The translations under genes were made by a program, and so were the position numbers. The notes beneath the pieces are model-generated. The model had not been told where the DNA came from, did not search any database, and worked only from the letters and a program-made list of their open reading frames with translations. From assembly GCA_002842095.1 (NCBI GenBank), contig PHCB01000006.1, positions 3,814-67,813 of the forward strand: a stretch of DNA of 64,000 nt, in the 5' to 3' direction. The DNA is from a candidate division BRC1 bacterium HGW-BRC1-1. GTDB taxonomy: Bacteria > Sumerlaeota > Sumerlaeia > Sumerlaeales > Sumerlaeaceae. The stretch's first letter is position 1; every line of letters begins with the position of its first letter. Below are positions 1 through 64,000 of the stretch, one piece after another.

Positions 1-762
1 CGCAGCCACGGTTTTCTGACGCGCCATCACCGTGAGCACCGCAAACATGAATCCGGCCACGGCCGACCCCGTTCCGCGCAACGGCAGCGGCGCGGGGAAA
101 AAATTGAACCGCAAACTACCCAGCGATGCAAACACCACCACCAGCGCGACGGAATTCAGCACCGGCTCTCCCGCCCCCAGCGTGCCGTACGCCACTGCAA
201 CACCGGCGACCAACAGCAACACGTTCACCGCTCCCTCCAAACCGTCCAGCAGTCGCGCCACCCCCGTGGCCGCCACCAGCCACAGCACCGTGAGCGGACC
301 CGACCACGCGCCCAGCGCGACATCGCCCTCGCCCCGCACACCCAACACACCAAACCGCGTGCCGGTTGCCATCACCAGAACCGCCGCCAGCGCCACAACG
401 ACCCACTCCACAATCCAACGCAACATTCGCGGTGGTTGACTACCCCCCGCAAACCGCCCCATCAACCCCACCCAGGCCGGCGTGGCCAGCAACAGCACCA
501 ACCCTCCGGTCACCCCCGCCAGAGCCAGCACCGCCCCGCCCGGCGTGTGAAACCGATCCGTCGCCGCCAACCATGGGCTGGCTGCCGCCACCAGCACCAA
601 CCCCGTCACCAATCCAGAAGCCAGCGGCAGAACCCCCTCCAGTCGCGAACCTCCCTCGCCCGCCGCCCGCGCGCCGCGAACACAGCGATATCCCACCGCC
701 ATGGCCACCACCCACACGACCAACGCCCCCGCCGTCAGACCCGCGATTCCCAATGCGTTCAT
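1..762 (-). CDS. Polyprenyl-phosphate sugar-1-phosphate transferase (MraY/WecA family) membrane protein, N-terminal 254 aa; continues beyond window start
   Basis: Minus-strand frame is open from ATG at 762 through position 1 with no stop, which is why it is absent from the ORF track. Multi-TM protein with LLDGLEGA (DGLDGL-like) followed by FNFFPA...GSAVAGFMFA (NFPPA..FMGD.GS-like) motifs in the order typical of WecA/MraY. Its ATG overlaps the GT2 stop in an ATGA configuration. Confidence 0.5.
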   Translation of the reverse strand, partial: MNALGIAGLTAGALVVWVVAMAVGYRCVRGARAAGEGGSRLEGVLPLASGLVTGLVLVAAASPWLAATDRFHTPGGAVLALAGVTGGLVLLLATPAWVGLMGRFAGGSQPPRMLRWIVEWVVVALAAVLVMATGTRFGVLGVRGEGDVALGAWSGPLTVLWLVAATGVARLLDGLEGAVNVLLLVAGVAVAYGTLGAGEPVLNSVALVVVFASLGSLRFNFFPAPLPLRGTGSAVAGFMFAVLTVMARQKTVAA

Positions 763-1691
763 GCGCGTTTCTCCGTTCCCAAAAGAGGCTTCAATGTGTT
801 CTGCGCCATCACCATCGCACACCGCGCCGCGATGCCCAGCAGCGTTGCGGTGTCCACCAGCACAATCCCACGGCTGTAGTGCTTGCGATAAAACCGCCAC
901 ATGCTGCGGTGGCGCTCATACGTCATGCGATAAGGAACCTTGCGCGTGCTGCGCCCGATGTGGTGGCGCACCTCCGCCTGCGGGAAATACACGATGCGCC
1001 AGCCCGCCTGCTTCATCCGGTAGCACCAGTCCACGTCCTCGCTGTACATAAAGAAACCTTCGTCGAGCAGCCCCACCTCATCCAGCGTTTTTCGCCGCGC
1101 CATGAGGCACGCGCCGCTCACCCAGTCCACATCCGCCGTCTCGTCGTGGTTCCAGTCGGTCATCAGGTACTCCGCCGAGTAACGATTGCGCGGAAACAGG
1201 CGCGTCATCAACGAGTACCGATGGAACAACGCCGTGCGGTAACTGGGAAACGACCGGCACGACAACTGCACGCTGCCGTCGGTGTTCAACAACCGCGCGC
1301 CCAGGGCCCCGATATCTGTGTGTGCATCCATCGTGTCGCGCATCTTTTCCAGCGCGTCGCCCACGATCTCCGTGTCGCTGTTCAGAATGAGCAGATAACG
1401 CCCCCGCGCCTCGCGGATGCCGCGGTTGTTCGCGTGCGCGAACCCCTCGTTGCGCGTTTGCTCGAGCAGCTTCACGGCTGGGAAATTCGCGCGGGTCATC
1501 GCCACGCTGTCGTCCGCCGATGCGTTGTCGACCAGAATGACCTCCAGCCACAACGCGCCAAGGCGTTCGCCCATCGACGCAAAACACGCGCGCAACAAAT
1601 CGCTCGTGTTGTAATTCGTCACGATGATGCTGATGTCGGGCGCGTCACCGGCCTTGCCGCCGGCAGATTCGCGCACCGCAGCGTCGCTCAT
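759..1691 (-). CDS. Family 2 glycosyltransferase
   Basis: 310-aa ORF. N-terminus IIVTNYNTSDLL...ILVDNASADDS...NEGFAHANNRGI and the DxD region LILNSDTE are typical of GT-A fold GT2. Stop overlaps the downstream start. Confidence 0.8.
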   Translation of the reverse strand: MSDAAVRESAGGKAGDAPDISIIVTNYNTSDLLRACFASMGERLGALWLEVILVDNASADDSVAMTRANFPAVKLLEQTRNEGFAHANNRGIREARGRYLLILNSDTEIVGDALEKMRDTMDAHTDIGALGARLLNTDGSVQLSCRSFPSYRTALFHRYSLMTRLFPRNRYSAEYLMTDWNHDETADVDWVSGACLMARRKTLDEVGLLDEGFFMYSEDVDWCYRMKQAGWRIVYFPQAEVRHHIGRSTRKVPYRMTYERHRSMWRFYRKHYSRGIVLVDTATLLGIAARCAMVMAQNTLKPLLGTEKRA

Positions 1692-2941
1692 CCTCGCCGC
1701 TCCACGGCACCCGCCTCGACGGTTTCGCGCACGGTCCGCTCGTAATCCGCGGCCACCTTTTCGAATGCGAAATGCTTTGTGGCATACTCACGCCCGCGCT
1801 CGCCCAGGGCGCGGCTCAGTTCCGGATCAGCCTTCAGTCGTGTGATAAACTCCGCCAGTTCCGCAGGGTTGCGGGTCTCGCTCACAAGCCCGGCCCTAGC
1901 ATCCTCGACGATCTCCTTGATCACGCCCTCGACGCCCGCCACCACCGGCCGCGCGCTCGACATGTACTCGTAAATTTTCGACGGCACCGTGATCCGTGTG
2001 ATGGTATCCTGCCGGTATGTGACGATGAGCGCATCGCTGGCGGCCAGCAGACCCGGCACATCCTCGCGCGGCTGGTACCCAATGATGCGCACGTTATCCA
2101 GTTTCCACTCGCGGATGCGATCCTCCATCATCGGCAGCGCAACACCCTTGCCCACAAACCAGAACAGCACGTTGGGGTCCGACTCCTTCACGATCCGCGC
2201 CGTTTCGAGGATGACCTCGAGGCCCATCAGCAGCCCGAAATTCCCGAGGAACGAAACCACGTATCGCCCCTCAAGACCGTGCTTCTGCCGGAGCGCGTCG
2301 CGGTCCACCCGCGACGAATCGTACAGCGCCGGCTCCACCCAGTCGGGCAGCAAAATCACCTTCTCACGCGGCACGCCCTTCGCCACCAGGTTTTCCGTGA
2401 AGCCCCGCGTAACCACGCCGATGCGTTTCGCGTGGTCGTAAATCTTTTTCTCGATCCAGAACGACGACTTCACCAACAGCGGATGATTCAACATCCCCAC
2501 GGCCACCGCGCAATCGGGCCAGATGTCGCACACGTCGAACATCATCGGCAGCCCTCGCACCTTCGACACCACCCACCCCGCGATGCCATCGGGCAGCGGG
2601 CTGATCGTGACCAGCGCATCAAACTTCCCGCGCACAAAAAGCGCCCGAAGCATGCCCGTAATCATGAACGATCCGTATGTGGCCATGCGCCGCAAGAAAT
2701 GGTCGGGCTTCGACGAACCATACGCCCAGGTGCGGATAATCCGCGCCCCGCCCATCATCTCCTCGCGCGGCTGCTTGCGCGACGACTCGCCATTGCGCAT
2801 CGTGGAGGGATGGCTCGGGATGCCCGTAACCACCGTCACCTCGTGGCCCTGCTTCACGAGGTATTCGACAATCTCCACCGCCCGCGTCGATGTGCCCACG
2901 GTCTCAGGATAATAATGCTGATGTAAAAAAAGAAGCCGCAT
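1688..2941 (-). CDS. Family 4 (GT-B) glycosyltransferase
   Basis: ORF-track frame extends to 3004; the likely start is internal, MRLLFLHQHYYPETVGTSTRAVEIVEYLVKQGHEVTVVT, a classic GT4 N-terminus. C-terminal E-x7-E-like region present. Overlaps the GT2 start by 4 nt (ATGA). Confidence 0.75.
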   Translation of the reverse strand: MRLLFLHQHYYPETVGTSTRAVEIVEYLVKQGHEVTVVTGIPSHPSTMRNGESSRKQPREEMMGGARIIRTWAYGSSKPDHFLRRMATYGSFMITGMLRALFVRGKFDALVTISPLPDGIAGWVVSKVRGLPMMFDVCDIWPDCAVAVGMLNHPLLVKSSFWIEKKIYDHAKRIGVVTRGFTENLVAKGVPREKVILLPDWVEPALYDSSRVDRDALRQKHGLEGRYVVSFLGNFGLLMGLEVILETARIVKESDPNVLFWFVGKGVALPMMEDRIREWKLDNVRIIGYQPREDVPGLLAASDALIVTYRQDTITRITVPSKIYEYMSSARPVVAGVEGVIKEIVEDARAGLVSETRNPAELAEFITRLKADPELSRALGERGREYATKHFAFEKVAADYERTVRETVEAGAVERRG

Positions 2942-3087
2942 GGCGCTCCCGACAGACAAAGGTTTGATACCCACCAGATGAATCGCCCCACATGACCGAG
3001 ACAACCCATTTCTTGCGGATTCCGCAGGAGAGCAGACATTCCTGTCGGCTGTTTTGTTTTTATCTCACCCCAGCGCAATTACGTGCG

Positions 3088-3229
3088 TTTCCTGGGAACG
3101 TCAATCTCCTGATTGGCGCTTTTTACGCTGTGGGGAGTATGCCGTTCCGGAGAGCAAAAAAACACTCTACCCAAAAAACCGGATATCCTGCGCAAGCGTA
3201 TTGCGTCTGCCAATCAGGAGATTGGCGTT
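3088..3229. repeat. Long imperfect inverted repeat (about 30–40-nt arms around a roughly 80-nt spacer) between the epimerase gene end and the GT operon start
   Basis: Left arm TTCCTGGGAACGTCAATCTCCTGATTGGCG (3088–3118); right arm reverse complement TTCCCCGGGAACGCCAATCTCCTGATTGGCA (3199–3229). Confidence 0.6.
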
Positions 3230-3272
3230 CCCGGGGAAGACCAGAACACCGATTGATGAAAGCAGAACGTCT

Positions 3273-3306
3273 GGCGGCGACCGGCGAGGGCGCCGGTCCC
3301 ACATTA
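3273..3306. repeat. REP-like hairpin element, family R1, copy 1 (GGCGGCGACCGGCG-AGGG-CGCCGGTCCCACATTA)
   Basis: 8-bp perfect stem GACCGGCG/CGCCGGTC with a 4-nt loop. Near-identical copies at 7111, 10219 and 42564. Confidence 0.7.
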
Positions 3307-3325
3307 ACAGCACGCTCTCCTGCAA

Positions 3326-4525
3326 TCAGCGCGGCAGGGCGAGCTCCTCGCTCAGCACATAGAACGCCCTCGGCACATGGAAGCAGCCCTTCCACTTGCC
3401 GCCCTTCAGCGATAGCAGCACCTCGCCTCGGCGGTTCAGATAACCGAACCATTCGCCGTGCTCCTTGTCTGCGAAATGCTCCCACGACCACGCGTGCAGC
3501 CGCTCGAACCACTCCCACGCCCGCGCGCGCACTTCCGGCCTCGCGCTCAGGCGCGACGTCTTCGCCAGCGCGATCAGCGCCTCCACGTGCACCCACCACA
3601 GTTTCTGGTCCCACTCCAGCTTCTCCGGCGGACGCCCCTTCGCATCCATGAAGTAATAGATCCCGCCGAACTCCTTGTCCCAGCTATAGTCGAGAATGTT
3701 GAACACCACATCCGCGCACTTCTCGATCAATGCCGCGTCGCCGTTGCGCTCCCCGATCGCCATCAGAAACCACATCCCCTCCAGCCCGTGGCCGGGGTTC
3801 AGCAGGCGCCCCTCGAAGGTATCCGGATGGCTGCCATCGGGCGCCACCGACTCATAAATCAGCCCGCTCTCCTTGTCGAGGAACCGCCCCATCACCTCGC
3901 CCACCGCCTCGTCCAGCCGCTGGCTCAGCACCTCCGGTCCGAGGATCCACTCCAGTTCCAGCGCCAGATTGCACAGGATCATCGGCAGCGTGTACCCCGC
4001 CATGGGGCGCGTCTCCGCAATGGCCTTCGTCCATGGCCCCTTGGGGTTGTCGCGCCGCCGCACAATCCCCTGCCACGCCGCCAGCGCCATCTCACGGGCA
4101 TCGTCCTCGCCCGTTGCCAGACCGTACTGGCTGAAAGCCATCGCCGCAAAGCAGTCCGAAAAAATGTTGTACGGATGCACCAGCGGCTTGCCCTCGCGCG
4201 TCAGCGAGAAATACCAGTCGCCGTTTTCCGCCCGACCGTGACGCCGCAAAAAGTCCGCCCCCTGCCGCGCCATCTCCAACCACTCGGGGCGCTTTTCCAG
4301 ACGGTTGTACAACATGGAAAACGTCCACACCTGCCGCGCCTGCAACCAGATGAACTTGTCCGTATCGTAAACCTCACCGTCGCGTTCGAGGCAGGTGAAG
4401 TACCCGCCGAACTCGCGATCCGGCGAATGCTGCATCCAGAACGGCACCACATTATCTAACAACGCCGCCCGATAATGTCCCGCCAGTTCCTTCGCACGCT
4501 CCGACACCTTGGACATATCCTGCAT
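3326..4525 (-). CDS. N-acylglucosamine 2-epimerase (AGE) family sugar epimerase
   Basis: 399-aa ORF, alpha/alpha-toroid-like, W-rich ([40 protein letters not shown]), as in AGE/cellobiose-2-epimerase family proteins. Confidence 0.65.
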
Positions 4526-4767
4526 GACGAAACCACCTCACAAAAATAATCAAACCGCAGCCCCAACACCACCCGCGCACTCCCCCACCCAAGCGCCAGA
4601 GCGTCAAGGGCGATGTGGCAAGCCACAGCGATAGAAAAAAAGTCCGTACCCTCACAACCATCAAATGTGCGACCGGCGCCCCCGCCGGTCGGCACCAGAC
4701 ACCACCATCACGCAACATTGTTTCTCCTCGATTATTACTAATCACCCATCCTATCTTCGCTCCCACT

Positions 4768-7062
4768 ATGGCCGACCCAACCGCGCCCCTCGATTTACCC
4801 GCCAGCCTCCTCGCCGCGGCCGACTGGACCGCGCTCGAAACCCTTTTGCTCGACCTCGACTTCCTTGAAGCAAAGGCCGTCGCCGGCCAGACTCGCGAGC
4901 TTCACGCGGACATGCTCGCTGCCGCCGAAGCACTCCCCGACGACCGTCCCGCGCAGCACATCCTGCGACTCCTCGCCGAGGCCGTCGCACGCCATATCGA
5001 TTTCATCCACGACAACCGCGAGCACTACCCACAGGCGCTATTCCAATGCCTGTGGAACCTCGCATGGTGGTACGACAACCCCGCCTCGGCGCCCTTCTAC
5101 GACGCGCCCCCCGACGGCTCACCGCCATGGCAGGCCCCTGATCATCCGCTCCAAACCTTACTGGAAAAATGGCACGCGCAACGCCAGCTTCGCGACCCCG
5201 GTTTCGTCTGGATCAAATCCCTCACACCTCCCGGCCTTCCCCTCGGCTCCTCGTTCGTCGATCGTCTTTCCGGTGCGGGCAAGGCACGTCTGGTTTGCTT
5301 CTCTCCCGATGGCGGGCTGCTCGCCTGCGCTTGCGGTTACAATACCGTGCAAGTGTGGGAACCCGCCACCCGTCGAAAAATCGTCGAGCACCAGTTCCAT
5401 CGCGAATCGCCAGTTTATCTGCGCTTCACCAACGACTCCCGCGCCCTGTGGGTCGTGCCCCATTCATTGCCTCCTCCAACCGAAAAAGTCACACCACCCG
5501 TGGTGAGCGTGAACCTCATGTTCGACTGGCAGACCGGCGAGCCACGCTACACGCTCGAAATTCCATTCAATCCGTATACCCACTTTCGGCCATCTCCGGA
5601 CGATACCCTCGTCGCCGTGTCAACGGGCGACGACCATTCCGTCGTCGAAATCGCCACAGGGCGCGAACTCTGGCGCAAGGCTTATAAGGGAGAGTATGCG
5701 AACCGAATCAGTTTTTCTCAGGATGGTTCCCTCCTCGCTGTCACACGAGGAAAAAAGATTAATATCCTTCAAGCCCGCACCCGCGAATTGCTCCGCACAC
5801 TCATCAACCCGGCAGGTCAAATAGCAGGGATTTTAGACACGCTGAGATTTTCACCCGACGGCCGATACGTCAGCAACGAGCTGATGCAATCCGTGGATTT
5901 CGATCCACTGCCCGGCATGCGCCACTCCGACTGGTCCTGGTCATGCCTCAGCAGCCCCGGCGCAATGCACTACGCGGTCGTTTGGTGGCGGACAGAGGAT
6001 GGGCAATTCCTTCACTCCGTTGATCAGGGAGAGTGGAATATGGCCGATGCGACATTTTCACCCGACGGACAATCCCTTGCCATCATTTCTCCATACGGGG
6101 CGGTCTCCATCCACGACACCGTAACCGGGGACCTCCGCAACACTTTCAACGACCAGTCTGGCCAGGCCCATGCCATCACATTTTCTCCCGATGGTTCATT
6201 GCTGGCCGTCGCTTCCAAAGTCGGAATCACACTTTGGAATACCGCGCTTCCACGGAAGGTTAGTTCGCGTATTGGCCACTCCATGCGCATCAAGGATTTT
6301 TCGATTTCCCGCGACGCCACCTGTGCCGCCACAGCCAGCGAAGACTGCTCCACGCTCCTTTGGGAAACATCCACTTGCCAGCCCCGCCTGAGCATCAGCA
6401 CCCCGGATTACCCACACAAAAAAGTGAGCCTCGCCCCCGACGCCGGCACGGTCGCCATCGCCTGCGACTTCGGCATAATCTCCATTTACGACACCGCGAC
6501 CAGCGAACGACTCGTCGCGTGGAGAGCCGTGGAAGACGATCCCGTCGTTCAATTGGTCCACTCACCCGACGGCGCGCTGCTGGCTACGAGCGGCATGTAT
6601 GATCACGACATATGCCTTTGGGACGCGCGCACGGGCGACTTGCGTATCCGTCTCACTAGCCACACCGATCACGTCGACTCGGTCCGCTTCACCGCCGACT
6701 CGTCGCATCTTGTCTCCACATCCTTCGACACCACCTGCGTGTTATGGAACGTGCGTACCGGCCGACAGGAGCGCGAGTTCCATCCTTTTGCAGATGCAGA
6801 TGCTTTCCTGCCGCCGCCGGGCGGGCCGGTGGCTACGCTCTTCTTCAACTACGACAGACCCGTGCGCTTCGCGCGTCGCGAAGACCAAGTCGTGATCGCC
6901 ACATATCCCGAACCCGTGATCGAGTTGAAACCCCACCCCGACGGGCGCCATTGGACCGGTGCCCAAGGCAATCACCTCATCCAACTGCGCCTCGAAGGCG
7001 ACGTATCCACCGCCCCCGGCTATAAGGTGGAAACGGAATCATGTTCGTGCTATTGCCAATAA
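4768..7062 (+). CDS. WD40-repeat protein with an approximately 180-aa N-terminal helical domain
   Basis: ORF-track frame starts at 4615; ATG at 4768 (MADPTAPLDL) is the plausible start. At least 10 WD-like repeats (FSPDG.LLA…, LWNT, LWDARTG, VLWNVRTG). The N-terminal region (LLDLDFLEAKAV…LWNLAWWYD) is not assigned to a known family. Confidence 0.7.
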   Translation: MADPTAPLDLPASLLAAADWTALETLLLDLDFLEAKAVAGQTRELHADMLAAAEALPDDRPAQHILRLLAEAVARHIDFIHDNREHYPQALFQCLWNLAWWYDNPASAPFYDAPPDGSPPWQAPDHPLQTLLEKWHAQRQLRDPGFVWIKSLTPPGLPLGSSFVDRLSGAGKARLVCFSPDGGLLACACGYNTVQVWEPATRRKIVEHQFHRESPVYLRFTNDSRALWVVPHSLPPPTEKVTPPVVSVNLMFDWQTGEPRYTLEIPFNPYTHFRPSPDDTLVAVSTGDDHSVVEIATGRELWRKAYKGEYANRISFSQDGSLLAVTRGKKINILQARTRELLRTLINPAGQIAGILDTLRFSPDGRYVSNELMQSVDFDPLPGMRHSDWSWSCLSSPGAMHYAVVWWRTEDGQFLHSVDQGEWNMADATFSPDGQSLAIISPYGAVSIHDTVTGDLRNTFNDQSGQAHAITFSPDGSLLAVASKVGITLWNTALPRKVSSRIGHSMRIKDFSISRDATCAATASEDCSTLLWETSTCQPRLSISTPDYPHKKVSLAPDAGTVAIACDFGIISIYDTATSERLVAWRAVEDDPVVQLVHSPDGALLATSGMYDHDICLWDARTGDLRIRLTSHTDHVDSVRFTADSSHLVSTSFDTTCVLWNVRTGRQEREFHPFADADAFLPPPGGPVATLFFNYDRPVRFARREDQVVIATYPEPVIELKPHPDGRHWTGAQGNHLIQLRLEGDVSTAPGYKVETESCSCYCQ

Positions 7063-7063
7063 G

Positions 7064-7144
7064 TTCATAGCCATCTGCGGATGAAACAGGTTTGCGTGAC
7101 CGCAGTATCTGGCGGCGACCGGCGGGGGCGCCGGTCCCACATTA
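7064..7144. repeat. R1 REP-like element, copy 2, with 5' extension (CTGCGGATGAAACAGGTTTGCGTGACCGCAG hairpin) and one ATCTGCG heptad
   Basis: Core GGCGGCGACCGGCGGGGGCGCCGGTCCCACATTA at 7111–7144. The extension is shared with the copy at 10186. Confidence 0.7.
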
Positions 7145-7227
7145 AAATCTATGGGACTCTATTGGGAGTTTCCCCTCTAAGCGGTGGCTGCCCACTCAGC
7201 AATCGCGGCGTTTTTTTGATAGCTCCA

Positions 7228-9800
7228 TCACTTGCGGTTTTCCATCACATCCCTTGCTGCCCGCGCGCGGCCGAGGGCGTGTCCAATCCCCGAATCGTCC
7301 GGCCAGCGCTTCTCGCCCTCCTGCGCCACCCGCTCCGCCACGTCGGCGCGACCCAGCGCCATGCACGCCGCCGATGCATCCGACACCGTTTCGGCATCCA
7401 CGTCCTCACGGGCGACCTCGGCCACGAGCGTCTCCAGGCCGCCTGCGCCAAGGGCCGCATCCACCATGCGCTGCCTTGCCGCCACGCGCGGTTCCAACAC
7501 GGTCACCCCCGACTGCGTCCCCGCTCGCGTCAGCGTCTCATACAAGTTCTTCGCACCCTTCAAATCGCCTGATCGCCATAGCCACAGGTCCATTTCATAC
7601 GCATCCACCCTTACAAACTGTTGAAAGAATAACCCTGCCTGTTCCCCCAGTTGCTGCGCGTGCCTCGCGAAGCTCTCCACTCGCACCGCCCTCGCACGGA
7701 GCGTCAGCGATTCCAGTTCTTCCGCCAGGTCATCCTTGCCCGCCCGTCGCCACAACACTGCCAGATACCCCTCGAAAAACGGTGACAGTGGATGCGCCCG
7801 CAAGCACGCACGCACGGCCCGGCGCTCTCTACGCGGCTGGCTCATCACCCGCGCCACGTCAATCTTCTCCATTCGTGTTTTAGACGCCGTCTCCCCGGGT
7901 CGCGCCGCAAGTGGTGCGGCTTCGTCCCACAGTTCCCTGCGAAGTGGCGTGTCGGGCATCCCCATCACCGCCTTTGCCCATAACTTGGCGCTGAAACCGC
8001 GAAGCGCGTCGAGCGCCGGCAACCGTTCCGTGTCCGTTGTCGCCGCGTCCAGCGCCCACAGCCACGGCACCGGATTAGCAGCCCACTCCCGCCCGGCCGC
8101 TTCAAGATCTTCTACCGATGGCCGCTTGCCCGAGTTCATCAGGGGCGAAATGTGCGAGAACGCTATACCCGCCGCATCATCTTGCACGGCATGCGCAAGC
8201 ATCCATCCATTTGCCCCTGCAATCCCAACCAGCAGCAGACCCGCTGCAATCCATACCCGACGCCCGCGCAGCCACCAAGCCCGCGTTCGCCACCCCCCCA
8301 GCGCCAGCACCACCACGACCGCGCCGCATGCCGCCAGCGCCGCTGCTGCACCCCCACGCCCTGCTGACAGCAACGCACCCACACTGTCGTATTGCATCGG
8401 CAACGTTGTCAAATACCCCGGAAATTCACGCCAGAAATCCCAGCCCAGCAGCGCCACTTCCGTGGCGAAAAACGGGCGCATGACCTGTCGTTCGAACCCC
8501 ACCGCCAGCACAACATTTGTTGCCACCACCAGTGCGCTCCACATGGGAAGCAACCCCAGCACACGCCGCGGCAGCCGCGCATAAACAGCAGCAAGACCCA
8601 CAGCGAAAAACGGCAGCAGGCTCGCAAAGCGCCGCATCCCGAACGACGAACCCGCCCACCAGTCGCCCGCGCACGCGTTCACGTAAACCGCCACGGCCAC
8701 CGCCGCAACCATCCCCGCGTGCGCCGACCACAACCGCCGCGGTATCACCAATCCAGCCAGCAGCCCCACCGCTCCTACCGCCAGAATCGGATGCCAATAG
8801 AACGCCCCATTCCACCCGGAGAATAACAGGTTCCACACCTCCGGCTGGCCCCAGCGCATGAAGCTGTCTCCCTGGGGAATCGTCAGCCAGTGCCCCAAAT
8901 ACGCCCGCCAATACGAAGCTTGCAGCGAAAACACGGCAGCAAACGCCACCCCCGCCGAAACCACTCCCGCCACCAGTCTCGTCGCGTTATAGCCTGCCTT
9001 GGGCTTGTTTTCTGATATCGATTCCCCCCCCCCCCGTGAATCCCAGACGCACGCCGCGCCATCTCTACCACCCAAAACCCCGCAGGCACCAACCCGAGCA
9101 CCACATCCTGCCAGCGCACAATCGTCACCAAGCCAAGCGCCGCACCCACCGCAACATAACTGCCCACCCCGTGAAATTTGCGCAATCGCATCGACAGCCA
9201 CAATAGCAGCGCCGTGGCAAACGCTGAGGAGGCATGGGACATCGTGGGATACCCGAACAGATACCCCAACAGCGTGCTGCCCAGACCCGCACCCAACGCG
9301 GCGTGCAGCGCCACTCGCTCGCCAAACCGCATTCGACACGCCTCGTACATGAGCAGCAACGCGAGCAGTCCATAAAACGCTGACCCCAGCGACACCGCCC
9401 ACCGGTACGGCGCCGAATAACGATCACCCGCCCAAGCCGGCGCACCCCACGGCAGATGCTCCGACACCAGGGCTGTCCCTCTCACCACGGCGAAAAAAGG
9501 CGACCACAATGCCGACGTACCCAACGCGAAATAATTACTCACCTGCCCCTGGTTGTTCGGCGTGCTCAGTCTGTCGCGCAGCGTCTCCACCGAATTGTTG
9601 CTCAGTGCCACATCGTTGGCCAACACCAGATCGCCGTCGAAGGCGGGTGACGAAAGATAAGAAAAATAAAACATATCATCGTAACCCACGCCCGACCACG
9701 GCGAAAACAACATCAAGAACAGCAATCCGAAAACCGCACCCAACACCCTGCGGTGCCGTCGCGCCCTCACGCTACGCCTCAAAATGCGCACCGCCCGCAT
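7228..9800 (-). pseudogene. Large multi-TM membrane protein, putative GT-C fold (PMT/ArnT-like) glycosyltransferase with a C-terminal soluble domain; frameshifted at a C12/G12 homopolymer
   Basis: Two overlapping minus-strand ORFs (8883..9800 and 7228..9402) in different frames. The membrane-protein-like sequence continues from the first frame (…ARRASGIHGGGG) into the second (GGGESISENKPKAGYNATRLVAGVV…) exactly at the homopolymer at 9024–9035. The N-terminal 120 aa of the 7228..9402 ORF looks non-coding. Confidence 0.55.
9024..9035. repeat. C12 (minus strand G12) homopolymeric tract at the frameshift site
   Basis: Counted directly in the sequence. 13 or 10 residues would restore a single roughly 855-aa reading frame. 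Confidence 0.8.
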
Positions 9801-10078
9801 GGCCTTGATGAGCTTTTAATCCTATTGAGTAGTCCACGTATCTCGATCCACTTCGGTGACGATTTTTTAGCGGCTCCCACATTGCTCGCAGAACCGAAGA
9901 ACACATGAAACAAAACGATCCGGTAACCGCGCCAGAATTGCATCATGGAGTTGGGACGACAGAGTTGAAATTAATACCCCAAGATTTTTCAAATCATTTA
10001 CAGCAGAAATATCGAGTATACGACGATATCCACTACAACCTCCCGAGCGCGAGGTGCCGGATAAACCTCTTTGTAGAA

Positions 10079-10107
10079 ATCTGCGTAAATCTGCGCCATC
10101 TGCGGAT
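10079..10107. promoter_or_regulatory. Three phased direct repeats ATCTGCG-N3-ATCTGCG-N2-ATCTGCG-GAT (family R2), about 300 nt upstream of the GT-C-like gene start on the minus strand
   Basis: Identical triple-heptad arrays occur at 28568–28596 and 33796–33824, with a single heptad at 7073. Confidence 0.45.
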
Positions 10108-10185
10108 GATTTCTGTGGTCCCTCCGGGGCTTGATATTTAGGTGAAGGGTTCCCTTGCCCGCTCTGCGGGAAAAAACAATCTGGG

Positions 10186-10251
10186 GATGAAACGGTATTG
10201 CGTGACCGCAGCGCCCTGCGGCGACCGGCGGGGGCGCCGGTCCCACATCAG
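10186..10251. repeat. R1 REP-like element, copy 3, with the same 5' extension as copy 2 (GATGAAACGGTATTGCGTGACCGCAG…GCGACCGGCGGGGGCGCCGGTCCCACAT)
   Basis: Sequence identity to 7081–7144. Lies just downstream of the map-NUDIX operon end. Confidence 0.7.
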
Positions 10252-10290
10252 AATTGAGGGGGCTTACAGGTTCTCCAGTTCCGCGTCATG

Positions 10291-10863
10291 CTATCTGGCA
10301 GTATAACCGATCACCAATCGTTGCGCCTTGGCCAGGGCGCGCCTTAACGGCGGGTCTAACGCGAGGTCAGCAGTTTCGTCCCAGGTGAACCAGCACATGC
10401 CCAGGTGCTCCTCGGGACGGTGGGCTATTACCGCGCCTGCGGGGGCGACCAGCAGGAATCGCAGATCCAGATGTCGATGCTCCGCCACTTCGCCGCGCGC
10501 GGGGATCACGTGCACGTCCACGTCCAGCGGGCGCGGTGCATCTGGATGCGCTTCCAGCCCGCTGATCCCCGTTTCCTCGTGGGCCTCGCGCATTGCCGCG
10601 GACAGCGCGTCCGCGTCGCCCGGTTCGCCGTGACCGCCCGGTTGAAGCCAGCGGTCCAGTTTGCGATGATGTCCCAGCGCCACACGCAACCCCGCGGCAT
10701 CCACCACGATGGCGCTGGCGGTCAGATGCCCCGCTGTTATTGCGCGATCAAAGGGCGCTGCGTGTGCGTCCACAAATGCGCGAATCTCAGCCAGGTCGGT
10801 CGCTTCCTGCGCGTCCTGGGGCTGATGTGCCGCCAACTGCGCTACCAGTTCCGACCCCATCAT
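10291..10863 (-). CDS. NUDIX hydrolase
   Basis: Nudix box GGHGEPGDADALSAAMREAHEETGI. ORF-track frame extends to 10953, but an ATGATG at 10863 overlaps the map stop (ATGA coupling). Confidence 0.7.
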   Translation of the reverse strand: MMGSELVAQLAAHQPQDAQEATDLAEIRAFVDAHAAPFDRAITAGHLTASAIVVDAAGLRVALGHHRKLDRWLQPGGHGEPGDADALSAAMREAHEETGISGLEAHPDAPRPLDVDVHVIPARGEVAEHRHLDLRFLLVAPAGAVIAHRPEEHLGMCWFTWDETADLALDPPLRRALAKAQRLVIGYTAR

Positions 10864-11618
10864 GCGGTCAGAATCACGGGGCCGTCCTCGGTGATGGCCA
10901 CGGTGTGCTCGAAATGCGCCGACACGCTCTTGTCGGCGGAGATCACCGTCCAACCGTCGGCCAGCGTTTTCGTCTTGCCGGTGCCAATGTTCACCATGGG
11001 TTCGATGGCGATGACGGTGCCCGCCTTCAGGCGCATTCCGGTGTCGGTCTTGCCGTAGTTTAACACTTGCGGCGCTTCGTGCATTTCGCGCCCGATACCG
11101 TGGCCGGTGTACTCGCGCACGATGCCGTATCCGTGGGGATCGATCGCCGCCTGAATGGCGGCCGACAGCGTGCCCAGACGCACATCCGGCTTCAGCACGG
11201 CGATGCCCGCATACAGCGATTCCTGTGTTACCTTGAGCAGTTGCGCAACCTCATCCGACACCTTGCCGATGGGGTAGGTCTTGGCGGAGTCGCTGCACCA
11301 ATCTTCGAGAAACAGTCCGCAGTCGATGCTCACCACGTCGCCCTCGGCCAGGTGACGCTTGCCGGGGAAACCGTGAACGATCTCCTCGTTCACCGAGGTG
11401 CAAAGCGTGGCGGGGAAACCATGGTAGCCGAGAAACGCGGGCTTGGCCCCTGCGTCGACAATCAGCTTGTGGGCGATACGGTCCAGTTCGCCGGTGGTCA
11501 CGCCGGGGGAAATGTGCTTTTCCAGTTCGTTGAAAACCGCCCGCAACAGCTTGCCCGATGCGCGCATCTTATCTATCTCGGCCGCGCTCTTTAACCAGAT
11601 GGTTCCGCTGGTTCCCAT
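10860..11618 (-). CDS. map: Methionine aminopeptidase type I
   Basis: …IWLKSAAEIDKMRASGKLL…, with metal-ligand regions GHGIGREMHE and EHT. ORF-track N-terminal extension (to 11771) looks non-coding. AGGAGA Shine-Dalgarno sequence 8 nt before ATG 11618. Confidence 0.8.
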   Translation of the reverse strand: MGTSGTIWLKSAAEIDKMRASGKLLRAVFNELEKHISPGVTTGELDRIAHKLIVDAGAKPAFLGYHGFPATLCTSVNEEIVHGFPGKRHLAEGDVVSIDCGLFLEDWCSDSAKTYPIGKVSDEVAQLLKVTQESLYAGIAVLKPDVRLGTLSAAIQAAIDPHGYGIVREYTGHGIGREMHEAPQVLNYGKTDTGMRLKAGTVIAIEPMVNIGTGKTKTLADGWTVISADKSVSAHFEHTVAITEDGPVILTA

Positions 11619-11789
11619 GGTTGCTGCTCTCCTGCTGTTACCTGAATGTCGGCGGCCGGCCCCACCCGGGGTCACGTCCGCCGATGATACCAGAAACGAA
11701 TCGGGCGACAGCACCCGGGGTTTTCGGCCCGGGGCGGTCGCCCGTCGGTTCACAACTTTGTTAGCCGGCAAAGCGGCCCGTGCTGTGCG

Positions 11790-13205
11790 TTAACGCCAGC
11801 GGGAGCCCGAGGAGCGCTTGAGCGCGAAGCCCTCGTAGTGGCGCATCAGCAACTGGCTTTCGATCTGTCGCAAGGTGTCGAGGAACACGCCCACCACAAT
11901 GATGAGGCCCGTTCCACCCACGAACGCCGCCGCCGCGTAAGGCATTCCATAACTCGTTTCCAGAATCAGCGGCAGCACCGCGATGGCGACGAGAAAGATG
12001 GCGCCCACGGTGGTGATACGCGTAAGGACGAAATCGATGTATTCGCTGGTGGGCTTGCCGGGGCGCTTGCCCGGGATGAAAGCCCCGCTCTTCTTCAGGT
12101 TGTTCGACACGTCATCGGGGTTAAACGATATTGCGGTGTAGAAGTAGCAGAAGAAGCCCGTGAAGAGTGCAAACATCACGTGGTGCATGTTGAAGCTCTT
12201 AAGGATGAGGAAGATGCCCTCGCTCTCCAGACCGGCCCAGCGTTGGAAAAACGCATACAGGTTGTAGGGAGAGTTGCCCGAGAAGAGATTGCCGATGAAA
12301 CCGCCCTGCGGATTACCCGCCGAGACATAACCGGCAATGAAGCTGGGGAAGCTGAGAATGGCCGAGGCAAAAATGACGGGGATAACACCTGCGGTGTTGA
12401 TCTTCAACGGCAGGTAATTCGTGCCGCCCGACATAACCCGTCGCCCCACAACGCGTTTGGCTTGTTGCATGGGGATGCGCCGGGTGCCCTCTTGAATGAG
12501 GATGATGGAGACCGTGGAGACGACGAACAGCACTGCCACGATGGGCAGCCAGATCCACTCGAGGCCGCCCTTGTTCATCTGATAAATCAGCGAGAAGACG
12601 TCTTGGGGATACTGCGCGAGAATACCGAAGGCGATGATCAGCGAGATACCGTTGCCGATCCCCTTCTCGGTGATCCGCTCGCCCAGCCACATGAGAAACG
12701 CCGTGCCCGTGGTCATGGCCATCATGGTTGTGAAGAGGAAAATGCCCGGATACTTACTGCCGTAAATGGACAACCCCTGCGAGAGTAGCACGGTGCCGAG
12801 GCCAAAGCCCTGAAACGCCGCCAGACCGATGGTGCCCATGCGGGTCCAACGGTTGATCTTGCGCTGCCCGAGGGCCCCCTCCTGCTGGATCTTCTGCAGG
12901 CGCGGGAACACGACGGTCATTAGCTGGAGGATAATGCTCATGCTGATGTAAGGCATGATTCCCAGAGCGAAAACGCTCATGTTGCGGAAGGCGAAACCAC
13001 TGAACAGGTCAACAACGGCGAACAAACCGCCGCCGGCACTGCGTTGGTTGTCGATGAACTCGGCCAGCTTGCCGGGATCGATAAACGGCGTGGGGACGTG
13101 AGCGCCCACACGGTACACACCCATTAACAGCAGGGTGTAAAGGACCTTCCGGCGCAGGTCGGGAATCTTCCAGATGTTCTTCAGCGCACTGACGCTCTTA
13201 ATCAC
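11790..13205 (-). CDS. secY: Preprotein translocase subunit SecY
   Basis: 471 aa, 10-TM, MIKSVSALKNIWKIPDLRRKVLYTLLLMGVYRVGAHVPTPFID. Confidence 0.95.
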   Translation of the reverse strand: MIKSVSALKNIWKIPDLRRKVLYTLLLMGVYRVGAHVPTPFIDPGKLAEFIDNQRSAGGGLFAVVDLFSGFAFRNMSVFALGIMPYISMSIILQLMTVVFPRLQKIQQEGALGQRKINRWTRMGTIGLAAFQGFGLGTVLLSQGLSIYGSKYPGIFLFTTMMAMTTGTAFLMWLGERITEKGIGNGISLIIAFGILAQYPQDVFSLIYQMNKGGLEWIWLPIVAVLFVVSTVSIILIQEGTRRIPMQQAKRVVGRRVMSGGTNYLPLKINTAGVIPVIFASAILSFPSFIAGYVSAGNPQGGFIGNLFSGNSPYNLYAFFQRWAGLESEGIFLILKSFNMHHVMFALFTGFFCYFYTAISFNPDDVSNNLKKSGAFIPGKRPGKPTSEYIDFVLTRITTVGAIFLVAIAVLPLILETSYGMPYAAAAFVGGTGLIIVVGVFLDTLRQIESQLLMRHYEGFALKRSSGSRWR

Positions 13206-13298
13206 GGTTCAGGATACCCTCGGAAAAGACTTGGTTCATTACGTAAAAACACGCCCGCTCACTCAGGAAGTGAAAGCGGGCGTGGTCAAGATGCTTTT

Positions 13299-13760
13299 CT
13301 ACTCTGCTTTGGCGCCAGGCGCCACAGCGGTGCCGCCCGCGTTCTCGATTTTTTCCTTGGCGGTACCCGAGAATGCATGGGCCTTTACCGTCAGCTTCTT
13401 GCTCAGGTCCCCGTTGCCGAGTACCTTCACACGCTTGGCGTTCATACGCACCAGACCGGCTTCCTTCAGTAACTCCATGGTTACGTCAGTGCCGTTGTCG
13501 AAAACTTCGAGAGAGGCAACGTTCACCACTTCGAATTCCTTGCGGAAAATGTTAACGAATCCGACCTTGGGCAAACGACGCTGCAAAGGCATCTGTCCGC
13601 CTTCGAAGCCGCCGCCGTAACCCTTGCCGCGTCCGCTGCGCGCTTGAGAACCTTTGTGGCCGTAGCCGGACGTCTTGCCATGTCCACTCGACTCGCCACG
13701 GCCCACACGCTTGCGCTTCTGCATGCGACCGGGATCTTTGCCCAACTCGTGAATCTTCAT
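13299..13760 (-). CDS. rplO: 50S ribosomal protein L15
   Basis: [11 protein letters not shown]…[22 protein letters not shown]; start chosen at MKIHEL (ORF-track extension overlaps rpmD). Confidence 0.9.
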
Positions 13761-13764
13761 CTCG

Positions 13765-14004
13765 TTAGTCCAACCCGTTAGTTTCGGTGTTCTTCGTCTG
13801 GTTCTTGGTAGCTTGCTGCTGATTCTCTTTTTCAACCTTGATCAGATAACCAACCTGCTTCAACATGCCGGCAAGCTGGGGCGTCATGACATGCACGCGG
13901 GTCTGATTGAGGCGTGTGAAACCCAACGCCTTCAGGGTCCGGCGATGTCCGCCAAGGCGGTTGATGCCGCTTTTGATCCAGGTAACTTTGACTGTCTCAG
14001 CCAT
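13765..14004 (-). CDS. rpmD: 50S ribosomal protein L30
   Basis: [39 protein letters not shown]. Confidence 0.9.
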
Positions 14005-14009
14005 CGTAG

Positions 14010-14735
14010 TTACTCCTTACCTTCAGCGTCAAACGCGGAAGTATCATAGTTCATCGGCTCTTCGGAGTCAGAAGCCTCGCTCGCGCCGCCGGATGAAACC
14101 GGGGAGCGACCCAGGACCTGCTCTACCGTCTTGCCGCGGAGGCGGGCGATGCGCTGGGGATCGAACAAGCCACCCAAGCCACTCACCGTTGCCTTTACCA
14201 CGTTAATTTTGTTATTCGTCCCGATGACCTTGGTCAGAATGTCCTGGACGCCGGCCATCTTGAGAACCGAACGCACCGCGGGACCCGCGATGAGACCGGT
14301 ACCTTCAGAAGCCGGACGAAGCATCACGCGCGCTGCACCGAACTCGCCGATGGTCGCGTGAGTGATCGTGCGCCCATGCATGGGCACCTTTACCAGATTC
14401 TTCTTGCCGTCTTCGGCTGCCTTGGAAATGGCCTCGGGAACCTCGTTGGCTTTACCAAAACCCACACCCACGTGGCCTTCGCCGTCGCCGACGACAACCA
14501 ACGCTGCAAAGCTGAAGCGACGTCCGCCCTTCACCACTTTCGCGGTGCGGTTCAGACTCACCAGCTCTTCCTTTAGGTTCAGGCTCTTGGGATCAATGCG
14601 CTCTTCAAGAGCGGCCCACGTCCGGTAGGACGAATCCTGCTGGACCTGCTGCTGCTCAACCGGCTGTTGCTCGGTTTCGTCAGCGATGGGCGCCTCGGCC
14701 GTCGTGTTCTCCGGTGTATCCTGATTGGTGCTCAA
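14010..14735 (-). CDS. rpsE: 30S ribosomal protein S5 (with N- and C-terminal low-complexity extensions)
   Basis: Core [41 protein letters not shown]. Confidence 0.9.
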
Positions 14736-14801
14736 TGTCTCGCCTCGTTTTTCTCAGTCAAATCGTTGTCACCCTTAGCTGGTGACGGGGCAGGGCTTAC
14801 C

Positions 14802-15176
14802 TCAGAACTTCAAGCCGCCCTCGCGGGCAGCCTCGGCAAGCGCCTTCACTACACCGTGATAAGGTAATCCGTTGCGGTCGAAAACAACCGTCTCGATGCC
14901 GGCTTCCTTGGCCTTTGCAGCCACCTCGGCTCCCAACACCTTCGCGTGAACAATGTTCGCAAAACTCTTCTTATCGTCGGTCTTAATCGCCTTGCGATTC
15001 GTCGTTACCGAGACAAGCGTATGGCCCGTGGCGTCATCCACCACCTGCGCATACAAATGCTTCAGGCTCTTGTAAACCGTCAAACGGGGACGAGCCTCCG
15101 TGCCGGTGACCCGCTTGCGGATCCGCATCCGGCGACGATTAAGCCGCACTGTCTTTTGACTTGATACCGTTTTCAT
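14802..15176 (-). CDS. rplR: 50S ribosomal protein L18
   Basis: RLNRRRMRIRKRVTGTEARPRLTVYKSLKHLYAQVVDD. Confidence 0.9.
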   Translation of the reverse strand: MKTVSSQKTVRLNRRRMRIRKRVTGTEARPRLTVYKSLKHLYAQVVDDATGHTLVSVTTNRKAIKTDDKKSFANIVHAKVLGAEVAAKAKEAGIETVVFDRNGLPYHGVVKALAEAAREGGLKF

Positions 15177-15294
15177 GTCATTCCTCTCTCATCTCCACCG
15201 CCTATAGGTGGAGAAACCTGTTGCCCTGTCAAAAACCTCGCGAAAGCCGACCCGGGCGCAAACCGCCCGAACCACGGCCATGAGGCTCTCAGCC

Positions 15295-15834
15295 TTACTT
15301 GCCAGCCTTCTTGCCCACTTTGCGGCGGACCGTCTCCGTGGTATACCGTACGCCCTTGCCCTTGTAAGGCTCCGGCGGACGCTTCTCACGAATCTCGGCT
15401 GCAACCTGGCCAACCTTCTGCTTGTCGTAGCCACTGATGATGACCGACGTCGGCTTGGGGACTGAAATCGTCACGCCCTCGGGCGCATCATAAAACACCG
15501 GGTGCGAATAGCCAAGCTGCATGGTGAGCTTGTTGCCTTCCATGGACGCGCGATAACCAACGCCCTGGATCTCCAACTCTTTGGAGAAGCCGTCCGTCAC
15601 ACCGATGACCATGTTGCGAACAAGCCGCTGCGCCAAACCGTGAAACGCGCGCGCCTGCTTGTCGTCGCCGTTGCGCTTTACGTGCACCGCGCCGTCCTCG
15701 ATTTCCATCGAGGTACGCTGCGGGATGACCATCGCCAGACGCCCCTTGGGCCCCTTGACGCTGATCTCATTCTTATCAATTTTTACGTCGACCCCCGCAG
15801 GGATGACTACCGGTACCTTACCAATGCGACTCAT
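15295..15834 (-). CDS. rplF: 50S ribosomal protein L6
   Basis: MSRIGKVPVVIPAGVDVKIDKNEISVKGPKG; ORF-track start is 6 codons upstream at 15852. Confidence 0.9.
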   Translation of the reverse strand: MSRIGKVPVVIPAGVDVKIDKNEISVKGPKGRLAMVIPQRTSMEIEDGAVHVKRNGDDKQARAFHGLAQRLVRNMVIGVTDGFSKELEIQGVGYRASMEGNKLTMQLGYSHPVFYDAPEGVTISVPKPTSVIISGYDKQKVGQVAAEIREKRPPEPYKGKGVRYTTETVRRKVGKKAGK

Positions 15835-15992
15835 GAGTTCCTGACTTTTCACTCCGGACTTTTGCTTTTATGAAACCTGCCTGACATCGGACACCCTAAA
15901 ACTTCGCTGGCGTCCGCCGGCGGACCCGGTCTGGCGGAGAACCCCTTTTCAGCAGGGGAACTCCCACACAAACCTGAATCTTACCAGCCGTC

Positions 15993-16394
15993 CTACCAAA
16001 CTGTGCAGAGCACCTCGCCACCCACATTACGTTGGCGACAATCGCGCGCCGTGAGAATACCGCGGCTCGTGCTCACAATTGTAATTCCCATGCCGGCCAG
16101 CGTCAGCGGAATCTCCGCTGCACCTGCGTAGCGACGGATGCCGGGCTTCGACACACGTTGCAGACCGTGGATGACACGCTCCTGGTTGGCACCGTACTTC
16201 AGAAAAATACGGATGGGCGGCTTCTTCTTGCCCTTGTTGCTCCAGTAGCAAGCCTTGATGTAACCTTCATCGCGCAGAATCTTGGCGATTTCCCACCGAA
16301 TCTTCGAGTAGGGAACTTCAACCTCTTCTTTGCGGGCGGTGTTTGCGTTGCGGATGCGCGTAAGCATATCGGCAATCGGATCAGTAACTAGCAT
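15993..16394 (-). CDS. rpsH: 30S ribosomal protein S8
   Basis: MLVTDPIADMLTRIRNANTARKEEVEVPYSKI. Confidence 0.92.
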   Translation of the reverse strand: MLVTDPIADMLTRIRNANTARKEEVEVPYSKIRWEIAKILRDEGYIKACYWSNKGKKKPPIRIFLKYGANQERVIHGLQRVSKPGIRRYAGAAEIPLTLAGMGITIVSTSRGILTARDCRQRNVGGEVLCTVW

Positions 16395-16412
16395 TTATCT
16401 TCCTCGCGCCTC

Positions 16413-16598
16413 CTACCATGAACTTTTCGTCACGCCAGGGATTTGTCCCTTGCTGGCCAGGTTACGGAAACAAATACGGCACATTCTGAAGTCGCGCAGA
16501 AACGCCCGCGAACGGCCGCACAGCGGACAACGATTCTGTTTGCGCGACGAGAACTTCGGCTTGATGCGCGCCTTGTATTCTTTTGCTGCCGTGGACAT
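16413..16598 (-). CDS. rpsZ: 30S ribosomal protein S14 type Z (zinc-binding)
   Basis: 61 aa with [22 protein letters not shown]. Confidence 0.9.
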
Positions 16599-16613
16599 TT
16601 AAGGTCTATCTCC

Positions 16614-17276
16614 CTATTTCTCACGGAAGGGGAAACCGAGAAGCTTCATCAGCTCCAGCGCTTCCTCGTCCGTCTTGGCCGTGGTTACAGTTGTTATGTT
16701 CATACCCAACGTGGTGCCGATCTTGTTAAAGTCCAGCTCCATGAAAATCACATGCTCGCGGATACCGATGCTGTGGTTGCCGCGTCCGTCAAAACTCTTC
16801 ATGGGGAAACCGCGAAAATCGCGGATACGCGGGATCGCGATGCGAATCAGACGCTCAAGGAACTCGTACATGCGCAGACCGCGCATGGTGACGAACGCTC
16901 CCACTTGCATGCCTTCGCGGAGCTTGAACGCGCTGATGCTTTTGCGGGCCTTCGTCACACGGGCCTTCTGCCCGGTAATGATGGCCAGATCGCGCGCCGC
17001 TCCTTCGAGAATCTTTATGTCGCGAGTCGCTTCACCCAAACCCATGTTCACCACCACCTTAACCAGGCGGGGCACTTCGTTTATGTTCTTATATCCAAAG
17101 CGCTTCATCATCGCGGGAACAACTTCCTCGCGGTACTTGCGCTTGAAACCCGGTTCGTAATCGCGCAATTCTGCGATCTCCTCGGGCGAAAGGGTTACAA
17201 CGGCTCCCGCCGACGCGTCGTCGACTTGTTTGTCGCCGCCCTTTCCCTTCTTCTTGTCTGCCTTGGCCTCTGCCAT
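16614..17276 (-). CDS. rplE: 50S ribosomal protein L5 (with an approximately 40-aa Lys-rich N-terminal extension)
   Basis: [44 protein letters not shown]. Confidence 0.88.
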
Positions 17277-17381
17277 CTTCTGTCTCGCTATCCTTCCTTT
17301 GTCGGACGACGGCCTTGTGCGTCGCCACTCTTAAACCCTACGACTCTCAGTGCCCGGCGGTTGCCGGCCAACGCTTTCGCG

Positions 17382-17696
17382 TCAGATCACCGTGCCGCAC
17401 TTCTTACAAACCCGCGTCTTGCGACCCTCGGCATCCGTGTTCGTGGAAAACCGAACACCGCGCTTGCACTTGTCGCAAACCAACATCAGGTTAGAGACGT
17501 GAATCGGTGCCTCTTTCTCGATGATGCCACCGGGCTGACCCTGTCCCTTGGCCCGCGTGTGGCGCTTGACCATGTTAACATGTTCAACCACCGCCCGGCT
17601 CTTGGACGGAATCACAAACAAAACCTTGGACGTGGTGCCGCGATTCTTGCCCGCGATCACAACCACTTTATCATTTTTCTTAATTCTCAGCGACAT
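17382..17696 (-). CDS. rplX: 50S ribosomal protein L24
   Basis: MSLRIKKNDKVVVIAGKNRGTTSKV (KOW motif). Confidence 0.9.
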   Translation of the reverse strand: MSLRIKKNDKVVVIAGKNRGTTSKVLFVIPSKSRAVVEHVNMVKRHTRAKGQGQPGGIIEKEAPIHVSNLMLVCDKCKRGVRFSTNTDAEGRKTRVCKKCGTVI

Positions 17697-17712
17697 GACT
17701 ATTAACGGCTCC

Positions 17713-18081
17713 TCAGATCACTTCTGGCGCAAGTGAGATGATCTTCATGAAATTCTTCTTGCGCAGCTCGCGACCCACGGCACCGAAGATGCGTGTGCCC
17801 ACCGGGTCGCCCTGGGGGTTGATGATCACGGCGGCGTTGTCGTCGAACTTCACATACGACCCATCGTCGCGACCGATTTCTTTCGCAGTGCGCACGATGA
17901 CAGCCTTCACCACGGTGCCCTTTTTCACGGTCGCCTCGGGCGAAGCCTCACGCACGCTGCCCACGATGATATCACCGATACGCGCATAGCGACGGCGAGA
18001 ACCACCCAGAACCTTGAAGCATCTGATCTTCTTCGCGCCGGTGTTGTCGGCGACTTCCAGCATCGTATATTCTTGAATCAT
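17713..18081 (-). CDS. rplN: 50S ribosomal protein L14
   Basis: [27 protein letters not shown]; ORF-track N-terminal extension discarded. Confidence 0.9.
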
Positions 18082-18186
18082 CTTATTTACCTGCCCGTCA
18101 CAAGTTACCGTGCGCTCTCTGGCCATTGATCCGGCAAAGCCCACTCGGCACCTACGCGCCCGGGTTATCTGTCCCTTTGGTTGGTC

Positions 18187-18480
18187 CTACTTGGCTCTGG
18201 TCAAAACTTCTTTCACGCGCCAGCACTTGGTCTTGCTCAGCGGACGCGTTTCAACGATGCGAACCGTATCGCCCTCGTGGGCGTCGTTCGTCTCGTCATG
18301 CGCAACCATCTTGGAGGTGCGCTTGATATACTTCTTGTAAAGCGGATGCTTGACCAGACGTTCCACGGCCACAACGACCGATTTGTCCATCTTGCCACTC
18401 ACCACCTTGCCCACGCGTTCCTTGCGGTCTCCGCGTTTGGCTGCGCCTTCGGCGCCTTCGATTTCAGAATTCTCTGCCAT
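18187..18480 (-). CDS. rpsQ: 30S ribosomal protein S17
   Basis: [38 protein letters not shown]. Confidence 0.9.
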
Positions 18481-18497
18481 GTGTGGTCGTCTCCGCC

Positions 18498-18722
18498 TTA
18501 GTTACCGCTGCCGGTGGCCGCTGCGCGCTCGCGCTCGCTGATGGCCTGCTTAAGCCGGGCAATACCGCGCTTCGTGCGCGGAATCTCCGACGTGTTCTCA
18601 AGTTCCTTGGTCGTGGTCTTAACGCGCAAGTGATAGAGAGCCTTTACGCTCTCATCCAGCTTCTCGCGAAGCTCTTCCACGGTCAAACCCTGCATGTCTT
18701 TGCTCTTAATCACGTGAATCAA
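18498..18722 (-). CDS. rpmC: 50S ribosomal protein L29
   Basis: [26 protein letters not shown]. Start overlaps the rplP stop (ATGA); an alternative start MQGL lies at 18695. Confidence 0.85.
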
Positions 18723-19132
18723 CCTTCCTGCCGCTGAATGTAACGGGTCTTCAGCGCCAACTTGTGCGCTGCGAGGGTCATCGCCTGACGAGCCACGTCG
18801 TCGGCCACGCCTTCCAACTCGAACATGACACGGCCGGGCTTAACCACGGCGACCCAATACTCCGGGTTACCCTTGCCCTTGCCCATGCGTGTTTCTGCGG
18901 GCTTCTGCGTAATGGGCTTGTCGGGGAAGATGTTAATCCACAACTTGCCGCCACGCTTCACGTGACGCTGAATGGCCACACGGGCTGCTTCAATCTGGCG
19001 GCTTGTGACCCAGCCGGCTTCAAGAGCCTGCAGGCCAAAGCTGCCAAACGAAAGGTCACTGCCCCGATATGCCAGGCCGCGCCTCTTGCCTTTTTGCACC
19101 TTCCGGTGCTTAACTCGCTTAGGAACTAACAT
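18719..19132 (-). CDS. rplP: 50S ribosomal protein L16
   Basis: [19 protein letters not shown]…[20 protein letters not shown]. Confidence 0.92.
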
Positions 19133-19260
19133 GGTTCAATCCAGTTATCCGTCTCAAAATAACCCGCGCAGGGCCTGCTCTCCGTTGCCGGGGAGCGTCA
19201 TGCGCGAGCTTTAAAAAATTTGTCCATCTCAAAAAACCAGAGCCTTGCGGCCCTTTTCAC

Positions 19261-19560
19261 TTACCTGTTGACTCCAAAAACCAGCGGCTTGCTGGCCGCC
19301 ACACTTTTGGGCATGCGCATCACCAGAACAGCGATCAAACCAAAATCCACCGTGCCGTTGCGTGCATGATACTCAATCTGCTCCACCTCGATATTGGCCA
19401 GAACTTCGTCCTGGTTGCCATCGAGATACTCGTTGATCTTCTCCTCGAGCGACATCTCGTCACCCGCCATGAGGATCCGAACCCTCGCCGTCTCGTCCGC
19501 TCCGATGAGCATTGCCATCCCATCTACCTCCGATCGGAATAAAACCGCGTTGTGTGCCAT
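19261..19560 (-). CDS. Hypothetical 99-aa acidic protein inserted between rpsC and rplP
   Basis: Intact same-strand ORF with coding-like composition (MAHNAVLFRSEVDGMAMLIGADETARVRILMAGDEMSLEEKINEYLDGNQDEV…) filling a 475-nt gap that is normally 10–20 nt. No recognised motif. Confidence 0.45.
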   Translation of the reverse strand: MAHNAVLFRSEVDGMAMLIGADETARVRILMAGDEMSLEEKINEYLDGNQDEVLANIEVEQIEYHARNGTVDFGLIAVLVMRMPKSVAASKPLVFGVNR

Positions 19561-19606
19561 CTGCCGCCTACCGCCGGCTTAACTTAAAAGTCTCTCGAAT
19601 CGTACC

Positions 19607-20293
19607 TTACGCCGTTGGCGTAGGCGTGGGCTCGGGAGCCTTTACCTTCGGAGCCGCCGTGGGTGCCTCGAAAACCTCACCCAGGAAGATCCAAACCTTG
19701 ATGCCGATGAGACCATACTTGGTCTTTGCTTCGGTCGTGCCGTAGTCGATGTTCGCACGAATCGTATGCAACGGCACGCGACCCTCACGATACCATTCCG
19801 AGCGAGCCATCTCGGCACCGGCCAGGCGGCCGCCGCATTTGATCTTGATGCCCAGAGCACCCGCCTTAACGGTGGCAAGCACGGTCTTCTTCATCGCACG
19901 ACGGAAACCGATGCGTCGCAGCAACTGGTTGGCCACGTTCTCGGCCACCAACTGAGCAGAAAGTTCCGCACGCTTGATCTCTTCTATATTGATGTTGATC
20001 TGGCGCTGGGTGCGAGCCTCAAGGACCTTCTTAAAGCCCTCGATCTCTGAACCCTTGCGTCCGATGATGATGCCCGGACGGGCCGTGTGGATGGTAATCT
20101 TTGCGCGGTTCGACGCGCGCTCAATGTCCACCCGGGCGATGCCCGCGTGCTTGAACCGATCTTTAACCATCTGGCGAATGACGAGGTCTTCGTGCAGCAG
20201 GTCACAATAAGCCTGACCCGTTGCAAACCAACGGCTTTCCCAAGTCTTCGTCGTCCCAAGGCGGAACGCTACTGGATGTATTTTTTGACCCAT
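19607..20293 (-). CDS. rpsC: 30S ribosomal protein S3
   Basis: [24 protein letters not shown]; KH domain; C-terminal Pro/Thr/Ala tail. Confidence 0.92.
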
Positions 20294-20308
20294 CGGGTTG
20301 TTCAGTCC

Positions 20309-20677
20309 TTATGCAAAGTTCAGGCGAATTGTTATGTGACACTTACGCTTGCGGATCTTGACGCCACGCCCCTGCGGGGCCGGACGCGTGCGATACTGAA
20401 TCGGTGCATTGTCGACGAAAATGTCTCGTATTACCAGATCATTCACGTCCGACACATTTTTACGCTCGGCGTTTGCTTTGGCGCTCTTCAGCACCGCGAG
20501 AACTTCCGGAGCGGCACTCGGCTTGTAAGTCATCTGCAAGAGCATCAGGGCTTCGCCCACGCGCTTGCCGCGGATCAAATCAACAACATAACGCGCCTTA
20601 CGCGCCGACATATGGCCGAAACGAAGCTTAGCCTCGCTCACCGCGTCGTACTTCTTCACTGTTTTCGGTTTGCTCAT
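20309..20677 (-). CDS. rplV: 50S ribosomal protein L22
   Basis: AKLRFGHMSARKARYVVDLIRGKRVGEALMLLQ. Confidence 0.9.
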   Translation of the reverse strand: MSKPKTVKKYDAVSEAKLRFGHMSARKARYVVDLIRGKRVGEALMLLQMTYKPSAAPEVLAVLKSAKANAERKNVSDVNDLVIRDIFVDNAPIQYRTRPAPQGRGVKIRKRKCHITIRLNFA

Positions 20678-20716
20678 GGTCTCAAGAAATTCCTGTCCAA
20701 GCCTTTCGCCTGTGCC

Positions 20717-21001
20717 TTATTTCACACCGGCGGATTTGGCGGTTTTGCCGCCGTGCGTACGGAAAAGCCGAGTCGGGGCAAATTCGCCCAGCTTGTGGCC
20801 AACCATATTTTCGTTGATGAAAACCGGCAGAAACTGCTTGCCGTTGTGAATGGCGATCGTAAGACCGACCATCTCCGGGGTCACAACCGAGGAACGACTC
20901 CACGTCTTGAGCACCCGTTTGTCACCACTGCTCTGCGCCTGGGCCACACGGGCCACCAGACGTTCTTCAAGGTATGGACCCTTGGTTACGCTACGTGGCA
21001 T
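20717..21001 (-). CDS. rpsS: 30S ribosomal protein S19
   Basis: [16 protein letters not shown]…[22 protein letters not shown]. Confidence 0.92.
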
Positions 21002-21004
21002 CTC

Positions 21005-21835
21005 TTACTTTTGCCCCCTGCGCTTGAGGATGTATTTACTGGTCGGATTCTTCTTCTTACGAGTTCTGTAACCCTTGGTCGGTTGACCCCATGGGCTCAC
21101 CGGGTGGCGTCCACCACTCGTGCGACCCTCACCACCACCGTGGGGGTGGTCGACGGGGTTCATGACAACGCCGCGCACTTCAGGACGCTTGCCCATCCAG
21201 CGCGAACGGCCCGCCTTACCAATGGAGATGTTCTCATGCTCGAGGTTGCCAACCTGGCCAATCGTAGCCCGGCACTCGCGGCTGACGATACGAACCTCAC
21301 CCGAAGGCAAACGAAGCGTGGCGAAGTCGCCCTCTTTGGCCAGCAACTGAACGGCAGAGCCGGCGCTGCGGGCCATCTGAGCACCCTTCATGGGCTTCAA
21401 CTCGATGGCGTGAACCATCGTGCCCACGGGGATGAAGCGAAGCGGCATACAATTGCCCGGTTTGATTTCCGAGCCTTCGCCGCTGCGAATGGGCGTGCCA
21501 ACCTGGACACCAACCGGTGCGAGGATGTAGCGCTTTTCGCCGTCCTGGTAATGCAACAGAGCGATGCGAGCGGACCGGTTCGGGTCATACTCGATGCTGG
21601 CAACCTTCGCCGGCACACCATCTTTATCACGCTTGAAGTCGATCAGACGATATTGACGCTTGTGACCGCCGCCAATCCAACGGCTTGTGATGCGACCGTT
21701 GTTATTGCGCCCGCCCTTTTTGTGCAAGGGACGCAGCAGTGATTCTTCCGGTGTCGACTTCGTGATTTCCGCGAAGCTCGCCACCGTCATGCCGCGACGG
21801 CCGGGGGTAGTCGGTTTAAATTTTTTAACTGGCAT
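21005..21835 (-). CDS. rplB: 50S ribosomal protein L2
   Basis: 276 aa; …[27 protein letters not shown]. Confidence 0.95.
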
Positions 21836-21871
21836 ATCTCTTTAACTTGTCAGCATCGAAAGGTGGTCTTC

Positions 21872-22159
21872 TCAGACCTCTTCGATCTTTTGCCCCTTCT
21901 CGAGGATGACAAACGCTTTCTTCCAGTCTGCCCGGTGACCCTGCGTACGACCCTGGCGCTTGAGCTTGCCCTTCACCACGATCGTATTCACCTGCTTGAC
22001 CTTCACATTGTAAATCTTCTCTACTGCCGAGGCGATCTCCACCTTGTTGGCGGTGCGCGCCACTTCAAACACATACTGGGGCGCATCGTTCAGGTCGGCG
22101 AGAATGGTTGCCCGCTCGGTGATAACCGGTCGGCGAAGGATTTCATAGGGGGACTTCAT
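21872..22159 (-). CDS. rplW: 50S ribosomal protein L23
   Basis: ILRRPVITERATILADLNDAPQYVFEVARTANKVEI. Confidence 0.9.
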   Translation of the reverse strand: MKSPYEILRRPVITERATILADLNDAPQYVFEVARTANKVEIASAVEKIYNVKVKQVNTIVVKGKLKRQGRTQGHRADWKKAFVILEKGQKIEEV

Positions 22160-22788
22160 GATGCGAGAGCCTCCTCGAGTTGCTTCACGGCCTCGGGCGA
22201 AGTGATGAGCACGTCGGCCGTAAGCAGGCTGTGAATGTTGATGTTCTGAACCGGCAACACCAGCACGTTGGGAAGGTTGCGAGCCGCCAGAAGGAGGTTC
22301 GTAGAGCCGCCAATCACGAGGAGCAGCACACGCTGATCGTCACCCACACCGATCGTGGACAACATTGCCTTAAACGCCTTCGTTTTCGGCTCCGTCACCG
22401 TCAGGTCCGACAGCACCTTCACGCGATTCTGTGCGCGGAGATCACTCAACGCACTGTTAAGCGCAAGACGCTTGACCTTCTTGTTCACCTTCTGGTCGTA
22501 GCCACGGGGCTGCGGCCCGAAGATGATGGCGCCACCACGATACTGTGGCGCACGACTTGAACCCTGACGCGCACGGCCTGTGCCCTTCTGACGGAAAGGC
22601 TTGCGCCCACCGCCGCGAACAAAGGCCCGCGTCTTGGTCGAGTGCGTGCCCTGGCGTTGATTGGCCTCGTAGGCCAGCAACGCCTGACGCACTGCGTTTT
22701 TGTTCGGGTCCACCGCGAAGACAGCGTCGGAAACATCCAACGTGCCGGCGTCGGCACCCTTCATATTTATGAGATTCAACTGAGCCAT
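22156..22788 (-). CDS. rplD: 50S ribosomal protein L4
   Basis: MAQLNLINMKGADAGTLDVSDAVFA…RGGGRKPFRQKGTGRARQGS. Confidence 0.9.
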   Translation of the reverse strand: MAQLNLINMKGADAGTLDVSDAVFAVDPNKNAVRQALLAYEANQRQGTHSTKTRAFVRGGGRKPFRQKGTGRARQGSSRAPQYRGGAIIFGPQPRGYDQKVNKKVKRLALNSALSDLRAQNRVKVLSDLTVTEPKTKAFKAMLSTIGVGDDQRVLLLVIGGSTNLLLAARNLPNVLVLPVQNINIHSLLTADVLITSPEAVKQLEEALAS

Positions 22789-22796
22789 GATGACGG

Positions 22797-23552
22797 TTAC
22801 TTACCTACCTTCTTCTTCGAAGCCTTCATCGGGTTCGCCTTGCCCATCGCTGCTGCGCGATCGGCACGCGTCGCCTCCAACATGGCCTGACGGGTCGCCT
22901 TGCGCAAACGCACAGTGGGACGAATCATCAAGAAACCGTTGTTGAAGCCGGGCACCGAGCCACGCACCATGATCAGGTTGCGTTCCTTGTCCGTGCCCAC
23001 CACCACCAGGTTCAAAGCGGTTGAGCGCGCGTCACCCATGTGACCGGCACCCTTCTTGTTCTTCCACGTGCGCGAAGGATAGCTTGATGCACCCTGCGAG
23101 CCGGCGCGACGGTGATACATCGAGCCGTGGGTTTCGGGACCGCGCGAAACATGCCAGCGCTTGATAGGCGACGCGAAACCGCGCCCCTTGCTCACGCCAA
23201 CCACGTCCACGTGGTCGCCTTCCTTGAACAAGTCCACATCCACCGTCTGCCCAACTTCGGGCACTTCGGCCGGGGCGGTACTACCGTTGGCTCCGTCGAA
23301 ACGGAACTCGCGGATCACCCGCAAAACGGGAGCGCCAGCCTTCTTTAAATGGCCAAGCAGGGGCTTGGTGACGTTCTTTTCCTTCTTGTCACCATAACCG
23401 AGCTGCACAGCCTCGTAACCGTCGCTGTCCTTCGTCTTGCGCTGCAAGACAAAGCACGGCCCGGCTTGAATGAATGTCACAGGGACGAGCTTGCCGTCCT
23501 TGTCGAAGATCTGTGACATCCCGAGTTTTTTTCCAATGAGTCCGAGAGACAT
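22797..23552 (-). CDS. rplC: 50S ribosomal protein L3 (with C-terminal extension)
   Basis: MSLGLIGKKLGMSQIFDKDGKLVPVTFIQAGPC. Confidence 0.9.
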   Translation of the reverse strand: MSLGLIGKKLGMSQIFDKDGKLVPVTFIQAGPCFVLQRKTKDSDGYEAVQLGYGDKKEKNVTKPLLGHLKKAGAPVLRVIREFRFDGANGSTAPAEVPEVGQTVDVDLFKEGDHVDVVGVSKGRGFASPIKRWHVSRGPETHGSMYHRRAGSQGASSYPSRTWKNKKGAGHMGDARSTALNLVVVGTDKERNLIMVRGSVPGFNNGFLMIRPTVRLRKATRQAMLEATRADRAAAMGKANPMKASKKKVGK

Positions 23553-23563
23553 CTGCGTTATTC

Positions 23564-23875
23564 CTAAGTCAGCTTGATTTCCACGTGCACGCCGGCGGGC
23601 AGATCCAACTCCGTCAGCGCGTCGAGTGTGCGTTGCGTCGGATCGATAATATCGATCAGTCGCTTATAACGGCGCATCTCGAACTGCTCGCGGGACTTCT
23701 TGTCCACGTGCGGGGAGCGCAATACCGTGTACTTCCTCAGCTTGGTCGGCAACGGAATCGGGCCCGCTATCTTGGCACCCGTACGTTTTGCCGTTTCCAC
23801 GATCTCCTGAACGCTCGAATCGAGCAGACGGTGATCAAAAGCATTGAGATTAATTCGAATTCTCTGTCCGGCCAT
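23564..23875 (-). CDS. rpsJ: 30S ribosomal protein S10
   Basis: [44 protein letters not shown]; ORF-track N-terminal extension (to 23932) discarded. Confidence 0.9.
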
Positions 23876-23970
23876 TGTTCCTGTTCGCGCCCTGCGCAGG
23901 GGGCGGGTGAGTCGCCTTACAGGCCGACCCACCCACCCCGCACACGTAACGGGCTCTCTCTGTAGAGTTA

Positions 23971-25164
<1,194 letters not shown>

Positions 25165-25892
25165 TGCCGAAGAAACCCTCCGTTGATTTTACACGTCTTA
25201 AATTTCAAATGATGAAGCCGCTGCTCTTCGAGCCCCAACCCGCACCGACACTTGCGCACCGACACGAAACAGGACTCAAAAACTTGTGTGAAACCGTTCA
25301 TGGGGGAAGAGAGAAGCGACGAAAGCAAACGGCTAAGACCTCGCCCCTTGCGGGCGAAGACCGTTCGCAAGAGAGGCGATGTAGTTCCACGCGAGTCCAG
25401 CCCGCGGTTGGCTTTCACCGATACCTTGTGAACACTTCGGGAGAAAGAAAAACCTGCCCTTGCCACCCGCACCCGCCCGGTTAGAGGCGCGCACATGCGG
25501 CGTCCGAAGTAGCCCTCGTCTTCTCCCCCTGTTATGAACGCCCAGGAGGCAAACCACCTTAAAGAAGCCCGCACACCCGCACGGTGAGGGAACCGTGAGG
25601 CGATTCCGCCGCCCCGAAGGACAACGAAAAGGAACCGGTGGCCAACGAAATCTTTCCGGGAAACCCGAAAAAACCCCGCCGATCAACACCTGCACACCCA
25701 CTAAATCAAGCCAATGGGCGCAACAAACCCGTGCAGGCACCGATATGGTTACTACACCCCCACAGGGCTATTCAACTATTTCAAATAAATCGTAAATAGT
25801 TGGAACTTAAAGCCGGATTTAATCCTCAGCCGAGATTTTTCGTCCAAGCCGAGGGGCATCCAACTCACCCCCGAGAAGCTGTAAAATTCCTG

Positions 25893-25950
25893 CATTTTAT
25901 TATTGACGTCATGGTTATCATGGTGATATCAGAATGATTCCAGAATCATC
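25893..25950 (+). promoter_or_regulatory. Putative promoter/operator region for the SPFH gene: TTGACG then an 18-nt spacer then GATATC-like −10, followed by an imperfect palindrome AGAATGATTCCAGAATCATCATTCT
   Basis: Pattern read directly in the sequence. The −10 match is weak. Confidence 0.25.
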
Positions 25951-25976
25951 ATTCTTTGCCAAGAGAGCAACACACC

Positions 25977-26867
25977 ATGAACACCGCACCTATTGCCAAT
26001 CATGAAATCTCTGTTAAACCAATCTCGGGTTGGCGAACGCTGCCCTGGGTACTTATCGCCTTCCTTGCCGCTGTGTCTGCCTTCATTTACGGCATCGGCA
26101 TCGAGTCGGTTCTTTTTATCGTCGTCGGCATATTAACCATTTTAGTGGCCGCCGTCGCTTGCGCGGGGTTTGTAATGCTTCCCCCCAATACTGCCGTGGC
26201 GCTGCTGCTTTTTGGGTCCTACCACGGAACCGCCCGCGAAAGCGGATTCTGGTGGGTGAACCCGTTCTACACGAAAAAGGTCGTGTCGCTGCGGCTGCGC
26301 AACCTTAACGGCCCCAAGCTGAAGGTGAACGACAAGGCCGGCAACCCCATCGAAATCGCCTGCGTGGTGGTGTGGAACGTGGAAGACACCTTCGAGGCGC
26401 TCTTCGAGGTGGACGACTACCTCGATTACGTCTCGGTGCAGAGCGAATCCGCCATCCGCCACCTCGCCTCGCAATATCCCTACGATTCGTGGGAGGACGA
26501 CGACATCATATCCCTGCGCGCCAACATCTCTGAGGTTTCAGAGGCTCTGGAAGTGGAACTTCGCGAACGGCTCAGCCGCGCCGGTGTGCGCGTGCACGAG
26601 GCGCGCCTTACGCACCTGGCCTACTCGCCCGAAATCGCTGAAGCAATGCTCCGCCGCCAGCAGGCCGGTGCCATCGTGGCCGCCCGCAAGAAACTGGTGG
26701 AGGGCGCCGTGGGCATGGTGCGCATGGCCCTCGAACAGATCCAGGATGAACACGTAGTGGAGATGGACAACGAACGCAAGGCCGCCATGGTCAGCAACCT
26801 CCTCGTGGTCCTCTGCGGAGAGACCAACGCCCAGCCGGTCATCAACGCCGGCACACTGTATCACTGA
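25977..26867 (+). CDS. SPFH/band-7 (stomatin/HflK/C-like) membrane protein
   Basis: N-terminal TM segment, then an SPFH-like core (…[48 protein letters not shown]…) and a C-terminal helical region. ORF-track start is at 25956; the second ATG (MNTAP) is preferred. Confidence 0.65.
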
Positions 26868-26891
26868 CAGCCGAGGAAAGTACCTGATATC

Positions 26892-27449
26892 ATGCCTTCA
26901 CCAGAAGGAACGCTCATATACGAAGAAACGCAGGGCTTTGGGCAGCGCAGCAACTTTGCGATGCTTCTGCTGGTTGCCCTCTTGATACTCACCGCTGTGC
27001 TTGCCCCCCTCATCGTCATCCTCTATGCCCCACCAGAGGTCCGCCACGAAGCGCAGATAAACGGCATTATTGCCAGCCTCATTACCCTCCTCGGCGGGGT
27101 CATCACCTTTGCCAGCTTGTTTTTCATGCGCATAGAAACACAGGTGCGCACACGCGGCCTGTTTGTGCGCCTGCGCCCACTGCCATGGCGTTTCATAGCC
27201 CCGGACGGCATGGTTGCGCATCAAGCCATTACTTATCGGCCCATGCGCGATTATGGAGTTGGCTACCACCGCAGCCTTCGCAAGAAATGGGTTTGCTTCA
27301 ACGCTTCTGGCAATAGAGGCGTGCGGATCGATCTCGCCGACGGTTCCCACGTTATCATCGGCTCACAATCCCCCGACCGCCTCGCGCGGGCCATCTCGCA
27401 ACTGCGCGGCAGCGATGCCGCCCTCCCCAGGGAGAGGAGCGAACCATGA
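26892..27449 (+). CDS. YdbS-like membrane protein (2 TM plus a C-terminal bacterial PH-like domain), paralog 1
   Basis: Two TM helices followed by a roughly 95-aa domain, RIETQVRTRGLFVRL…IIGSQSPDRLARAISQLRGSDAA. Architecture resembles bPH_2/DUF304 proteins. Confidence 0.45.
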   Translation: MPSPEGTLIYEETQGFGQRSNFAMLLLVALLILTAVLAPLIVILYAPPEVRHEAQINGIIASLITLLGGVITFASLFFMRIETQVRTRGLFVRLRPLPWRFIAPDGMVAHQAITYRPMRDYGVGYHRSLRKKWVCFNASGNRGVRIDLADGSHVIIGSQSPDRLARAISQLRGSDAALPRERSEP

Positions 27450-27979
27450 CACCCCCCGAGGGATCCGCGCTCTATGAGGAAAAACAGCATTTCGGCTGGT
27501 CGATAATGGCAATGGCTGTCGTAGGCGTGTTGGTGGTTACCGTAGTTGCCGCCGTGCTTACCATCAAGCGCGCAGGCCAGGGGTCCGGGCCCATGCCAAC
27601 TGGCGTGATTCTCATGTCATTGGCGCCTTTCGGACTCGTTATTGCCGCCACGCTCCTACCGCTTCTGCTTCGCGTCGAAACACAAGTCCGCACTCGGGGC
27701 CTTTACGTGCGCCTGATGCCCTTCCCGTGGCGTCATGTTCCCGCCAGCGAAATAACCACCCACGAAGCGACCTCGTTCCGCCCCCTTCGCGATTGCGGTG
27801 GTTATGGCATGCACAAGAATTTCCTCACCAAGACCACCAGCTATAACGCCCGGGGCAACCGGGGCGTTCGGATCGAGCTGACCGACGGCAAACGCCTGAT
27901 CATCGGCTCACAAACCCCCGACCGCCTCGCGCGGGCCATCTCGCAACTGCGCGGCAGCGATGCCGCCACCGGCCAATAG
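27446..27979 (+). CDS. YdbS-like membrane protein, paralog 2 (tandem duplicate; ATGA overlap with paralog 1)
   Basis: Same architecture as paralog 1. The last approximately 69 nt of the C-terminal coding region are 98% identical at the DNA level to paralog 1 (27353–27421 versus 27897–27965), while the rest has diverged. Confidence 0.45.
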   Translation: MTPPEGSALYEEKQHFGWSIMAMAVVGVLVVTVVAAVLTIKRAGQGSGPMPTGVILMSLAPFGLVIAATLLPLLLRVETQVRTRGLYVRLMPFPWRHVPASEITTHEATSFRPLRDCGGYGMHKNFLTKTTSYNARGNRGVRIELTDGKRLIIGSQTPDRLARAISQLRGSDAATGQ

Positions 27980-27994
27980 GAGACCCCACCCGTC

Positions 27995-28186
27995 GTGCAG
28001 AAAAAATTCCTCCTGCGAATAAGCCCCAAACTCTACGAACAGCTCGAACGCTGGGCGCAGGAGGAACTCCGCAGCGTCAACGGACAGATAGAATATCTCC
28101 TCCGCGAAGCCGTGCAACGCCACCACCCCACCCAAATCATCGAAGCCACGGAGCCAATCGAGGAAGACGAAGATGTGGATGCTTGA
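27995..28186 (+). CDS. Arc/MetJ-type ribbon-helix-helix DNA-binding protein (63 aa) with an acidic C-terminal tail
   Basis: [36 protein letters not shown] matches the Arc-family RHH pattern (beta strand, then R-S-x-N-x-EI helix). Confidence 0.55.
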
Positions 28187-28323
28187 AAAACTCTCGTGAA
28201 GTAACGACGGGAATTTTACGGCTTAATCCGGTTCGGTTCCATCGCTGGCTTCAGGCCCTGACGCCCTCCTTTTTCATCCCAACTCGGGCGCATGCCAATG
28301 ACTGCGCCTGCCCCCCGACCACC

Positions 28324-28706
28324 TGGGCGGACACACAGGTCCGCCCCTACGATCGGGTCTGGTTTTCCAACAAAGGAATTCGCGTTAATTAGCGTCCATT
28401 AGCGATTCGTTATTCGCCTTGGCGCGGGCTTACGGCACGCATCACGAGAGCGCGGGAATTGGCGCAGGAACGATCGGGGGCAGGAATGCCCCCGCCCCTG
28501 TCAGGAGGAGGACATTCCTTTCCCCCTACCATTCGGTTTGGCGGTGAACGGAACGGTCAAAGAATCCATCTGCGATCATCTGCGCCATCTGCGGATTCAC
28601 TCCGTGGGCACTTGGGCGGACACACAGGTCCGTCCCTAGGATTGGTTTCGGTTTTTCCAACAAAAGAATTCGCGTTTGCGTCCATTTGCGGTTCGTTTGT
28701 TTGCTT
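28324..28706. repeat. Composite intergenic repeat locus A: R4a (28324–28416), R3 hairpin GGGGGCAGGAATGCCCCCGCCCCTGTCA (28476–28503), R2 ATCTGCG heptad triplet (28568–28596) and R4b (28613–28706)
   Basis: R4 is TGGGCGGACACACAGGTCCGCCC (8-bp stem hairpin) …GGTTTTCCAACAAAGGAATTCGCGTT-A-TTAGCGTCCATTAGCG-TTCG. All subelements recur at 32.0–32.25 kb and 33.74–33.94 kb. Confidence 0.75.
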
Positions 28707-28985
28707 CGCGGGCAGAGGAATTACGCAGATTGTCAGCGGGAACCGATTGAATCCTCCATCGGTGGAGCGAAGAAACCCCACGGCGTGTGGTGGCTCCTCA
28801 TCTTTTCTACGCGTCAGGCTTTTAGATCACTTGACTCTACCAATTCTGCCTACGGCGATTTGGCTATTGGGGAAATATGTCGCCACCATTCTTGGTGGTT
28901 GTGCATTTCTTCCCGCAATGAGCGTGGGGGCCGCACCCGCGTTACCCCACCTTTGTGTTCAATCTCATTTTATGGGGAGTCGCGG

Positions 28986-31910
28986 ATGAACAGGATCGTC
29001 TTCTTTTTGGTTGGCGCAATCGCAGCGACGGCCGTTATGACCGCAGCCGCGGCGTCGGTGACGAATGTGCGCGCGAACCAGCGCACGGACGGATCGGCAT
29101 TGGTGGATATTGACTACGATCTGGCGGACGTGACGGCGGTTGCCAGTGTGAGTGTGGAGTTCTCACTCGATGGTGGCACGTCTTACACGGTGGTGCCGTC
29201 CACAACCGCGCTTTCGGGCGATTGCGGCGTAGTGACCTCCAGCGGTTCCAACAAGCGAATCGTCTGGAATGCGGGCGTCGACCAGCCGAGCGTGTACACG
29301 GATCAGTGCCGAGCGCGGGTGAGCGCGTTAAACGCAGGGCAGGTGACGACTATTACCCTCCCGGGCGGCGTGCCCCTGGAGATGGTAGCCATCCCGCCGG
29401 GCAGCTTCCAGATGGGCGCGAACGACGAAAGCATGTGGTCGGGGTGGCCTGAAAGCGAGAAGCCGGTGCATACGGTGACGATCGCCCACGCGTTCCAAAT
29501 GGGCCGGTTCGAGGTGACGCAGAGTCAGTGGCTGGCGGTGATGGGCAGTTGGCCGGATCCGAACTGGCCGCCCACTTCATTATCCGGCGTGGGGGACAAT
29601 TACCCGGTCTATTTTGTGTCGTGGGACCACATCAGTGCTGCCAACGGTTTCCTGAATACGCTGAACGCGCATATTTTCTCGACCGGTCAGGGCCCTGCGA
29701 CGTTCCGGTTGCCATCTGAGGCTGAGTGGGAGTATGCGTGCCGCGCGGGCAGCCAGTCGCGGTTCAGCTTCGGGAACTCGAACTGCACCGATAAAACTGA
29801 CTGCACGACAGGCCGCGATCTGGCGGATTATGCATGGTATTGTGGGTTGGGGACGCCAGCATACAGCACAAAGTCTGTCGGTGGGAAGTTATCCAATGCC
29901 TTCGGTCTGTTCGACATGCATGGCAATGTGTGGGAGTTGTGCGAGGACTGGTATCACTCGTCGTACACGGGAGCGCCGACGGATGGTAGCGCGTGGAACA
30001 GCCCTGCGGGGTCTTACCCGGTGCTACGCGGCGGCAATTGGCTATCAAGTCCGGGGGAGTGCCGCTCGGCCTATCGCAACGCAACCGGCCCGCGCGATCT
30101 CTCCAACGGCTTTGGGTTTCGGTTGTCGCGGACATTGCCTTCGACAGCTGAGGCCTCCTCTCCTGCAGAATCAAACATCTTTGTTTTAGACACGAGGGTT
30201 GTAGGCTCGTTGCAGGTGAGGCTCCTGCCAGCCGCTGCGGTGACGGCAGGCGCGCAATGGCGGCGCACGGCGACTACGACCTGGTTCAGCAGTGACGTCA
30301 CGGAATCCTCCATTCCCATCGGTAACTATCAGGTGGAGTTCAAGGATGTGTCGGATTGGATCACGCCCGCGAACCAGTCTGTCACAATCCAGAACGGAGA
30401 GACGGCGACGGCGACGGCGGAGTACAGCACGAATTACGCTCTGACCTCTGCTGATTTCAACCCCGGAGCCCCTGCTCCGGTACAGCCCGCGTCAATCCTC
30501 GATGTGACATGGTCTGTCAGCGGCACACCTCCGGGAACCATCTGGGCCGAACTATTCTTGTCCAAGACCGGCGGTTTTGATACCTGTCGAGTTGGCGCTA
30601 CGCTTACGAACTCGTCGCGATTCGCCTTCCCTGGTGTTCCAGTGAATCACACTCCGGGCAATCAGGTGGTCAACTATGTTCCCGATGGCGTTTATACCAT
30701 CGTGCCCATGATAAACCGCCCCGACACGGGGGGACCCATAGAGAATAATTACGTTAACAACTGGGCGCCCATCGCCGGAAAACGGGTGCTCATCCGGAAC
30801 AACCAATTTGCAACGTGCGATCTGGCCTGGTCGGGAACTCCCTCGTTCGTGGTTTCCGGCCAGAACGTCAGTGTGTCGGGTACCGTCATCAACCTCAGCG
30901 GCAACACTCCCGCTTACGGCTTCTGGGTTGAAACAATCTACGGCACCTTCTCCGACGAAGGATTGTTCCTTGCGGAAGGCTACATCTCCGGAGGCGAGAA
31001 GGTATCCACGTCGCTGGGCCCCAACGACACGGTGGCCTTCAGCCAATCTGGCATCGCTCCGGCTGGCAAGGACCTCGTGGTGGTGGTCGACTCGACCGAC
31101 ATCATTTCCGAGACCGAAGAACGCAACAACAGTGCTTCTCACCGCGTTTCGACTCCCGTTGGACGTGGCTCGTTGGACCTGACCGTGACGGATGCATCGT
31201 TCTCTGCGGCCCAGCTTGCTCCGACAGAGCTAAGCCCCTTCGGGTCGCTGCAATGGTCCGCCACCATTCGTAATAACAGCACCCAACCCACCGGAGATTT
31301 CTGGGTTGAGCTGTTCCACTCAAATAACGGTGGCATCGGTTCCATGAGATCCGGCATCACCCTCACGCAGTCGGAGAAAGTTTCTCTCGCTGCGTCGGAA
31401 ACCAAGCCGTTTAACTTCAATCAACCCTTCAACCAGATTACCGACGGAATCTATTCGGCGGTGGTGGTTGCCAACCGCAACTCCGTGGGTGTCAATCCCG
31501 GCGACACCAATCCGGCGGACAACAGCTTTGTGCTCCCCGGCCGCGTGGTATTGATCAACTCCACAGCCCCGGTCGCGAACCTTCGCTGGAACGCGGAACC
31601 CGTTGTCACACGAACCGGCAACCTCGTTTCCGTAACAGGTCGGGTGATCAACGATGGTCCCGATGCAACAATCGGTTCCTCATGGGTTGAAGCGTATTAC
31701 GGCACCATGGATGTGGCCGGGCGTTACTCCCCACTAAACGTGGTGGCGGGCGGCGTCCTGGTGCCTCCGCTGGCGGGCGGAGAAGGCTACGATATCGCCA
31801 TCAACGGTGGCGTCCTCAGCGGCAACTGGGTAGTGGGCGTCATTATAGATTCAACCGATCTCGTGCCTGAAACCGACGAAACCGATAACTACACGTATCA
31901 ACCGAATTAA
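28986..31910 (+). CDS. Large secreted protein (974 aa): signal peptide, Ig-like domain, FGE-sulfatase (SUMF1/DUF323) domain, then multiple CARDB-like beta-sandwich repeats
   Basis: ATG at 28986 with GGGGAG Shine-Dalgarno sequence (ORF-track start at 28686 lies in the repeat). FGE signature RLPSEAEWEYACRAG…DMHGNVWELCEDWY…LRGGNW…GFRLSR. C-terminal repeats end in the CARDB-like motifs ETEERNNS and ETDETDNYTYQPN. Confidence 0.7.
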   Translation: MNRIVFFLVGAIAATAVMTAAAASVTNVRANQRTDGSALVDIDYDLADVTAVASVSVEFSLDGGTSYTVVPSTTALSGDCGVVTSSGSNKRIVWNAGVDQPSVYTDQCRARVSALNAGQVTTITLPGGVPLEMVAIPPGSFQMGANDESMWSGWPESEKPVHTVTIAHAFQMGRFEVTQSQWLAVMGSWPDPNWPPTSLSGVGDNYPVYFVSWDHISAANGFLNTLNAHIFSTGQGPATFRLPSEAEWEYACRAGSQSRFSFGNSNCTDKTDCTTGRDLADYAWYCGLGTPAYSTKSVGGKLSNAFGLFDMHGNVWELCEDWYHSSYTGAPTDGSAWNSPAGSYPVLRGGNWLSSPGECRSAYRNATGPRDLSNGFGFRLSRTLPSTAEASSPAESNIFVLDTRVVGSLQVRLLPAAAVTAGAQWRRTATTTWFSSDVTESSIPIGNYQVEFKDVSDWITPANQSVTIQNGETATATAEYSTNYALTSADFNPGAPAPVQPASILDVTWSVSGTPPGTIWAELFLSKTGGFDTCRVGATLTNSSRFAFPGVPVNHTPGNQVVNYVPDGVYTIVPMINRPDTGGPIENNYVNNWAPIAGKRVLIRNNQFATCDLAWSGTPSFVVSGQNVSVSGTVINLSGNTPAYGFWVETIYGTFSDEGLFLAEGYISGGEKVSTSLGPNDTVAFSQSGIAPAGKDLVVVVDSTDIISETEERNNSASHRVSTPVGRGSLDLTVTDASFSAAQLAPTELSPFGSLQWSATIRNNSTQPTGDFWVELFHSNNGGIGSMRSGITLTQSEKVSLAASETKPFNFNQPFNQITDGIYSAVVVANRNSVGVNPGDTNPADNSFVLPGRVVLINSTAPVANLRWNAEPVVTRTGNLVSVTGRVINDGPDATIGSSWVEAYYGTMDVAGRYSPLNVVAGGVLVPPLAGGEGYDIAINGGVLSGNWVVGVIIDSTDLVPETDETDNYTYQPN

Positions 31911-32036
31911 GCTCTGTCCCCACCCTCGGGGGTGGGATTGTGGTTCATGAAAATGGAGTGTTCCGCGCTGGCATGGGCGGAACACTCTTTCTTTTTGCGG
32001 GAAGGATTAATCGCCGCCAATTCAACTGAGCTTACT

Positions 32037-32240
32037 CCGGGGGCGGGAATGCCCCCGCCCCTGTCACCCACATTCGGGTCCCCCAACGAAGTAAAGTCTG
32101 AGCTTGCACACCGGTTGCACACCGGTTGCACACCGGTTGCACACCGGGGACATTGGGCAAACCGCCCCTACGATCGGTTCTGGTTTTCCTATTTTACAGT
32201 TCGCGTTCATCCGCATCAATTAGCGGTTCGTCATTCGCCC
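32037..32240. repeat. Composite repeat locus B: R3 hairpin (32037–32069), four tandem 11-mers TTGCACACCGG (32104–32147) and a degenerate R4c (32152–32240)
   Basis: Direct sequence comparison with locus A. The element runs to within 10 nt of the stop of gene 32251..33657. Confidence 0.75.
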
Positions 32241-32250
32241 AGGCGCGTAC

Positions 32251-33657
32251 TCACCGCGCGCGCATCACGAGATCGCCGACGCTCATGGTGCCGTTGGTTG
32301 CGTCGTAGATGAGGGCGCCTTGGTCGTCGTGCTTGTCGGGGCCGAGGCTGTAGAAGCCCGCGGTGTCCGAGCGCGGGAACGACGCGCTTGTGAACGGGTC
32401 CATCGGCTCGGTGGCGATGTACTTCGGCACGAGATCGCCCGGAGCGGACGGGGCGGCGCCCCCTTCCAGTTTCGCTATACGCTCTGCCAGCGCCACCTCC
32501 GTGAGGTGGAAGTGCGCGGCGGAAACCCTCTCGCGGATGGACGTCTCGAGGAAGTTGGGCGAGGCGAAGGACAGCAGCGCGTCGCGCACCATATCGCCGT
32601 ATGGGCCGGCGTACTTGAACATTTTGATAAAGTTGAACTGCTGCTGTTGGTCGTTGCGTGCCTCAAGCATCTCGGCATACTTGGCGCGCAGCGGGTCGTC
32701 AGGCGCGAGTTGCTGCATCCTCCACTCGGGATAGAGTGTAATGGAGTTGATACTCTGGTCGAACAGGTAGGTCACGGGCTTGGAAAAATCCAAGTCCACC
32801 GGGAATCCCTCGCGCTTGAGCGCGCGCAAGTTGCCCAGCGTGTCGGCAAGGGCGATGTCTTCCAGCATGGGCTCATTAACTTGCGCATCGAGGCGTTCCA
32901 TTTCGGCAAGCGATGCCCGCAGTGCCGCCGTGTCATCGCACTGCGCGGCGATGTCGGAGATGGTGGCAGTGGCCATGCGATTCACGGCGATAGCGATGAG
33001 TTGGGATATCAGCGTGGAGGCGGGGTGCCTTCGCGCGAGCGCCAGAACGGAAGTGGCCGTCGCAAGCCCGCGCGAGGTCTCGCCGTCGAGAGCGTCGAGA
33101 CGCGCGCTGAGCAGGGCGACCTTTGCAGCGGTCTGGTAACCAAGAAACTCTACGGCGCTTATCCCGCCGATGGGCGTGTCGGCGGCACCCGTGTCGTAGT
33201 CGGGCCGGGCCGAAAGCGCAAGTGTTGCGGCAATAAGCTCGGAATCCTGCTTGACGAGAGTTGCAGCAGCAGCGCGATCCGCAGCGGACAGCGGCGGTCC
33301 GTACACCATTTGCGCCAAGATTGTCGTGATCGAAGCCGTATCGCGCCCGTCTGGCGATGCTGCCTCGGGAGTCACGGCAAGGGGTGTAACGTCGCCCGAA
33401 CGATTTCTAAAGGCGTCGCCAAAGGCAGTAAGTGCCACCTGCGTTTCCGGCGAGAGCGGTTCAACCTGCGCCCACGAGGCCGGAACCTGCGGAGGCTTGT
33501 GTGCCCGTTCGATCATCGCGAGCTGGTCTGGCGACATCCTGCTGCGCAGGTAGGACCGCAAGCCGTACGGCACCACGACAAACACCAGCACACCCAGCAC
33601 CACCAAAGTAATGAGACATCCCTTCAACTTGCGCTGCCGCGTCCATGTTCCGGTCAT
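32251..33657 (-). CDS. Hypothetical membrane-anchored protein (N-terminal signal-anchor, alpha-helical extracytoplasmic domain)
   Basis: 468-aa ORF; TM LITLVVLGVLVFVVVPYGL; no recognisable catalytic motif. Its last 7 codons (…DLVMRAR) are encoded by sequence that is also repeated at 28437–28457. Confidence 0.5.
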   Translation of the reverse strand: MTGTWTRQRKLKGCLITLVVLGVLVFVVVPYGLRSYLRSRMSPDQLAMIERAHKPPQVPASWAQVEPLSPETQVALTAFGDAFRNRSGDVTPLAVTPEAASPDGRDTASITTILAQMVYGPPLSAADRAAAATLVKQDSELIAATLALSARPDYDTGAADTPIGGISAVEFLGYQTAAKVALLSARLDALDGETSRGLATATSVLALARRHPASTLISQLIAIAVNRMATATISDIAAQCDDTAALRASLAEMERLDAQVNEPMLEDIALADTLGNLRALKREGFPVDLDFSKPVTYLFDQSINSITLYPEWRMQQLAPDDPLRAKYAEMLEARNDQQQQFNFIKMFKYAGPYGDMVRDALLSFASPNFLETSIRERVSAAHFHLTEVALAERIAKLEGGAAPSAPGDLVPKYIATEPMDPFTSASFPRSDTAGFYSLGPDKHDDQGALIYDATNGTMSVGDLVMRAR

Positions 33658-33741
33658 CTGTGGGTCTCCATTCTGATTTCATCCAAACAGGTGTTAGACG
33701 CAAGTGCGCGGGAAAACGATGACACGCGCTTGAACGATTTC

Positions 33742-33935
33742 GGGGGCAGGAATGCCCCCGCTCCTGTCAGAGTTGCTTGAATGGTCAAAGAATCCATCTG
33801 CGTTCATCTGCGCCATCTGCGGATCGATTTCGTGGCAATAGACGGGCACGCTGGTCCGTATCAAAAATTGATTTGTTGTTTTTCTAATAAATCAATTCGC
33901 GTTTATTCGCGTCCATTAGCGGTCAACAATTCGCG
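33742..33935. repeat. Composite repeat locus C: R3 hairpin (33742–33770), R2 heptad triplet (33796–33824) and R4d (33841–33935)
   Basis: R4d supplies the last 11 codons (VRELLTANGRE*) of gene 33903..35750. Confidence 0.75.
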
Positions 33936-35750
33936 GACCACACCGTTTTCGATGACGTGGGTTACTCCGGGTTTTATCTGCACCCCGCCCTCGGCCTCGA
34001 TGGGGTCGCGCCAGTAGAAGCGCCGGTTCAAATAAAACGGATACGTGGGCGAGACGAACTGCACAACGGCGTCGCGCGGGAGGGTGCGGTTCAGTTCATC
34101 GTATTGGCGGATGAGGTCCAGCCCGAAGGGTTTCGTCTCCAGATAGCTCAGGCGGTCCTCCGCCGTGAGAACCGGGCGATAGCCCCACGCGACGGTCTCG
34201 TAGCCGCCCCACTGGACCTGCTTGCTGCCGTAGGTCCAAGCGAGCGCGGCGGCCACCGCCGCCAGCCCGCCGTAGCGCAGCGTGGGCGACACCTCGCGCC
34301 GTGCACCCAGCCACGCCATGCCAGCGCCCACGGCCACGAACACCGCCGGATAGCACATGGCGAAATATTTGATGGTCTCGCTCTGGCCAGCCGTCCAAAT
34401 GTACACGACCCATTGCACCAAGGCCACCGCACCCAGAGCGCGCAGACGGGCGTCACGCACGGCGAACAGCGCCAGCACCACCGCCGCGTGCAGAACGAAA
34501 CCGGGACTGCGCTCGGCCACGGCGAAATTCAGTTTGTCGGGCACGGCGCGCAGTGCCTCCAGCGCCCCCGCCGGAGAGAACGCGTGGATATCCAATCGTC
34601 CGCCACCACCGCCCGCGCCCGCTGCGGCAACTGCAGCGCTGAAACTTTCATTCATGGGCATCCATTCGCGGAACATCGGAAAAAACGGATTGCCACTACC
34701 CAGCGTGGCGCTTCGCACGGCCCACAGGGCGAACGGTAGACACGCCAGCGCTACGGCCCCTGCGGCCATCTTCCAACCCACACGACGCCGCACCACCGCC
34801 ACCGCAAGCAGCACCAGCCACGGGGCTAATCCATAACCCAGCGCCGTAATTTTCGTGGCCACGGCAAACCCGGTTAGCACCCCCGACAGCATCCACAGGG
34901 CAGCGTTGCGTCGCGCCTCCCCCGCACCAAACCCCGCCTCCACGGCCACCAGCAAACCCGCCGTGGCGAACATGGCCACGGTCAGTTCAGCGCCCGTGTT
35001 GATGGGCACAAACCATACGTTGGCCCCATACGCCGTGGCGCACAGCAGCCACGTCCACGCGCCCGCCACCGCGCCAAACCACCGCCGCGCAAACAGCGCC
35101 GCCACGGAGAAGCACAGAAACCCCTCCAGCGCATACAGCAGCGAGCAATCGATTTCGTCGCCAAGCATCAGCGCGATGGAATACAGCACCGACCCATGCA
35201 GCGCGTAATTGCTGGGGAAAACCTCGGGCCACGCATCCAGCCGCCCCCACCAGATCCACGCCCGCGCGCACGAGAGGTGGTACCAGAGGGAATCCTGCTG
35301 GGCATCGGGCGCCAGCGCCCCCAGCAGCGTGTTTAACGCGGCCGCGGCGCAGAGGAGGCCGATCAGCCACAGAAGCCAGCGCGGCGCGTCAGACGCGGTT
35401 GTCGCGGCCTTCGGGAGCGATGTCTGTGCTTCTTGCCGCTGCGACCGCCACGATTTCCGATCGCCCCACATGCGCCATGCGCCGCCCGCCGCGCAAGCCA
35501 GCACCAGCGCACCAACCCACACCGGATGCCATATCCCGGCCAGCCCCGTAACCACCATCACCGCGCCGAGCAGCCCCAGCCCCAGGACCGCGCAAACCGC
35601 GAGGTCCAGCGCTGGCGACCAAACAAACGGTTTTTCCCCGCGCAGGCGCGCCAACACCTGTCCCCCGGCGCCCACCGCCGCCGCCAGCGCGACGGCGCTT
35701 TTCGCCAGATAAACCAGCACCAGCAGGAAGGTGAGGGCAGCGTTGGTCAT
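33903..35750 (-). CDS. Polytopic membrane protein, putative GT-C-type glycosyltransferase (DUF2029/PMT/ArnT-like)
   Basis: 615 aa; 10 or more TM helices in the N-terminal two-thirds with periplasmic loops rich in W/Y, and a C-terminal soluble domain. No catalytic motif confirmed. Confidence 0.4.
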   Translation of the reverse strand: MTNAALTFLLVLVYLAKSAVALAAAVGAGGQVLARLRGEKPFVWSPALDLAVCAVLGLGLLGAVMVVTGLAGIWHPVWVGALVLACAAGGAWRMWGDRKSWRSQRQEAQTSLPKAATTASDAPRWLLWLIGLLCAAAALNTLLGALAPDAQQDSLWYHLSCARAWIWWGRLDAWPEVFPSNYALHGSVLYSIALMLGDEIDCSLLYALEGFLCFSVAALFARRWFGAVAGAWTWLLCATAYGANVWFVPINTGAELTVAMFATAGLLVAVEAGFGAGEARRNAALWMLSGVLTGFAVATKITALGYGLAPWLVLLAVAVVRRRVGWKMAAGAVALACLPFALWAVRSATLGSGNPFFPMFREWMPMNESFSAAVAAAGAGGGGGRLDIHAFSPAGALEALRAVPDKLNFAVAERSPGFVLHAAVVLALFAVRDARLRALGAVALVQWVVYIWTAGQSETIKYFAMCYPAVFVAVGAGMAWLGARREVSPTLRYGGLAAVAAALAWTYGSKQVQWGGYETVAWGYRPVLTAEDRLSYLETKPFGLDLIRQYDELNRTLPRDAVVQFVSPTYPFYLNRRFYWRDPIEAEGGVQIKPGVTHVIENGVVRELLTANGRE

Positions 35751-35896
35751 GAGGTCAGCCGGCCACGGCCGAAATAATGGGAGTGATAAGAAGAATGGGA
35801 GTTATGAAAAACGGAAGCTGTCAGACCAACCATTTACATCACTCTCATAATTCCCAGAACTCCCATACTTCCCATTTCTTTGAACCCACCCGCCTC

Positions 35897-37741
35897 TCAG
35901 AACAGGTCCGGCATTGCCCCGGGGTCGGTTGCTTCTTCCTCGGCCACAGCTTCCACGTTCGCGCGCGGCTTGATCCAGTCGCCCGTCGTCATCTCGCGGT
36001 AGCTGCTGCCGGGCCCGACCATCGGGTACACGCCCGCGTCGGGGTCGATCATCACTTCCAGCAGCGCCGGTCCGTCGAACTCGATGAACTTCTCCAGCGT
36101 CTTGCGCACCGCGGCGTTTTCCGTCACGCGCTTCGCGAACCCGAAACCGTCGGCCTCCGCCGCCCTGACAAAATCCTTCTTGTGCAGGCTCTTGTCGGTG
36201 CCCGAGAAGCGGTTGCCGAAGTACATCTTCTGCCACTGGCGCACCATGCCGTCGCCCAGATTGTTCAGCAGCAGCACCTTCACCGGCACGTCGTAGGTGG
36301 TCAGCGTTTCAAGCTCGCCGAGGTTCATGCGGATGCTTCCGTCGCCGTCCACGTCGATAACCGTCTTGCCCGGGCAGGCCAGCTGCGCTCCGATGGCCGC
36401 CGGCAGGCCGAAGCCCATGGTGCCCATGCTGCCGCTGGTGATCCACGTGCGCTCTTTTTGGAAATCGCAATATTGCGCGGCCCACATCTGGTGCTGGCCC
36501 ACGCCCGTCGTCACGATGGCATCGCCCTTCGTGATGACGTTCAGTTCCTCCAACACGCGGTAAGGCTGTATGAGCGGGCTGTTGCGGTCGTAATTCATGG
36601 GGTGTTCGGCCTTCAACGCCTTGCAGTGTTTCTGCCAGGGCGTGAACGACTTCTTGAAGTTGCGACCATAAGCCGTCAGGTCCGCCAGACCAACCTTCGC
36701 CTGCCCGACCCAGCTCCAGTCGACCGCCTTCACCTTGCCGATCTCCGCCGCGTCGATATCGATGTGCGCGATGAACTTTGCGTTCTGCGCAAATTCCTTC
36801 ACCTTGCCCGCCACGCGGTCGTCGAAGCGCGACCCCACCGCCATCAGGAAATCGCAATCGTCCACGGCGTAATTGGCAAAGGCCGCGCCGTGCATACCCA
36901 GCATGCGCATACTCAGGGGGTCGGTGGTGCTCACCGATCCGATGCCCATGAGGGTAGTCACCACGGGGATTCCGAAGGCCTTCGCGAAAGCGCGCAATTC
37001 TTTCGCCGCATTGCCCGCGATCACGCCGCCTCCCGCGTAAATCAGCGGGCGCTCCGACTTCGCCAACTGCGCGAAAAATTCCTTGGCCTGCTCCTTCTCC
37101 ATGCGACGCGAGGCGAGGTCTTCCTGCCGTTCGCGGTAGCCGCGCAGGCTCAACGTCCCTGTGCCCTGATACTGCCCCATCCAATTCTGCACGTCCTTGG
37201 GCACGTCGATGACCACCGGACCGGGGCGACCCGTGGTAGCGATTTCAAACGCGGTGCGCATCGTGGCTTCCAGTTCCTCGGGTTCTTTCACGAGGAAAAC
37301 GTGTTTCGCGCAGGCCGTCATGATGTTGAAAACCGGCGCTTCCTGGAAGGCGTCGGTGCCGATGGCGGCGCGGGGCACCTGGCCCGAAATCATAACCAAC
37401 GGGATTGAGTCGGCCATGCAGTCACGGATGGGCGTCACGGTGTTGGTGGCTCCGGGGCCGCTGGTCACGATGAGCGCGCCGGGGCGACCGCTAGCGCGGG
37501 CGTAACCCGCCGCCATGAATCCGGCCCCCTGCTCGTTGGCCGGCACCACGAGGCGCAGCTTGCTGTTGCCGGCGGCCGTGTTGTGGCGTAGCACCGCGTC
37601 GTAGGTGGGCAGAATCGCCCCGCCGCTATAGCCGAATACGGTGTCGACACCCTGCTGGGCGAGGACCTCCACAATCATTTCGGCGCCCGACATGGTCTTG
37701 CCCGCTGCGCCTTTGGCGCCCTTCACTGCTGCTGCACTCAT
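35897..37741 (-). CDS. ilvB: Acetolactate synthase (acetohydroxyacid synthase) large subunit, TPP/FAD-dependent
   Basis: MSGAEMIVEVLAQQGVDTVFGYSGGAILPTYDAV…GPGATN…; TPP-binding GDGS…N motif (IDVDGDGSIRMNLGELET). Start set at ATG 37741 (MSAAAVKG); the ORF-track extension to 37906 looks non-coding. No ilvN or ilvC adjacent. Confidence 0.7.
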   Translation of the reverse strand: MSAAAVKGAKGAAGKTMSGAEMIVEVLAQQGVDTVFGYSGGAILPTYDAVLRHNTAAGNSKLRLVVPANEQGAGFMAAGYARASGRPGALIVTSGPGATNTVTPIRDCMADSIPLVMISGQVPRAAIGTDAFQEAPVFNIMTACAKHVFLVKEPEELEATMRTAFEIATTGRPGPVVIDVPKDVQNWMGQYQGTGTLSLRGYRERQEDLASRRMEKEQAKEFFAQLAKSERPLIYAGGGVIAGNAAKELRAFAKAFGIPVVTTLMGIGSVSTTDPLSMRMLGMHGAAFANYAVDDCDFLMAVGSRFDDRVAGKVKEFAQNAKFIAHIDIDAAEIGKVKAVDWSWVGQAKVGLADLTAYGRNFKKSFTPWQKHCKALKAEHPMNYDRNSPLIQPYRVLEELNVITKGDAIVTTGVGQHQMWAAQYCDFQKERTWITSGSMGTMGFGLPAAIGAQLACPGKTVIDVDGDGSIRMNLGELETLTTYDVPVKVLLLNNLGDGMVRQWQKMYFGNRFSGTDKSLHKKDFVRAAEADGFGFAKRVTENAAVRKTLEKFIEFDGPALLEVMIDPDAGVYPMVGPGSSYREMTTGDWIKPRANVEAVAEEEATDPGAMPDLF

Positions 37742-37837
37742 GGCTTTTGAACTCCGGTGGGGGGTGTTGGATAATGCGCAACAGGCATAAAGGATGCAGA
37801 GGATGCAACGCAAGGGGGATTTCAAAAACGGAAAATT

Positions 37838-38100
37838 TGACGCAAAGACGCGAAGGACGCAAAGAAAAGCAGAAGCAAATGCTTCGACACAAAGACACAA
37901 AGTCACAAAGGAAAACCAAAGATCAGAAATTCAGAACTCAAAGATCTCGATAACCATTCTCCACCAAACCCAGCTAACTACTAATTTAGTTTTGATTAGT
38001 TTTCACTTATAACATACCCTCGGAATGCCACACGGTGTAAGGGTCATCGGACAATCGTCTTCAGTTTTTTTCGCTTTTCTTTGCGTTCTTTGCGCCTTTG
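37838..38100. repeat. Pair of inverted approximately 32-nt arms (GACGCAAAGACGCGAAGGACGCAAAGAAAAGC at 37838–37869 and its near reverse complement at 38068–38099), each built from 9-nt-phased CAAAG-containing repeats
   Basis: Direct comparison. A related direct copy GGCACAAAGGCACGAAGGCACAAAGAAATGC is at 42128–42160. Confidence 0.6.
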
Positions 38101-38138
38101 CGTCGGGATTTTTCGCTATTTTTTGTGTCGCGGAAATT

Positions 38139-38183
38139 AAAAAAAGGGCAGAACCTCCGGATTCAACTCCGGTGGTTCTGCCC
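38139..38183 (-). terminator. Rho-independent terminator for gene 38216..39982
   Basis: On the minus strand: GGGCAGAACCACCGG-AGTTGAAT-CCGGAGGTTCTGCCC followed by TTTTTTT. Confidence 0.7.
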
Positions 38184-38215
38184 GACTTACTTTTAGTTGT
38201 TACGTGAAGACTGGC

Positions 38216-39982
38216 TTAGAAAAGCTGCCAATCGGTGACGCTGGCTCCGACCGGGGGAACCACGCTGGCCCAGGTGCCACCGGCGCGGACTGCGTCGATG
38301 TCGGCTTCCCAGGGGTTTCCGAAGTTTTGCTGACGAACCACAAAGCCCGACAGGTAGGAGCTGGAATCAGTTTCCGTGCCCTGCTTGGTAACCGTCTGGA
38401 ATGCGGTGGCCGGCTCGGTGGTCGGGAACGGATCGGTCGCTGCGAAGACAAACAGCTTGCTCTCGTCGTCTGCGGCACCGTTGAAGGAGTACTTCACAAC
38501 GATCAGGTAGGTCTGATCGACGTTCAGATCAACACCCACAGGGACCGCAGTGCTGAACAGGAAGAAGCTGTGGCCAAGGCGGTAGGTTGAAGCACTGGTA
38601 CCAGCCATCATGTAAAGCGCACTGCGGGTGAAAGTACCCGATCCCTCACGGAAGCCGGTCAGTTGCGGGTTGCTGGCGCTCACGTTCGCGCCGCCCGTGG
38701 GGACATTCAGCAGAAAGCTCTGGTACACCGAGCCATCGGCAAGGGGTGCGAAGGGTGCCACAACGCCCTGACCGTTTGCAACAGCACCCAACGCCTGGAT
38801 CTTGTTGCCCAGCGACGCTGCGCGACCCAAGCCCGTGAAAGTGAGCGAGGCGGGAAGAACCTGAGCGGCTGTGCCCGACTGGAATTGAACCCAGGGGCCG
38901 TTGCCAACCAGATCGCCAGCGGGATAATCAATTTCGTCATAAAGGAACAGGCCGGCAGGATTGTTCGCCGTGGCAAGAGCCTTGACGTTTTTGTCGGTCG
39001 TGCCGGCGGTGGAAACTACCACGTTGCCCTCGAGCACACCAGCAGCGGCGGCGGTAGCGCGCACGTCGATAGACGTGACGGCTACACTGCCACTGGCAGG
39101 AACCAGAGAGACGGAAGCGCTATAGGTGGGGTCGGCGGTCTTCTTCACTTCGAAGCCGGCGGGAGGTGTGACGACCACATTGCCCGTCAGGTTCGCGCCA
39201 GAAACATCAAAGCTCTTGGCGGCAGAGACGCCCGGAACCGGCCAGACGTTACCGAAGGAGCCGAGATCTGTGGTACTGACCGTCAGAGATGGGGAGGCAG
39301 CGGCACCGGAGGTGATGCTGATGTCGTCGATGCCGACAAACTCATCACTGCCACCAGCATTTGCCGTAATGATACGAATTTGAACCTCTGCCTGATTTTC
39401 CACTGCCACAGGCAATGTGACGCTAACTGGTGTTACCAGGGTTGCCAGGCTGGGCCCTTCGGTCGCATCGGCGACAAAGCCGCCAGCAACATTGGTGAAG
39501 TCGCCCGTACTGCCTATACGATACTGTAAGGCAACCGGCTGGATGGCATTGTCCACAGCGTCATCGATGTCGCGAAGATTATAAGAAATCTGCACGCCTG
39601 TTTTGGCGGTAGTGTTAATGTGGATAACAATAGCCGGAGCATCGGCGGTACCCGAACCCTGCATCGCCACCACGGGATTCGCGATCTCCGCCTCAATTAC
39701 GCCACCCGAAGTGTACGTGCCAGGAGAAGTGTTGTTAGCGATAACGTTCACTGTTCCCTCGAACGCCAGAATCGTTTGCGGGTCTGTGCCCGTGGAGCCC
39801 GTGAGTGCATCACCGCGATACCCCATGATCCCTGGTACGCCCGACCAGTCGTTGTCCACCGTGATCAAGCCCGTGTTCGTCCAGTCCTGCGAAAACGGCA
39901 GGGTCTGGTAGGTGGTGTCGGCCAGAGCCGGGGCGGCGAGGGCGAGGGTCAGCCCTATGGTTGCAATATATTTCTTAAACAT
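38216..39982 (-). CDS. Secreted beta-rich surface protein (signal peptide; Thr/Gly/Ser/Val-rich, likely repetitive beta-sandwich domains)
   Basis: 588 aa; MFKKYIATIGLTLALAAPALA signal peptide; composition typical of S-layer or adhesin-like proteins; no catalytic motif. Confidence 0.5.
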   Translation of the reverse strand: MFKKYIATIGLTLALAAPALADTTYQTLPFSQDWTNTGLITVDNDWSGVPGIMGYRGDALTGSTGTDPQTILAFEGTVNVIANNTSPGTYTSGGVIEAEIANPVVAMQGSGTADAPAIVIHINTTAKTGVQISYNLRDIDDAVDNAIQPVALQYRIGSTGDFTNVAGGFVADATEGPSLATLVTPVSVTLPVAVENQAEVQIRIITANAGGSDEFVGIDDISITSGAAASPSLTVSTTDLGSFGNVWPVPGVSAAKSFDVSGANLTGNVVVTPPAGFEVKKTADPTYSASVSLVPASGSVAVTSIDVRATAAAAGVLEGNVVVSTAGTTDKNVKALATANNPAGLFLYDEIDYPAGDLVGNGPWVQFQSGTAAQVLPASLTFTGLGRAASLGNKIQALGAVANGQGVVAPFAPLADGSVYQSFLLNVPTGGANVSASNPQLTGFREGSGTFTRSALYMMAGTSASTYRLGHSFFLFSTAVPVGVDLNVDQTYLIVVKYSFNGAADDESKLFVFAATDPFPTTEPATAFQTVTKQGTETDSSSYLSGFVVRQQNFGNPWEADIDAVRAGGTWASVVPPVGASVTDWQLF

Positions 39983-40222
39983 TTTCGATGAATCCTCCCG
40001 AAAATAAGATGGGTTTTTTGATGACGCTTTGACTTACATCCCGTGGAATTTTTCTGCGGCGGGTTAACGTAATAGGAATCACCGCCTGAGCGTCCTGAAT
40101 CAAGAAAAACCTTGCCCCGAAGGCAAAATTTTCCACCGCGACCGGCGCGAACACTCACACCGCTGAACTTGGGGTGCGCGACACCCTTGACTTTTCAAAG
40201 CGTCGCCACGGTATTTGGTCCC

Positions 40223-40888
40223 ATGAAAACCAAACCTTATTTTTCACTCATGGCCGCCGGTGCTGCGGCCCTTCTGATAACCGCCTGTGGCGGAGAAAAA
40301 ACCGAACCAACCGCCACCACCCCCGAAGCCGAGGGGAACGTACCGACGATCGTCCTGCCCGAAACCACTCCGGCCCTCAGCGTGGCCCCGCCCACACGCG
40401 AGAGCCCCGAACCAACCTCCCCCACCGCCACCTCCGCGCCCAGTGATGAGACCACCGCCCCGGCAGTCAACCCCGCGCCAGAAACCTCGGCCCCCATGGC
40501 CATGGCCCCACCCCTGGATGTGCGCGCCGCAGTGACACCCGCCCCCACGCCGGTGATTGAAGAGAACATCCCCCCTGCCGCAGCTTTGGCCACGGTGCGC
40601 TCCGTGCTCGTTACCATCGACCCGCTGACCCAGCCGCGTCTGACCGCAGATAAAGAAGCCGTTATGCGCACCAACATGATGCACGTAATGCGCAAAGTGG
40701 AAGAGCCGGGAGCGTACAGCAAGGACGACCGGGAAAACGCCTCGGAACTGGCGGGAAAAATTGCCTATCAGTTTGAGGAAGCTCGCAACGCAACCAACGC
40801 CGATGTCACCATCAAACATTTAAAGCGCGCCGAAGAACTGCTTGGGCCGCTGGAAGAGACCGTGTCGCACGGCGCGGAATCTCAATAA
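40223..40888 (+). CDS. Lipoprotein with Pro/Thr/Ala-rich linker and a small C-terminal domain
   Basis: MKTKPYFSLMAAGAAALLITAC (lipobox LITAC), then PTATTPEAEG…APTPV low-complexity region. ORF-track start at 40112 is upstream of the signal peptide. Confidence 0.55.
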   Translation: MKTKPYFSLMAAGAAALLITACGGEKTEPTATTPEAEGNVPTIVLPETTPALSVAPPTRESPEPTSPTATSAPSDETTAPAVNPAPETSAPMAMAPPLDVRAAVTPAPTPVIEENIPPAAALATVRSVLVTIDPLTQPRLTADKEAVMRTNMMHVMRKVEEPGAYSKDDRENASELAGKIAYQFEEARNATNADVTIKHLKRAEELLGPLEETVSHGAESQ

Positions 40889-40918
40889 ACGCCTTCGGGG
40901 CGAAAGGTTTCAGGGCAT

Positions 40919-42118
40919 ATGATTTCTTCGATAATTCTCGCCGCCTCGGTGGCGGTGGCAGCCGTGTTTTCGGGCGGGCAGGTGACGCAGGATGATCTGA
41001 AAGCAGATGCATTCTTGCAGCGTGCACAACGACTCGATGAAACTCTGGAGCAGGCCACTGAGATGGCTCCGGTGGGGAGTGACGCGTACACCTCGGCCGT
41101 TCGGGCTATTGCGACCACCAAAATTCTGGCGGCTGCGGCCGGGGAACGGGGATTCCGGGCCGACGAGGCGGAGCGTAACGCTCGCGACGCAACCCGTCTG
41201 ATAGTTCTGCGCAAGATTTTCTATCTCGAACAGATAGCACCTCGGGTGCGCGATGCGCGGGCAGTCTATCTTCATCAGTTACAAAAAGCCCATGCGGAAA
41301 ACCCCGAGCTTTGCGAGGTTCCCGGAGAGTATTTCTTCCGTTATATTTTCATCGGCGATCCGAAGAGCAGCACGACTCCGCGTTGGGATGATCTGGAAAC
41401 CAGTGCGCTGGCGGTGCGCAAGAGGCTCGAAGCTCCCGGAGCGGATTTTGAGAAGATCGCCCGGGAAACGAGCAACTCGCAACCGCCTGAAAATCGCGGC
41501 ATGCTGCTGGGTCCGGTTACATCCCGGGGGATGGAATCGACCCGTACCCAGGCACTGGAGAAGGCGCCATTGGACGGTGTGAGCGAACCCTTCAAAACCA
41601 ACCGTGGCTGGATGATGGTGAAGATGGAGAAGCGTACGCCCCAGCGGATGCTCTCACCCGAGGAATCGTCGGAGACATTGGTCATGGCGCGCAAGCTACG
41701 GCGGTTCATGCCCGAAGCGGTGGAAACCAGCGTGACGCTGGAAGCTGTTGGAAAATACCCCCTTAAAATCGATGAGGCTGCTCTGTCATCGGATCCCGGC
41801 GCTGCCGACAAGGTGGTGGTGGAATCGCCCCTCTTCACTTTAAAAAACGGCGATATTTACGATAAGGTCTGGAAGAGCGTAAATCCTGTTCCCGAACCGA
41901 AGGATTTGTTGAGCGGCGCGGGAACCGTGGCCACACGAATGACAGTGGCCCGCATAGCCGAGAGAGACTTCGTGAGCCGGCAGCAGGTTTATGGCGATGC
42001 ATTGAAAACGATCGACGAAGCCACCGCCGCTGCCGCAGCCCGCCGCCTCGCCCCCGAGGTGCGCGACGGTGATGCGCTGCTGAAGGACAAGGGGTTCGAA
42101 ATTAAGGCGGGACGATAA
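40919..42118 (+). CDS. Parvulin-type peptidyl-prolyl cis-trans isomerase (SurA/PrsA-like periplasmic chaperone)
   Basis: N-terminal signal-like segment and helical chaperone region; PpiC-like motif …ADFEKIARETSNS…NRGMLLGPVTSRGM…PFKTNRGWMMVKMEKR. Confidence 0.55.
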   Translation: MISSIILAASVAVAAVFSGGQVTQDDLKADAFLQRAQRLDETLEQATEMAPVGSDAYTSAVRAIATTKILAAAAGERGFRADEAERNARDATRLIVLRKIFYLEQIAPRVRDARAVYLHQLQKAHAENPELCEVPGEYFFRYIFIGDPKSSTTPRWDDLETSALAVRKRLEAPGADFEKIARETSNSQPPENRGMLLGPVTSRGMESTRTQALEKAPLDGVSEPFKTNRGWMMVKMEKRTPQRMLSPEESSETLVMARKLRRFMPEAVETSVTLEAVGKYPLKIDEAALSSDPGAADKVVVESPLFTLKNGDIYDKVWKSVNPVPEPKDLLSGAGTVATRMTVARIAERDFVSRQQVYGDALKTIDEATAAAAARRLAPEVRDGDALLKDKGFEIKAGR

Positions 42119-42563
42119 AAGCGAAGCCTTTGGCACAAAGGCACGAAGGCACAAAGAAATGCAGGATGGGGCAAGGGCGTTCCGAGGCTGTTTGTGTTGT
42201 GAGATGACCAGCGCTCTATAAGCGGTACCATCCAAATGTGGGCCCGACGCCCTCGCCGCTCGCCGCAAGGCATTGTCTGCACGCCAAACCGTTTTTCCGA
42301 CGGAAGGATCTCTCGCAGGGCCGCAGGAACAAAACGGTTAGTTTATCCTTCAATCGGATTTTCTGGTGGGGGGTTCATCGCCGTTTGCGTTGTCAGATTC
42401 CGCCGCTCCTCCGGAGCGGGCTTTTAGGTGGGACGGTTCCGGGGGTTCCGGTCGCTGCGCTCCCTCCACCGCCCGGCTACTTGCCGAGCCCCCTCCGGGG
42501 GCACAAACACCATGACAGTTCACACCTGTCTGTATACAAAAAGCATATTGAGGACACAGCTGT

Positions 42564-42596
42564 CAGGCGACCGGCGAGGGCGCCGGTCCCACATTA
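42564..42596. repeat. R1 REP-like hairpin element, copy 4 (CAGGCGACCGGCGAGGGCGCCGGTCCCACATTA)
   Basis: Identical hairpin core to the copies at 3273, 7111 and 10219. Confidence 0.7.
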
Positions 42597-42666
42597 GTTG
42601 GTTCTGACAACCAAAAGGCCTCAGGCAAGCAGACGGGCAAATCATAAGGAGACCGATTTTCCCGGG

Positions 42667-42716
42667 CAAAAGAAAGCCCCCCGGAGCGGTGGCTTTTGGC
42701 CTGCCGCCCCGGGGGG
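42667..42716 (-). terminator. Rho-independent terminator-like hairpin (CCCCCCGGGG…22-nt loop…CCGGGGGG, then CTTTCTTTTG) downstream of gene 42767..44245
   Basis: Read on the minus strand directly after the stop at 42767. Confidence 0.5.
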
Positions 42717-42766
42717 AGGATAATTGTTACTGCTTCATGCTGCCGCGACTTGCGGCTGCGTGATGC

Positions 42767-44245
42767 TTAGTAGTTAAGCCACTCGTTCACGCCGGCCGTG
42801 ACGGCCATGGTGACGGTCGCAGGGGCCGGAGTGGTGTAGCTGTTGGCACCGGCGGGGGAATAAACACGCAGGTACTCCGCCGAGGAGTTGGACCCGTAGA
42901 AGTTTCCGGCAGCGTCAAAGGCGGCGTCGCGGGACGTGGTGCCGGTATAAGTGGCGCCAGCTTCATAGGCCACTGTGACTGTCGGGAACGTGCCGATCTC
43001 CAGCACCTTCATTCCAGCGGACACAGAATACACCAGTTTGGTGCCGTCGGGGCTGATATCCATGCCGCCCTGGGTGGTGGCCGCAAGGCCAACTCCGCCG
43101 GGTAGATTCGTGAAGGAGTTGAAGTCCACCGTCTGAGCAGGGGAGGTTGTGACGTGGATAAGAGCCGGAACCGCAGCGCCATCAGTGCTTCGATTCTGGC
43201 TGATCCACCAGCCGTTGTTTCCCGGCGCGATGGTGCTGTTCATGTTCTGCTGCAGGTTTCCAGCGGCGAAATCGTCGTAGGTGACGGTGGGGGCGGTATT
43301 GTAACCACTCGTCGCCGTGCCGATGGCGTAGCTGTAAAGGCTGCCTTTGCCCTCACCCAGGGTTGCGGCGGTGAGATCAAGGTCTTCATCGAGGGTGGTC
43401 ATCACACGACCACTTCCCGTGCCGGCCACATAAAGTCCACCAATGCTGCCGTGGAGGCCTGTACGCAAGCCGCCTGCGCCACGCACGATCGTCGAATCGA
43501 ACAGTTCCGAGAAGGCATTCGCAGGATTAGCCGCATCCATGATCCAGACGCCCGAGTGGGAATCTGACCAATCGCAGATGAACGGCGCGCCGTCAGGCGC
43601 TACACGAACACGGAAGGGGCTGGAATTGCCCACCCATGCGACGCCACCATTATAGGCGGTGTCCACCTGTCCGGTGATGTCCTGGAAGTCGTTCGACAAA
43701 ATGTAAACGCCATCCGTCATTGCAAGGCGCCCGTCGGCCGTGTTCACCGGCGTGGCGGCAACGCTGCCGGCATTGTTGACCACGTAAATCCGTCCGAAGG
43801 TCGCGTTGGCAGGGTTCTTGTCCACGGCCACACCATAAGGCGTGTAGAAGTTGAGGAACTTGTTGCCAGCGGGCAAGGGCCCCTCATCGCTGATCTTGGT
43901 GACAGCGCCATAGCCACTGGCGGCGGCGGTCACTTCGAAGGAATAGCTGCCGGCGGCCACATTGGCGGAGGCGTCATTCTTGCCGTCCCAAGCGACGGTG
44001 TTCAGACCCTTCAACTGCGACCCTGCGGCGATGGTGCGCACCACGGTGGTGGCGGGCAGCGGGCCCTTCACCTTCACGCTCACGCCGGTATCGGCGTTCT
44101 CGTTCAGGCGATAGCTGATGTTGTAGTTGTTACCACCCGTATTGGTGGCGGAAAGGTGCGCGGCGTAAACGTTTGCGTGACTGCTGGCGGCACTGCAAAG
44201 CAGCCCTGCCACAGCACACGAAATTGCGAAATGTTTGATGCTCAT
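42767..44245 (-). CDS. Secreted protein with an N-terminal FlgD-Ig-like domain followed by beta-propeller-like repeats
   Basis: Signal peptide MSIKHFAISCAVAGLLCSAASSHA. Ig-like domain SYRLNENADTGVSVKVKGPLPATTVVRTIAAGSQLKGLNTVAWDGKNDASANVAAGSYSFEVTA matches the FlgD Ig-like pattern (…G.H.F.WDG.D..G…G.Y.F.V.A). Confidence 0.5.
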   Translation of the reverse strand: MSIKHFAISCAVAGLLCSAASSHANVYAAHLSATNTGGNNYNISYRLNENADTGVSVKVKGPLPATTVVRTIAAGSQLKGLNTVAWDGKNDASANVAAGSYSFEVTAAASGYGAVTKISDEGPLPAGNKFLNFYTPYGVAVDKNPANATFGRIYVVNNAGSVAATPVNTADGRLAMTDGVYILSNDFQDITGQVDTAYNGGVAWVGNSSPFRVRVAPDGAPFICDWSDSHSGVWIMDAANPANAFSELFDSTIVRGAGGLRTGLHGSIGGLYVAGTGSGRVMTTLDEDLDLTAATLGEGKGSLYSYAIGTATSGYNTAPTVTYDDFAAGNLQQNMNSTIAPGNNGWWISQNRSTDGAAVPALIHVTTSPAQTVDFNSFTNLPGGVGLAATTQGGMDISPDGTKLVYSVSAGMKVLEIGTFPTVTVAYEAGATYTGTTSRDAAFDAAGNFYGSNSSAEYLRVYSPAGANSYTTPAPATVTMAVTAGVNEWLNY

Positions 44246-44658
44246 AAAAGCCCTCCAAGCTATAAGATGCAGTTCGATTGGATGCAAATCCCTTTGTGGG
44301 GAATCCTGACGATACCCTAACGTATCCGTTTGAAGAGAATGAAAAAGCCACCCGTCAACTTACGTCACGGCATTGCCAGCGTTTATCCAATGGCAAATTA
44401 TTGAACCATCAAGCAGGGCTGAGTCAACCTGCTTTTGGTCGGGGATTGCATATTTTTCTATTTTCGCGACGGGACGCGTCATTCTGACGGCTTCCTCAAA
44501 CGTGAGTCTGGGGCTACGCGCGGCAATTAGATTGATGGGAACCATGCAAAACGTCCTATGGGGATGCTGTACGGGGCGATAATGCCAGAAGCGGCGGTGG
44601 AGACTTCAGCAGTCCCCTGTCCTCTACAAGTCGACGCCTCGCCCCACTTTTTCTTCAA

Positions 44659-44698
44659 GTTGCGACCGGTGTGCAACCGGTGTGCAACCGGTGTGCAA
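44659..44698. repeat. Tandem 11-mer CCGGTGTGCAA ×3.6, the reverse complement of the TTGCACACCGG array at 32104
   Basis: Direct comparison. Lies in the 650-nt divergent intergenic region between the two FlgD-Ig-like paralogs. Confidence 0.75.
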
Positions 44699-44816
44699 GC
44701 CCCCCAAAACGCCCGCACTGATATTGACTTCCTTTGTGCCCATGCGCCTCGGTGATGCCTTTATCTATATCTGCGCAGGGCGGAGCAGAAAGCCTCCGAG
44801 GACTGTCATCTTTTCT

Positions 44817-44843
44817 TGACTTCCCCTCTCGCCCGATAAAAAT
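44817..44843 (+). promoter_or_regulatory. Putative sigma70-like promoter (TTGACT, then 15–16 nt, then TAAAAAT) about 55 nt upstream of gene 44896; AAGGAG ribosome-binding site at 44881
   Basis: Pattern match only. Confidence 0.3.
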
Positions 44844-44895
44844 GGTCGGATGATCGATTAAGGTTACCATCACCAAACCTAAGGAGTGAAGACGC

Positions 44896-46344
44896 ATGAA
44901 AAGATTACTTTTTGCAGCCTTGCTTGCGGGCGGACTTGTATCCGCGGCGCAGGCAGTCCCGTACGCGGGACAGATTCGCGTGAGCAGCTTGAGCGTGGCC
45001 CAGGGTGTCGGGCTAACGATCAACTACCAACTTAATGAAACCGCCGACAGTGTAGGTATCGAAATTCGCAATCTGTCGAACGTCGTTGTGGCGACTTTCA
45101 CCGGAACGGCCGCCCAAGGCGCCAATAGTGTGGCATGGAACGGCACTGCGGATAACGCTGCCGGTGCTGCCGTAACGGCCGGCAACTACCGCGTCCGCAT
45201 CACGGCCAACAAGAACGTTCCGCTGGGCTGGACGGAATTCGCGTCCAACCGCTCGGTGGGTAATTATGGTACGGCAACCATCCTGAACACGATATTCGAT
45301 GGCTATTCGGGCCGCTCCTTCATCCTCTCGCGCAACACAGACAGCCCGGCGTTTGGCTACGTGCTCGGTATCACCTCGTATCTCACGACTACCAACCATG
45401 CCGCAGCAGTCGTGTTTGATTCAGACCTCAGCATCTCCGCCGGCGACGACGGCTTCGCCTCGCGCAAACTGAAGGGCTTCGGCGACGGCGTGGCCATCAC
45501 GAACAACACCGCTTTCTGGGATGCCGTGATTGATCCCGATGATCCCACGCGCGTGTGGGCCACCGGTCAGGGTGGAGTTGGCGCTGGAGCCAATCAGACA
45601 GGACTCATGACCGCCAGCCCGATTTTGTCGGACAACCTTGTGGACGCGGATCCATTCGACCGTGCGGCTGTAATCCTGCCCCGTGGGTTGGAAGTAAAGA
45701 CTATCAGTGGCACCAAATACGCCTTCCTCACGGGTGGCACTGGTATCATCAACCGCGTGGTGATTGATGGCACCAACAACGTGCCGGACGTGGCAGCGGT
45801 GGATATTCTCGGTGTATCGGCAGTGTACTCGCGCGACGTTCGCTTCGATGCAGCTGGCAACCTCTACTACACCACGCGCGACGTCGCCGGTGGTAACATT
45901 TACCGCTGGGATGCAGCACTCGTGGCTTCCGCCGTGGCCGACAGCCTGACGCCTGCCAACGCCTCGTGGACCATCACGGGCACCGCTACTGCTGCCAACA
46001 TGATGAACGCTGCCATCGCTCCCAACGGCGACGTTTATACGCTGGCGGTTACGGGCACCGAGCGCGGTATCTATCTCGTTGGCAATATCTCCGCGCCGAC
46101 GCTGACCAAAACTCTGGCCCTGGCTGACCGCGTGGTCGATTACGTGGCCATCCCCTGGCAGCCCAGCACCGCCGGTGGACGCATTGCCGTGGATATCGCG
46201 GGCAACGTGTATGCCACGGATAACTCCGTGGAGCAGGTGCGTGCCTTCAGCCCCGGTGGCAACACCTCCCAGATTGTGGTTGCTCCCTCCAGCGAAACCT
46301 TCGCCGTGACGGCCGCCAACGTATCGGGTTGGGGCCTGTACTGA
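44896..46344 (+). CDS. Secreted protein with an N-terminal FlgD-Ig-like domain plus beta-propeller-like repeats (divergent paralog of 42767..44245)
   Basis: Signal peptide MKRLLFAALLAGGLVSAAQA; INYQLNETADSVGIEIRNLSNVVVATFTGTAAQGANSVAWNGTADNAAGAAVTAGNYRVRITA; shares …RFDAAGNLYYT… style repeats with the paralog. Confidence 0.5.
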   Translation: MKRLLFAALLAGGLVSAAQAVPYAGQIRVSSLSVAQGVGLTINYQLNETADSVGIEIRNLSNVVVATFTGTAAQGANSVAWNGTADNAAGAAVTAGNYRVRITANKNVPLGWTEFASNRSVGNYGTATILNTIFDGYSGRSFILSRNTDSPAFGYVLGITSYLTTTNHAAAVVFDSDLSISAGDDGFASRKLKGFGDGVAITNNTAFWDAVIDPDDPTRVWATGQGGVGAGANQTGLMTASPILSDNLVDADPFDRAAVILPRGLEVKTISGTKYAFLTGGTGIINRVVIDGTNNVPDVAAVDILGVSAVYSRDVRFDAAGNLYYTTRDVAGGNIYRWDAALVASAVADSLTPANASWTITGTATAANMMNAAIAPNGDVYTLAVTGTERGIYLVGNISAPTLTKTLALADRVVDYVAIPWQPSTAGGRIAVDIAGNVYATDNSVEQVRAFSPGGNTSQIVVAPSSETFAVTAANVSGWGLY

Positions 46345-46431
46345 TCAACTGACTTGCAACGGTAGAGAGGCGGGAGTGGCGGAAGCTGCTGTCGCCTCAC
46401 ACCGTTCGCATGGAATGTTACAATTAAGAAT

Positions 46432-46472
46432 CCCCCGCTGCCGGAAACCTGGCGGCGGGGGAATTTTTATTT
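46432..46472 (+). terminator. Rho-independent terminator for gene 44896..46344
   Basis: CCCCCGCTGCC-GGAAACCT-GGCGGCGGGGG followed by AATTTTTATTT. Confidence 0.65.
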
Positions 46473-46637
46473 GGAGGGGGATGTTTTCGGACGTTTCCGT
46501 TTGGGGATTCCGGTCGTTGCGTTACGTTTACAATCGCGTAACCCCGGTGACGTGCGCAGGGAGAACACGCAGGTCGGCCGGCCCCTTCACACCGTATCGC
46601 ATAGCGAATGCCAAATTGATCCAACCGGGCCGGAGAA

Positions 46638-47307
46638 TTATTGCTTCGCGGCGTCTTCCACACCCGTAAGGGATATTTGCGCTTTACGCATGAGACCACT
46701 GTACTCCTGCGCCGTGCGCGCCTGAGTCGCCAGTTCCACGTAATGGGTGAACTCGTCGAGATTATCGAGAACCACGCTTTTGGGGGAGTCGTCCTGGGAG
46801 GTGTCGGCCTCGATGCGTCCACGCAGTTGACCGGCCTGGTCTAACATTACGGCGGCTTTGTCGGCGGGCAGTTTCACGTCGTTGATAAGATCGAGATCAC
46901 GCAGGGTGGTGCGGATTTGGTCGGCGCCCGTGCGGGTGATGACAGCCGCCGACTTTTCGGTTTCAGCGGGTGCTGTGCGGATCGATGCCACGGCCGATGT
47001 GGGGATATCGGTGATGACCAGGGGCGGGGGTGTGGGGATGTCACCGGGGGGGGCGGCGGGGGGGGGGGGGGGTGCCGACGGGGGTGTCGGAGGGTGGCGG
47101 GAGGGTTGGGACGACGGGGGTGGCTACGATGTCGAGGGTTTCGGTGCCGGTGGCTTGGAGTTGTCCGGTGGCGTCGCGGGCGGGTTGTTCAACCGCGGGC
47201 GGGTTGGCGGCATCTTTGGGGGCGGAAGAACCGCATCCGGACAGGAGCAGGGCGCTGGTGCCACAGGCAAGAAGCCCAAGGGCGGTGCGGCGGAGATAAA
47301 GATTCAT
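46638..47307 (-). pseudogene. Lipoprotein with a Pro-rich linker and C-terminal domain, split into two ORFs by a frameshift at a G15/C15 homopolymer
   Basis: ORF 47041..47307 is MNLYLRRTALGLLACGTSALLLSGC (lipobox) …PPPPRRPPR*. ORF 46638..46991 (other frame) remains open and Pro-rich back through the homopolymer at 47058–47072, then gives a folded-looking C-terminal domain. Confidence 0.5.
47058..47072. repeat. G15 homopolymer (preceded by G8 at 47046–47053) inside the lipoprotein coding region
   Basis: Counted directly in the sequence. Confidence 0.8.
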
Positions 47308-47430
47308 GGTGGGGAATGGTCCTTTGATGAGATTTTGACAGGAAACTTAAGTTACCCTGCTCAAATTGGCAAGGGAATGTGTGAGGTCGATTGAGCACTT
47401 GTCCGGCGAGCAGGTGAGCAACCACTTGCC

Positions 47431-47476
47431 GGAAAAATAAGAGGCGCAGGCCGCCTCGCGAAAGGTAGCCTGCGCC
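47431..47476 (-). terminator. Rho-independent terminator for the pilin-like operon
   Basis: On the minus strand: GGCGCAGGC-loop-GCCTGCGCC followed by TCTTATTTTT. Confidence 0.55.
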
Positions 47477-47493
47477 TGCGGGGTTAACAACTG

Positions 47494-49590
47494 TCAGGGT
47501 TGGTGGCTCTTGGCGTATTCGAGCGACACGCGCTCGACGGCGGCTTCGTTGATGACGAGGAACATGGGCATGCCGGGCGGCGGTGTGGCGGCCTGCAGGC
47601 TGTTGTCCCACAGGTAATTACGATTGGGGGGAGAGTAGTAGGTGTGCCCGCTGTCATTACGCCAGGGCTTGATGCCAACAAGGCTCTCGTAGAGGCAGAT
47701 GAGCGAGCCGTTAAAAGTGTGCTTCTTGCCGCTCCAGTTTTCGAGGTAGCGCATGACGTTGTGAGCACCACCGCTCTGGGTGATGCGTTTGCCGGCGGCG
47801 TTAAATTTCGAGCCGGTCTGGCCCATCACTATAATGAGATTGGTGATCAAACCATCGCTACCGGAGGGAGGCACGGCGGTGGGGTTTTGCGAAACAGTAA
47901 CCCTGCCTCCGGTGATCGGATCGTTCGCGGTTCCGCTTCCTTCGCGGGTGTAGCCGGTGGGAAGCGACGAAGTAAGAGGGAAAGATTTGCTGGTATTGAG
48001 AGAGGAGCGTATTTCGTATATATCGCCCACCTTAACGGACACGGGGTAATCGAGCTTCAGTTCCTGGGACGTGACAGTCACCGCATCGGCCGCGAAGACA
48101 GCCGCGACTTTGCTGGTGCTGTTAATATTGCCGACTGTATAAAGGGGCCGGTCGGTTGCGAAAGTGAAGCCCGACTGCAGGTTGCGGGGTACGCTTGTGG
48201 CGTTCTTCACGCGGATGGCGGGCATGAAATCGTCGCGGCCGTATCCGCCCCAGTTCTGGGGCGAAGTCCAGTTGTCACCGGAAGCCGGAGTGGTGCTGGC
48301 ATAAAGCACACCATTTTGAAAGGTGAGATTCCGGGCGACGATTTTAGACATGTCGATGTCGATGGTGCGCACAACTGTTTCCTGCTGGCCATCATAGAAC
48401 TCACCGATAGTCCAAATGGGGTTGTTCCCATTGGCGTCGGTGTTGGAGACGACGTTGCCATTGGAATCCACTATTTTAATGGTGTCGGGATTGCCCGGGT
48501 TACCGGTAATCTTGAGGTCGGCCATGCTTTCAAACTTGAGTTCTTGCACCGCCTGGCTGTCGCCGGGTTGCAGACGGGCGATCATGTCAGAAGCCTCGCT
48601 GCCCACGGGAAGGGGTGGGTTGATGGTGCGCGTGGCGTGGGCTTGATCGCGCACAATGCCGCCCCAGCGGGAAATGGCGTCATTCTGCCAGTTGAGATCG
48701 AGACCATCGAGATATTTGTTATTGTTGGTGTCGAGGCTACTGCCAGTCCCGACATACATGTTCAACCAGTTACCGGCGGCGTTCTTGAACTTCACGTCAC
48801 CCAGGTTTGTGTATGATTCAAGGGGATAAATATATCCAGAGTCCTTGCTGGTTGCATTGATTTTCGTATTTGTGAAGTCGTTATAGGCCCGAATGCGACC
48901 CACGGACGAGACTCGACCCCAGAAGTTCAAGCCGCTTGAGGCACCCAGCCACAGTGTGCCGTTGCAGTGAACCGGTCCACGAACGTCCATCAGAGGACCC
49001 GGGTGAAGCTCCATGTCGGGGTTGTAGAAAATAGCGAACTGATAAAGGGGAACGTAGTCGAGGGTCACGATCTTGCGGGCGGCGATACCTTGCACGCCCA
49101 GCTTGTCGGCATTGGCAGAGTTCTCGCGGACAGCGGCGACAAGCTCATATTCAAGGCGCCCCGTGGAGTAGCCGTCCCAGCGATCGGCGGGATCGTCGAT
49201 GACGCGGAACTGGAGATCGTTGGGCCCGAGACTACGCACATAAACCGCGTCTTTGTTCCCGTTCTTTACCGGTTCGTACCCATAGAACGAAGCCGGGCGC
49301 ATGGCATTAACGATGCCATTAATCTGGTCCATGCGTCCGCCGGTCTGGGGCGGACGGTTGTTCATGACAAACTGAATATCCGCCGCCATGCACGAAAGCA
49401 CGGCGTGGGCTCCCGCGAGTGAGTTTTCCACCACACGGGTGCGGTAGAGGTTGGTCATCTGAGTGGTGGTCTGGTGGATCATCAACGCCACACCGGCACT
49501 GAGAACCAGAACGAACACGCATGCCGAAAGCAGGGACGAACCCCTGCGACGACGGGAACCGGGTTTGGTGCGAAGCGATAATTTTTTCAT
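47494..49590 (-). CDS. Large (698-aa) pilus/T2SS-associated protein with an N-terminal pilin-like TM anchor (GspK/PilX/PilY-like minor pilin or tip protein)
   Basis: MKKLSLRTKPGSRRRRGSSLLSACVFVLVLSAGVALM N-terminus without Glu+5; large Asn/Gly/Thr-rich beta domain; last gene of an operon with two prepilins. Confidence 0.35.
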   Translation of the reverse strand: MKKLSLRTKPGSRRRRGSSLLSACVFVLVLSAGVALMIHQTTTQMTNLYRTRVVENSLAGAHAVLSCMAADIQFVMNNRPPQTGGRMDQINGIVNAMRPASFYGYEPVKNGNKDAVYVRSLGPNDLQFRVIDDPADRWDGYSTGRLEYELVAAVRENSANADKLGVQGIAARKIVTLDYVPLYQFAIFYNPDMELHPGPLMDVRGPVHCNGTLWLGASSGLNFWGRVSSVGRIRAYNDFTNTKINATSKDSGYIYPLESYTNLGDVKFKNAAGNWLNMYVGTGSSLDTNNNKYLDGLDLNWQNDAISRWGGIVRDQAHATRTINPPLPVGSEASDMIARLQPGDSQAVQELKFESMADLKITGNPGNPDTIKIVDSNGNVVSNTDANGNNPIWTIGEFYDGQQETVVRTIDIDMSKIVARNLTFQNGVLYASTTPASGDNWTSPQNWGGYGRDDFMPAIRVKNATSVPRNLQSGFTFATDRPLYTVGNINSTSKVAAVFAADAVTVTSQELKLDYPVSVKVGDIYEIRSSLNTSKSFPLTSSLPTGYTREGSGTANDPITGGRVTVSQNPTAVPPSGSDGLITNLIIVMGQTGSKFNAAGKRITQSGGAHNVMRYLENWSGKKHTFNGSLICLYESLVGIKPWRNDSGHTYYSPPNRNYLWDNSLQAATPPPGMPMFLVINEAAVERVSLEYAKSHQP

Positions 49591-49641
49591 GATGCGTGAT
49601 GCCCTTTCCGTGGCACGCGACAGGCGCGGACCACAAACAAA

Positions 49642-50244
49642 TCAAATAGCGCCGGGTACGAAACTAACATTGATGACAAAAGCCTGATAGCCGGGACCTG
49701 TCTCCAGATCGTCCGTTTTACGGACGGCCGCATTGCGCGAAGTATTGCGGTCGCCGACGCGAACAATCAAATTTGCGAAGGTTCGGTCGGCGGTGTCGTC
49801 CTGCTGAAACACGGGCAGGGTCGCTCCACCGGAGGTGACCTGGGAGCAAAGCGACAACCTGACGCGGGCCCCGGTGTTGGTATCAGCGGTGACACGTTCG
49901 AGAATCTGATTATCGCCGATGGTGTTAAGGTTTCCGTCTCCGTTGGCGAAAACGTATTGTCTAACGCTGTTATCGGGGCGAATGAACTGCAGCATGGTGC
50001 CGCTGTTGAGCACACCCACCGATTGCGCTTCGGCAGCTTCGAATTCGAGCGTTTGCACGAATCGGCGGGCGCTCTCCTCCATGCGGGTGCGCGTGGTGAG
50101 GCTCTTGGCGGCGCGGGCGTAAATGACCATGGTGCTGGCCATGGCAATACCCGCCATGGCGAAGATGGACAGCGCCACGATCATCTCTGTGAGGGTTACG
50201 CCGCGAGTGCGCAAGCGGGTGAATGGCTTAGAGGCGGTTATCAT
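49642..50244 (-). CDS. Prepilin-type (type IV pilin / T2SS pseudopilin-like) protein
   Basis: Class III signal: …TRG|VTLTEMIVALSIFAMAGIA with Glu at +5. Confidence 0.65.
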   Translation of the reverse strand: MITASKPFTRLRTRGVTLTEMIVALSIFAMAGIAMASTMVIYARAAKSLTTRTRMEESARRFVQTLEFEAAEAQSVGVLNSGTMLQFIRPDNSVRQYVFANGDGNLNTIGDNQILERVTADTNTGARVRLSLCSQVTSGGATLPVFQQDDTADRTFANLIVRVGDRNTSRNAAVRKTDDLETGPGYQAFVINVSFVPGAI

Positions 50245-50966
50245 TAATTAGCCCTCGCGACAAATACCGTGCGGTTGATGGTCTGGTGGCGCGACCCATC
50301 ACCCCAGGTGATGGTGATGCGTGCGGTTTTACCATCGTCGATATAGAATTTTGACGTAGAGTCGGGATTCAGCGACCAGTTGGTCGAGGTTGCCCCGGTC
50401 AGATCGGCGGTCAAACTGAGCGTGTTTGCGGTGTTGCTTTGAATGCGCATAATCTGTGTGCGCCCGAGACCCTCGGTGATGGTGACGTAATGCCCCGTCC
50501 ATTCGTTGGTATTCCAAGCCGACAAACCAGCCGGGAAAGATGCGGTGAGGCTATTGCCGGTGGCCGACGCCACGCTCCCCCATCCTGTGAAGGTAAAAGA
50601 AACGTTATAAATCGTAGACGCCGATGGCTCGGAGGGGTTGCTATACACCGTTTGGGGGGTGAGAAATAGGCGGGCAAAGGCTCCCGACGGAGCTGCCTGA
50701 TCACCCAGATAGGCCGGAGTTGACGCGCGGATCATGGATGCATATTTTACAGCCAGATTGACGCCGTAAAGATGCTGGGTGTTGACCTCAGCCTGACGCG
50801 CGGTGAAAACCATGGCGCTGATGAAGGCCAGCGTGGTGATGGCAATGATGGCCACCGCGAACACGGCTTCGACAAGAACCATGCCTTTCTGTCGGTGAAA
50901 GCGAATGATCACAACGCACAGTCCTTGTGGGGCAAGTAGTGGGTAGGACGGATTACGGTTTTTCAT
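50244..50966 (-). CDS. Prepilin-type protein (pseudopilin-like)
   Basis: …RFHRQKG|MVLVEAVFAVAIIAITTLAF with Glu at +5. Start chosen at MKNRNP (ATG 50966); the ORF-track start at 51074 is less likely. 1-nt overlap with the next gene. Confidence 0.55.
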   Translation of the reverse strand: MKNRNPSYPLLAPQGLCVVIIRFHRQKGMVLVEAVFAVAIIAITTLAFISAMVFTARQAEVNTQHLYGVNLAVKYASMIRASTPAYLGDQAAPSGAFARLFLTPQTVYSNPSEPSASTIYNVSFTFTGWGSVASATGNSLTASFPAGLSAWNTNEWTGHYVTITEGLGRTQIMRIQSNTANTLSLTADLTGATSTNWSLNPDSTSKFYIDDGKTARITITWGDGSRHQTINRTVFVARAN

Positions 50967-51131
50967 AAGCAAACGGAGTGCCACATAATAAGTGGATCGG
51001 TGTGATGACAGAACACTGATAACGAATAGTTTAGATTTTAGGCACGGGCACCTGGCAGGGGAAAAGAGTTGCACAAAAAGAGTGCGTCGCTCATTATTTG
51101 TGCAGGCGACATGGGGGAGACCGGAGCGAGG

Positions 51132-51203
51132 GAATGGACGTTAATGGACGATATGGACACTATGGACGAAATGGACGGGGGTGGATTGGACGGATGGGAC
51201 AGG
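51132..51203. repeat. Tandem 9-mer array (A/T)ATGGACNN: AATGGACGTT-AATGGACGA-TATGGACAC-TATGGACGA-AATGGACGG…GGATTGGACGGATGGGACAGG, in the divergent promoter region between the pilin operon and the LysM-CE4 gene
   Basis: Related arrays at 60715–60760 and 62535–62585, each adjacent to a G7–G8 run. Confidence 0.7.
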
Positions 51204-51253
51204 CAATTTGGGTGCAGGTTGATGACCTTCGGGCTTTTCGAGTAGTTTGAGTT

Positions 51254-52351
51254 ATGATTAATCAAACATCAATCATCGCCCGCGGGTTGCTGGTGGCTGC
51301 CCTGTTGCCTTGGTTATGGGCCGATGCCAGCGGGGCGTGGTGGAATTCGCGTCGGTCGGCGCGGGAAACTCCCCCGCCGCCGGTGCCTGCCCGCTCCCAT
51401 CAAGCGCCGACCAGCCAGCCGGATCGTAAACAGCGTCGTGCGCTGCCGGAAGAAAATTTGTCGCCGGCTCCGGCTGCCGCGCCGGAAACGCCGGCACCTT
51501 TTGTTGCAATGGAACCAGGCACGGCGAGCGACTCGGGGTTCACGACGGTCACCTTTGATTTTTCCGTACCGATCAGAGAAGTTGCACGTTGGGGTGATTT
51601 GTCGACTTCCGAGATTCTGGCGGGAAACGGACTGACCTACAAACGCCTGCGGGCGGGGCAGGTGCTGAAAATTCCAGCTGTCGAAAACGGAATACCCGGG
51701 GAGGTCATGGCCGGGGAGATGTCGCGGGAAATCTGGCGCGGGGTGCGGGGAGCCCGGCGCATCGCGCTGACATTCGACGCCGGAGGCGAGAACGACGCCG
51801 CCGAGGAGTTGGTCGCGGTTTTGAAGGAGACGGAGACGTCGGCAAGTTTCTTCGCGACCGGGCGTTTTGCGCGGCGCTATCCCCGCGAGATGGCACTGCT
51901 GGCCTCTGCGGGTCCGGTCTATAATCATTCCGATACGCATCCGGATTTCACCACGATTTCGGCTGAAATGATCCGGGATGAATTACAACACGCGGAAGAT
52001 TCGGTGAGTTCCCAAACGGGGCAATCCACGAGACCATTTTTCCGTCCGCCTTTCGGCGAACGCAATCGCGCAGTTCTCGAAACCGCCGCAGACGCCGGGT
52101 GGAAAAGTGTCTATTGGACGCTGGACAGTCTGGACGGTTACGACGAAACGCTGAAAGGTGAAGAGCTGGCTCGCAATGTGTTGGAGCCGCGACGCACCAA
52201 CGGGGCCTCGGCGGACGAGTTTCTCGACGGGGCCATCGTGTTGATGCACGTGGGCAATCACGAAACGGTGAAGGCGCTGCCGGAAATTATCGGTGGGTTG
52301 CGCGAGCGCGGTTTCGAACTGGTTCCGCTGGACACACTTCTTCAGCCGTGA
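51254..52351 (+). CDS. LysM domain plus polysaccharide deacetylase (CE4/NodB) protein
   Basis: Signal/TM N-terminus; LysM (DLSTSEILAGNGLTYKRLRAGQVLKIP); NodB motifs TFDAGGEN…, HSDTHPDF, LMHVGN. Confidence 0.7.
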   Translation: MINQTSIIARGLLVAALLPWLWADASGAWWNSRRSARETPPPPVPARSHQAPTSQPDRKQRRALPEENLSPAPAAAPETPAPFVAMEPGTASDSGFTTVTFDFSVPIREVARWGDLSTSEILAGNGLTYKRLRAGQVLKIPAVENGIPGEVMAGEMSREIWRGVRGARRIALTFDAGGENDAAEELVAVLKETETSASFFATGRFARRYPREMALLASAGPVYNHSDTHPDFTTISAEMIRDELQHAEDSVSSQTGQSTRPFFRPPFGERNRAVLETAADAGWKSVYWTLDSLDGYDETLKGEELARNVLEPRRTNGASADEFLDGAIVLMHVGNHETVKALPEIIGGLRERGFELVPLDTLLQP

Positions 52352-52448
52352 TCAGCACGGTGCGGTGAAACGCGTTGCATTTTTACCCCGACAGGTTTCA
52401 AGGTCTGGGAAAATCGGAGCCTCGCGCCAGACCGGAGATCAATTCATC

Positions 52449-54260
52449 ATGATTGCAAAAGAGCTTGCTAACGCCGTACGGGATTTTGCCCGGGGAGCCG
52501 ACGCGCAAACCTTGCGCGAAACGGTGGACTTCCTGGCAGAGGCGATGGAACAACCCGACACCGCCACGCGGGTGGAGGACGCCTTTTCGCGCGATCTGGA
52601 TTTTGGCACGGGGGGTTTGAGGGGCATCATGGGGCCGGGTCCGAACCGCATGAATCGGATGACGCTGGCGCGGGCCACGCAGGGATTTGCCAACTACATT
52701 CGCGGGGCGGCGGTGGACAATCCCGCCGTTTGCATCGCATACGATTCGCGCCGGCGCTCGCGCGAATTCGCCGAGGTGGCCGCGGGTGTTCTGGCTGGCA
52801 ACGGCGTGCGCGCGCTGGTGTTCGAGGATGTGCGGGCGACGCCCATCCTTTCGTTTGCGGTGCGGCACGAGGGCGCCACGGGCGGCATCGTGGTGACGGC
52901 GAGTCACAACCCGAAAGAGTATAACGGCTACAAAGTATATTGGCGCGATGGGGCGCAGGTCATTCCGCCGCAGGACCGGGGCATTATTGCCGAAGTGCGT
53001 CAGGTGGCGGGGGGCGATGCGATACGCCAGGTGGATTTCAGCGAAGGGCTGAAGTCGGGCATGATCCGATTGCTGGGCCGCGAAATTGACGAGGCTTATC
53101 TGGCGGCGATCGACGTGCAACGATGCCTGCGCGAGACGGCCACGAAACACGGTGGGGATTTGTCCATCGTGTACACACCCCTGCATGGCACGGGTGTACG
53201 GTCGGTGCCGCCGGCGCTGGCGGCATGGGGATTCACGAACGTGAATCTGGTGCGCGAACAGGCGGAGCCCGACGGCGAATTTCCCACGGCACCCAGCCCG
53301 AACCCCGAGGAGCGAGACGCGCTGAAGCTGGCGCTGGAACTGGCCCGCGAGGAGAATGCGGATATCGTGATGGCGACCGACCCCGACGCCGACCGCATCG
53401 GCGTGGCGGTGCGCCACGAGGGCGAGATGCGTTTGCTTACCGGGAACGAAATGGGGGCGCTGCTGGTGTGGTGGTTGTGCAACGGAAGCATGCGCGGTGG
53501 AACCGACCCGGAGAATGGGTTGGTGGTGAAATCGATCGTCACCACGGAACTGATTCGCGCCGTGGCCGAGGCGAAGAATGTGGCCGTGGAGGATGTGCTG
53601 ACCGGCTTCAAATGGATTGCCCGTGTGATGCGCCTGAACGAGGAGGCGCAGGCCGAGGGTAAACCCGGGAAAAATTTCCTCATGGGTTGCGAGGAAAGTT
53701 ATGGCTATCTGGTGGGCGACCATGCGCGCGATAAGGATGCCGTGGTGACAGCCTGCGTGACCGCTGAAATGGCACTGTGGGCGAAACACAATGGCAAGAC
53801 GCTGGTGGATTTGCTGCATGAACTTTTCACCCGCCACGGCGTTCACGTGGAGAGCCAGCTGAGCAAGACCATGAAGGGCGTGACGGGGATGCAGGCCATG
53901 GCGGAAATGATGGACGCCCTGCGGGCCGATCCTCCGAAAGAGGTTGCAGGCATTGCGGTGAAGGAAGTGCTGGATGTGGAAAAAAACATTGTGAGAGAGA
54001 TGACCTCGGGCACCACAAAAGAAGGTCCCGACCTTCCCGCCAGCAATGTTTTGATCTTCCGGCTCATGGATGGCAGCGTGGTGGTGGCTCGTCCGTCGGG
54101 GACGGAACCGAAGATTAAATTTTATTTCATGGTGGTTGACCGCGAGGGCATTCCCTTCGCGGATGCGGGGGTTCTGGGTGAGCGTCTGGACGCCTGCCGC
54201 GCAAAAGAAGAAGCTTTGAAGGCCGATTTTAATGGAAAGCTTGAAGCACTGAGCCGTTAG
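52449..54260 (+). CDS. Alpha-D-phosphohexomutase (phosphoglucomutase/phosphomannomutase family, PgcA-like)
   Basis: Active-site TASHNPKEYNGYKVYW; metal-binding DPDADR; sugar-binding GCEESYGYL. ORF-track start at 52293 is upstream; ATG 52449 (MIAKELANAV) is preferred. Confidence 0.8.
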   Translation: MIAKELANAVRDFARGADAQTLRETVDFLAEAMEQPDTATRVEDAFSRDLDFGTGGLRGIMGPGPNRMNRMTLARATQGFANYIRGAAVDNPAVCIAYDSRRRSREFAEVAAGVLAGNGVRALVFEDVRATPILSFAVRHEGATGGIVVTASHNPKEYNGYKVYWRDGAQVIPPQDRGIIAEVRQVAGGDAIRQVDFSEGLKSGMIRLLGREIDEAYLAAIDVQRCLRETATKHGGDLSIVYTPLHGTGVRSVPPALAAWGFTNVNLVREQAEPDGEFPTAPSPNPEERDALKLALELAREENADIVMATDPDADRIGVAVRHEGEMRLLTGNEMGALLVWWLCNGSMRGGTDPENGLVVKSIVTTELIRAVAEAKNVAVEDVLTGFKWIARVMRLNEEAQAEGKPGKNFLMGCEESYGYLVGDHARDKDAVVTACVTAEMALWAKHNGKTLVDLLHELFTRHGVHVESQLSKTMKGVTGMQAMAEMMDALRADPPKEVAGIAVKEVLDVEKNIVREMTSGTTKEGPDLPASNVLIFRLMDGSVVVARPSGTEPKIKFYFMVVDREGIPFADAGVLGERLDACRAKEEALKADFNGKLEALSR

Positions 54261-54405
54261 CTCTGCCCGTGAGAGGTGAGGAACGTCTCCTGATGAAGTC
54301 GTTTTCTGTTGCGGACAAAAGCATTGACTTGCATCGTTGATCAACCATGGTTTGAAGCACATCAGTTCACCGTCTGGGTGAACGGAGAAAGGTCGTTATC
54401 ACGCA

Positions 54406-55509
54406 ATGCGTGTGAAATATGTAGTGTTGGCAACCCTTCTGAGCGCTGCCGCAGGGCTGGCGCCGGCGCAAATGCTGGCTGAACTTGACGCGGCTCAGGC
54501 TGGGCAGAATCAACTGAACCAAGGCAGCGTCACGGGCGGCCTCGACGCGGGCGGTCTTCAGAACCGTGCAAACACCGCGGCTCAACAAGCAAATGGCTTG
54601 CCGGCCTTGCCGGGCACAAGCACCAACCTGCCAAACCCCACGGGCGGTTTTGCTCCACCAGCGGCCGGGCCTCTGCCGGGCTTGGGCGATCCCTCGTTGG
54701 GTGCACCGATGCAGGCCGGGCCCGAGGGCGCCATGGGCGATCCGGGCCTGGGTCAACCAGGAATGTACTCCCCTCAGCAGGGACAGCAGGGCGCGGTCCC
54801 CACACCAACGCCTCTTCCCACCATCGAAGTGCTCACGGGCAAGCGCGTCTTCTGTGCCGTGTGCGGCACGATGCTGGAAGATGCTTACAAAGTGCGTGTG
54901 TATGAAACCGACATGAATTCCTACGCCGACGACGGCGTTGTGGACAATGGCGTGGCCGGCGACGGTCTGCGTGGCAACGTGGAGACCATCAAAAACAATT
55001 ACGTCGGTGCCGCATGTCACGAAATTCGCACGCGGCTTATTAACGCCGTGCGCGGGGCCGAAGACATGCGCCCCCCCAGCATGATTGGCAAGTACGAGGA
55101 AAGCCCTTATTATCTGGAAGACCCTGAAAGCCGCCAGAAACGCATGGAGGCCCAGTTGCGTCAGCGTGCGCAGGAGGAAAGCACCATGCATTTCTTCCGC
55201 TATCACGTGGCTACCATCGACCCCACCGACAAGTCGGGTATGCCTTATCTCGTTAAACAAGAAGAGCAGCGGGACAATTATCTGGCCGAGTGGAACAACC
55301 GTTTCCTGGCCAAATTCCGCATGAAGTCAGAAGACCCTCAAAGCGAGTATTATCCGCTGTATATCCCCCAGCCACCCCTTCCGCCCACGCGTACACTTCC
55401 CGCTGGTTACGTCTCCCCGCAGCAGATGCGTACTGGCGCACAACCCGGTCAGATTGGAGCAGGAGCCGCCGCTGGTCCGAACATTTTCAACGGCGACCCC
55501 GTCATTTAA
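54406..55509 (+). CDS. Secreted hypothetical protein with a Gly/Pro/Gln-rich N-terminal half and a conserved-looking C-terminal domain
   Basis: Signal peptide MRVKYVVLATLLSAAAGLAPAQ; CxxC (CAVCG) motif; no family assigned. Confidence 0.45.
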   Translation: MRVKYVVLATLLSAAAGLAPAQMLAELDAAQAGQNQLNQGSVTGGLDAGGLQNRANTAAQQANGLPALPGTSTNLPNPTGGFAPPAAGPLPGLGDPSLGAPMQAGPEGAMGDPGLGQPGMYSPQQGQQGAVPTPTPLPTIEVLTGKRVFCAVCGTMLEDAYKVRVYETDMNSYADDGVVDNGVAGDGLRGNVETIKNNYVGAACHEIRTRLINAVRGAEDMRPPSMIGKYEESPYYLEDPESRQKRMEAQLRQRAQEESTMHFFRYHVATIDPTDKSGMPYLVKQEEQRDNYLAEWNNRFLAKFRMKSEDPQSEYYPLYIPQPPLPPTRTLPAGYVSPQQMRTGAQPGQIGAGAAAGPNIFNGDPVI

Positions 55510-55716
55510 CCCGTGTCGCCCTTTGGCACAGAGAATTCACTTGCTTGCCCCCCGGACTCACTTCGGGGTTGATTGTGGTCTGTTTGCAGTTTTTCAATTT
55601 GCCCGTTTCCATATCGACACGTCTGCGTGGCGCGGCAATAGCGGTGCCTTTGTTGGACATGGTCCGACATGGGTTTTAAGAGATGATATTTCAAGGATGA
55701 ATCGACACTAACAAGC

Positions 55717-56280
55717 ATGGCTGCCAGTGGTCCAAAACCCCCATCGCCCCAAGAGTTGGCGCTTGCTGATGCCGAGCACCTTATGGAATTGTGGATGCTC
55801 ACGCGTCAATATTTTCAGAAGGCGAACACGGAAGACCCCATCACGCGAGAAGATGAACAGCAATTCCTCGAGATGAAGAGCGACATCACCAAGTATCAAC
55901 GCACGGTGACGCCCAAGATGCCCGAAGGTGTGAGCTATGGGGCCGAGCGCATGACGGACTTGTTGCGTCAAAGCATCTCCATTTCGCATCTGCGCGGGTT
56001 GCCAAAGCCAGACCGAGTGGCACTGATCATCACCTGGCATAGTGTTTTTATACAGTTAACGCGGGCCGTTGGCTCGTTAAAGTTTATCTCGGAAGGTTGG
56101 ATCCCGCGGGCGCAGCAGAAGACCGGTGGATCGAACATTTCGGATTTGAAGAAGGCCGCTGGCAAGAAAACGGGCGAGAAAGCCGCTTGGACGAAGCCTA
56201 AGTTCTGGGTCATTGTGGTGTTCGTGATTGTCGGCGGCTGGTTTGCTTATCAGCGTCTTCAATCATCCGGCATATTGTAA
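55717..56280 (+). CDS. Small protein (187 aa) with a C-terminal TM helix; paralog of 60214..60624
   Basis: ELWMLTRQYFQK…ITREDEQQFLEMKSDI…ALIITWHSVFIQLTRAVGSLK aligns with RLWQEYFKFF…ITEQQEKQFFQLMNIL…LLIDWHTLFISMNKTIGKLK in the downstream paralog. Confidence 0.5.
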   Translation: MAASGPKPPSPQELALADAEHLMELWMLTRQYFQKANTEDPITREDEQQFLEMKSDITKYQRTVTPKMPEGVSYGAERMTDLLRQSISISHLRGLPKPDRVALIITWHSVFIQLTRAVGSLKFISEGWIPRAQQKTGGSNISDLKKAAGKKTGEKAAWTKPKFWVIVVFVIVGGWFAYQRLQSSGIL

Positions 56281-56380
56281 TAAAGTTTTTACCCCCGGGC
56301 TCCGGCGGCTTTGGCCGGCGGAAAGCACGGGTTTGCAAGGTAGGATTGTTTAACAGGGTTCCACGAGAGAAGACAGGTTA

Positions 56381-59300
56381 GTGAGGGTGAGCATCGTGAG
56401 AAACGTTCGCAGGCTCAAGATTGAGAAGATTGCAGCCGTGGCCATCATGGCGGCATTTTGTTTTGCGCCGTTGGGTTGCAGCAAGCAGCGCGCAGACCTC
56501 AGCTTGAAAAAAGCCAATAACAATATAAATACGGCCCGCAGTTGGGACGCCGATAAGTACGACGAGAGCAAGGCCGACTTTAACGCAGCGGCTGAGGCTG
56601 CGAAGGCGGCGCAATCGTCGATGGATGGGCAGCAATATCCCCAAGCCCTGACATCTGCGCAAGACGCCGTGAAAAAGAGCGAGGCTGCCATCAATGCGGC
56701 CAAGGTGCGGTTCGCAGAACAAAACCGTACCGCTGCCAAAACGGCCCTCGACGTGGCGAACAAGAACAACGGTCGCGACGAAGACCAAAAACTCTTCGAT
56801 GAGGCTCAGGAACAACTGACCGTTGCCGAGGAAAAACTCGCCAAGCAGAAGTATGAGGACTCCATCGAAGCGAGCGCCAAGGCCGTCAGCGCCGTGGATC
56901 AGCTTCTGGCCCGCTTGAAAAACGAGAGCGAGAAGATGCTCGAGGATCTGCAAACCAAGCGCAAGAACCTCGAAGACGCCCAGGCGAACAACTTCCTGCC
57001 CAACTCCCTCATCAATATTAACAACGCCATCAATCAGGTGGAAAAGAAAGTCAAAGAAGAGCGCGACTACAAGCAGGCGCTCATTATTGCCAAGGCCGCA
57101 GCCACTGAGGCAGACGAAAACCTGAATGAAACCAAGAAGCGCCATGGCAAGCAATTGCTGGAAACTCTGGAGAGCAAAATCGCCGAGGCGATCAGTGAAG
57201 AGGCGCCCATCTACGCCGCCGAACAATTGAAGACCACGCAAGAATCCTTCGAAAGCATCCTGAAGGATTTTTACGACAACCAGTTCGACTCCGTGCTCGA
57301 CGGCGCCCAGCGGCTCGTCCCCAAGACCGATCAGCTCATCACGATCACCCGGATTGAGGCGACGAAGGACAAGATCGCCAACGTGAACAGCAGCATCACG
57401 GCGCTGAAAGAGCAGGATGTGGAACGCTACCTGCCGGGCCGTTTGCAGCCGATTCAGGTAATTGCAACGGAAGCTGAACTGCTGTTCAATAACAACGACT
57501 ACAACGGCGCGAAGCAGAAGGCGCTGGATGGTCTGGCCGAGCGCGACCGTGTGGTTGCGGCCTTCGATTCACTGGCCGAGCAGACGATCACGGTGGCCGA
57601 TCAGGCTTTGAACGCAGCAACGCAGACCTATGAGAAGATGCTCAGTTTCTTTGCGGCTCCCGCCACGCGGGTTGCTGCGGTGGATTCCCGCATCGAAGCA
57701 CGCCGCCAGAGCGAGGCTACCGACCTGGCCGCCCGCCGTAAGGCCGCCGCCGAAAACCTTGATGCCGCAAAAAACAACCGCACCCAAAGCCAGTTCAAGA
57801 AGGCTATCGAGCAGGGCAAGGAAGTCGCCGTATCTGCCGAGAGCGTGATGAACGGCACATTCAAAATCGTGGCCGAGCATGCGTTGCTGAGCGTGCAGGA
57901 CGAGATTTCGGTACTGGAGCGCGAAGGCGCCCGCGTCGAGGCTCCCCGGCAGCTTAACGAAGTGCAGGCGTTGGTGGAAGCCACGCAGAACCTGATCCGC
58001 GACAACAAAAACCGCGAGGCGGCCGAGTACACGGCAAAAGCCCGCGCTTATCTGGAGAACGTGAAGCAGGAGCTCTCGCGCCGCGCTCTCGAAGAGCGTG
58101 ACCGCGCCGACCAGATGATCCGTCGTCTGGAAGGCTCCGCTGCCACCCGCGAATTCCCGGGTGGCAGCGACCTGAACAACAAGGAAGCAATGTTCGCTGA
58201 AGTGGAACAACTGGCTTCCGAGCAGACCGCTCCCGTTCAGCTTGCGCAGACCTATGCTTCGCCCAACACGGTGGTTCCCGGACCGGGTGGGGCGTCGAAC
58301 CTGAACTCCAACAAGCAATACCCAAGTGGAACATACGCCACCGACGGCCCGGCGGGTTCTTTGAATTACGCCGCCCGCAACACGAATGAGCCCAACGGTG
58401 CCATCATCGGCACGCGCCCCGAGCCGATCGTCCGCACGCACGAGAATGCGGGCATCTCCTTCGGAAACGCGCCGTATGAGGGAGCCAATGCTCCTGGTCC
58501 GTTCGTTGCCGTCAGTGCTGCTCCGGCAGGCTCTGCCATGAGCTACTCAGCGGGAACCGGCGAAGTATCCGACATCAGCGCGGTCGTCTACGAAATCCTC
58601 AGCGACGACACCCGTGTTCGCGACATCCAGAAGTACGAGCCTGCTGCCGTGAACGAAGCGCGTGCAAAGCTGAAGGAATCGACCGATGCCCTTGTGGCGC
58701 AGAACTACGCAGCGGCGCTGACCGCCTCGAAGGAAGCGCAACGGATCATCGTGGAAGCGGAAATGCGCGCGGCAGCCGCGGCAGCTCGCGAGAACCTGCA
58801 AGCCGCAGCCGATCGCATTAACCTGGCCGAAGTTTCCTCAGCCGCCATGTTCGCCCCGGCGCAACTGATGGAAGCCATCAAACTCTTCCGCCAGTCGGAA
58901 GACTTCCTCACCAAGGGAATGAACATCGAAGCGCGCGACGCCTCGCAGCGTGCAGTCATTGCTGCCGACGACGCCCGCCTTTACAACGTGAACAAGGCCC
59001 GCGACATGGCATCGCTCTCCACCCGCTACGGCGGTTGGAAAGCCGCCCATCCCCCGCTGCTGGCAGCCGAGCAAAAAGCTTCCATCGCCGAGGACATGCT
59101 GGCCGATCCGAACACCGCCGCCCAGGGTCAGGCTCTGGCTCAGGAGGCCGTGGTTTGCGCCCAGATCGCTCTGGACGCCGCCCGCGACTTCACCTTCCAG
59201 GAGCGCCTCGACAACATCCACAAGGCGTTGAACACCGCTCTGCGCGCTGGTGCAAATTACTTCAACGTGTCTGAAGTGAAACGCCTCATCGCCGAACTGG

Positions 59301-60088
59301 CCATTGCCCGCGACGAGTATAACTCACGCAACTTCGACGCCGTGGAACTGAAGTTGAAAGACATCGAAGCCCGGCTCGCCCGCGTCATCGAAAGCACCCC
59401 GCTGGTGCTTCAGGAGAACCTGACGGACCTGACCGAGAAGCTGAACGCTCTGGTCGAGGCTGGTGCGGAAAACTTCTTCATGGCGCAGGAAGTCGACGAC
59501 GTGAAGTCGCTGATGAACCGCTCCGCCATCGACTTCCGCAAGCATGACTATCAGTCGTCCTACACGAATCTGAAGAACGCCATGAAGCTGACCGATTCCA
59601 TCGAACTGCGTCTGCAGGAGCAGGTTTACTTTGACTCGGTGACCGAGCTTTTCGCGCAACTTGACAAGGCTTTCCGCAACTTCAGCACCGTGCTGAATGC
59701 GGACCGGGCCATGCTGAAGAAGCTCGTCACGCTGCCCAACGGCATGCAGGCGTCCATCAACATCACCGGTCAGGCCAGCCCCAATCTGTTCAAAGACACC
59801 GTGAACGACATCTATCTGCGCGCCATTCATCTCAAGCCGCCGACATCGCAAGAAGGCACGCACCGCGAGTTGCTGGTAGCCATCAAGTACGCCCGCACTG
59901 CGGCCGAGAACTTCCAGAAGCTTTACATTCTGGATCAGGTCTCGCGGCCCGACGCGTACGACATCATTGAGACGGCCTTTGCCCAGATCGACAAGTCGAA
60001 GATCATGCGCAGTGAGATTCAGATCAAGCTGATCGACCCGCAAGCCCGCACCACGGTCATCCACGCCGAGAAAATCGTTAACTACTGA
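56381..60088 (+). CDS. Giant (1235-aa) secreted/lipoprotein-like alpha-helical repeat protein
   Basis: Signal peptide with Cys (…AAFCFAPLGCSKQ), then at least 8 tandem approximately 100–150-aa helical modules sharing an aromatic-A-x-x-(Q/E)-(L/V) start (IYAAEQL, MFAPAQL, YFNVSEV, FFMAQEV), reminiscent of DUF4398-type helical repeats. Highly charged, coiled-coil-like. Confidence 0.6.
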   Translation: MRVSIVRNVRRLKIEKIAAVAIMAAFCFAPLGCSKQRADLSLKKANNNINTARSWDADKYDESKADFNAAAEAAKAAQSSMDGQQYPQALTSAQDAVKKSEAAINAAKVRFAEQNRTAAKTALDVANKNNGRDEDQKLFDEAQEQLTVAEEKLAKQKYEDSIEASAKAVSAVDQLLARLKNESEKMLEDLQTKRKNLEDAQANNFLPNSLININNAINQVEKKVKEERDYKQALIIAKAAATEADENLNETKKRHGKQLLETLESKIAEAISEEAPIYAAEQLKTTQESFESILKDFYDNQFDSVLDGAQRLVPKTDQLITITRIEATKDKIANVNSSITALKEQDVERYLPGRLQPIQVIATEAELLFNNNDYNGAKQKALDGLAERDRVVAAFDSLAEQTITVADQALNAATQTYEKMLSFFAAPATRVAAVDSRIEARRQSEATDLAARRKAAAENLDAAKNNRTQSQFKKAIEQGKEVAVSAESVMNGTFKIVAEHALLSVQDEISVLEREGARVEAPRQLNEVQALVEATQNLIRDNKNREAAEYTAKARAYLENVKQELSRRALEERDRADQMIRRLEGSAATREFPGGSDLNNKEAMFAEVEQLASEQTAPVQLAQTYASPNTVVPGPGGASNLNSNKQYPSGTYATDGPAGSLNYAARNTNEPNGAIIGTRPEPIVRTHENAGISFGNAPYEGANAPGPFVAVSAAPAGSAMSYSAGTGEVSDISAVVYEILSDDTRVRDIQKYEPAAVNEARAKLKESTDALVAQNYAAALTASKEAQRIIVEAEMRAAAAAARENLQAAADRINLAEVSSAAMFAPAQLMEAIKLFRQSEDFLTKGMNIEARDASQRAVIAADDARLYNVNKARDMASLSTRYGGWKAAHPPLLAAEQKASIAEDMLADPNTAAQGQALAQEAVVCAQIALDAARDFTFQERLDNIHKALNTALRAGANYFNVSEVKRLIAELAIARDEYNSRNFDAVELKLKDIEARLARVIESTPLVLQENLTDLTEKLNALVEAGAENFFMAQEVDDVKSLMNRSAIDFRKHDYQSSYTNLKNAMKLTDSIELRLQEQVYFDSVTELFAQLDKAFRNFSTVLNADRAMLKKLVTLPNGMQASINITGQASPNLFKDTVNDIYLRAIHLKPPTSQEGTHRELLVAIKYARTAAENFQKLYILDQVSRPDAYDIIETAFAQIDKSKIMRSEIQIKLIDPQARTTVIHAEKIVNY

Positions 60089-60099
60089 GGTAACCGCCT

Positions 60100-60207
60100 G
60101 TGGACCTGAACTACGTAACTCAAGTCGAGATCATCTTCATCGTGGCCGTGCTGGCTTTTGCCGGCTATGTGTTCTATGCCCTCGACCTTTACAAGAAGGG
60201 CCGGTAA
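60100..60207 (+). CDS. 35-aa single-TM mini-protein (GTG start) 12 nt after the giant gene stop
   Basis: VDLNYVTQVEIIFIVAVLAFAGYVFYALDLYKKGR; GAGG Shine-Dalgarno sequence 8 nt upstream. Below the ORF-track size cut-off. Resembles the C-terminal TM helix of paralog 55717..56280. Confidence 0.4.
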   Translation: MDLNYVTQVEIIFIVAVLAFAGYVFYALDLYKKGR

Positions 60208-60213
60208 TCAACG

Positions 60214-60624
60214 TTGGTCTCTTCCGCGCAAAAGAAGCTTCTCAAGCAAATGACTTCCATTGAAAACCGTCTGGCTGTAGTCAGCGAGTACACCCGCCTT
60301 TGGCAGGAGTATTTCAAATTCTTCTCCGACGGCATCGATGAAAAAGACCATATCACCGAGCAGCAGGAGAAACAGTTTTTCCAACTCATGAACATCCTTG
60401 GCGTGAACCACTTCCGGTTTTCGGAAATGGCCGGAGAGTACTTCAAGGATGGCGAGATGATCCTCGACGTGATCGGAAGAACTCCAAGCCTGGACGCCAT
60501 CAAGCACATGAGCGACGCCCAGTTCTCTCCCCTGCTTATCGACTGGCACACACTGTTCATTTCCATGAACAAGACCATCGGCAAATTGAAACCCCAACTG
60601 CCGCCACCTCCTCCACAGAAGTAA
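60214..60624 (+). CDS. Small soluble protein (136 aa, TTG start, C-terminal PPPPPQK); paralog of 55717..56280 lacking the TM helix
   Basis: See the alignment under 55717..56280. Confidence 0.45.
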   Translation: MVSSAQKKLLKQMTSIENRLAVVSEYTRLWQEYFKFFSDGIDEKDHITEQQEKQFFQLMNILGVNHFRFSEMAGEYFKDGEMILDVIGRTPSLDAIKHMSDAQFSPLLIDWHTLFISMNKTIGKLKPQLPPPPPQK

Positions 60625-60652
60625 CCCCCAAGCCAGTTGGTGCGAAAAAGTA

Positions 60653-60707
60653 ATCGCCCGGCTGAGAGCGCTGTTAAAAACAGCCTCTCTGCCGGGCGTT
60701 TTTCTTT
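60653..60707 (+). terminator. Strong rho-independent terminator (approximately 20-bp imperfect stem CGCCCGGCTGAGAGCGCTGTT / AACAGCCTCTCTGCCGGGCG, then TTTTTCTTT)
   Basis: Read directly; immediately precedes a G8 run and the 9-mer array. Confidence 0.7.
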
Positions 60708-60714
60708 GGGGGGG

Positions 60715-60760
60715 GATGGACGGAATGGACGGAATGGACGATATGGACACTATGGACAGT
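60715..60760. repeat. Tandem 9-mer array GATGGACGG-AATGGACGG-AATGGACGA-TATGGACAC-TATGGACAG
   Basis: Same family as 51132 and 62535. Confidence 0.7.
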
Positions 60761-60784
60761 GTTCTAGATTGAGAAGCGCGACCC

Positions 60785-61036
60785 TCAGTGGTCCACTACA
60801 CCGTCCATGGAGCGGGAGCGGGGGTTTGTCCTGGAGCCCTGAACAATCGGTCCCAGCGCGTAATAGGCGTAGAGTCCCGCAGCCACAATAAAGATCCACC
60901 CAAACTTGCTGCCTCGCAGCAGCAGCAGCGCCAGCCCTACGGCAGCCAGCACCGCCACGATGGCCAGAGGCCCCATCAGATCGCCGGGACGTGCCGCCAG
61001 CAGCCCCATGCCATGCACCAGTGTTGTTCCCATCAT
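60785..61036 (-). CDS. Small two-TM membrane protein (83 aa) immediately downstream of the ABC substrate-binding gene
   Basis: Hydrophobic segments LLAARPGDLMGPLAIVAVLAAVGLALLLL and FGWIFIVAAGLYAYYALGPIV. Confidence 0.4.
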   Translation of the reverse strand: MMGTTLVHGMGLLAARPGDLMGPLAIVAVLAAVGLALLLLRGSKFGWIFIVAAGLYAYYALGPIVQGSRTNPRSRSMDGVVDH

Positions 61037-61044
61037 TGCACCTT

Positions 61045-62439
61045 TCAGTTGCCTGCAGGGGCGCTTGTGGGCGCTGTATCGCCCTGTGTCGCCGCCTTCG
61101 GTTCTACTTTGTTTGCTCCCGCGCCGCGCTCGGGCACCACTTCAAGGCGCTTGTCCACACGGGCTTCCAGCTCTTTCAGTTCCTGATCCGGGTCCGCATT
61201 GCGGTTCAGCACGCGGTCGACCATTACGCCGATCTCCTGCCGGATGCCATCCCAGGCCCGAATCTTCGGCTCCTGCCTGCCCAGGTCGTTTGCCACCCAA
61301 CTGGCCGCTTCGGCGTAATTGGCATTCTCAGCCATGTACTTCACCATTTCGGGGTCTCTCAGCACCGAGTAGCGGATGGGCATGTAGCCTGTCGATGTTT
61401 CCCATTTCACGCTGCTTTTGATGTTGGTGAGAAACTTAAGGAATTTCCAGGCAGCGGCGCGCTCGCCCTCGCTCTTGTTGTTGAAGATGCCCACGTTCGT
61501 GCCCTGCATTACATAGCGCGGCGAGCGGCCGGCGATGCCGGGGATGGGCGCCACCCCCCACTGGAACTTGCCCGCAACCTTCTTGGAAACGTACGGGAAA
61601 CTGGCGCTGCTGTAAATGAACATGGCGATCTGCTCGTTGGCCAGGGGGGCATCCATGTACTCGGCGTTCACGTACAGGTGCTTCTTGGGCGTCTGCAGAT
61701 TGCGCCAGAAGTTCAACACGGTGCGGGCGTCCTCGGTGTCAAAAACCGGTTTGCCCTCGGCATTCAAAAAGTCGCCCCCGCTGGCGAAATACAGCGTCGT
61801 AAAGCTTTCGCTGGCCGGCTGCACGCCGATGCCGTAGGTCTTCTGGCCGGGGCCGTCCACGTTGGTCAGTTTCACGATCACATCGCGGAACTCATCGAGG
61901 TTCTTGGGTGCCGTGGTTATGCCCGCAGCGGCCAGTCGGTCGAGGTTCATGTAGAGCGCATAGACGCTCTTGTTGAAAGGCATCGTCACCAGCTTGCCGT
62001 CGTAGCTGTTCGCCTCACGGTACACCTTCACGATGTCGTCGATCTCGCCGGGCGCCCAGCCATCGGGGCCGTTGATGTGGTCTTCCACATGATCCATCAG
62101 GTTCGCCGCGTAAAAGTCCGAGGTCCAGCTTTCGTAAACTGTGGCCAGCGCCGGGTTCTTGGCGGGGGATGTGGCGAAGGAGTTTTGAAGTTTCTGCAAC
62201 AGTTCCTGGGGGCGGCCCTGATAGAGGGGCTTGACGATGATAGTCGGATTTTCTTTCTCGAAGTCCGCCACGATAGCTTTCAATGTCCGCTCGTGGTCAC
62301 CGGCGAAATAGTGCCAGAATTCAACGACGGTTTTTCCGTCGGCGTTAACCCCTTTGTCGTCGGTTTTGGGCTTGCCACCGCATCCGGCAAGGACCAGTGC
62401 GATGAGGATGCTGAGGGCGAGAAAGGACAGACGTTTCAT
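61045..62439 (-). CDS. ABC transporter substrate-binding lipoprotein (family 1, carbohydrate type)
   Basis: MKRLSFLALSILIALVLAGCGG lipobox; EFWHYFAGDHERTLKAIVADFEKENPTIIVKP typical of sugar-binding proteins. Confidence 0.7.
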   Translation of the reverse strand: MKRLSFLALSILIALVLAGCGGKPKTDDKGVNADGKTVVEFWHYFAGDHERTLKAIVADFEKENPTIIVKPLYQGRPQELLQKLQNSFATSPAKNPALATVYESWTSDFYAANLMDHVEDHINGPDGWAPGEIDDIVKVYREANSYDGKLVTMPFNKSVYALYMNLDRLAAAGITTAPKNLDEFRDVIVKLTNVDGPGQKTYGIGVQPASESFTTLYFASGGDFLNAEGKPVFDTEDARTVLNFWRNLQTPKKHLYVNAEYMDAPLANEQIAMFIYSSASFPYVSKKVAGKFQWGVAPIPGIAGRSPRYVMQGTNVGIFNNKSEGERAAAWKFLKFLTNIKSSVKWETSTGYMPIRYSVLRDPEMVKYMAENANYAEAASWVANDLGRQEPKIRAWDGIRQEIGVMVDRVLNRNADPDQELKELEARVDKRLEVVPERGAGANKVEPKAATQGDTAPTSAPAGN

Positions 62440-62534
62440 GGGGGTTCTCCAAGTGGGATCGTGACGGTTGTGTCTTTAGTGTTTCGGAGAGCGTGTTAGC
62501 GCGCTGAAGGGGCGTTGTAAAGTCGCAAGAGCAC

Positions 62535-62585
62535 GGGGGGGATGGACGGTATGGACACTATGGACTTTATGGACAGAATGGAGCG
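62535..62585. repeat. G7 run plus tandem 9-mer array GATGGACGG-TATGGACAC-TATGGACTT-TATGGACAG-AATGGAGCG, in the divergent region between the binding-protein gene and the creatininase-family gene
   Basis: Same family as 51132 and 60715. Confidence 0.7.
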
Positions 62586-62751
62586 GAAATGCGATGAAGC
62601 ATTCTGACCTGTCCCGCGCAAAATTCTCTTGCTAAGAAATCCTGTCGGCAACCTTTGAGGATGCAGTTTGCTTCGAGGTTCGTTTAACGTGCAGGCTACA
62701 TTCGCACCGGACCACCTCGGGGCCACTGAGCCTTCAAAGGAGCGTGTCACC

Positions 62752-63555
62752 ATGCAATGGGAGAATCTGACAAGCGACGATTTCGCTGAGGCGGTTAAAT
62801 CCACCGGGGGCGTTTGTGTGGTTGGGGCGGGAGTGCTGGAACGCCACGCCACGCATCTGCCGTTGGGCACCGACATGATCATTTCCCACGCCGCCTGCGT
62901 TCGCGCCGCCGAACGCGAATCCGCCGTGGTATATCCGGCGGTGTGGTTTGGTCAGATATTCGAAGCGCGCTGTTTCCCCGGCACCGTTACGCTCGAACCC
63001 AAACTTCTTTTCCACCTGTACGAGGCCGTGTTCGACGAGATTGCCCGCAATGGTTTCCGCAAGATTATCGTCCACAACGGCCACGGCGGCAACTGGCATC
63101 TGCTCAAGTATCTTGCCCAGAGCACCTTGTGGGCGCGCAAACCGTATACGCTCTACATTCAGTCCACCTGGCTGAACCCCGAAGAAGACAAGGCGTGGAA
63201 AGCACTGCGGGAAACCGAGTACCACGGCCACGCGTGTGAGTGCGAAACGAGCTGCATGCTCGACGTCGCGCCGCATCTGGTGTACATGGACCGCGTGCCC
63301 CCCGAACCCGCGCTGAACCTGAAACGCGACGCGCATCTGCCCGACAACTTCTCGGGAAGCTCGTGGTACGCAGCCCACCCCGAGCATTACGCAGGCGACG
63401 CCCGTACCGCCACGGCGGAGAAGGGCGCGAAGCTCATGGAGCTGATGGTCGCCTCGCTGACGCGCTTCATCACCAACGTGAAAAATGACACTGTTCTCCC
63501 CGCGCTGGAGCAGGAATTTTACGATCGCTGCGATCGCGTCGGAGGTCAGGAGTAA
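62752..63555 (+). CDS. Creatininase-family amidohydrolase (creatinine amidohydrolase/MftE-like fold)
   Basis: VVGAGVLERHATHLPLGTDMI…HNGHGGN…EYHGHACECETS metal-ligand pattern. Start at ATG 62752 (MQWENL); the ORF-track TTG at 62668 is less likely. Confidence 0.6.
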   Translation: MQWENLTSDDFAEAVKSTGGVCVVGAGVLERHATHLPLGTDMIISHAACVRAAERESAVVYPAVWFGQIFEARCFPGTVTLEPKLLFHLYEAVFDEIARNGFRKIIVHNGHGGNWHLLKYLAQSTLWARKPYTLYIQSTWLNPEEDKAWKALRETEYHGHACECETSCMLDVAPHLVYMDRVPPEPALNLKRDAHLPDNFSGSSWYAAHPEHYAGDARTATAEKGAKLMELMVASLTRFITNVKNDTVLPALEQEFYDRCDRVGGQE

Positions 63556-63567
63556 CATCCTCCAACG

Positions 63568-64000
63568 ATGAACTCGATCGCCTCCCCCTCACTCAAACGC
63601 GCCGGTTGGTGGTTTCTTGCCTTCGCGGCTCTTATCCTGTTCGCCGTCATGCTGCAGCGCGGCATGCGCGGCGGACGCGTTGCCACCCACACTCCCGACG
63701 GTCGCGTGATTGTGGAATACTGGGAAAAGTGGGCGGGCATCGAAGCCGAAAACATGCGCGTGATTGTGAACGATTTCAACGCGTCGCAGAACCGCATCTT
63801 CGTCAATTATCTCAGTGTGGGCAACATCGAACAGAAATTTTTGCTGGCAGCCAGCGGTGGTAATCCGCCCGACGTCATCGGGCTTTACGACCAGAACACG
63901 CTCAACTTCACCGAGAAGGGCGCGCTGTTGCCACTGGATAAATTGATGGCGCGCGACGGTCTAACACCCGCCGATTATCTGCCGCGCATCCTGAACCTCG
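63568..64000 (+). CDS. ABC transporter substrate-binding protein, N-terminal part (continues beyond window end)
   Basis: Signal/TM, then EYWEKWAGIEAENMRVIVNDFNASQNRIFVNYLSVGNIEQKFLLAASGGNPPDVIGLY, typical of family 1 binding proteins. 12 nt after the creatininase-family stop. Confidence 0.6.
   Translation, partial: MNSIASPSLKRAGWWFLAFAALILFAVMLQRGMRGGRVATHTPDGRVIVEYWEKWAGIEAENMRVIVNDFNASQNRIFVNYLSVGNIEQKFLLAASGGNPPDVIGLYDQNTLNFTEKGALLPLDKLMARDGLTPADYLPRILNL

Follow-up and report, generated by a model that had tools for sequence, protein, structure and literature searches.

What are the short hairpin sequences that recur between genes in the window (the whole stretch of 64,000 nt that was analysed)? 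A sequence-only reading had counted four copies, called them REP-like and offered them as candidate terminators and possible recombination breakpoints. The repeats, from an uncultured Sumerlaeota (BRC1) genome, are very probably canonical short REP (repetitive extragenic palindromic) sequences of a REP/RAYT system, whose RAYT is a domesticated tyrosine transposase with the palindrome as its recognition site. The REP-like label was borne out, as the repeats combine a GT[AG]G foot with a hairpin, occur in several dispersed extragenic copies in the window, and flank RAYT genes in other genomes.

Census of the repeats in the window

The four hairpin copies lie exactly at the positions previously assigned to them, with a chance expectation of about 0. 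The total of four was too low; the census gave six copies in the window, two of which had been overlooked (Table 1). The window contains the pattern GACCGGCG-NNNN-CGCCGGTC 5 times, where shuffled sequence gave an expectation of 0.10, and the 29-mer GGCGACCGGCGRGGGCGCCGGTCCCACAT, allowing up to 3 mismatches, occurred 6 times against 0.00 expected. A covariance model run over the window with filters off returned the same six copies, and the next match scored 12 bits (E = 0.24). A seventh copy, with CTGG as its foot, was located on a contig of the same strain (L168), 7 kb past the right end of the window; 7 clustered copies were thereby seen in about 80 kb of this strain. Each copy was assigned to the strand on which CCCACA comes after the hairpin, the canonical REP sense (5'-GTGG-hairpin) being the opposite strand. 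The intergenic placement described earlier holds for 6/6 copies, judged against Pfam-supported genes and the gene calls on identical public contigs.

Table 1. REP copies and 5' extensions in the window, with covariance-model scores and sites.
Feature	Positions	Strand	Score (bits)	Sequence and folding	Site
REP copy 1	3276..3304	+	46.8	GGC GACCGGCG AGGG CGCCGGTC CCACAT; DNA hairpin -11.8 kcal/mol	21 nt downstream of GlcNAc-2-epimerase stop (3326, - strand)
REP copy 2 (overlooked earlier)	4665..4693	-	36.9	2 mismatches; -15.8 kcal/mol; stem perfect; foot mutated, GTGC for GTGG (GCACAT on other strand)	Divergent intergenic region between epimerase start (4525) and WD40 gene start (4768)
REP copy 3	7114..7142	+	45.7		Convergent ends of WD40 gene (stop 7062, +) and 838-aa gene (stop about 7228-7238, -)
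REP copy 4	10220..10248	+	46.1		42 nt downstream of NUDIX stop (10291, - strand)
REP copy 5	42566..42594	+	46.9		172 nt downstream of FlgD_ig-domain gene stop (42767, -)
REP copy 6, decayed (overlooked earlier)	42236..42264	-	17.3 (E = 0.009)	3 substitutions; stem no longer foldable; foot intact	117 nt downstream of PPIase stop (42118, +)
Extension at copy 3	7073..7113	+		ATCTGCGGATGAAACAGGTTTGCGTGACCGCAG...	Starts 11 nt past WD40 stop codon
Extension at copy 4	10179..10219	+		83% identical to copy-3 unit over 86 nt	
Extension at copy 2, partial	4694..4724	-		4664-4724 82% complementary to 7083-7143	

Architecture and folding of the repeat

On the REP-sense (complementary) strand the element reads 5'-GTGG followed by GACCGGCG-CCCY-CGCCGGTC, and the unit in full is 5'-(R)T-GTGG-GACCGGCG-CCCY-CGCCGGTC-(R), of about 24-26 nt. 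The 8-bp perfect stem reported earlier is present, is G+C-rich and encloses a conserved 4-nt loop. The hairpin is foldable as DNA in 5 of the 6 window copies, at -11.8 to -15.8 kcal/mol, and TGTGG stands directly 5' of GACCGGCG on the complementary strand in all window copies other than copy 2. Canonical REPs are defined by a 5' GT[AG]G at the hairpin foot, and in short REPs the foot and stem together span 10-13 nt (PMC6006769); with a GT[AG]G foot and an 8-bp perfect hairpin, the repeats agree with how a canonical short REP has been defined. The GGC prefix and T suffix of the window copies are strain-specific additions.

Searching the whole window against Rfam 15 gave nothing at gathering score, and a search of 7000-7230 at E ≤ 1 gave RF01090 alone, an unrelated match that falls below threshold (18.2 bits, gathering score 45) and does not overlap the REP. 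A small ORF on the complementary strand (ATG TGG GAC CGG CGC CC, MWDRRPRRS...) was rejected, as the T that makes the ATG is present in 23% of the listed members and the flanks are unconserved. A CRISPR array was rejected on the spacings of 1.4-32 kb, the mixed orientations and the genes between copies.

The 5' extension

A 5' extension shared by two copies had been described and was recovered by comparison of 7073-7158 with 10179-10264 (Table 1); with the partial unit at copy 2, three copies carry an extension, of 31-41 nt. Inverted repeats of 61 nt, each a REP with its extension (4664-4724 and 7083-7143), lie on either side of the WD40 gene. The second hairpin attributed to the extension, CTGCGG...CCGCAG, stands in part. 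It is perfect at 7075-7080/7100-7105; in the region at 10179 the 5' arm reads CTGGGG and the minimum-energy fold pairs differently, and at copy 2 (4665) the hairpin is absent. As it is perfect at one copy alone, it is not a conserved structure. The extension was detected solely in contigs of the same strain and has no hammerhead match in Rfam, and a hammerhead-like reading of its GATGAAA was rejected on these two points.

Conservation of the family

The hairpin is maintained through compensatory changes, with the loop and foot fixed. The family scan covered public genomes and metagenomes (at least 120 stretches), the consensus pattern for the REP family being YGACCGGCGRGGGCGCCGGTCCCACAY. In the 163 unique copies among the matches listed, conservation drops sharply beyond about 26 nt. 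The members found by sequence alone among the matches listed keep the CCACA foot in 193/221 cases and an RGGG loop in 206/221, and their stem changes comprise 57 compensated, 18 G-T wobbles and 57 disrupting. Alternative perfect stems accompany the same loop and foot (GACCGCCG/CGGCGGTC, GACAGCCG/CGGCTGTC, AACCGGCG/CGCCGGTT and GCCGGGCG/CGCCCGGC); by our own estimate the chance expectation of such combinations is about 0.002 per Mb. In alignment A3, 99% of cells are paired. Part of this covariation evidence comes from copies picked for having a stem, and the sequence-only count is free of that bias.

Four alphaproteobacterial scan matches (L009, L017, L019 and L023) differ in their loops and share a conserved context at gene ends, and were discarded as unrelated hairpins. 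Viral contigs gave 2 matches only, with no sign of a phage vector.

Genomic context

Genic copies make up 10% of those listed (20/196, the other 176 being extragenic) against a genic baseline of 73% (p about 2e-77). Of the 6 window copies 5, and also the seventh, follow at least one stop codon at a distance of 21-172 nt; three of them lie between convergent genes, and across the listed loci convergent intergenic regions are somewhat over-represented (26/96 two-sided cases). The REP in the window is always antisense to the upstream gene, and every unambiguous window copy is oriented such that the local transcript would carry 5'-UGUGG-hairpin. Such placement is in keeping with hairpins selected at the ends of operons, either to terminate transcription or to protect mRNA 3' ends, and repeated because the regulatory signals converged or were duplicated. 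We nevertheless consider this reading unlikely. No T-run is found at any copy, and in a terminator scan of 2900-10400 the REP hairpins were absent among 18 terminator-like sites, with no T-runs in their 3' flanks on either strand; the hairpins are therefore not intrinsic terminators, and that part of the earlier proposal is unsupported. The site of copy 2 is a promoter region between divergent genes, and the orientation bias across 53 co-directional contexts among the listed loci is not significant (33 vs 20, p = 0.10). Furthermore, a terminator has no need of a loop and foot fixed across phyla, nor would it flank RAYT genes. For the repeats as REPs, a host-level role such as mRNA 3'-end protection is possible at the five or six copies that follow stop codons.

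REPIN-type inverted doublets were not found in the window, where no copy has a partner within 120 nt and all are singlets. The nearest inverted pair, 42236 (-) and 42566 (+), is 300 nt apart and one of the two is decayed. Related loci contain 21 doublets, 17 of them with the feet outward, and 21/21 pair the GACCGGCG type with another stem.

The sequence-only reading had placed its third copy (copy 4 here) at the end of the ribosomal-protein cluster, and this is correct: the copy follows NUDIX, the last gene of a cluster that runs EF-Tu ... L15-SecY-Map-NUDIX on the - strand. Of the conserved downstream genes described as missing, the alpha-operon proteins rpsM, rpsK, rpsD, rpoA and rplQ had no match among the larger window ORFs, which were the ones compared with Pfam. 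This arrangement, together with the inverted repeats around the WD40 gene, would suit copies that sit at breakpoints where the genome recombined or was rearranged, as it would have been had the alpha operon been lost after Map-NUDIX. That idea gained no support and is very unlikely to be right. The comparable public contigs are all of the same strain (99.8-100% identity) and hence uninformative; no insertion polymorphism is visible among them, the differences being scaffold Ns, one gap of 8 nt and a change in the length of a poly-C run. Records of the strain include JGI 3300038336 (contig Ga0246098_00141) and ENA ERZ27239240. Any intergenic region that tolerates them collects REPs, so that a position beside an operon end is expected even if nothing was rearranged.

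Associated RAYT genes

A search for RAYT or TnpAREP genes had been proposed as a check, and the same hairpin was found to flank RAYT genes in other genomes at 7/7 independent public loci, each with a single such gene in a REPtron-like arrangement. At these loci (P0001, P0003, P0005, P0006, P0007, P0008 and P0013) a REP lies within about 60-400 nt on both sides of the gene, the flanking pair being inverted at four or five and direct at two. The four proteins tested all pass the NCBIfam model NF047646 (REP_Tyr_transpos) at 80.7-97.9 bits against a cut-off of 80, and the same four score at most 19.6 bits with the IS200 model NF033573 (cut-off 55). The gene at L006 scored 25.7 bits with Pfam Y1_Tnp (cut-off 23). 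The best PDB match of the RAYT was E. coli TnpArep (4ER8), a weak one (E = 0.043).

Ten enzymes, including the seven REP-flanked RAYTs, were aligned (alignment A2). PDHxH and Y-x3-NP, which hold the HUH motif and the catalytic Tyr, are invariant, and W145, Q146, D151, H152 and R155 are invariant or nearly so. On alignment to 4ER8 the latter correspond to E. coli W94, Q95, E100 (as Asp), H101 and R104, and residues of the W94-R104 region contact the GT[AG]G tetranucleotide in the E. coli enzyme (PMC6006769). RAYTs at a greater distance (52-55% identity) also have REPs at their flanks, which share the architecture but differ in their stems. Neither the window nor the strain's own flanks (6.7 kb on the left, 9.5 kb on the right) yielded a RAYT gene, and close RAYT homologues that were looked up traced to other samples.

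The associated enzyme shares the Y1 HUH superfamily (Pfam Y1_Tnp) with the transposases of IS200/IS605-type elements, which likewise rely on subterminal hairpins and a guide tetranucleotide on their 5' side (PMC8266576), and the repeats might on that account be ends or PATE/MITE derivatives of such an element, mobilised by a classical TnpA-IS200 and not by a domesticated RAYT. This origin is highly improbable, given that the enzymes clear the cut-off of the RAYT equivalog but not that of the IS200 model, that no tnpB was seen beside the examined RAYT genes, that the same hairpin lies on both sides of the gene in place of distinct left and right ends on one strand, and that the 718 kb surrounding 120 REP loci among the matches listed yielded no transposase. 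Palindromic operators of a dimeric DNA-binding regulator, suggested by the 8-bp perfect inverted repeat with its 4-bp spacer in intergenic DNA, are scarcely credible, because the compensatory changes keep intra-strand pairing and not a fixed half-site, the conserved loop and one-sided GTGG foot make the element asymmetric, and most copies lie at gene 3' ends rather than promoters and are associated with RAYT genes.

Proposed mechanism

For a canonical REP/RAYT system, analogy with those of E. coli, Stenotrophomonas and Marinomonas suggests that the hairpin would be extruded on single-stranded DNA and that the RAYT would bind its loop and foot. Cleavage by the RAYT would then fall at a nearby dinucleotide set by cross-pairing with the foot, a GTGG foot predicting CC or CA. 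The S. maltophilia REP, of 23 nt with an 8-bp perfect palindrome, offers a parallel, as a GTAG to GTGG change redirects its cleavage to CC (PMC8266576). Rejoining of the strands by the RAYT may, on the same analogy, copy or move REPs into intergenic DNA.

Comparison with known systems

The repeats resemble those of the Stenotrophomonas maltophilia REPtron Sm (Group 3-type; 'short REP', TnpAY1 subclass 2.5) in having a GT[AG]G foot 5' of an 8-bp palindrome, a 3-4-nt loop and a total of about 23-24 nt; foot plus stem measures 12 nt here, inside the 10-13 range. The loop is conserved, which is consistent with loop-specific recognition. The Asp in place of E. coli E100 in the guide-binding segment is also reported for subclasses 2.5 and 2.7 (PMC6006769, PMC8266576). 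In contrast to the S. maltophilia type, the foot is GTGG not GTAG and the stem and loop sequences are different, and uncultured Sumerlaeota, Hydrogenedentota and Armatimonadota take the place of Proteobacteria as hosts.

Extragenic hairpins with a 5' GT[AG]G foot and a REP-flanked Y1 HUH enzyme are shared with the REP/BIME and TnpAREP (RayT) system of E. coli, and the inverted doublets of related loci, which join two REP subtypes, resemble the Y/Z pairs of E. coli BIMEs. The E. coli REPs differ in being longer, at about 35 nt, and in having an obligatory bulge, whereas those described here are short, pair perfectly and occur as singlets in the window; the protein likeness is weak, as given above. 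As in the REPINs of Pseudomonas fluorescens (Bertels and Rainey), short extragenic palindromes accompany a flanked RAYT gene. A REPIN, however, consists of two inverted REPs that fold into one long hairpin, and it is this doublet that is regarded as the mobile unit in Pseudomonas; the window has singlets. Rho-independent terminators are likewise G+C-rich hairpins mostly just downstream of genes; these repeats, unlike them, have no U-tract, and have a sequence that is itself conserved across genomes, a fixed loop and a one-sided foot.

Possible cross-phylum sharing and use of the family

A near-identical 25-nt core was found in bins labelled Sumerlaeota, Hydrogenedentota and Armatimonadota, plus one labelled Nitrospiraceae, whereas REPIN/RAYT systems are described as mainly vertical and lineage-specific. 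We tentatively suggest, as a possibility about which we are more doubtful than confident, that one REP/RAYT lineage (GTGG + GACCGGCG-CCCY-CGCCGGTC) is common to at least two to three candidate phyla, which would imply fairly recent horizontal spread of the REPtron. If true, such spread would run against the prevailing view of lineage-specific, vertically inherited REP/RAYT pairs, and if the sharing is real the family would provide a test case for horizontal transfer of these systems.

With the identity of the repeat settled, there is no need to pursue it as a new RNA or regulatory element. The consensus and covariance model can be used for REP annotation in Sumerlaeota and Hydrogenedentota assemblies, in which REPs evidently break contigs. 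What the family adds to REP biology is a short REP from uncultured phyla that has a GTGG foot, pairs perfectly and keeps its loop strongly conserved.

Some genomes with this core show unusual tandem expansion of parts of the REP, namely the 5' arm with the loop, the 3' arm with the foot, or the foot by itself. These expansions might be footprints of RAYT cleavage and rejoining.

Census of the hairpin in the window

The 64 kb of the window contain 5 matches to the pattern GACCGGCG-N4-CGCCGGTC, where dinucleotide shuffles predict 0.10, and 6 matches to the longer consensus GGCGACCGGCGRGGGCGCCGGTCCCACAT when as many as 3 mismatches are allowed (0.00 expected). With filters disabled, a covariance model trained on 36 family members, all from other genomes, recovered exactly six copies in the window, at 46.9, 46.8, 46.1, 45.7, 36.9 and 17.3 bits; the hit after these scored 12 bits. 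The family described in the sequence-only reading was confirmed by this census. Its four copies stood, and two more that it had overlooked (copies 2 and 6) were added. All copies in the window were singlets, and no alternative-stem variants were found there. The SecY encoded in the window shares a 90%-identity cluster with SecY of candidate division BRC1 bacterium HGW-BRC1-1 (phylum Candidatus Sumerlaeota). Contigs of the same strain (JGI samples 3300038334-6 and ENA ERZ27239240-43, 99.8-100% identity) added 6.7 kb to the left and 9.5 kb to the right of the window. These flanks contained one extra copy (foot CCCAGA) between YajQ and a Glycos_transf_4 gene, giving 7 copies in about 80 kb.

REP copies and adjoining genes in the window, with gene coordinates taken from Pfam and gene calls on identical public contigs
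Feature	Position	Strand	Remark
GT4 glycosyltransferase	1688-3004	-	
REP copy 1	3276-3304	+	
GlcNAc 2-epimerase	3326-4525	-	
REP copy 2	4665-4693	-	stem perfect, tail GCACAT replaces CCACAT
WD40 protein	4768-7062	+	
REP copy 3	7114-7142	+	
838-aa gene	about 7238-9754	-	function unknown
REP copy 4	10220-10248	+	
NUDIX	10291-10953	-	
PPIase	40919-42118	+	
REP copy 6	42236-42264	-	3 substitutions, stem no longer folds
REP copy 5	42566-42594	+	
FlgD_ig-domain protein	42767-44287	-	

Conservation across genomes

Scanning a single genome for each species located the 26-mer in 27 stretches of DNA. Four alphaproteobacterial hairpins with other loops were set aside; the remaining 23 stretches came from eight metagenome bins. 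Labels among the carriers, as deposited in the metagenome records, were Hydrogenedentota (three), Hydrogenedentes (one), Sumerlaeota (one), Armatimonadetes (one), Nitrospiraceae (one bin, matched on 13 contigs and often at their ends) and unclassified bacteria (two). A metagenome scan matched at least 120 stretches. Across 163 unique copies conservation was limited to about 26 nt, Y-GACCGGCG-RGGG-CGCCGGTC-CCACA-Y, and the flanks had no information content. The complementary strand of the element reads 5'-GTGG-GACCGGCG-CCCY-CGCCGGTC, with a foot of 4 nt and a stem of 8 nt (12 nt together). Canonical REPs carry a 5' GT[AG]G tetranucleotide at the hairpin foot, and short REPs use 10-13 nt for foot and stem (PMC6006769). 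The Stenotrophomonas REP, known from biochemical work (23 nt, 8-bp perfect palindrome, 3-nt loop), has nearly the same architecture, and loop positions are specifically recognised in that system (PMC8266576).

Crude GC3-based gene calls put 73% of all positions but just 20/196 copies inside genes (p about 2e-77). In the window the REP was always antisense to the upstream gene; beyond it this rule was not general (33 vs 20 co-directional contexts, p = 0.10). Related loci contained 21 inverted doublets, 17 with feet outward, and every one combined the GACCGGCG type with another stem type. These doublets resemble the Y/Z pairing in E. coli BIMEs.

Selection on the structure

Family members differing by at most 6 substitutions were gathered on sequence similarity only, and changes in stem pairs were counted: 57 were compensated on both sides, 18 were G-T wobbles and 57 were disruptive. 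The loop was RGGG in 206/221 of these members and the foot CCACA in 193/221. An alignment of REP hairpins showed double changes in 5/8 pairs, with 99% of cells paired; because its rows were partly chosen for having a stem, the sequence-only count is the fairer test. The same loop and foot were also found on the perfect alternative stems GACCGCCG, GACAGCCG, AACCGGCG, GCCGGGCG, GACCGGTG and GACCGCTG, for which chance expectation, by our own estimate, was about 0.002 in the megabase examined. The hairpin structure is under selection.

RAYT genes beside the hairpin

In one metagenomic stretch, L006, hairpins lie around an ORF of 195 aa that contains the motif VMPDHAHM. The ORF matched Pfam Y1_Tnp and had 332 homologues, many named at source as 'REP element-mobilizing transposase RayT'. 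Four members passed the NCBIfam REP-associated tyrosine transposase (RAYT) equivalog at 80.7-97.9 bits (cut-off 80), and the same four failed the IS200 model. The closest solved structure was E. coli TnpArep (4ER8), a weak match with E = 0.043. DNA was fetched around seven distinct homologues, 64-100% identical to one another. The same hairpin was present on both sides of the gene at 7/7 of these loci, all in other genomes, and was inverted at four or five of them. The enzymes keep the HUH motif, the catalytic Tyr and counterparts of E. coli W94, Q95, H101 and R104. Asp takes the place of E. coli E100, a replacement described for subclasses 2.5 and 2.7 (PMC6006769). More distant RAYTs (52-55% identical) were flanked by REPs of the same plan with other stems, GTGG or GTAG followed by AACAGCCG-CCCY-CGGCTGTT and, in a Sedimentisphaerales bin, GTAG followed by CCCAGCCG-CCCC-CGGCTGGG. 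The stem sequence therefore tracks the enzyme, and the foot and loop persist.

The element, called REP-like in the sequence-only reading, is a REP family: it is a hairpin with a GT[AG]G foot and conserved loop, is spread extragenically and is physically associated with RAYT genes that carry catalytic and guide-binding residues.

For REP/RAYT systems, a patchy distribution and transfer on long time scales have already been recognised. A near-identical 25-nt core across bins labelled as different candidate phyla might be notable to a specialist; no treatment of REPs in Sumerlaeota or Hydrogenedentota was found among the ten best full-text literature matches. REP/RAYT systems are well described, also outside Proteobacteria (PMC6006769). 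Such pairs are usually described as specific to a lineage and inherited mostly vertically (PMC5581495).

Alternative explanations and proposed mechanism

It is very improbable that the copies are recombination breakpoints, as had been suggested. An operator site is opposed by the compensatory stem changes, the asymmetric foot and loop, and the RAYT association. An IS200/IS605 end is opposed by model scores, tnpB absence and the lack of a transposase near REP loci; a search of 718 kb around 120 REP loci among the matches listed found none. An intrinsic terminator, also proposed from the sequence, was rejected since no copy is followed by a T-run and a terminator scan called none of them. Rfam gave no match to a known RNA family.

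By analogy with E. coli, S. maltophilia and Marinomonas (PMC8266576), the REP hairpin would form on single-stranded DNA and the RAYT would bind its loop and foot. The foot would select the cleavage dinucleotide (CC or CA for GTGG), and strand rejoining by the RAYT would spread the REP. Copy 2 (foot GTGC), the seventh copy beyond the right end of the window (foot CTGG) and copy 6 (decayed stem) would be expected to have lost activity and to persist as relics. Copies just past stop codons may plausibly have a role in stabilising mRNA 3' ends.

Gene context and extension

As claimed earlier, the copies were always intergenic (6/6 by Pfam and public gene calls). Five of the six followed one or more stop codons at a distance of 21-172 nt; the epimerase and WD40 genes diverge from the region occupied by copy 2. 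The cluster EF-Tu ... S5-L30-L15-SecY-Map-NUDIX is on the - strand, and copy 4 begins 42 nt past its final stop codon. No alpha-operon protein was matched by Pfam among the larger window ORFs scanned, so the description of a ribosomal-protein operon ending without its conserved downstream genes holds for those ORFs.

An extension shared by two copies had been noted. The segments 7073-7158 and 10179-10264 were indeed 83% identical; copy 2 carries this extension too. The extension was seen only in contigs of the same strain, and its reported second hairpin was not conserved from copy to copy. The WD40 gene lies between 61-nt inverted repeats (4664-4724 and 7083-7143, 82% complementary), each consisting of REP and extension with feet outward. 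Four or five of the seven RAYT loci have the same layout. The bracketing may be coincidental or may mark a REP-bounded cassette. Next to copy 1, the region between the epimerase and GT4 genes contains a 30-nt inverted repeat (3088-3117 and 3209-3238, 90% complementary, arms separated by 91 nt).

Other repeats and features

Parts of the REP were tandemly expanded in several metagenomic stretches: (CATGACCGCCGAGG)x5 and (CATGACCGGCGAGGG)x4, followed by a full REP and then (CCGGTCCCACATG)x3, in L006 (about 5110-5330); (GACCGGCGA)x2-3, REP and (CCACAT)x2-4 in L027 (about 990-1230); REP then (CGCCGGTCCCACAT)x2 in L025 (about 250-310); and about 13 direct tandem REPs of 41-42-nt period in L022 (2010-2560). 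Slippage could have produced these, or they could be footprints of RAYT cleavage and rejoining. In the Nitrospiraceae-labelled CAZFOG01 (L002, L003, L008, L012-L016, L018, L020) the REP lies inside a conserved unit of roughly 110 nt, …CATGAGCC-N4-GGCTCACCCGT-GACGATGAAAA…REP…TCCGGAAGGGA…, sometimes tandem and often at contig ends, which suggests a high-copy composite element breaking assembly.

Within the window, three-word CATCTGCG blocks were located at 10062-10118, 28551-28607 and 33779-33835 (67-89% identical); the CATCTGCGGAT word is also found at the start of the REP extension (7071-7082). Two of the blocks are embedded in members of a larger intergenic repeat family of roughly 200 nt (28320-28504, 32037-32261, 33740-33934). 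Tandem TTGCACACCGG (x3-4) was present at 32104-32147 and 44661-44700, inverted to each other and 98-100% complementary. Arrays of 9-nt period, ATGGACNNN in 5-7 units after a G-run, were found at 51119-51184, 60700-60765 and 62517-62582. The genes downstream of them, all on the + strand and roughly 70-230 nt away, are polysaccharide deacetylase, a 502-aa ORF of unknown function and creatininase. The arrays look like putative promoter-proximal binding-site arrays.

The 838-aa gene contains a 13-nt poly-C tract (9024-9036), read as poly-G in the coding direction. In the same-strain JGI contig the tract is 11 C long and the ORF is intact; with 13 C, as in the window, the gene is split into ORFs 7228-9402 and 8883-9800, and another public contig ends exactly at the tract. 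The difference reflects either an assembly error in the homopolymer or phase variation of the tract. GC skew was negative to about 27 kb and positive at about 46-54 kb, with a cumulative minimum near 36-42 kb; a replication origin in the neighbourhood is possible. Gene strand bias shifted in parallel (1-27000 vs 46000-54000).

Follow-up and report, generated by a model that had tools for sequence, protein, structure and literature searches.

A length-variable G-tract as a probable phase-variation switch of a membrane glycosyltransferase gene in a deep-groundwater Sumerlaeota bacterium

To our knowledge, repeat-driven phase variation has been worked out almost wholly in host-associated pathogens and commensals. 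Phase variation of a GT-C-type membrane glycosyltransferase is known from gtrABC of Salmonella and phage P22, where GtrC modifies the O-antigen by glucosylation, but the switching there is epigenetic, occurring via Dam and OxyR at the promoter, and not by the repeat slippage that is proposed here. In Neisseria, the switching of lgt and pgl leads to glycan microheterogeneity (PMC5953494). In the reference genome of Bifidobacterium breve, the first sortase-pilus gene is split into an 'a' and a 'b' ORF, with G11 and G12 coexisting, and error-corrected sequencing of a single-colony culture gave 37% G11, 59% G12 and 3% G10 for one pilus-gene tract (PMC9187656). As the synthetic G11/C11 controls were about 94-97% correct (PMC9187656), this mixture indicates that a G10-G12 run is a high-frequency slippage site in its own right. 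In our literature searches, some of them directed at groundwater, metagenome-assembled genome (MAG) and free-living cases, SSR phase variation was not reported for any bacterium of the deep subsurface or of a candidate phylum, and it goes unmentioned in the paper on the Sumerlaeota genome (PMC8092238).

The locus studied here belongs to HGW-BRC1-1, a Sumerlaeota genome (3.77 Mb in 34 contigs) from 160-m groundwater of the Horonobe Underground Research Laboratory (PMC8092238). For the Horonobe data set (BioProject PRJNA321556, including the runs SRR3546449-SRR3546455), three boreholes were sampled in 2013 and 2014, nine samples in all, with PCR-based TruSeq Nano libraries, HiSeq2000 2x150 sequencing and per-sample IDBA-UD assembly (PMC5520028). 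A later multi-year data set from Horonobe is also available (PMC11657941). The window, i.e. the whole 64-kb stretch of DNA that was analysed (59% GC), contains a gene that is 100% identical to the adjacent CVU37_04390 and CVU37_04395 of HGW-BRC1-1. The original prediction was that the reading frame of a GT-C-like membrane glycosyltransferase switches exactly at a 12-nt homopolymer, that adding 1 nt or removing 2 nt would fuse the two ORFs into a protein of about 855 aa, and that the tract may be a slipped-strand phase-variation switch or, alternatively, a homopolymer sequencing or assembly error. The features concerned are collected in Table 1.

Table 1. Positions of the glycosyltransferase gene, the two long tracts and the neighbouring genes in the window.
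Feature	Position	Strand	Description
Whole gene, GT-C-fold membrane glycosyltransferase with C-terminal TPR-like helical-repeat domain	7228..9800	(-)	856/857 aa in frame
N-terminal ORF at G12	8883..9800	(-)	305 aa; TM1, first loop with GYDD motif, about 6 helices; identical to P0022
Gene part downstream of tract	7228..9023	(-)	other frame at G12; invariant alignment columns here
Lineage-specific loop insertion	8980..9050	(-)	~17 residues in '...SGIHGGGGESISENKPKAGYNAT...'; carries the tract
Homopolymeric tract	9024..9035	(-) coding	C12 on + strand, G12 on coding strand
GT2	759..1691	(-)	Pfam E 1e-22
GT4	1688..3004	(-)	Pfam E 3.5e-23
GlcNAc 2-epimerase	3326..4525	(-)	Pfam E 9.6e-77
Second long tract	47058..47072	(-) coding	G15 on + strand, C15 on coding strand; encodes part of Pro-rich linker
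Lipoprotein gene	46638..47307	(-)	lipobox LLSGC; broken by second tract; downstream of pilin-like genes
Pilin-like genes	47494..49590; 49642..50244 (N-terminal methylation motif); 50244..51074		upstream of lipoprotein gene

The placing of the frame switch is borne out. The frame 7228..9402(-) overlaps the N-terminal ORF, and the meaningful frames swap at the tract: up to the tract the native frame reads '...ASGIHGGGG' or '...ARRASGIHGGGG', and the sequence then continues in the other frame as '(E)SISENKPKAGYNATRLVAGV...', which is open as far as the stop at 7228 (-). The two parts are in frame when the tract length n satisfies n = 1 mod 3 (10, 13, 16) and out of frame with 11 or 12. The fusion arithmetic was also right, as computed on the whole gene: G13 gives 857 aa and G10 gives 856 aa, while G12 gives 256 native residues followed by a 49-residue out-of-frame tail and G11 gives 270 aa. 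The junction-crossing peptide of the full-length product is 'GIHGGGESISENK' or 'GIHGGGGESISENK'. Beyond the C12 there are no further stops or frameshifts in the one gene of about 856 codons and both halves are intact, so that a change in repeat number toggles an otherwise intact ORF in and out of frame, with a repeat of hypermutable length (G12) lying inside the coding region.

A run of this length is far beyond chance. Only two homopolymers of the window exceed 8 nt, the C12 at 9024 and a G15 at 47058, while the shorter runs number 96 of 5 nt, 21 of 6, 3 of 7 and 2 of 8, with a drop of about 4-fold per base. Overlapping G10/C10 matches number 9, compared with a mean of 0.46 in dinucleotide-preserving shuffles of the 64-kb window (n=100), none of which reaches 9. 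The run is also not a by-product of the coding of a poly-Gly motif, because GGG makes up only 16% of the Gly codons in the genes of the window and other poly-Gly stretches are encoded by mixed codons.

The identification as a GT-C-like membrane glycosyltransferase is supported as well. The protein has a multi-helix membrane domain with GT-C architecture, and the 'GYDD' motif (residues 39-42) places an acidic residue in the first extracytoplasmic loop, following TM1, as in GT-C enzymes. Asp41 of this motif is conserved in all eight A1 alignment sequences that extend over the N-terminus, even in the distant P0008 ('GSDP'), which suggests that it may be catalytic. Downstream of the tract, the gene encodes the conserved loop 'MRWGQPE..LFSGWNGAFYWHP' together with additional TM helices and the TPR-like domain. 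In profile comparisons, Pfam PMT_2 (GT39-GT83-like) reaches 19.7 bits (E 1e-3), short of its cutoff of 26.1, and the NCBIfam model LA_3751/3752 putative GT reaches 17.4 bits, its cutoff being 200. A precomputed PF13231 match exists for each of the remote homologues P0008, P0009, P0011 and P0012, and a profile search of PDB sequences returned no GT-C match.

The loop insertion that carries the tract is absent from all homologues in alignment A1. In the structure model, loop residues 254-270 have pLDDT <50 and lie between the helices 230-252 and 273-302, and the in-frame lengths encode just GGG or GGGG within the insertion. A simple hydropathy and positive-inside count gave no reliable topology; the K/R-rich flanks of the loop would suggest a cytoplasmic location, which we do not claim. 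The homologues are all single-frame, are colinear over 91-96% of the protein and lack the run, and the DNA of the closest one, P0002, has no run at the insertion site; thus, when orthologs are compared, the uninterrupted frame expected by the original prediction is indeed found. It is noted that a paralogue without the tract-bearing insertion, CVU37_01495 (P0005, 808 aa, 45% identity), is present on another contig of the same MAG.

We then consider the tract length in other assemblies of the gene, which were found by exact-protein look-ups and evidently come from the same population. In terms of assembly consensus calls, as distinct from read-level counts, six assemblies read through the tract: G12 is called three times, in ENA ERZ27239239 (L004/L016), in ENA ERZ27239240 (L018) and in the NCBI MAG of this window, G11 twice, in ENA ERZ27239244 (L001/L017) and ERZ27239242 (L002/L020), and G10 once, in JGI 3300038334 (L003/L015), so that five of the six are out of frame. 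The G10 allele was called by JGI as the 838-aa P0018, which reads '...GIHGGGESIS...' and is otherwise identical in protein sequence. Over flanks of 4.8-19 kb the contigs equal the window at all other bases, except for scaffold N-runs, an internal deletion of about 91 nt in the JGI scaffold and one contig-end SNP, and the 6-7-nt control homopolymers covered by the alternative assemblies are invariant in 22 of 22 cases. At the assembly level, therefore, the tract is polymorphic in length among otherwise identical genomes. The three lengths, the identical flanks and the invariant controls support the predicted phase variation, and we consider it probable that the G-run is a hypermutable ON/OFF frameshift tract that mediates SSR phase variation of the GT-C glycosyltransferase gene.

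It might be argued that the true tract has one fixed length, such as the G10 or G13 of an intact gene, and that the different calls are brought about by PCR stutter, Illumina phasing and assembler choices. Stutter at G-runs can be expected from PCR-based TruSeq Nano libraries read on HiSeq2000, and Illumina trouble through G-tracts is documented (PMC9187656). Moreover, contigs end within about 72 nt of the tract in ERZ27239240, JGI 3300029821 and JGI 3300038336, a fourth assembly (L005) begins about 295 nt downstream of it, and Illumina assembly fails at the G15 tract 38 kb away, where contigs end or are garbled. However, as the consensus follows the majority of the reads, a fixed length with minority stutter predicts one and the same call everywhere, with the in-frame length dominating; three calls, mostly out of frame, are what is expected of a population without a dominant length. 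Note also that G11 (twice) and G12 (twice) both occur among ENA contigs that all have the MEGAHIT-style prefix k141_, so that the difference in length is probably not a pipeline effect, that 22 shorter runs do not vary, and that the tract is below the range of >14 bp in which spurious Illumina indels are reported to be concentrated (PMC8808543). An artefact of this kind is thus unlikely. It should be added that the ENA, JGI and NCBI assemblies may partly share read sets, in which case the six calls represent fewer than six truly independent observations.

The sole in-frame call, G10, was made in a JGI scaffold set that has N-gaps and, elsewhere, internal deletions of 68-91 nt, and these other defects of the JGI assemblies also speak for an artefact. 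The deletions are those of L003 relative to 17463..17552, of L005 relative to 4382..4449 and of L019 relative to 11758..11838, with N-runs in L003 and L009; they hit essential or conserved genes (rplX, the GlcNAc 2-epimerase and the end of secY) and are absent from the ENA contigs and the MAG. The deletions and the scaffold Ns have the appearance of artefacts that arose in that pipeline during assembly or scaffolding. They differ in kind from the change in the tract, and the other homopolymers of the 19-kb JGI contig all agree with the window. A generally poor assembly of the MAG was considered and rejected, the other assemblies matching it apart from the contig-end SNP and the JGI scaffold artefacts; broken frames were found in the MAG, outside any systematic frameshift scan, only at the two long tracts. 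Approached from the side of the neighbouring WD40 gene, no new read-through of the tract was obtained, the contigs ending at 7952-8952 of the window. Three ENA contigs from two samples, L004 and L048 (ERZ27239239) and L047 (ERZ27239243), end within 15 nt of one another at 7952..7967, inside the glycosyltransferase gene, where no repeat or unusual sequence is present. A scan of the JGI metagenome collection with the 20-nt flank of the tract gave only an unrelated chance match (L025).

The glycosyltransferase gene has a glycosylation context on its own strand at 759..4525, with the WD40 gene on the opposite strand in between. The latter encodes, at 4615..7062 (+), a WD40 beta-propeller protein of 815 aa (764 aa from the called start) and is convergent to the glycosyltransferase gene.

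The second long tract is in the lipoprotein gene of the pilin-like operon and is neighboured by a G8 at 47046..47053. With 15 nt a stop follows after 88 aa, while with 14 or 17 nt the product has 222/223 aa. The homologues P0024 (228 aa, 64% identity, 100% coverage) and P0025 are uninterrupted and have 'GMGPAPTPVVPP' at the position of the tract, without the run. P0024 belongs to a Sumerlaeota-like relative from wastewater, whose locus has the same gene order, and P0002, which likewise lacks the run in its gene, is from the same sequencing run as P0024. As relatives have no run at either site, both tracts have been gained in this lineage only, and each lies in an envelope gene. At the second tract, nine contigs from eight assemblies carry the neighbouring gene: eight of the nine stop 17-40 nt short of the G15 or turn garbled, and the ninth ends about 310 nt upstream, so that the call of 15 nt is unreliable and the tract is regarded as a candidate second contingency locus. 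These failures are a warning about Illumina data at long G-runs.

The region 47020..47125 (+) is very G-rich, with many G3-G15 runs (GGGGCGGGGG..GGGG..G8..G15..GGGGG..GGG..GGG..GGG..GGG..GGGGG), and is potentially quadruplex-forming, which may account for the failure of the Illumina assemblies there. Exact-protein look-ups of the paralogue P0005 and of the 117-aa ORF that follows the second tract found nothing on record. Adjoining the pilin-like operon are two large secreted-looking FlgD Ig-like-domain proteins, at 42767..44287 (-) and 44896..46344 (+); in the related species (L040/L041) their place is taken by a protein of 951 aa that contains a Wzy_C (O-antigen ligase-like) domain.

With both tracts in view, we can weigh the case of a decaying pseudogene, in which the gene was inactivated at an unstable tract and selection no longer acts on it, so that the differences in length are real but neutral and no adaptive switch exists. 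Such decay would agree with the five out-of-frame assemblies, with the paralogue P0005, by which the gene could have become dispensable, and with the deposited annotation, where the gene appears as two 'hypothetical proteins', CVU37_04395 (287 aa) and CVU37_04390 (543 aa, from the internal Met315). It is, however, at odds with the intactness of the rest of the reading frame on both sides of the tract, with the persistence of the in-frame allele P0018 in the population, and with the location of the tract in a tolerant loop insertion, where the ON lengths add just three or four glycines. Moreover, a second envelope gene has acquired a long tract in this lineage and the related species lacks both tracts, a pattern that characterises contingency loci rather than random decay. 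We therefore regard a decaying pseudogene as quite unlikely.

Another explanation is recoding, in which the tract keeps one out-of-frame length in the DNA, and slippage of the RNA polymerase or ribosomal frameshifting on the G-run yields the complete protein. Transcriptional slippage can be favoured by long homopolymers, although mainly by A/T runs, and some leaky expression from the OFF alleles is conceivable. Recoding on a fixed template is, however, contradicted by the variation in length of the DNA itself, and since the site shows neither a run nor a change of frame in any homologue, there is no conserved recoding signal. A conserved recoding site was accordingly rejected: besides the single-frame homologues, neither the DNA of P0002 nor the 13 more distant related loci (about 135 kb) contain a homopolymer of at least 10 nt. 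Recoding as the explanation is thus highly improbable.

Returning to the preferred reading, SSR phase variation, we propose that slipped-strand mispairing at replication would add G's to the tract or remove them. With 10 or 13 G the full-length protein would be made (ON), while with 11 or 12 G translation would end at 270 or 305 residues (OFF), so that the later half of the GT-C membrane core and the TPR-like domain would be missing. The Horonobe population would then be a mixture of ON and OFF alleles, with the dominant length differing by sample, and this MAG would represent an OFF allele. The likely consequence is that one modification of an envelope glycan is switched on and off stochastically and reversibly. 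In this chain, we infer slippage in vivo as the source of the variation, the reversibility, the loss of function in the OFF state and a selective benefit; a difference in surface structure between ON and OFF cells would follow from the loss of that half of the GT-C core. By analogy with what is reported for Campylobacter and Vibrio (PMC6625227, PMC3441752), the benefit may be the escape from phage or another surface-targeting pressure.

A wider possibility, which we put forward only tentatively, is that of a small 'phasome', where at least two envelope genes have recently acquired long G/C tracts and the ON/OFF allele frequencies vary by borehole, depth or year. The two genes would be the GT-C glycosyltransferase gene and the lipoprotein gene of the pilin-like operon, both of which are present without tracts in the related species; the tract census in this MAG covers the window. 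If this is true, it would imply bet-hedging against phage or other surface-directed pressure in a setting described as temporally and genomically stable.

The novelty lies in the setting, since the bacterium is an uncultivated member of the Sumerlaeota that lives free in the deep subsurface, in the class of enzyme, which is a GT-C membrane glycosyltransferase carrying a TPR-like domain, and in the reading of ON and OFF alleles straight from public metagenome assemblies. If the variation is true at the read level, the Horonobe series would be a natural record of ON/OFF allele frequencies of a surface-glycan gene across boreholes and years, from which one could ask directly whether bet-hedging in the deep biosphere is driven by phage or predation pressure. 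There is also a practical side: MAG annotations cut such genes into 'hypothetical protein' fragments, as with CVU37_04390 and CVU37_04395, and assemblies break at the tracts, so that contingency loci are systematically hidden in metagenome data.

Finally, we compare the locus with the known systems. The mechanism proposed here is that of the classic homopolymer contingency locus of Campylobacter, Neisseria and Helicobacter, and of the non-pathogen Bifidobacterium. As in the 'phasome' of Campylobacter jejuni (PhasomeIt, PMC6321876), an intragenic G/C homopolymer of about 8-13 nt would switch an envelope glycan gene ON and OFF by frameshift, several tracts are present per genome, and the lengths differ between otherwise identical genomes. 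By contrast, hosts of the C. jejuni type are AT-rich, host-associated and cultivable, with measured switching rates and phenotypes, while the present one is a free-living groundwater bacterium of 59% GC; the enzymes of C. jejuni are mostly soluble or peripheral ones of GT-A/GT-B type, while the one here has a GT-C membrane fold and is known from metagenome assemblies only. The poly-G tracts of Neisseria lgt and pgl (PMC5953494; mentioned in PMC9187656) similarly switch glycosylation enzymes from within the gene, but in a host-restricted pathogen or commensal with a well-characterised phasome, and with a different enzyme fold and substrate. In Vibrio cholerae, homopolymer frameshifts in surface-polysaccharide genes, those of the O1 antigen, are reported to control a phage receptor (PMC3441752); the tracts there are poly-A and the selection by phage was shown experimentally, whereas the link to phage is speculation here. 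The sortase-pilus switch of B. breve (PMC9187656) shares with this locus a GC-rich non-pathogenic host, a G10-G12 run that splits the gene into two ORFs and the worries about Illumina and PCR errors at G-tracts, and the second tract described here is also in a pilus-related operon. In B. breve, unlike here, the genes concerned are pilus genes of a gut commensal, and the lengths were verified by error-corrected sequencing and by engineered in-frame strains.

Follow-up and report, generated by a model that had tools for sequence, protein, structure and literature searches.

The S10 ribosomal-protein operon in one sub-clade of the Sumerlaeota (BRC1) includes an extra gene, lodged between rpsC and rplP, that encodes a small acidic protein with a predicted beta-alpha-beta-beta fold. 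We would describe the protein as a distant and new variant of the Cse60/CprV type in a new genomic and taxonomic setting, and it is a candidate clade-specific translation factor. As discussed below, the existence of the gene and its fixed position are well documented by comparison of related genomes, and what the protein does is approached through its operon, its composition and its remote similarity to a sporulation protein.

The DNA analysed here (the window, a stretch of 64,000 nt) carries on its minus strand a cluster of genes that runs from tuf (23971..25164) through those for L3, L4, L23, L2, S19, L22, S3, L16, L29, S17, L14, L24, L5, S14 and S8 and onward to SecY (11790..13205). Within this cluster, the gap between rpsC and rplP extends over 19133..19606, a distance of 474 nt. 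A preliminary description of the window had placed an intact, same-strand ORF in the S3/L16 spacer, at 19261..19560 on the minus strand, and that ORF is indeed present, flanked by two genes whose identities are confirmed by Pfam:

19607..20293, minus strand: rpsC (uS3, 228 aa), the neighbour upstream of the ORF, with the Pfam domains KH_2 and Ribosomal_S3_C.
18719..19132, minus strand: rplP (uL16, 137 aa), the neighbour downstream of the ORF, with the Pfam domain Ribosomal_L16.

The same description took the S3 and L16 genes to be normally adjacent. This is borne out by four more distant loci without the ORF, including L029 (a 'Candidatus Sumerlaeia bacterium' MAG) and L030, in which rpsC and rplP lie 29-52 nt apart. 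Two further gaps of about 105 nt, both on the minus strand, occur elsewhere in the operon, between L24 and L5 (17277..17381) and between S17 and L14 (about 18082..18186), so the operon of the window is generally looser than those of the outgroup loci.

Several other features of the window may be recorded here. The C-terminus of uS3 is a Pro/Ala/Thr-rich low-complexity tail (19607..19670, minus strand), which lies immediately ahead of the extra gene. Ribosomal protein L5 (16614..17276, minus strand) is 220 aa long, its N-terminus being extended by about 40 residues with a high content of K, D, G and A, and the Pfam L5 N-domain begins only at residue 64; among relatives the length of L5 ranges from 180 to 226 aa, the extension being found in some Sumerlaeota and not in others (180 aa in L001). 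No tRNA, tmRNA or Rfam family was found at gathering score anywhere in the 64 kb, and this includes the ribosomal-protein leaders of the S10/spc cluster. The window also encodes an 815-aa WD40 beta-propeller protein (4615..7062, plus strand) and a 1074-aa protein with an FGE-sulfatase (formylglycine-generating enzyme-like) domain and a C-terminal CARDB domain (28686..31910, plus strand). Three long ORFs have no Pfam family at E <=1e-5: 56381..60088 (plus strand, 1235 aa), 47494..49590 (minus strand, 698 aa) and 33903..35750 (minus strand, 615 aa). These putative genes may encode lineage-specific proteins.

The gene between rpsC and rplP is shorter than the ORF first reported. The 99-aa reading frame is intact, as described, but it is too long, since the Shine-Dalgarno site, the homologues and the NCBI gene model place the start at 19518 or 19512, giving a protein of 85 or 83 aa. 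The first ATG of the mechanical ORF (19560) corresponds to GCG in the nearest relative, L008, which has only two later candidate ATGs. Homologues start at the counterpart of ATG 19512, and a purine-rich site of the GGAGG type precedes the start in most relatives examined. The NCBI model is the 85-aa form, with 100% identity (hypothetical protein CVU37_04480, candidate division BRC1 bacterium HGW-BRC1-1). The gene and the sequence ahead of it can be laid out as follows:

19519..19606, minus strand: spacer between rpsC and the ORF, 88 nt to ATG 19518, with a fold z-score of -0.11 and no significant structure.
19526..19531, minus strand: Shine-Dalgarno sequence GGAGGT, 7 nt ahead of ATG 19518 and 13 nt ahead of ATG 19512.
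19261..19518, minus strand: best gene model, an acidic beta-alpha-beta-beta protein of 85 aa (83 aa from 19512), based on the NCBI match, the homologue starts, the Shine-Dalgarno site and AF2.
19306..19512, minus strand: the 69-aa core common to the whole family, from family alignments and an AF2 core pLDDT of about 90.
19264..19305, minus strand: genus-specific C-terminal tail of 14 codons, SVAASKPLVFGVNR, which is not in most relatives and holds a hairpin and T5.

Homologues of the protein come from a single lineage. A word-indexed search of 5.8 billion proteins returned 28 homologue clusters, with lengths of 69-85 aa except for fragments and extended calls, and all 28 are from Sumerlaeota/BRC1 or metagenomes (the named ones are Sumerlaeaceae or BRC1). 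A profile search run exhaustively over 1.84 billion representatives yielded only 6 clusters at 50% identity, which indicates that the family is small as well as lineage-restricted. Databases annotate the protein as hypothetical, and the literature that was searched makes no mention of a gene intervening between rpsC and rplP or of the protein that it encodes.

The extra ORF is a genuine protein-coding gene under purifying selection. Among the 17 distinct coding sequences used for the selection analysis, dN/dS relative to the window copy is about 0.05-0.2 for pairs with unsaturated dS, and the means over all pairs are 0.24 for pN versus 0.75 for pS. Variation is distributed over the codon in the same sense, being greatest at the third position (0.43), lower at the first (0.20) and lowest at the second (0.13). 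The codon adaptation of the ORF (0.655) lies at the low end of the range for ribosomal proteins and overlaps that of ordinary genes; this measure therefore does not tell the ORF from ordinary genes, nor does it separate the functional readings considered below.

The position of the gene was followed through 24 carrier loci (L001-L022, L028 and L031), which come from MAGs at NCBI and from metagenomes of ENA, JGI and Logan; distribution within the phylum was sampled through the contigs of S3 homologues. The preliminary description had proposed checking whether the insertion is conserved in related genomes, and it is: the gene adjoins rplP in all 24 loci and adjoins rpsC wherever the contig extends to it. 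Its gaps to these neighbours come down to 12-50 nt in several relatives, the shortest being 12 nt between rpsC and the ORF (L019) and 39 nt between the ORF and rplP (L001). Promoters of their own would hardly fit into such gaps, and co-transcription of the gene with both neighbours is the only sensible interpretation. A promoter scan found no sigma-70-like site in either of the spacers flanking the window ORF. The original view of the ORF as a lineage-specific, co-transcribed gene is thus upheld by the restriction of its homologues to Sumerlaeota/BRC1, by its fixed place between rpsC and rplP, by its own ribosome-binding site and by these short gaps.

The degree of conservation is also that of the surrounding genes. 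Identity to the window copy is 53-89% for the extra protein, similar to that of L22 (57-93%), with lower values for L29 (40-92%), so that in being embedded in the operon, fixed in position in all carriers and comparably conserved, the gene resembles a ribosomal-protein gene. L22 identity to the window is 42-45% in L029 and L030, which lack the ORF, versus at least 57% in every carrier. The most economical history has the gene gained once, at the base of a Sumerlaeota sub-clade for which it provides a simple synteny marker. One carrier locus, L028 (JADFCU010000003.1, GCA_017161645.1), is labelled 'Candidatus Hydrogenedentota bacterium' and carries a Sumerlaeota-type gene whose protein is identical to that of L014-L016; its S3, L16 and L22 are Sumerlaeota-like as well, so the 'Hydrogenedentota' label is probably wrong. 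In another locus, the ENA contig L002, rplB is split at 1752..2583 into two ORFs (122 and 140 aa), probably through a frameshift or an assembly error.

The preliminary description had also raised the idea that the ORF is a remnant insertion, that is, the decaying trace of a mobile or foreign element. Its G+C content (0.51-0.55) is slightly below that of its flanks (0.56-0.60), which would suit such an origin, but the composition is otherwise unremarkable, no terminal repeats flank the ORF, and a scan of PHROGs gave only weak recurrent matches to two families of unknown function. Moreover, every carrier has an intact ORF in the same position, with dN/dS well below 1. Purifying selection and a synteny kept over deep divergence refute the idea of a decaying remnant, to which we attach almost no probability. 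A mobile-element origin is rejected on the missing terminal repeats and the normal composition.

The spacers on either side of the gene vary across relatives in both length (12-182 nt 5' of the ORF and 39-197 nt 3' of it) and sequence. In the window, hairpins and T-runs had been described between the ORF and rplP, and these are found, together with a related structure inside the reading frame:

19282..19301, minus strand: third hairpin and T5, inside the 3' end of the ORF (the last 14 codons), part of a 74%-identical direct repeat of the post-stop module.
19231..19254, minus strand: terminator-like hairpin AGGGCCGCAAGGCTCT with a GNRA loop, followed by GG and T6, right after the stop codon (hairpin proper 19239..19254, T6 19231..19236).
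19156..19208, minus strand: second, longer hairpin (about 19163..19208), followed by TTATTTT.

The similarity among these structures is considerable. A 35-nt unit at 19228..19262 recurs at 19272..19306 with 74% identity, and the motif TTTTGAGAYGGAYAA follows two of the hairpins. After each hairpin comes a GAGAYGGAYAA motif, which repeats the segment that precedes rplP. The interval 19145..19306 (minus strand), which comprises the ORF–rplP spacer and the last 14 codons, is made up of diverged tandem copies of a module consisting of a hairpin, a T-run and GAGAYGGAYAA. We read the hairpin modules as a genus-level tandem duplication of the pre-rplP segment, and one copy looks to have been absorbed into the frame as the tail SVAASKPLVFGVNR, a formerly non-coding copy that came to be read through.

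Whether such structures could account for the whole spacer was the fallback offered in the preliminary description, in which the spacer would be a structured RNA leader or attenuator for rplP, the ORF would be incidental, and no protein would be made. The window does have two or three hairpins with T-runs, in an arrangement that is 91% conserved in the closest relative, L008 (the stems are kept, and the post-stop hairpin differs in its loop only), and the 3' spacer folds with a z-score of -1.9. That said, a T-run after the post-ORF hairpin occurs in only 3 of 17 lineages, and the 15 terminator-like sites found in the region compare with 13.6 expected from shuffles, so the hairpins are not significant on their own. 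The modules are local tandem duplicates, and Rfam gave no match in the whole window at gathering scores, nor in 19050..19700 at E <=1. A poorly conserved ORF in a conserved spacer had been named as the pattern that would point to an RNA leader; the pattern observed is the opposite, with an ORF conserved family-wide, under purifying selection and with the codon-position variation noted above, between two spacers that vary freely. An RNA leader in place of a gene is therefore largely refuted as far as the ORF is concerned, and is very improbable. The hairpin and T-run modules may act as a partial transcript attenuator or stabiliser in the genus of the window, but they are not part of the conserved design of the family.

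The encoded protein is acidic throughout the family. The pI is 4.4-5.1 in all 17 distinct sequences (about 4.6 for the core), and D+E (11-15) exceeds K+R (6-9) in every member. Structure prediction, which had been proposed at the outset, was performed with AF2 and the family alignment and gave a confident core with a pLDDT of about 90. The elements of this core follow the order beta-alpha-beta-beta, with strands at residues 23-32, 53-65 and 71-84 and a helix at residues 38-48 (99-aa numbering). Residues invariant across the family (85-aa numbering) are A18, G19, E21, L24, E25, N29, Q47, Y50, H51, R53 and G55, giving a core pattern of A-G-(D/E)-E, L-E, N, Q and Y-H-x-R-x-G. In the predicted structure, the AGDE group lies where beta1 ends and in the beta1-alpha1 loop, LE..N occupies the first half of the helix, and Q..YH.R.G spans the last part of beta2 and the turn that follows. 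Because beta1 and beta2 are linked by a crossover helix, they should run parallel, and the invariant residues should therefore gather at one pole of the molecule. In the model, this polar cluster suggests a putative binding or interface site.

The protein had been said to belong to no recognisable family. This remains correct in the sense that no family passes a curated threshold: the window protein gave nothing above threshold against Pfam, NCBIfam or PDB sequences, and no match to PF10957 (Spore_Cse60) at E <=1. It calls for refinement where the family as a whole is concerned, since a remote link to Cse60/CprV (PF10957) emerges reproducibly. Among sub-threshold Pfam matches PF10957 is the most frequent, appearing in 9 of 30 family members, co-linear from the N-terminus and with a best E of 0.0078; the gathering score for Spore_Cse60 was not reached, the two members inspected scoring 15-16 bits against a cut-off of 20.7. 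For a direct comparison, 37 Cse60 sequences, found with an approximate consensus query and validated by their precomputed PF10957 annotation, were aligned. The hhalign probability for the Sumerlaeota family versus this set was 84.9% with raw alignments and 88.9% with trimmed ones (E 2.4e-6, score 32.8), and against this real score of 32.8 a reversed control gave 8.2, with none of 40 column shuffles exceeding 17.0. The confident stretch covers beta1-alpha1-beta2 only (35-39 columns), and in global mode the probability was 37%.

Cse60, or YteV, was renamed CprV in 2026, when it was described as an acidic protein of 60 aa with similarity to the Alba-like fold (PMC13627676). CprV self-associates through V4 and V6 in beta1 and N20 in the helix, makes a SpoIIIE-dependent focus at the sporulation septal pore, and is distributed mainly among the Bacillales (PMC13627676). 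The Sumerlaeota protein resembles this B. subtilis protein, whose gene is sigma-E-controlled, in size class (about 60 aa versus a 69-aa core) and in acidic pI. Both are single domains of the roughly 60-aa type in which the AF2 models have the same order of elements, the Cse60 model having strands at residues 2-9, 31-42 and 48-59 and a helix at residues 12-24. Invariant or near-invariant positions coincide as well, with V in beta1, E, L-E and N in the loop and helix, and Y at the end of beta2, and the lists of structural neighbours overlap, including Alba, a similarity also reported for CprV (PMC13627676).

The differences are nonetheless substantial. The Cse60 motif D..HEKDLE...N ... DIKY ... 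QxxCxSA is not matched in the Sumerlaeota family, which shares only E, L-E, N and Y with it; other residues stand in place of H, K, D, the DIK triplet and C-x-S-A. Where Cse60 has D-x-x-H-E-K-D-L-E the Sumerlaeota family has A-G-D-E-x-S-L-E-E, and where Cse60 has D-I-K-Y and Q-I-Y-C-F-S-A it has V-E-Q-V-E-Y-H-A-R-x-G, with six extra residues between the helix and beta2. Genomic settings differ in the same way. The Cse60 homologues checked adjoin GerQ, YabP, YabQ, SpoVG or unrelated genes, none of them in ribosomal operons, whereas the carriers of the Sumerlaeota gene are Sumerlaeota/BRC1 MAGs or metagenome contigs with the gene inside the S10 operon, so that neither the sporulation context nor the Firmicutes distribution of Cse60 applies. 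One of the Cse60 proteins, P0144, is found amid GerQ, YabP, YabQ and SpoVG in loci (L023-L025) that NCBI labels 'Lactobacillales bacterium', a non-sporulating order; either the taxon label or the assumption of non-sporulation is doubtful in that case.

Taken together, the Sumerlaeota family is probably a distant relative of Cse60/CprV. It is not a Cse60 member in the Pfam sense, given that it falls short of the threshold and has different hallmark motifs, a different taxon and a different genomic context. At the counterparts of CprV V4, V6 and N20 the Sumerlaeota family has V, I/V/L and, without exception, N, and with the CprV self-interaction residues kept in this way, the Sumerlaeota protein is by analogy probably homo-oligomeric too.

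Two other families deserve mention. The protein has no Pfam match to Alba (PF01918), Foldseek gave E of at least 0.08, and its acidic pI is set against the basic nucleic-acid-binding surface of Alba; the Sumerlaeota protein itself probably does not bind nucleic acid. Dodecins, flavin and CoA binders of about 68 aa that form dodecamers, have the same length and topology and superimpose over nearly the full length at low Z, and so the family could be pictured as a dodecin-like, oligomeric beta-alpha-beta-beta protein that stores or buffers a cofactor or metal. However, there is no Pfam dodecin match (PF07311) even at E <=10, and structural scores for dodecins are no better than those for many unrelated half-ferredoxin folds. 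A flavin-clamping Trp defines the dodecins, and no alignment column of the Sumerlaeota family has a conserved tryptophan. With the Cse60 profile match as the sole signal at the level of sequence, a dodecin-like storage role appears improbable.

What the protein does has to be considered in light of both the operon and the Cse60/CprV relationship. The evidence strongly supports a gene that is transcribed along with the rest of the S10 ribosomal-protein operon and translated from a Shine-Dalgarno site of its own, giving a small acidic protein with the predicted beta-alpha-beta-beta fold. In this context the protein would be made in step with the ribosomal proteins; on the CprV parallel, it would form homo-oligomers through beta1 and the helix. 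Its acidity and its presumed production together with the ribosomal proteins point to a basic component of the translation apparatus as the likeliest partner. The partner might be the ribosome itself, in which case the protein would be a clade-specific accessory subunit, or it might be free basic ribosomal proteins such as uS3 or uL16, for which the protein would serve as an escort or assembly factor. A role as an oligomeric, acidic partner, whether to the ribosome or to basic ribosomal proteins, is the likeliest reading on operon context and acidity, though a tentative one. The fuller version, in which an acidic, oligomeric protein of Cse60 fold is a new component or escort of the Sumerlaeota ribosome, docking on the ribosome or chaperoning uS3/uL16, is one that we hold more loosely, as a possibility that leans towards the doubtful.

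Dedicated chaperones of individual ribosomal proteins are familiar from eukaryotes, where Yar1 (an ankyrin protein) serves uS3 and Sqt1 (a WD40 protein) serves uL16. The likeness goes no further than a functional analogy: shielding a basic protein is something that an acidic one could do, and the Sumerlaeota gene lies between the genes for uS3 and uL16, but the folds are unrelated. We know of no bacterial precedent for such chaperones. Accessory or non-ribosomal genes in ribosomal-protein operons are themselves well known, examples being B. subtilis ybxF (L7Ae-like, in the str region) and secY, adk, map and infA (in the spc cluster). Like them, the Sumerlaeota gene is a small extra gene co-transcribed with ribosomal-protein genes, in a position conserved within its lineage; it has no sequence or fold relation to L7Ae or any of the others, and the literature searched describes no gene in its place between rpsC and rplP.

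These examples bear directly on the main competing reading. Membership of the operon is no proof of a ribosomal role, because secY shares the gene cluster of the window, and the extra gene could be a housekeeping passenger with a non-ribosomal job that uses the strong, growth-coupled expression of S10, just as neighbouring clusters serve secY, adk, map and infA. Ribosomal proteins are for the most part basic, and basic RNA-binding character, which is typical of them if not universal, is not seen in the acidic Sumerlaeota protein. The closest detectable relative, Cse60/CprV, is likewise acidic, multimerises and, where characterised, works at the sporulation septal pore and not at ribosomes; a passenger might possibly have a CprV-like job with an FtsK/SpoIIIE-type DNA translocase at the division septum. 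Characterised CprV is, however, tied to endospore formation and found mainly in Bacillales (PMC13627676), and the Cse60 homologues checked lie in sporulation or unrelated neighbourhoods rather than in ribosomal operons. Furthermore, the rpsC/rplP position, deep in the S10 operon, has been kept over deep divergence and is a tighter coupling than the location of secY, adk and map at the 3' end. A non-ribosomal passenger is nearly as plausible as a ribosome component or escort, and it too would have to be called unlikely rather than expected.

The reading in which the protein partners the ribosome or its basic proteins gains interest from the location of the gene. S10 gene order is among the most rigid in bacteria, and a gene that has kept its place there throughout the history of a clade is a strong candidate for a new translation-associated factor, here in a phylum that has no cultured model. 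Its small size and ease of expression suit the protein to binding and structural work. For Cse60/CprV, a tiny and barely characterised family whose first functional description came only in 2026 (PMC13627676), the Sumerlaeota proteins would extend the family beyond the spore-forming Firmicutes and provide a second, independent functional context for the fold. If the protein is indeed a ribosome component or escort, the Cse60/CprV fold would be a general protein-binding adaptor, which one phylum had turned to translation and another to the sporulation septum.

What the first reader, a model, noticed from the sequence alone, without database searches (positions are those of the whole stretch)
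25977..28186. SPFH protein plus two tandem YdbS-like PH-domain membrane paralogs with a gene-conversion signature, plus an Arc-type RHH regulator
A four-gene same-strand cluster. The two paralogs overlap by ATGA and share a 69-nt stretch (27353–27421 versus 27897–27965) with a single mismatch, while the remainder has diverged to about 60% identity. That pattern indicates recent gene conversion or selection on a nucleotide-level element at the 3' end. SPFH/NfeD-like pairings are known, but an SPFH, two bPH proteins and an RHH protein together form an unusual module.
Basis: partly seen in the sequence, partly recalled or inferred. Interest (0 to 1): 0.5.

Follow-up and report, generated by a model that had tools for sequence, protein, structure and literature searches.

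The report
Autoregulated SPFH operon with converted PH-domain paralogs
Two old, diverged tandem copies of a membrane-anchored PH-fold gene share an identical 69-base tail through gene conversion, and they sit in a widespread but undescribed operon made of a membrane scaffold (SPFH) gene and a small repressor gene with a conserved operator.

Summary
A 27354-27422 and B 27899-27967 match at 68/69 nt; the rest of the two genes is 54% identical.

It is not a recent duplication. Outside the block A and B share 36-39% of residues and form sister clades. It is not an RNA element either: fold z-scores are about 0, Rfam gives no hit, and single-copy orthologues are only 78-81% identical there.

It is gene conversion, B to A. 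In the block, window A is 98.6% identical to B but 89.9% to its own orthologue, against 97.4% over the rest of the gene. All 22 shared residues in the block use identical codons, against 27/54 elsewhere.

- **The module:** it recurs. This SPFH subfamily is followed by the RHH_5 gene in 73 of 77 assessable metagenome loci, and also in Bacillus, Deinococcus and Verrucomicrobiota. In 12 of those 73 loci a 2TM+PH gene (bPH_5 or DUF6141-like) lies between them.
- **The operator:** TATCA-N3-TGATA lies upstream of the SPFH gene in 64/72 loci and overlaps the window's promoter. This points to autorepression by the RHH protein.

Found in passing: a conserved, structured ~640-nt non-coding region upstream of tuf.

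The parts
25903..25932 (+). Candidate promoter of the operon: -35 TTGACG (25903-25908), 18-nt spacer, extended -10 TGaTATCAG (25924-25932)
   Evidence: Read directly from the sequence. TTGAC and the GTGATATCAG stretch are conserved in L005, L006, L119 and L121, while the ~90 nt upstream are not. The generic promoter scan did not list it, so the assignment is an inference.
25916..25939 (.). Candidate RHH operator: two overlapping 13-bp palindromes 11 bp apart, TATCAtggTGATA (25916-25928) and TATCAgaaTGATT (25927-25939)
   Evidence: TATCA-N3-TGATA (at most 1 mismatch) occurs within ~20-120 nt (a few up to ~250 nt) upstream of the SPFH start in 64 of 72 homologous loci, often as two copies 11 nt apart. 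About 106 occurrences were counted in ~400 kb of loci, nearly all of them in these upstream regions. It is also present in Bacillus thuringiensis and Deinococcus geothermalis. These two sites are the only ones in the 64-kb window.
25977..26867 (+). SPFH/Band_7 membrane protein, 296 aa, with an N-terminal hydrophobic hairpin (~residues 23-68) and the conserved C-terminus ...[13 protein letters not shown]
   Evidence: Pfam Band_7 E 3.8e-21, 76.4 bits. More than 8000 homologues were found, with 59-91% identity among those listed. No PDB sequence relative at E<=1e-3.
26892..27449 (+). Paralog A: 2-TM plus PH-like protein, 185 aa, the divergent copy and the recipient of the conversion
   Evidence: 43% aa identity to B overall and 36% outside the C-terminal block. 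Sub-threshold DUF6141, 20.3 bits. An orthologue exists only in L006. dN/dS 0.38 against L006.
27354..27422 (+). Converted tract in A, encoding IIGSQSPDRLARAISQLRGSDAA (last beta-strand plus C-terminal helix)
   Evidence: 68/69 identical to B. It is 98.6% identical to B but 89.9% to its orthologue L6A, against 97.4% for the rest of the gene.
27446..27979 (+). Paralog B: 2-TM plus PH-like protein, 177 aa, orthologue of the single-copy gene in relatives and the donor of the conversion
27899..27967 (+). Donor copy of the tract in B
   Evidence: 100% identical to the B orthologue of L006 over these 69 nt.
27995..28186 (+). RHH_5 (Arc/CopG-type) protein, 63 aa, with an acidic C-terminal tail; the proposed autorepressor
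   Evidence: Pfam RHH_5 E 7e-9, 35.7 bits against a cut-off of 26. Homologues lie downstream of the SPFH gene on the same strand in 73 of 77 assessable metagenome loci.

Best explanation
The locus is one operon, SPFH - PH-A - PH-B - RHH, in a Sumerlaeota (BRC1) genome.

**Core unit.** The core, conserved across phyla, is an SPFH membrane-scaffold gene followed by a small RHH_5 gene. I propose that the RHH protein is the autorepressor. It would bind two TATCA-N3-TGATA palindromes set 11 bp apart, which overlap the spacer and extended -10 of the operon promoter.

**Middle slot.** Between scaffold and repressor is a slot. In a minority of lineages it holds a membrane protein with a 2-TM hairpin and a cytoplasmic PH-like domain, either DUF6141-like or bPH_5. 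I infer that this protein is an accessory or client of the SPFH assembly, in the place NfeD occupies in other SPFH operons.

**The paralogs.** In the window's lineage the slot gene exists as two old paralogs. The 69-nt identity at their 3' ends results from non-reciprocal recombination (gene conversion) from B into A. It covers the last beta-strand and the C-terminal helix of the PH domain. At least its 3' 24 nt were converted after the split from the L006 lineage.

**Status of each step.**
- Shown: gene content, PH-like fold, conserved SPFH-RHH linkage, conserved palindrome, conversion signature.
- Inferred: DNA binding by the RHH, repression, physical association of the PH proteins with SPFH, and any selective value of keeping the helix identical.
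For: **Conversion**
- 68/69 nt identical against 53.6% elsewhere.
- 22/22 identical codons in the block against 27/54 outside it.
- In the block winA is 98.6% identical to B but 89.9% to its orthologue L6A; the rest of A is 97.4% identical to L6A.
- Six differences fall in the last 24 nt of winA against L6A. At 2.6% divergence, P = 5e-5.
- winB and L6B are identical across the block, so the B state is ancestral. L6A keeps the Ile seen in outgroup B-type genes.
- A and B are sister clades with 36-39% identity outside the block.
- Both copies are under purifying selection, with omega 0.38 and 0.31.

**Fold**

**Module**
- Among the 80 metagenome loci, the RHH gene is adjacent to SPFH in 53 and separated by inserted gene(s) in 20. 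It is absent in 4 loci that have at least 300 nt of downstream sequence, and 3 loci have too little downstream sequence to assess.
- The inserts are 2-TM proteins of ~170-230 aa. They are bPH_5 in 9 loci and DUF6141-like in others.
- The same three-gene order occurs in Congregicoccus parvus and in another Sumerlaeota genome, each in an unrelated genomic context.
- The pair is annotated in Bacillus thuringiensis and Deinococcus geothermalis.

**Operator**
- The palindrome is found in 64/72 loci, and these are the only two sites in the 64-kb window.
Against: - Nothing here tests DNA binding, co-transcription or protein-protein contact.
- The DUF6141-like family as a whole is not linked to SPFH. 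In Isosphaeraceae it follows proS and an AP_endonuc_2 gene. None of the 24 genome loci fetched with the family carried an SPFH or RHH homologue within 5 kb. The association therefore holds only for one clade of the family.
- The conversion history rests on a single sister genome that carries both paralogs (L006).
- The 5' 45 nt of the block are already identical to B in L6A, so their timing and direction cannot be resolved.
- Homogenisation of the helix may be neutral, with conversion simply seeded in the best-conserved stretch.
Confidence: 0.75

Rival explanations
1. The 69-nt block is held constant by selection on a nucleotide-level element. Candidates are an RNA structure, an internal promoter, or a translational-coupling signal for the next gene. 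In both copies the block ends 23-27 nt before the next start codon.
For: Both copies lie just upstream of the next gene's ribosome-binding site and start. A small GC hairpin (GGCAGCGAUGCC) is predicted at the 3' end of the block.
Against: - Fold z-scores are +0.37, +0.30 and +0.09 for the block on either strand, and -0.39 and 0.01 when extended to the next start codon.
- No Rfam hit at E<=1.
- Single-copy orthologues, which also precede the RHH gene, are only 78-81% identical in the block with synonymous differences, and 57% in L121.
- L6A differs at 6 of the last 24 nt.
Confidence: 0.05
2. The identity is left over from a very recent tandem duplication of the whole gene, with the rest of the gene diverging quickly afterwards.
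For: The genes are tandem and overlap by ATGA. A and B are each other's closest relatives after a few near homologues.
Against: - Outside the block, nucleotide identity is ~50% and aa identity is 36-39%, lower than B against its orthologues in other species (62-66%).
- The A clade branches outside the whole B clade.
- A is 97% identical between the window and L006, so it is not evolving explosively.
Confidence: 0.03
3. The SPFH-RHH pair is a toxin-antitoxin-like or defence cassette, with the RHH acting as an antitoxin. RefSeq names the Bacillus homologue 'HicB family antitoxin'. On this reading the PH proteins are effectors or sensors.
For: - RefSeq annotation of the RHH homologue.
- Weaker Pfam hits to ParD_like and HicB.
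- The RHH has an acidic, probably disordered tail like many antitoxins.
- The family is patchy across phyla and occurs on some plasmids and phage-labelled contigs.
Against: - There is no HicA or other toxin domain.
- PADLOC gives no hit for SPFH or the PH proteins, and only a chance-level Csm6 hit for the RHH.
- In the window the operon sits next to tuf and the ribosomal protein genes, a position kept in relatives.
- The C-terminal tail is not conserved among RHH homologues; most domain matches end near residue 45-56 and the Bacillus protein is 54 aa.
Confidence: 0.1

Closest known systems
SPFH-NfeD operons (stomatin-like SPFH1, flotillin SPFH2 and YqfA-type SPFH5; Hinderhofer et al. 2009, PMC2636767)
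   Same: A Band_7 scaffold gene is co-transcribed with a small membrane-anchored accessory protein that has a beta-rich soluble domain. The operon structure is conserved across phyla.
   Different: There is no NfeD here; Pfam gives no NfeD hit on A or B. The invariant partner is a cytoplasmic RHH DNA-binding protein. The membrane accessory is optional and has a PH-like fold. According to that paper, subfamilies 3, 4 and 6-12 have no identified partner.
YdbS/YdbT-type bacterial PH proteins (Pfam bPH_2/DUF304; members of the sigma-W regulon; DdE/DdF in enterocin DD14 export, PMC8657885)
   Same: An N-terminal transmembrane hairpin is followed by a PH-like domain ending in a C-terminal helix. Tandem paralogous pairs occur, as with ydbS-ydbT. 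These points are from my own knowledge and from the titles listed.
   Different: A and B give no bPH_2 hit at E<=1. The only Pfam signal is sub-threshold DUF6141. There is also an extra N-terminal strand before TM1.
Arc/Mnt/CopG ribbon-helix-helix autorepressors (for example CopG of pMV158, PMC2724298)
   Same: A repressor of about 45-60 aa is encoded in the operon it controls. The palindromic operator has half-sites one helical turn apart and overlaps the promoter.
   Different: The regulated genes encode a chromosomal membrane-scaffold module, not plasmid replication or phage functions. Binding has not been tested. The operator consensus TATCA-N3-TGATA is derived here.
Ectopic gene conversion between tandem bacterial paralogs (for example tufA/tufB and rRNA operons; my own knowledge)
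   Same: A short tract of near-identity, including synonymous sites, lies inside otherwise diverged paralogs. The tract groups by genome rather than by orthology.
   Different: The tract is very short (69 nt) and confined to the 3' end of paralogs that are otherwise only about 50% identical.

Membership tests
SPFH / Band_7 (PF01145) | Pfam Band_7 match above the gathering score | tested here: met
   76.4 bits against a cut-off of 23.6, residues 69-239.
SPFH / Band_7 (PF01145) | NfeD partner gene in the operon (defines subfamilies SPFH1, 2 and 5) | tested here: not met
   None of the three downstream proteins gives an NfeD hit. The partner is an RHH.
bPH_2 / YdbS-like (PF03703) | Sequence match to the bPH_2 profile | tested here: not met
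   No bPH_2 hit for A or B at E<=1. NCBIfam gives nothing relevant.
bPH_2 / YdbS-like (PF03703) | Two N-terminal TM helices followed by a PH-like beta-sandwich capped by a C-terminal helix | tested here: met
DUF6141 (PF19638) | Pfam match above the gathering score of 27 bits | tested here: inconclusive
   A scores 20.3 bits and B 24.6 bits, both full-length but below the cut-off. Some homologues carry a precomputed PF19638 hit: P0072, P0090 and the L035/L036 gene.
RHH_5 / Arc-MetJ superfamily repressor | Pfam RHH match above the gathering score | tested here: met
   RHH_5 scores 35.7 bits against a cut-off of 26.
RHH_5 / Arc-MetJ superfamily repressor | Repeated or palindromic operator at the promoter of its own operon | tested here: met
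   TATCA-N3-TGATA is present in 64/72 loci, often as two copies 11 nt apart, and the window's sites are unique within it.
RHH_5 / Arc-MetJ superfamily repressor | Sequence-specific DNA binding and repression | not testable with these tools
   This needs EMSA, footprinting and reporter assays.
Type II toxin-antitoxin (HicAB-like) | Adjacent toxin gene (HicA or another known toxin fold) | tested here: not met
   Pfam and PADLOC find no toxin domain in SPFH, A or B.
Gene conversion tract | Synonymous sites homogenised inside the tract but not outside it | tested here: met
   22/22 identical codons inside against 27/54 outside.
Gene conversion tract | Phylogenetic incongruence: the tract groups paralogs within a genome, while the flanks group orthologues | tested here: met
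   In the block winA is 98.6% identical to B and 89.9% to L6A; in the flank winA is 97.4% identical to L6A and 53% to B.
Structured cis-regulatory RNA in the 69-nt block | Thermodynamic stability beyond shuffled controls, or a match to a known family | tested here: not met
   z-scores from +0.37 to -0.39. No Rfam match.

The most novel reading that the evidence does not exclude
The SPFH-RHH pair would be an undescribed, phylum-spanning, self-regulating membrane module. It would have a 'cargo slot' between scaffold and repressor that has independently recruited two membrane PH-domain families with no detectable sequence similarity (bPH_5 and DUF6141-like), and occasionally DUF1648 or other membrane proteins. 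On this reading PH-domain hairpin proteins are the functional counterpart of NfeD for an NfeD-less SPFH subfamily. The RHH might couple the assembly or stress state of the membrane complex to transcription, for example by being sequestered at the membrane as in SdpI-SdpR. The homogenised C-terminal helix would then be the shared docking surface of the two paralogs.
Probability: 0.2. Interest if true: 0.6.

Novelty: new variant of a known kind. Interest (0 to 1): 0.4.

Why it matters
Bacterial SPFH proteins are widespread, but most have no known partner or phenotype, and NfeD is the only recognised operon partner. This analysis gives three testable leads.

- **Regulator and operator.** It identifies a candidate dedicated regulator and a consensus operator for a large SPFH subfamily. 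That subfamily also occurs in tractable bacteria such as the Bacillus cereus group and Deinococcus; matches were also seen on contigs labelled as Listeria and Enterococcus phages.
- **Accessory proteins.** Membrane PH-domain proteins recur as accessories of this SPFH subfamily.
- **Annotation.** The automated label 'HicB family antitoxin' on the RHH partner is probably misleading.

The gene conversion itself is an ordinary evolutionary process. It does mark the C-terminal helix of the PH domain as the part the two paralogs keep in common.

Tried and rejected
- **bPH_2/DUF304 assignment.** Pfam gives no hit and NCBIfam gives nothing useful.
- **Defence-system membership.** PADLOC returns nothing for SPFH or the PH proteins.
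- **PDB sequence relatives.** None for the PH family profile, SPFH or RHH.
- **AFDB50 fold search.** The library was unavailable.
- **RNA element in the block.** Rejected from the fold z-scores and Rfam.
- **Family-wide link between DUF6141-like proteins and SPFH/RHH.** It is absent in 24 genome loci and three Isosphaeraceae loci.
- **Homology between the DUF6141-like and bPH_5 slot proteins.** hhalign probability is 5%, so they are treated as separate families sharing a fold.
- **Literature.** No paper in the library links SPFH with an RHH, Arc, CopG or HicB partner, or with bPH proteins, and none mentions DUF6141.
- **Generic promoter scan.** It did not list the promoter proposed here.
- **First chaining of downstream ORFs.** It was too noisy in high-GC loci and was replaced by HMM-based placement of the RHH.
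Full report
**Source and gene content**

The window comes from candidate division BRC1 (Sumerlaeota) bacterium HGW-BRC1-1, by the name a source gives to the identical protein. Four plus-strand genes sit between the divergently oriented tuf/S10 ribosomal cluster and a large FGE-sulfatase/CARDB gene:
- SPFH, 25977-26867
- paralog A, 26892-27449
- paralog B, 27446-27979 (ATGA overlap with A)
- RHH, 27995-28186

The gaps between genes are 24, -4 and 15 nt. No convincing terminator lies between them, so an operon is likely. This is an inference.

**Check of the observation**

The correct pair is 27354-27422 against 27899-27967, with 68/69 identical. The rest of the two genes is 53.6% identical. A run this long never appeared in 20,000 simulations, where the maximum was 31.

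All 22 residues shared in the block use the same codon. Outside the block only 27 of 54 shared residues do.

The locus is base-identical in three of the four independent assemblies (L001, L003, L004). The fourth (L002) encodes the identical B protein, but an apparent indel in its SPFH gene confounded the DNA comparison.

**Origin of the block**

Two relatives are decisive.
- L005 keeps the same neighbourhood but has a single B-type gene.
- L006 has both A and B.

Outside the block, window A is 97.4% identical to L6A and about 53% to either B. Inside the block it is 98.6% identical to B and only 89.9% to L6A.

winB and L6B are identical across the block, so that sequence was already in the B gene of their common ancestor. 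L6A differs from winA at six of the last 24 nt (P = 5e-5 at the gene's 2.6% divergence). L6A also keeps the Ile codon seen in outgroup B-type genes.

The simplest reading is a B-to-A conversion in the window's lineage. The 5' 45 nt of the block are already shared by all four genes, so an older or recurrent exchange is likely there.

A distance tree puts the A clade outside the whole B clade, and aa identity outside the block is 36-39%. The paralogs are therefore old, and a recent whole-gene duplication is excluded. Both copies are under purifying selection, with omega 0.38 and 0.31.

**No RNA or nucleotide-level element**

- The block folds no better than shuffled sequence on either strand, alone or extended to the next start codon.
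- Rfam finds nothing.
- Single-copy orthologues, which also precede the RHH gene, are 78-81% identical in the block with synonymous differences, and 57% in the more distant L121.

**What the paralogs are**

Pfam gives only sub-threshold, full-length DUF6141 matches and no bPH_2 match.

The converted block encodes the last strand and that C-terminal helix.

The family is large, with 4801 clusters at 50% identity. Some sources call members 'YdbS with pleckstrin-like domain'.

**The module**

Searching from the PH family, the link to SPFH is not general.
- Isosphaeraceae homologues follow proS and an AP_endonuc_2 gene.
- None of 24 genome loci from many phyla has an SPFH or RHH homologue within 5 kb.

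Searching from SPFH gives a different picture. This SPFH subfamily has the conserved C-terminus ...NAQPV[VI]NAGTLY and more than 8000 homologues. It is almost always followed, on the same strand, by an RHH_5 gene.

Among the 80 metagenome loci:

| Arrangement | Loci |
|---|---|
| RHH directly adjacent (gap mostly 8-25 nt) | 53 |
| Gene(s) inserted between SPFH and RHH | 20 |
| No RHH despite at least 300 nt downstream | 4 |
| Too little downstream sequence to assess | 3 |

The usual insert is one 2-TM protein of ~170-230 aa.
- It is bPH_5 in L037, L039, L041, L043, L050, L052, L057 and L062 by Pfam. L058 was placed with them by alignment only.
- It is DUF6141-like in L036, L069, L090, L095 and L102.

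The two groups show no profile-profile similarity. Rarer inserts are DUF1648 membrane proteins, small TM proteins and a hydrolase.

Congregicoccus parvus (Verrucomicrobiota) has Band_7 - bPH_5 - RHH_5. Another Sumerlaeota genome has Band_7 - DUF6141 - RHH_5. Both sit in unrelated genomic contexts.

The bare pair is annotated in Bacillus thuringiensis, where the RHH is named 'HicB family antitoxin', and in Deinococcus geothermalis, where it is 'hypothetical'.

SPFH-linked DUF6141-like proteins form their own clade.

**Regulation**

Upstream of the SPFH start, the only stretch conserved among relatives is TTGAC...TATCAnnnTGATATCAG. I read it as -35 TTGACG (25903-08), an 18-nt spacer, and an extended -10 TGaTATCAG (25924-32).

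Two palindromes 11 bp apart overlap this promoter: TATCAtggTGATA (25916-28) and TATCAgaaTGATT (25927-39). The arms are conserved and the 3-nt spacers vary.

The same motif (at most 1 mismatch) lies upstream of the SPFH gene in 64 of 72 loci, often doubled at 11-nt spacing, and is rare elsewhere in those loci. It is also present in Bacillus and Deinococcus. The window's two sites are its only ones.

The RHH is the only DNA-binding protein in the operon and its only invariant partner. I therefore propose it is the autorepressor that binds this operator. That is an inference.

**Proposed mechanism and confidence**

- Gene conversion B to A: about 0.85.
- Autoregulated SPFH-RHH operon: about 0.7.
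- PH proteins acting as accessories of the SPFH assembly, analogous to NfeD: about 0.4.

Predicted topology places the SPFH domain, the PH domains and the RHH all in the cytoplasm. This follows from hairpin anchors and the charge distribution read, and is an inference.

Whether the identical helix is selected (a shared docking or oligomerisation surface) or is a neutral by-product of conversion seeded in the best-conserved stretch cannot be decided here.

**Comparison with what is known**

Hinderhofer et al. (PMC2636767) define 12 prokaryotic SPFH subfamilies. They find NfeD partners only for SPFH1, 2 and 5, and report that subfamilies 6-12 contain no documented members.

I found no paper in the library that links SPFH to an RHH partner or to bPH proteins, and none that mentions DUF6141.

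The locus is therefore a new variant of known kinds: an SPFH accessory operon, an RHH autorepressor, and ectopic gene conversion. It is not a new category.

**Noticed in passing: the tuf-SPFH intergenic region**

The ~640 nt between tuf and the SPFH promoter (25165 to about 25810) are about 95% identical between the window and L005. The whole aligned stretch, which is mostly coding, averages 88%, and gene B is 72%.

- The region carries 1-nt and 6-nt indels, so it is not coding.
- It is recognisable in the more distant L119 and L121.
- It folds significantly only on the minus (tuf) strand: z = -3.9 against -0.04 on the plus strand.
- In an RNAalifold consensus, 14 of 109 pairs show compensatory changes, and one hairpin is deleted in L119.
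- It has no tRNA and no Rfam match; the only Rfam row is 12.8 bits at E 6.5.

It is probably a long structured leader of the tuf-S10 operon, or a separate RNA.

Noticed in passing
window 25165-25810, minus strand (homologous: L005 4246-4892, L006 4274-4916, L119 2-418, L121 3-333): A ~640-nt non-coding region between tuf and the SPFH promoter is more conserved than the flanking genes. It is ~95% identical to L005, with 1-nt and 6-nt indels. It folds significantly only on the tuf strand (z -3.9 against -0.04). In a 5-sequence consensus, 14 of 109 pairs show compensatory changes. It has no tRNA and no Rfam match. It is a candidate long structured leader of the tuf-S10 operon, or a new RNA.
   Followed up: partly
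window 25936-25949: A further perfect palindrome, TGATTCcaGAATCA, lies just downstream of the proposed operator, near the expected transcription start. It is conserved in L006 and L119, is 5/6 in L005, and is not seen in L121. Its role is unknown.
   Followed up: no
window 25977-28186 vs L006 5087-7295: Synonymous divergence between the window and L006 is uneven across the operon: dS is 0.32 for SPFH, 0.09 for A, 0.13 for B and 0.17 for the RHH. This could reflect recombination between lineages within the operon.
   Followed up: no
L087 2152-2658, L090 5033-5509, L069 4356-7004: In some SPFH-RHH operons the slot between the two genes holds other membrane proteins: DUF1648 four-TM proteins, small TM proteins and an alpha/beta hydrolase. 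In L069 and L090 these occur together with a DUF6141-like gene.
   Followed up: partly
L007, L009, L010 (Isosphaeraceae), gene at 4001-4534/4543: The Planctomycete branch of the DUF6141-like family sits in a conserved, different context. It directly follows proS and an AP_endonuc_2 (TIM-barrel) gene with a 2-nt gap, and has no SPFH or RHH nearby.
   Followed up: partly
L122 3249-3413 (Bacillus thuringiensis NZ_CP151870.1): RefSeq names the RHH partner of the SPFH gene 'toxin-antitoxin system HicB family antitoxin', although no HicA gene is adjacent. The label is probably a misannotation that has been propagated.
   Followed up: partly
window 28186-31910 vs L005 6741-9609: The region downstream of the RHH gene varies between relatives. 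The window has a ~500-nt gap and then a 974-aa FGE-sulfatase/CARDB protein. L005 has an Ice_binding/CARDB protein in that position.
   Followed up: no
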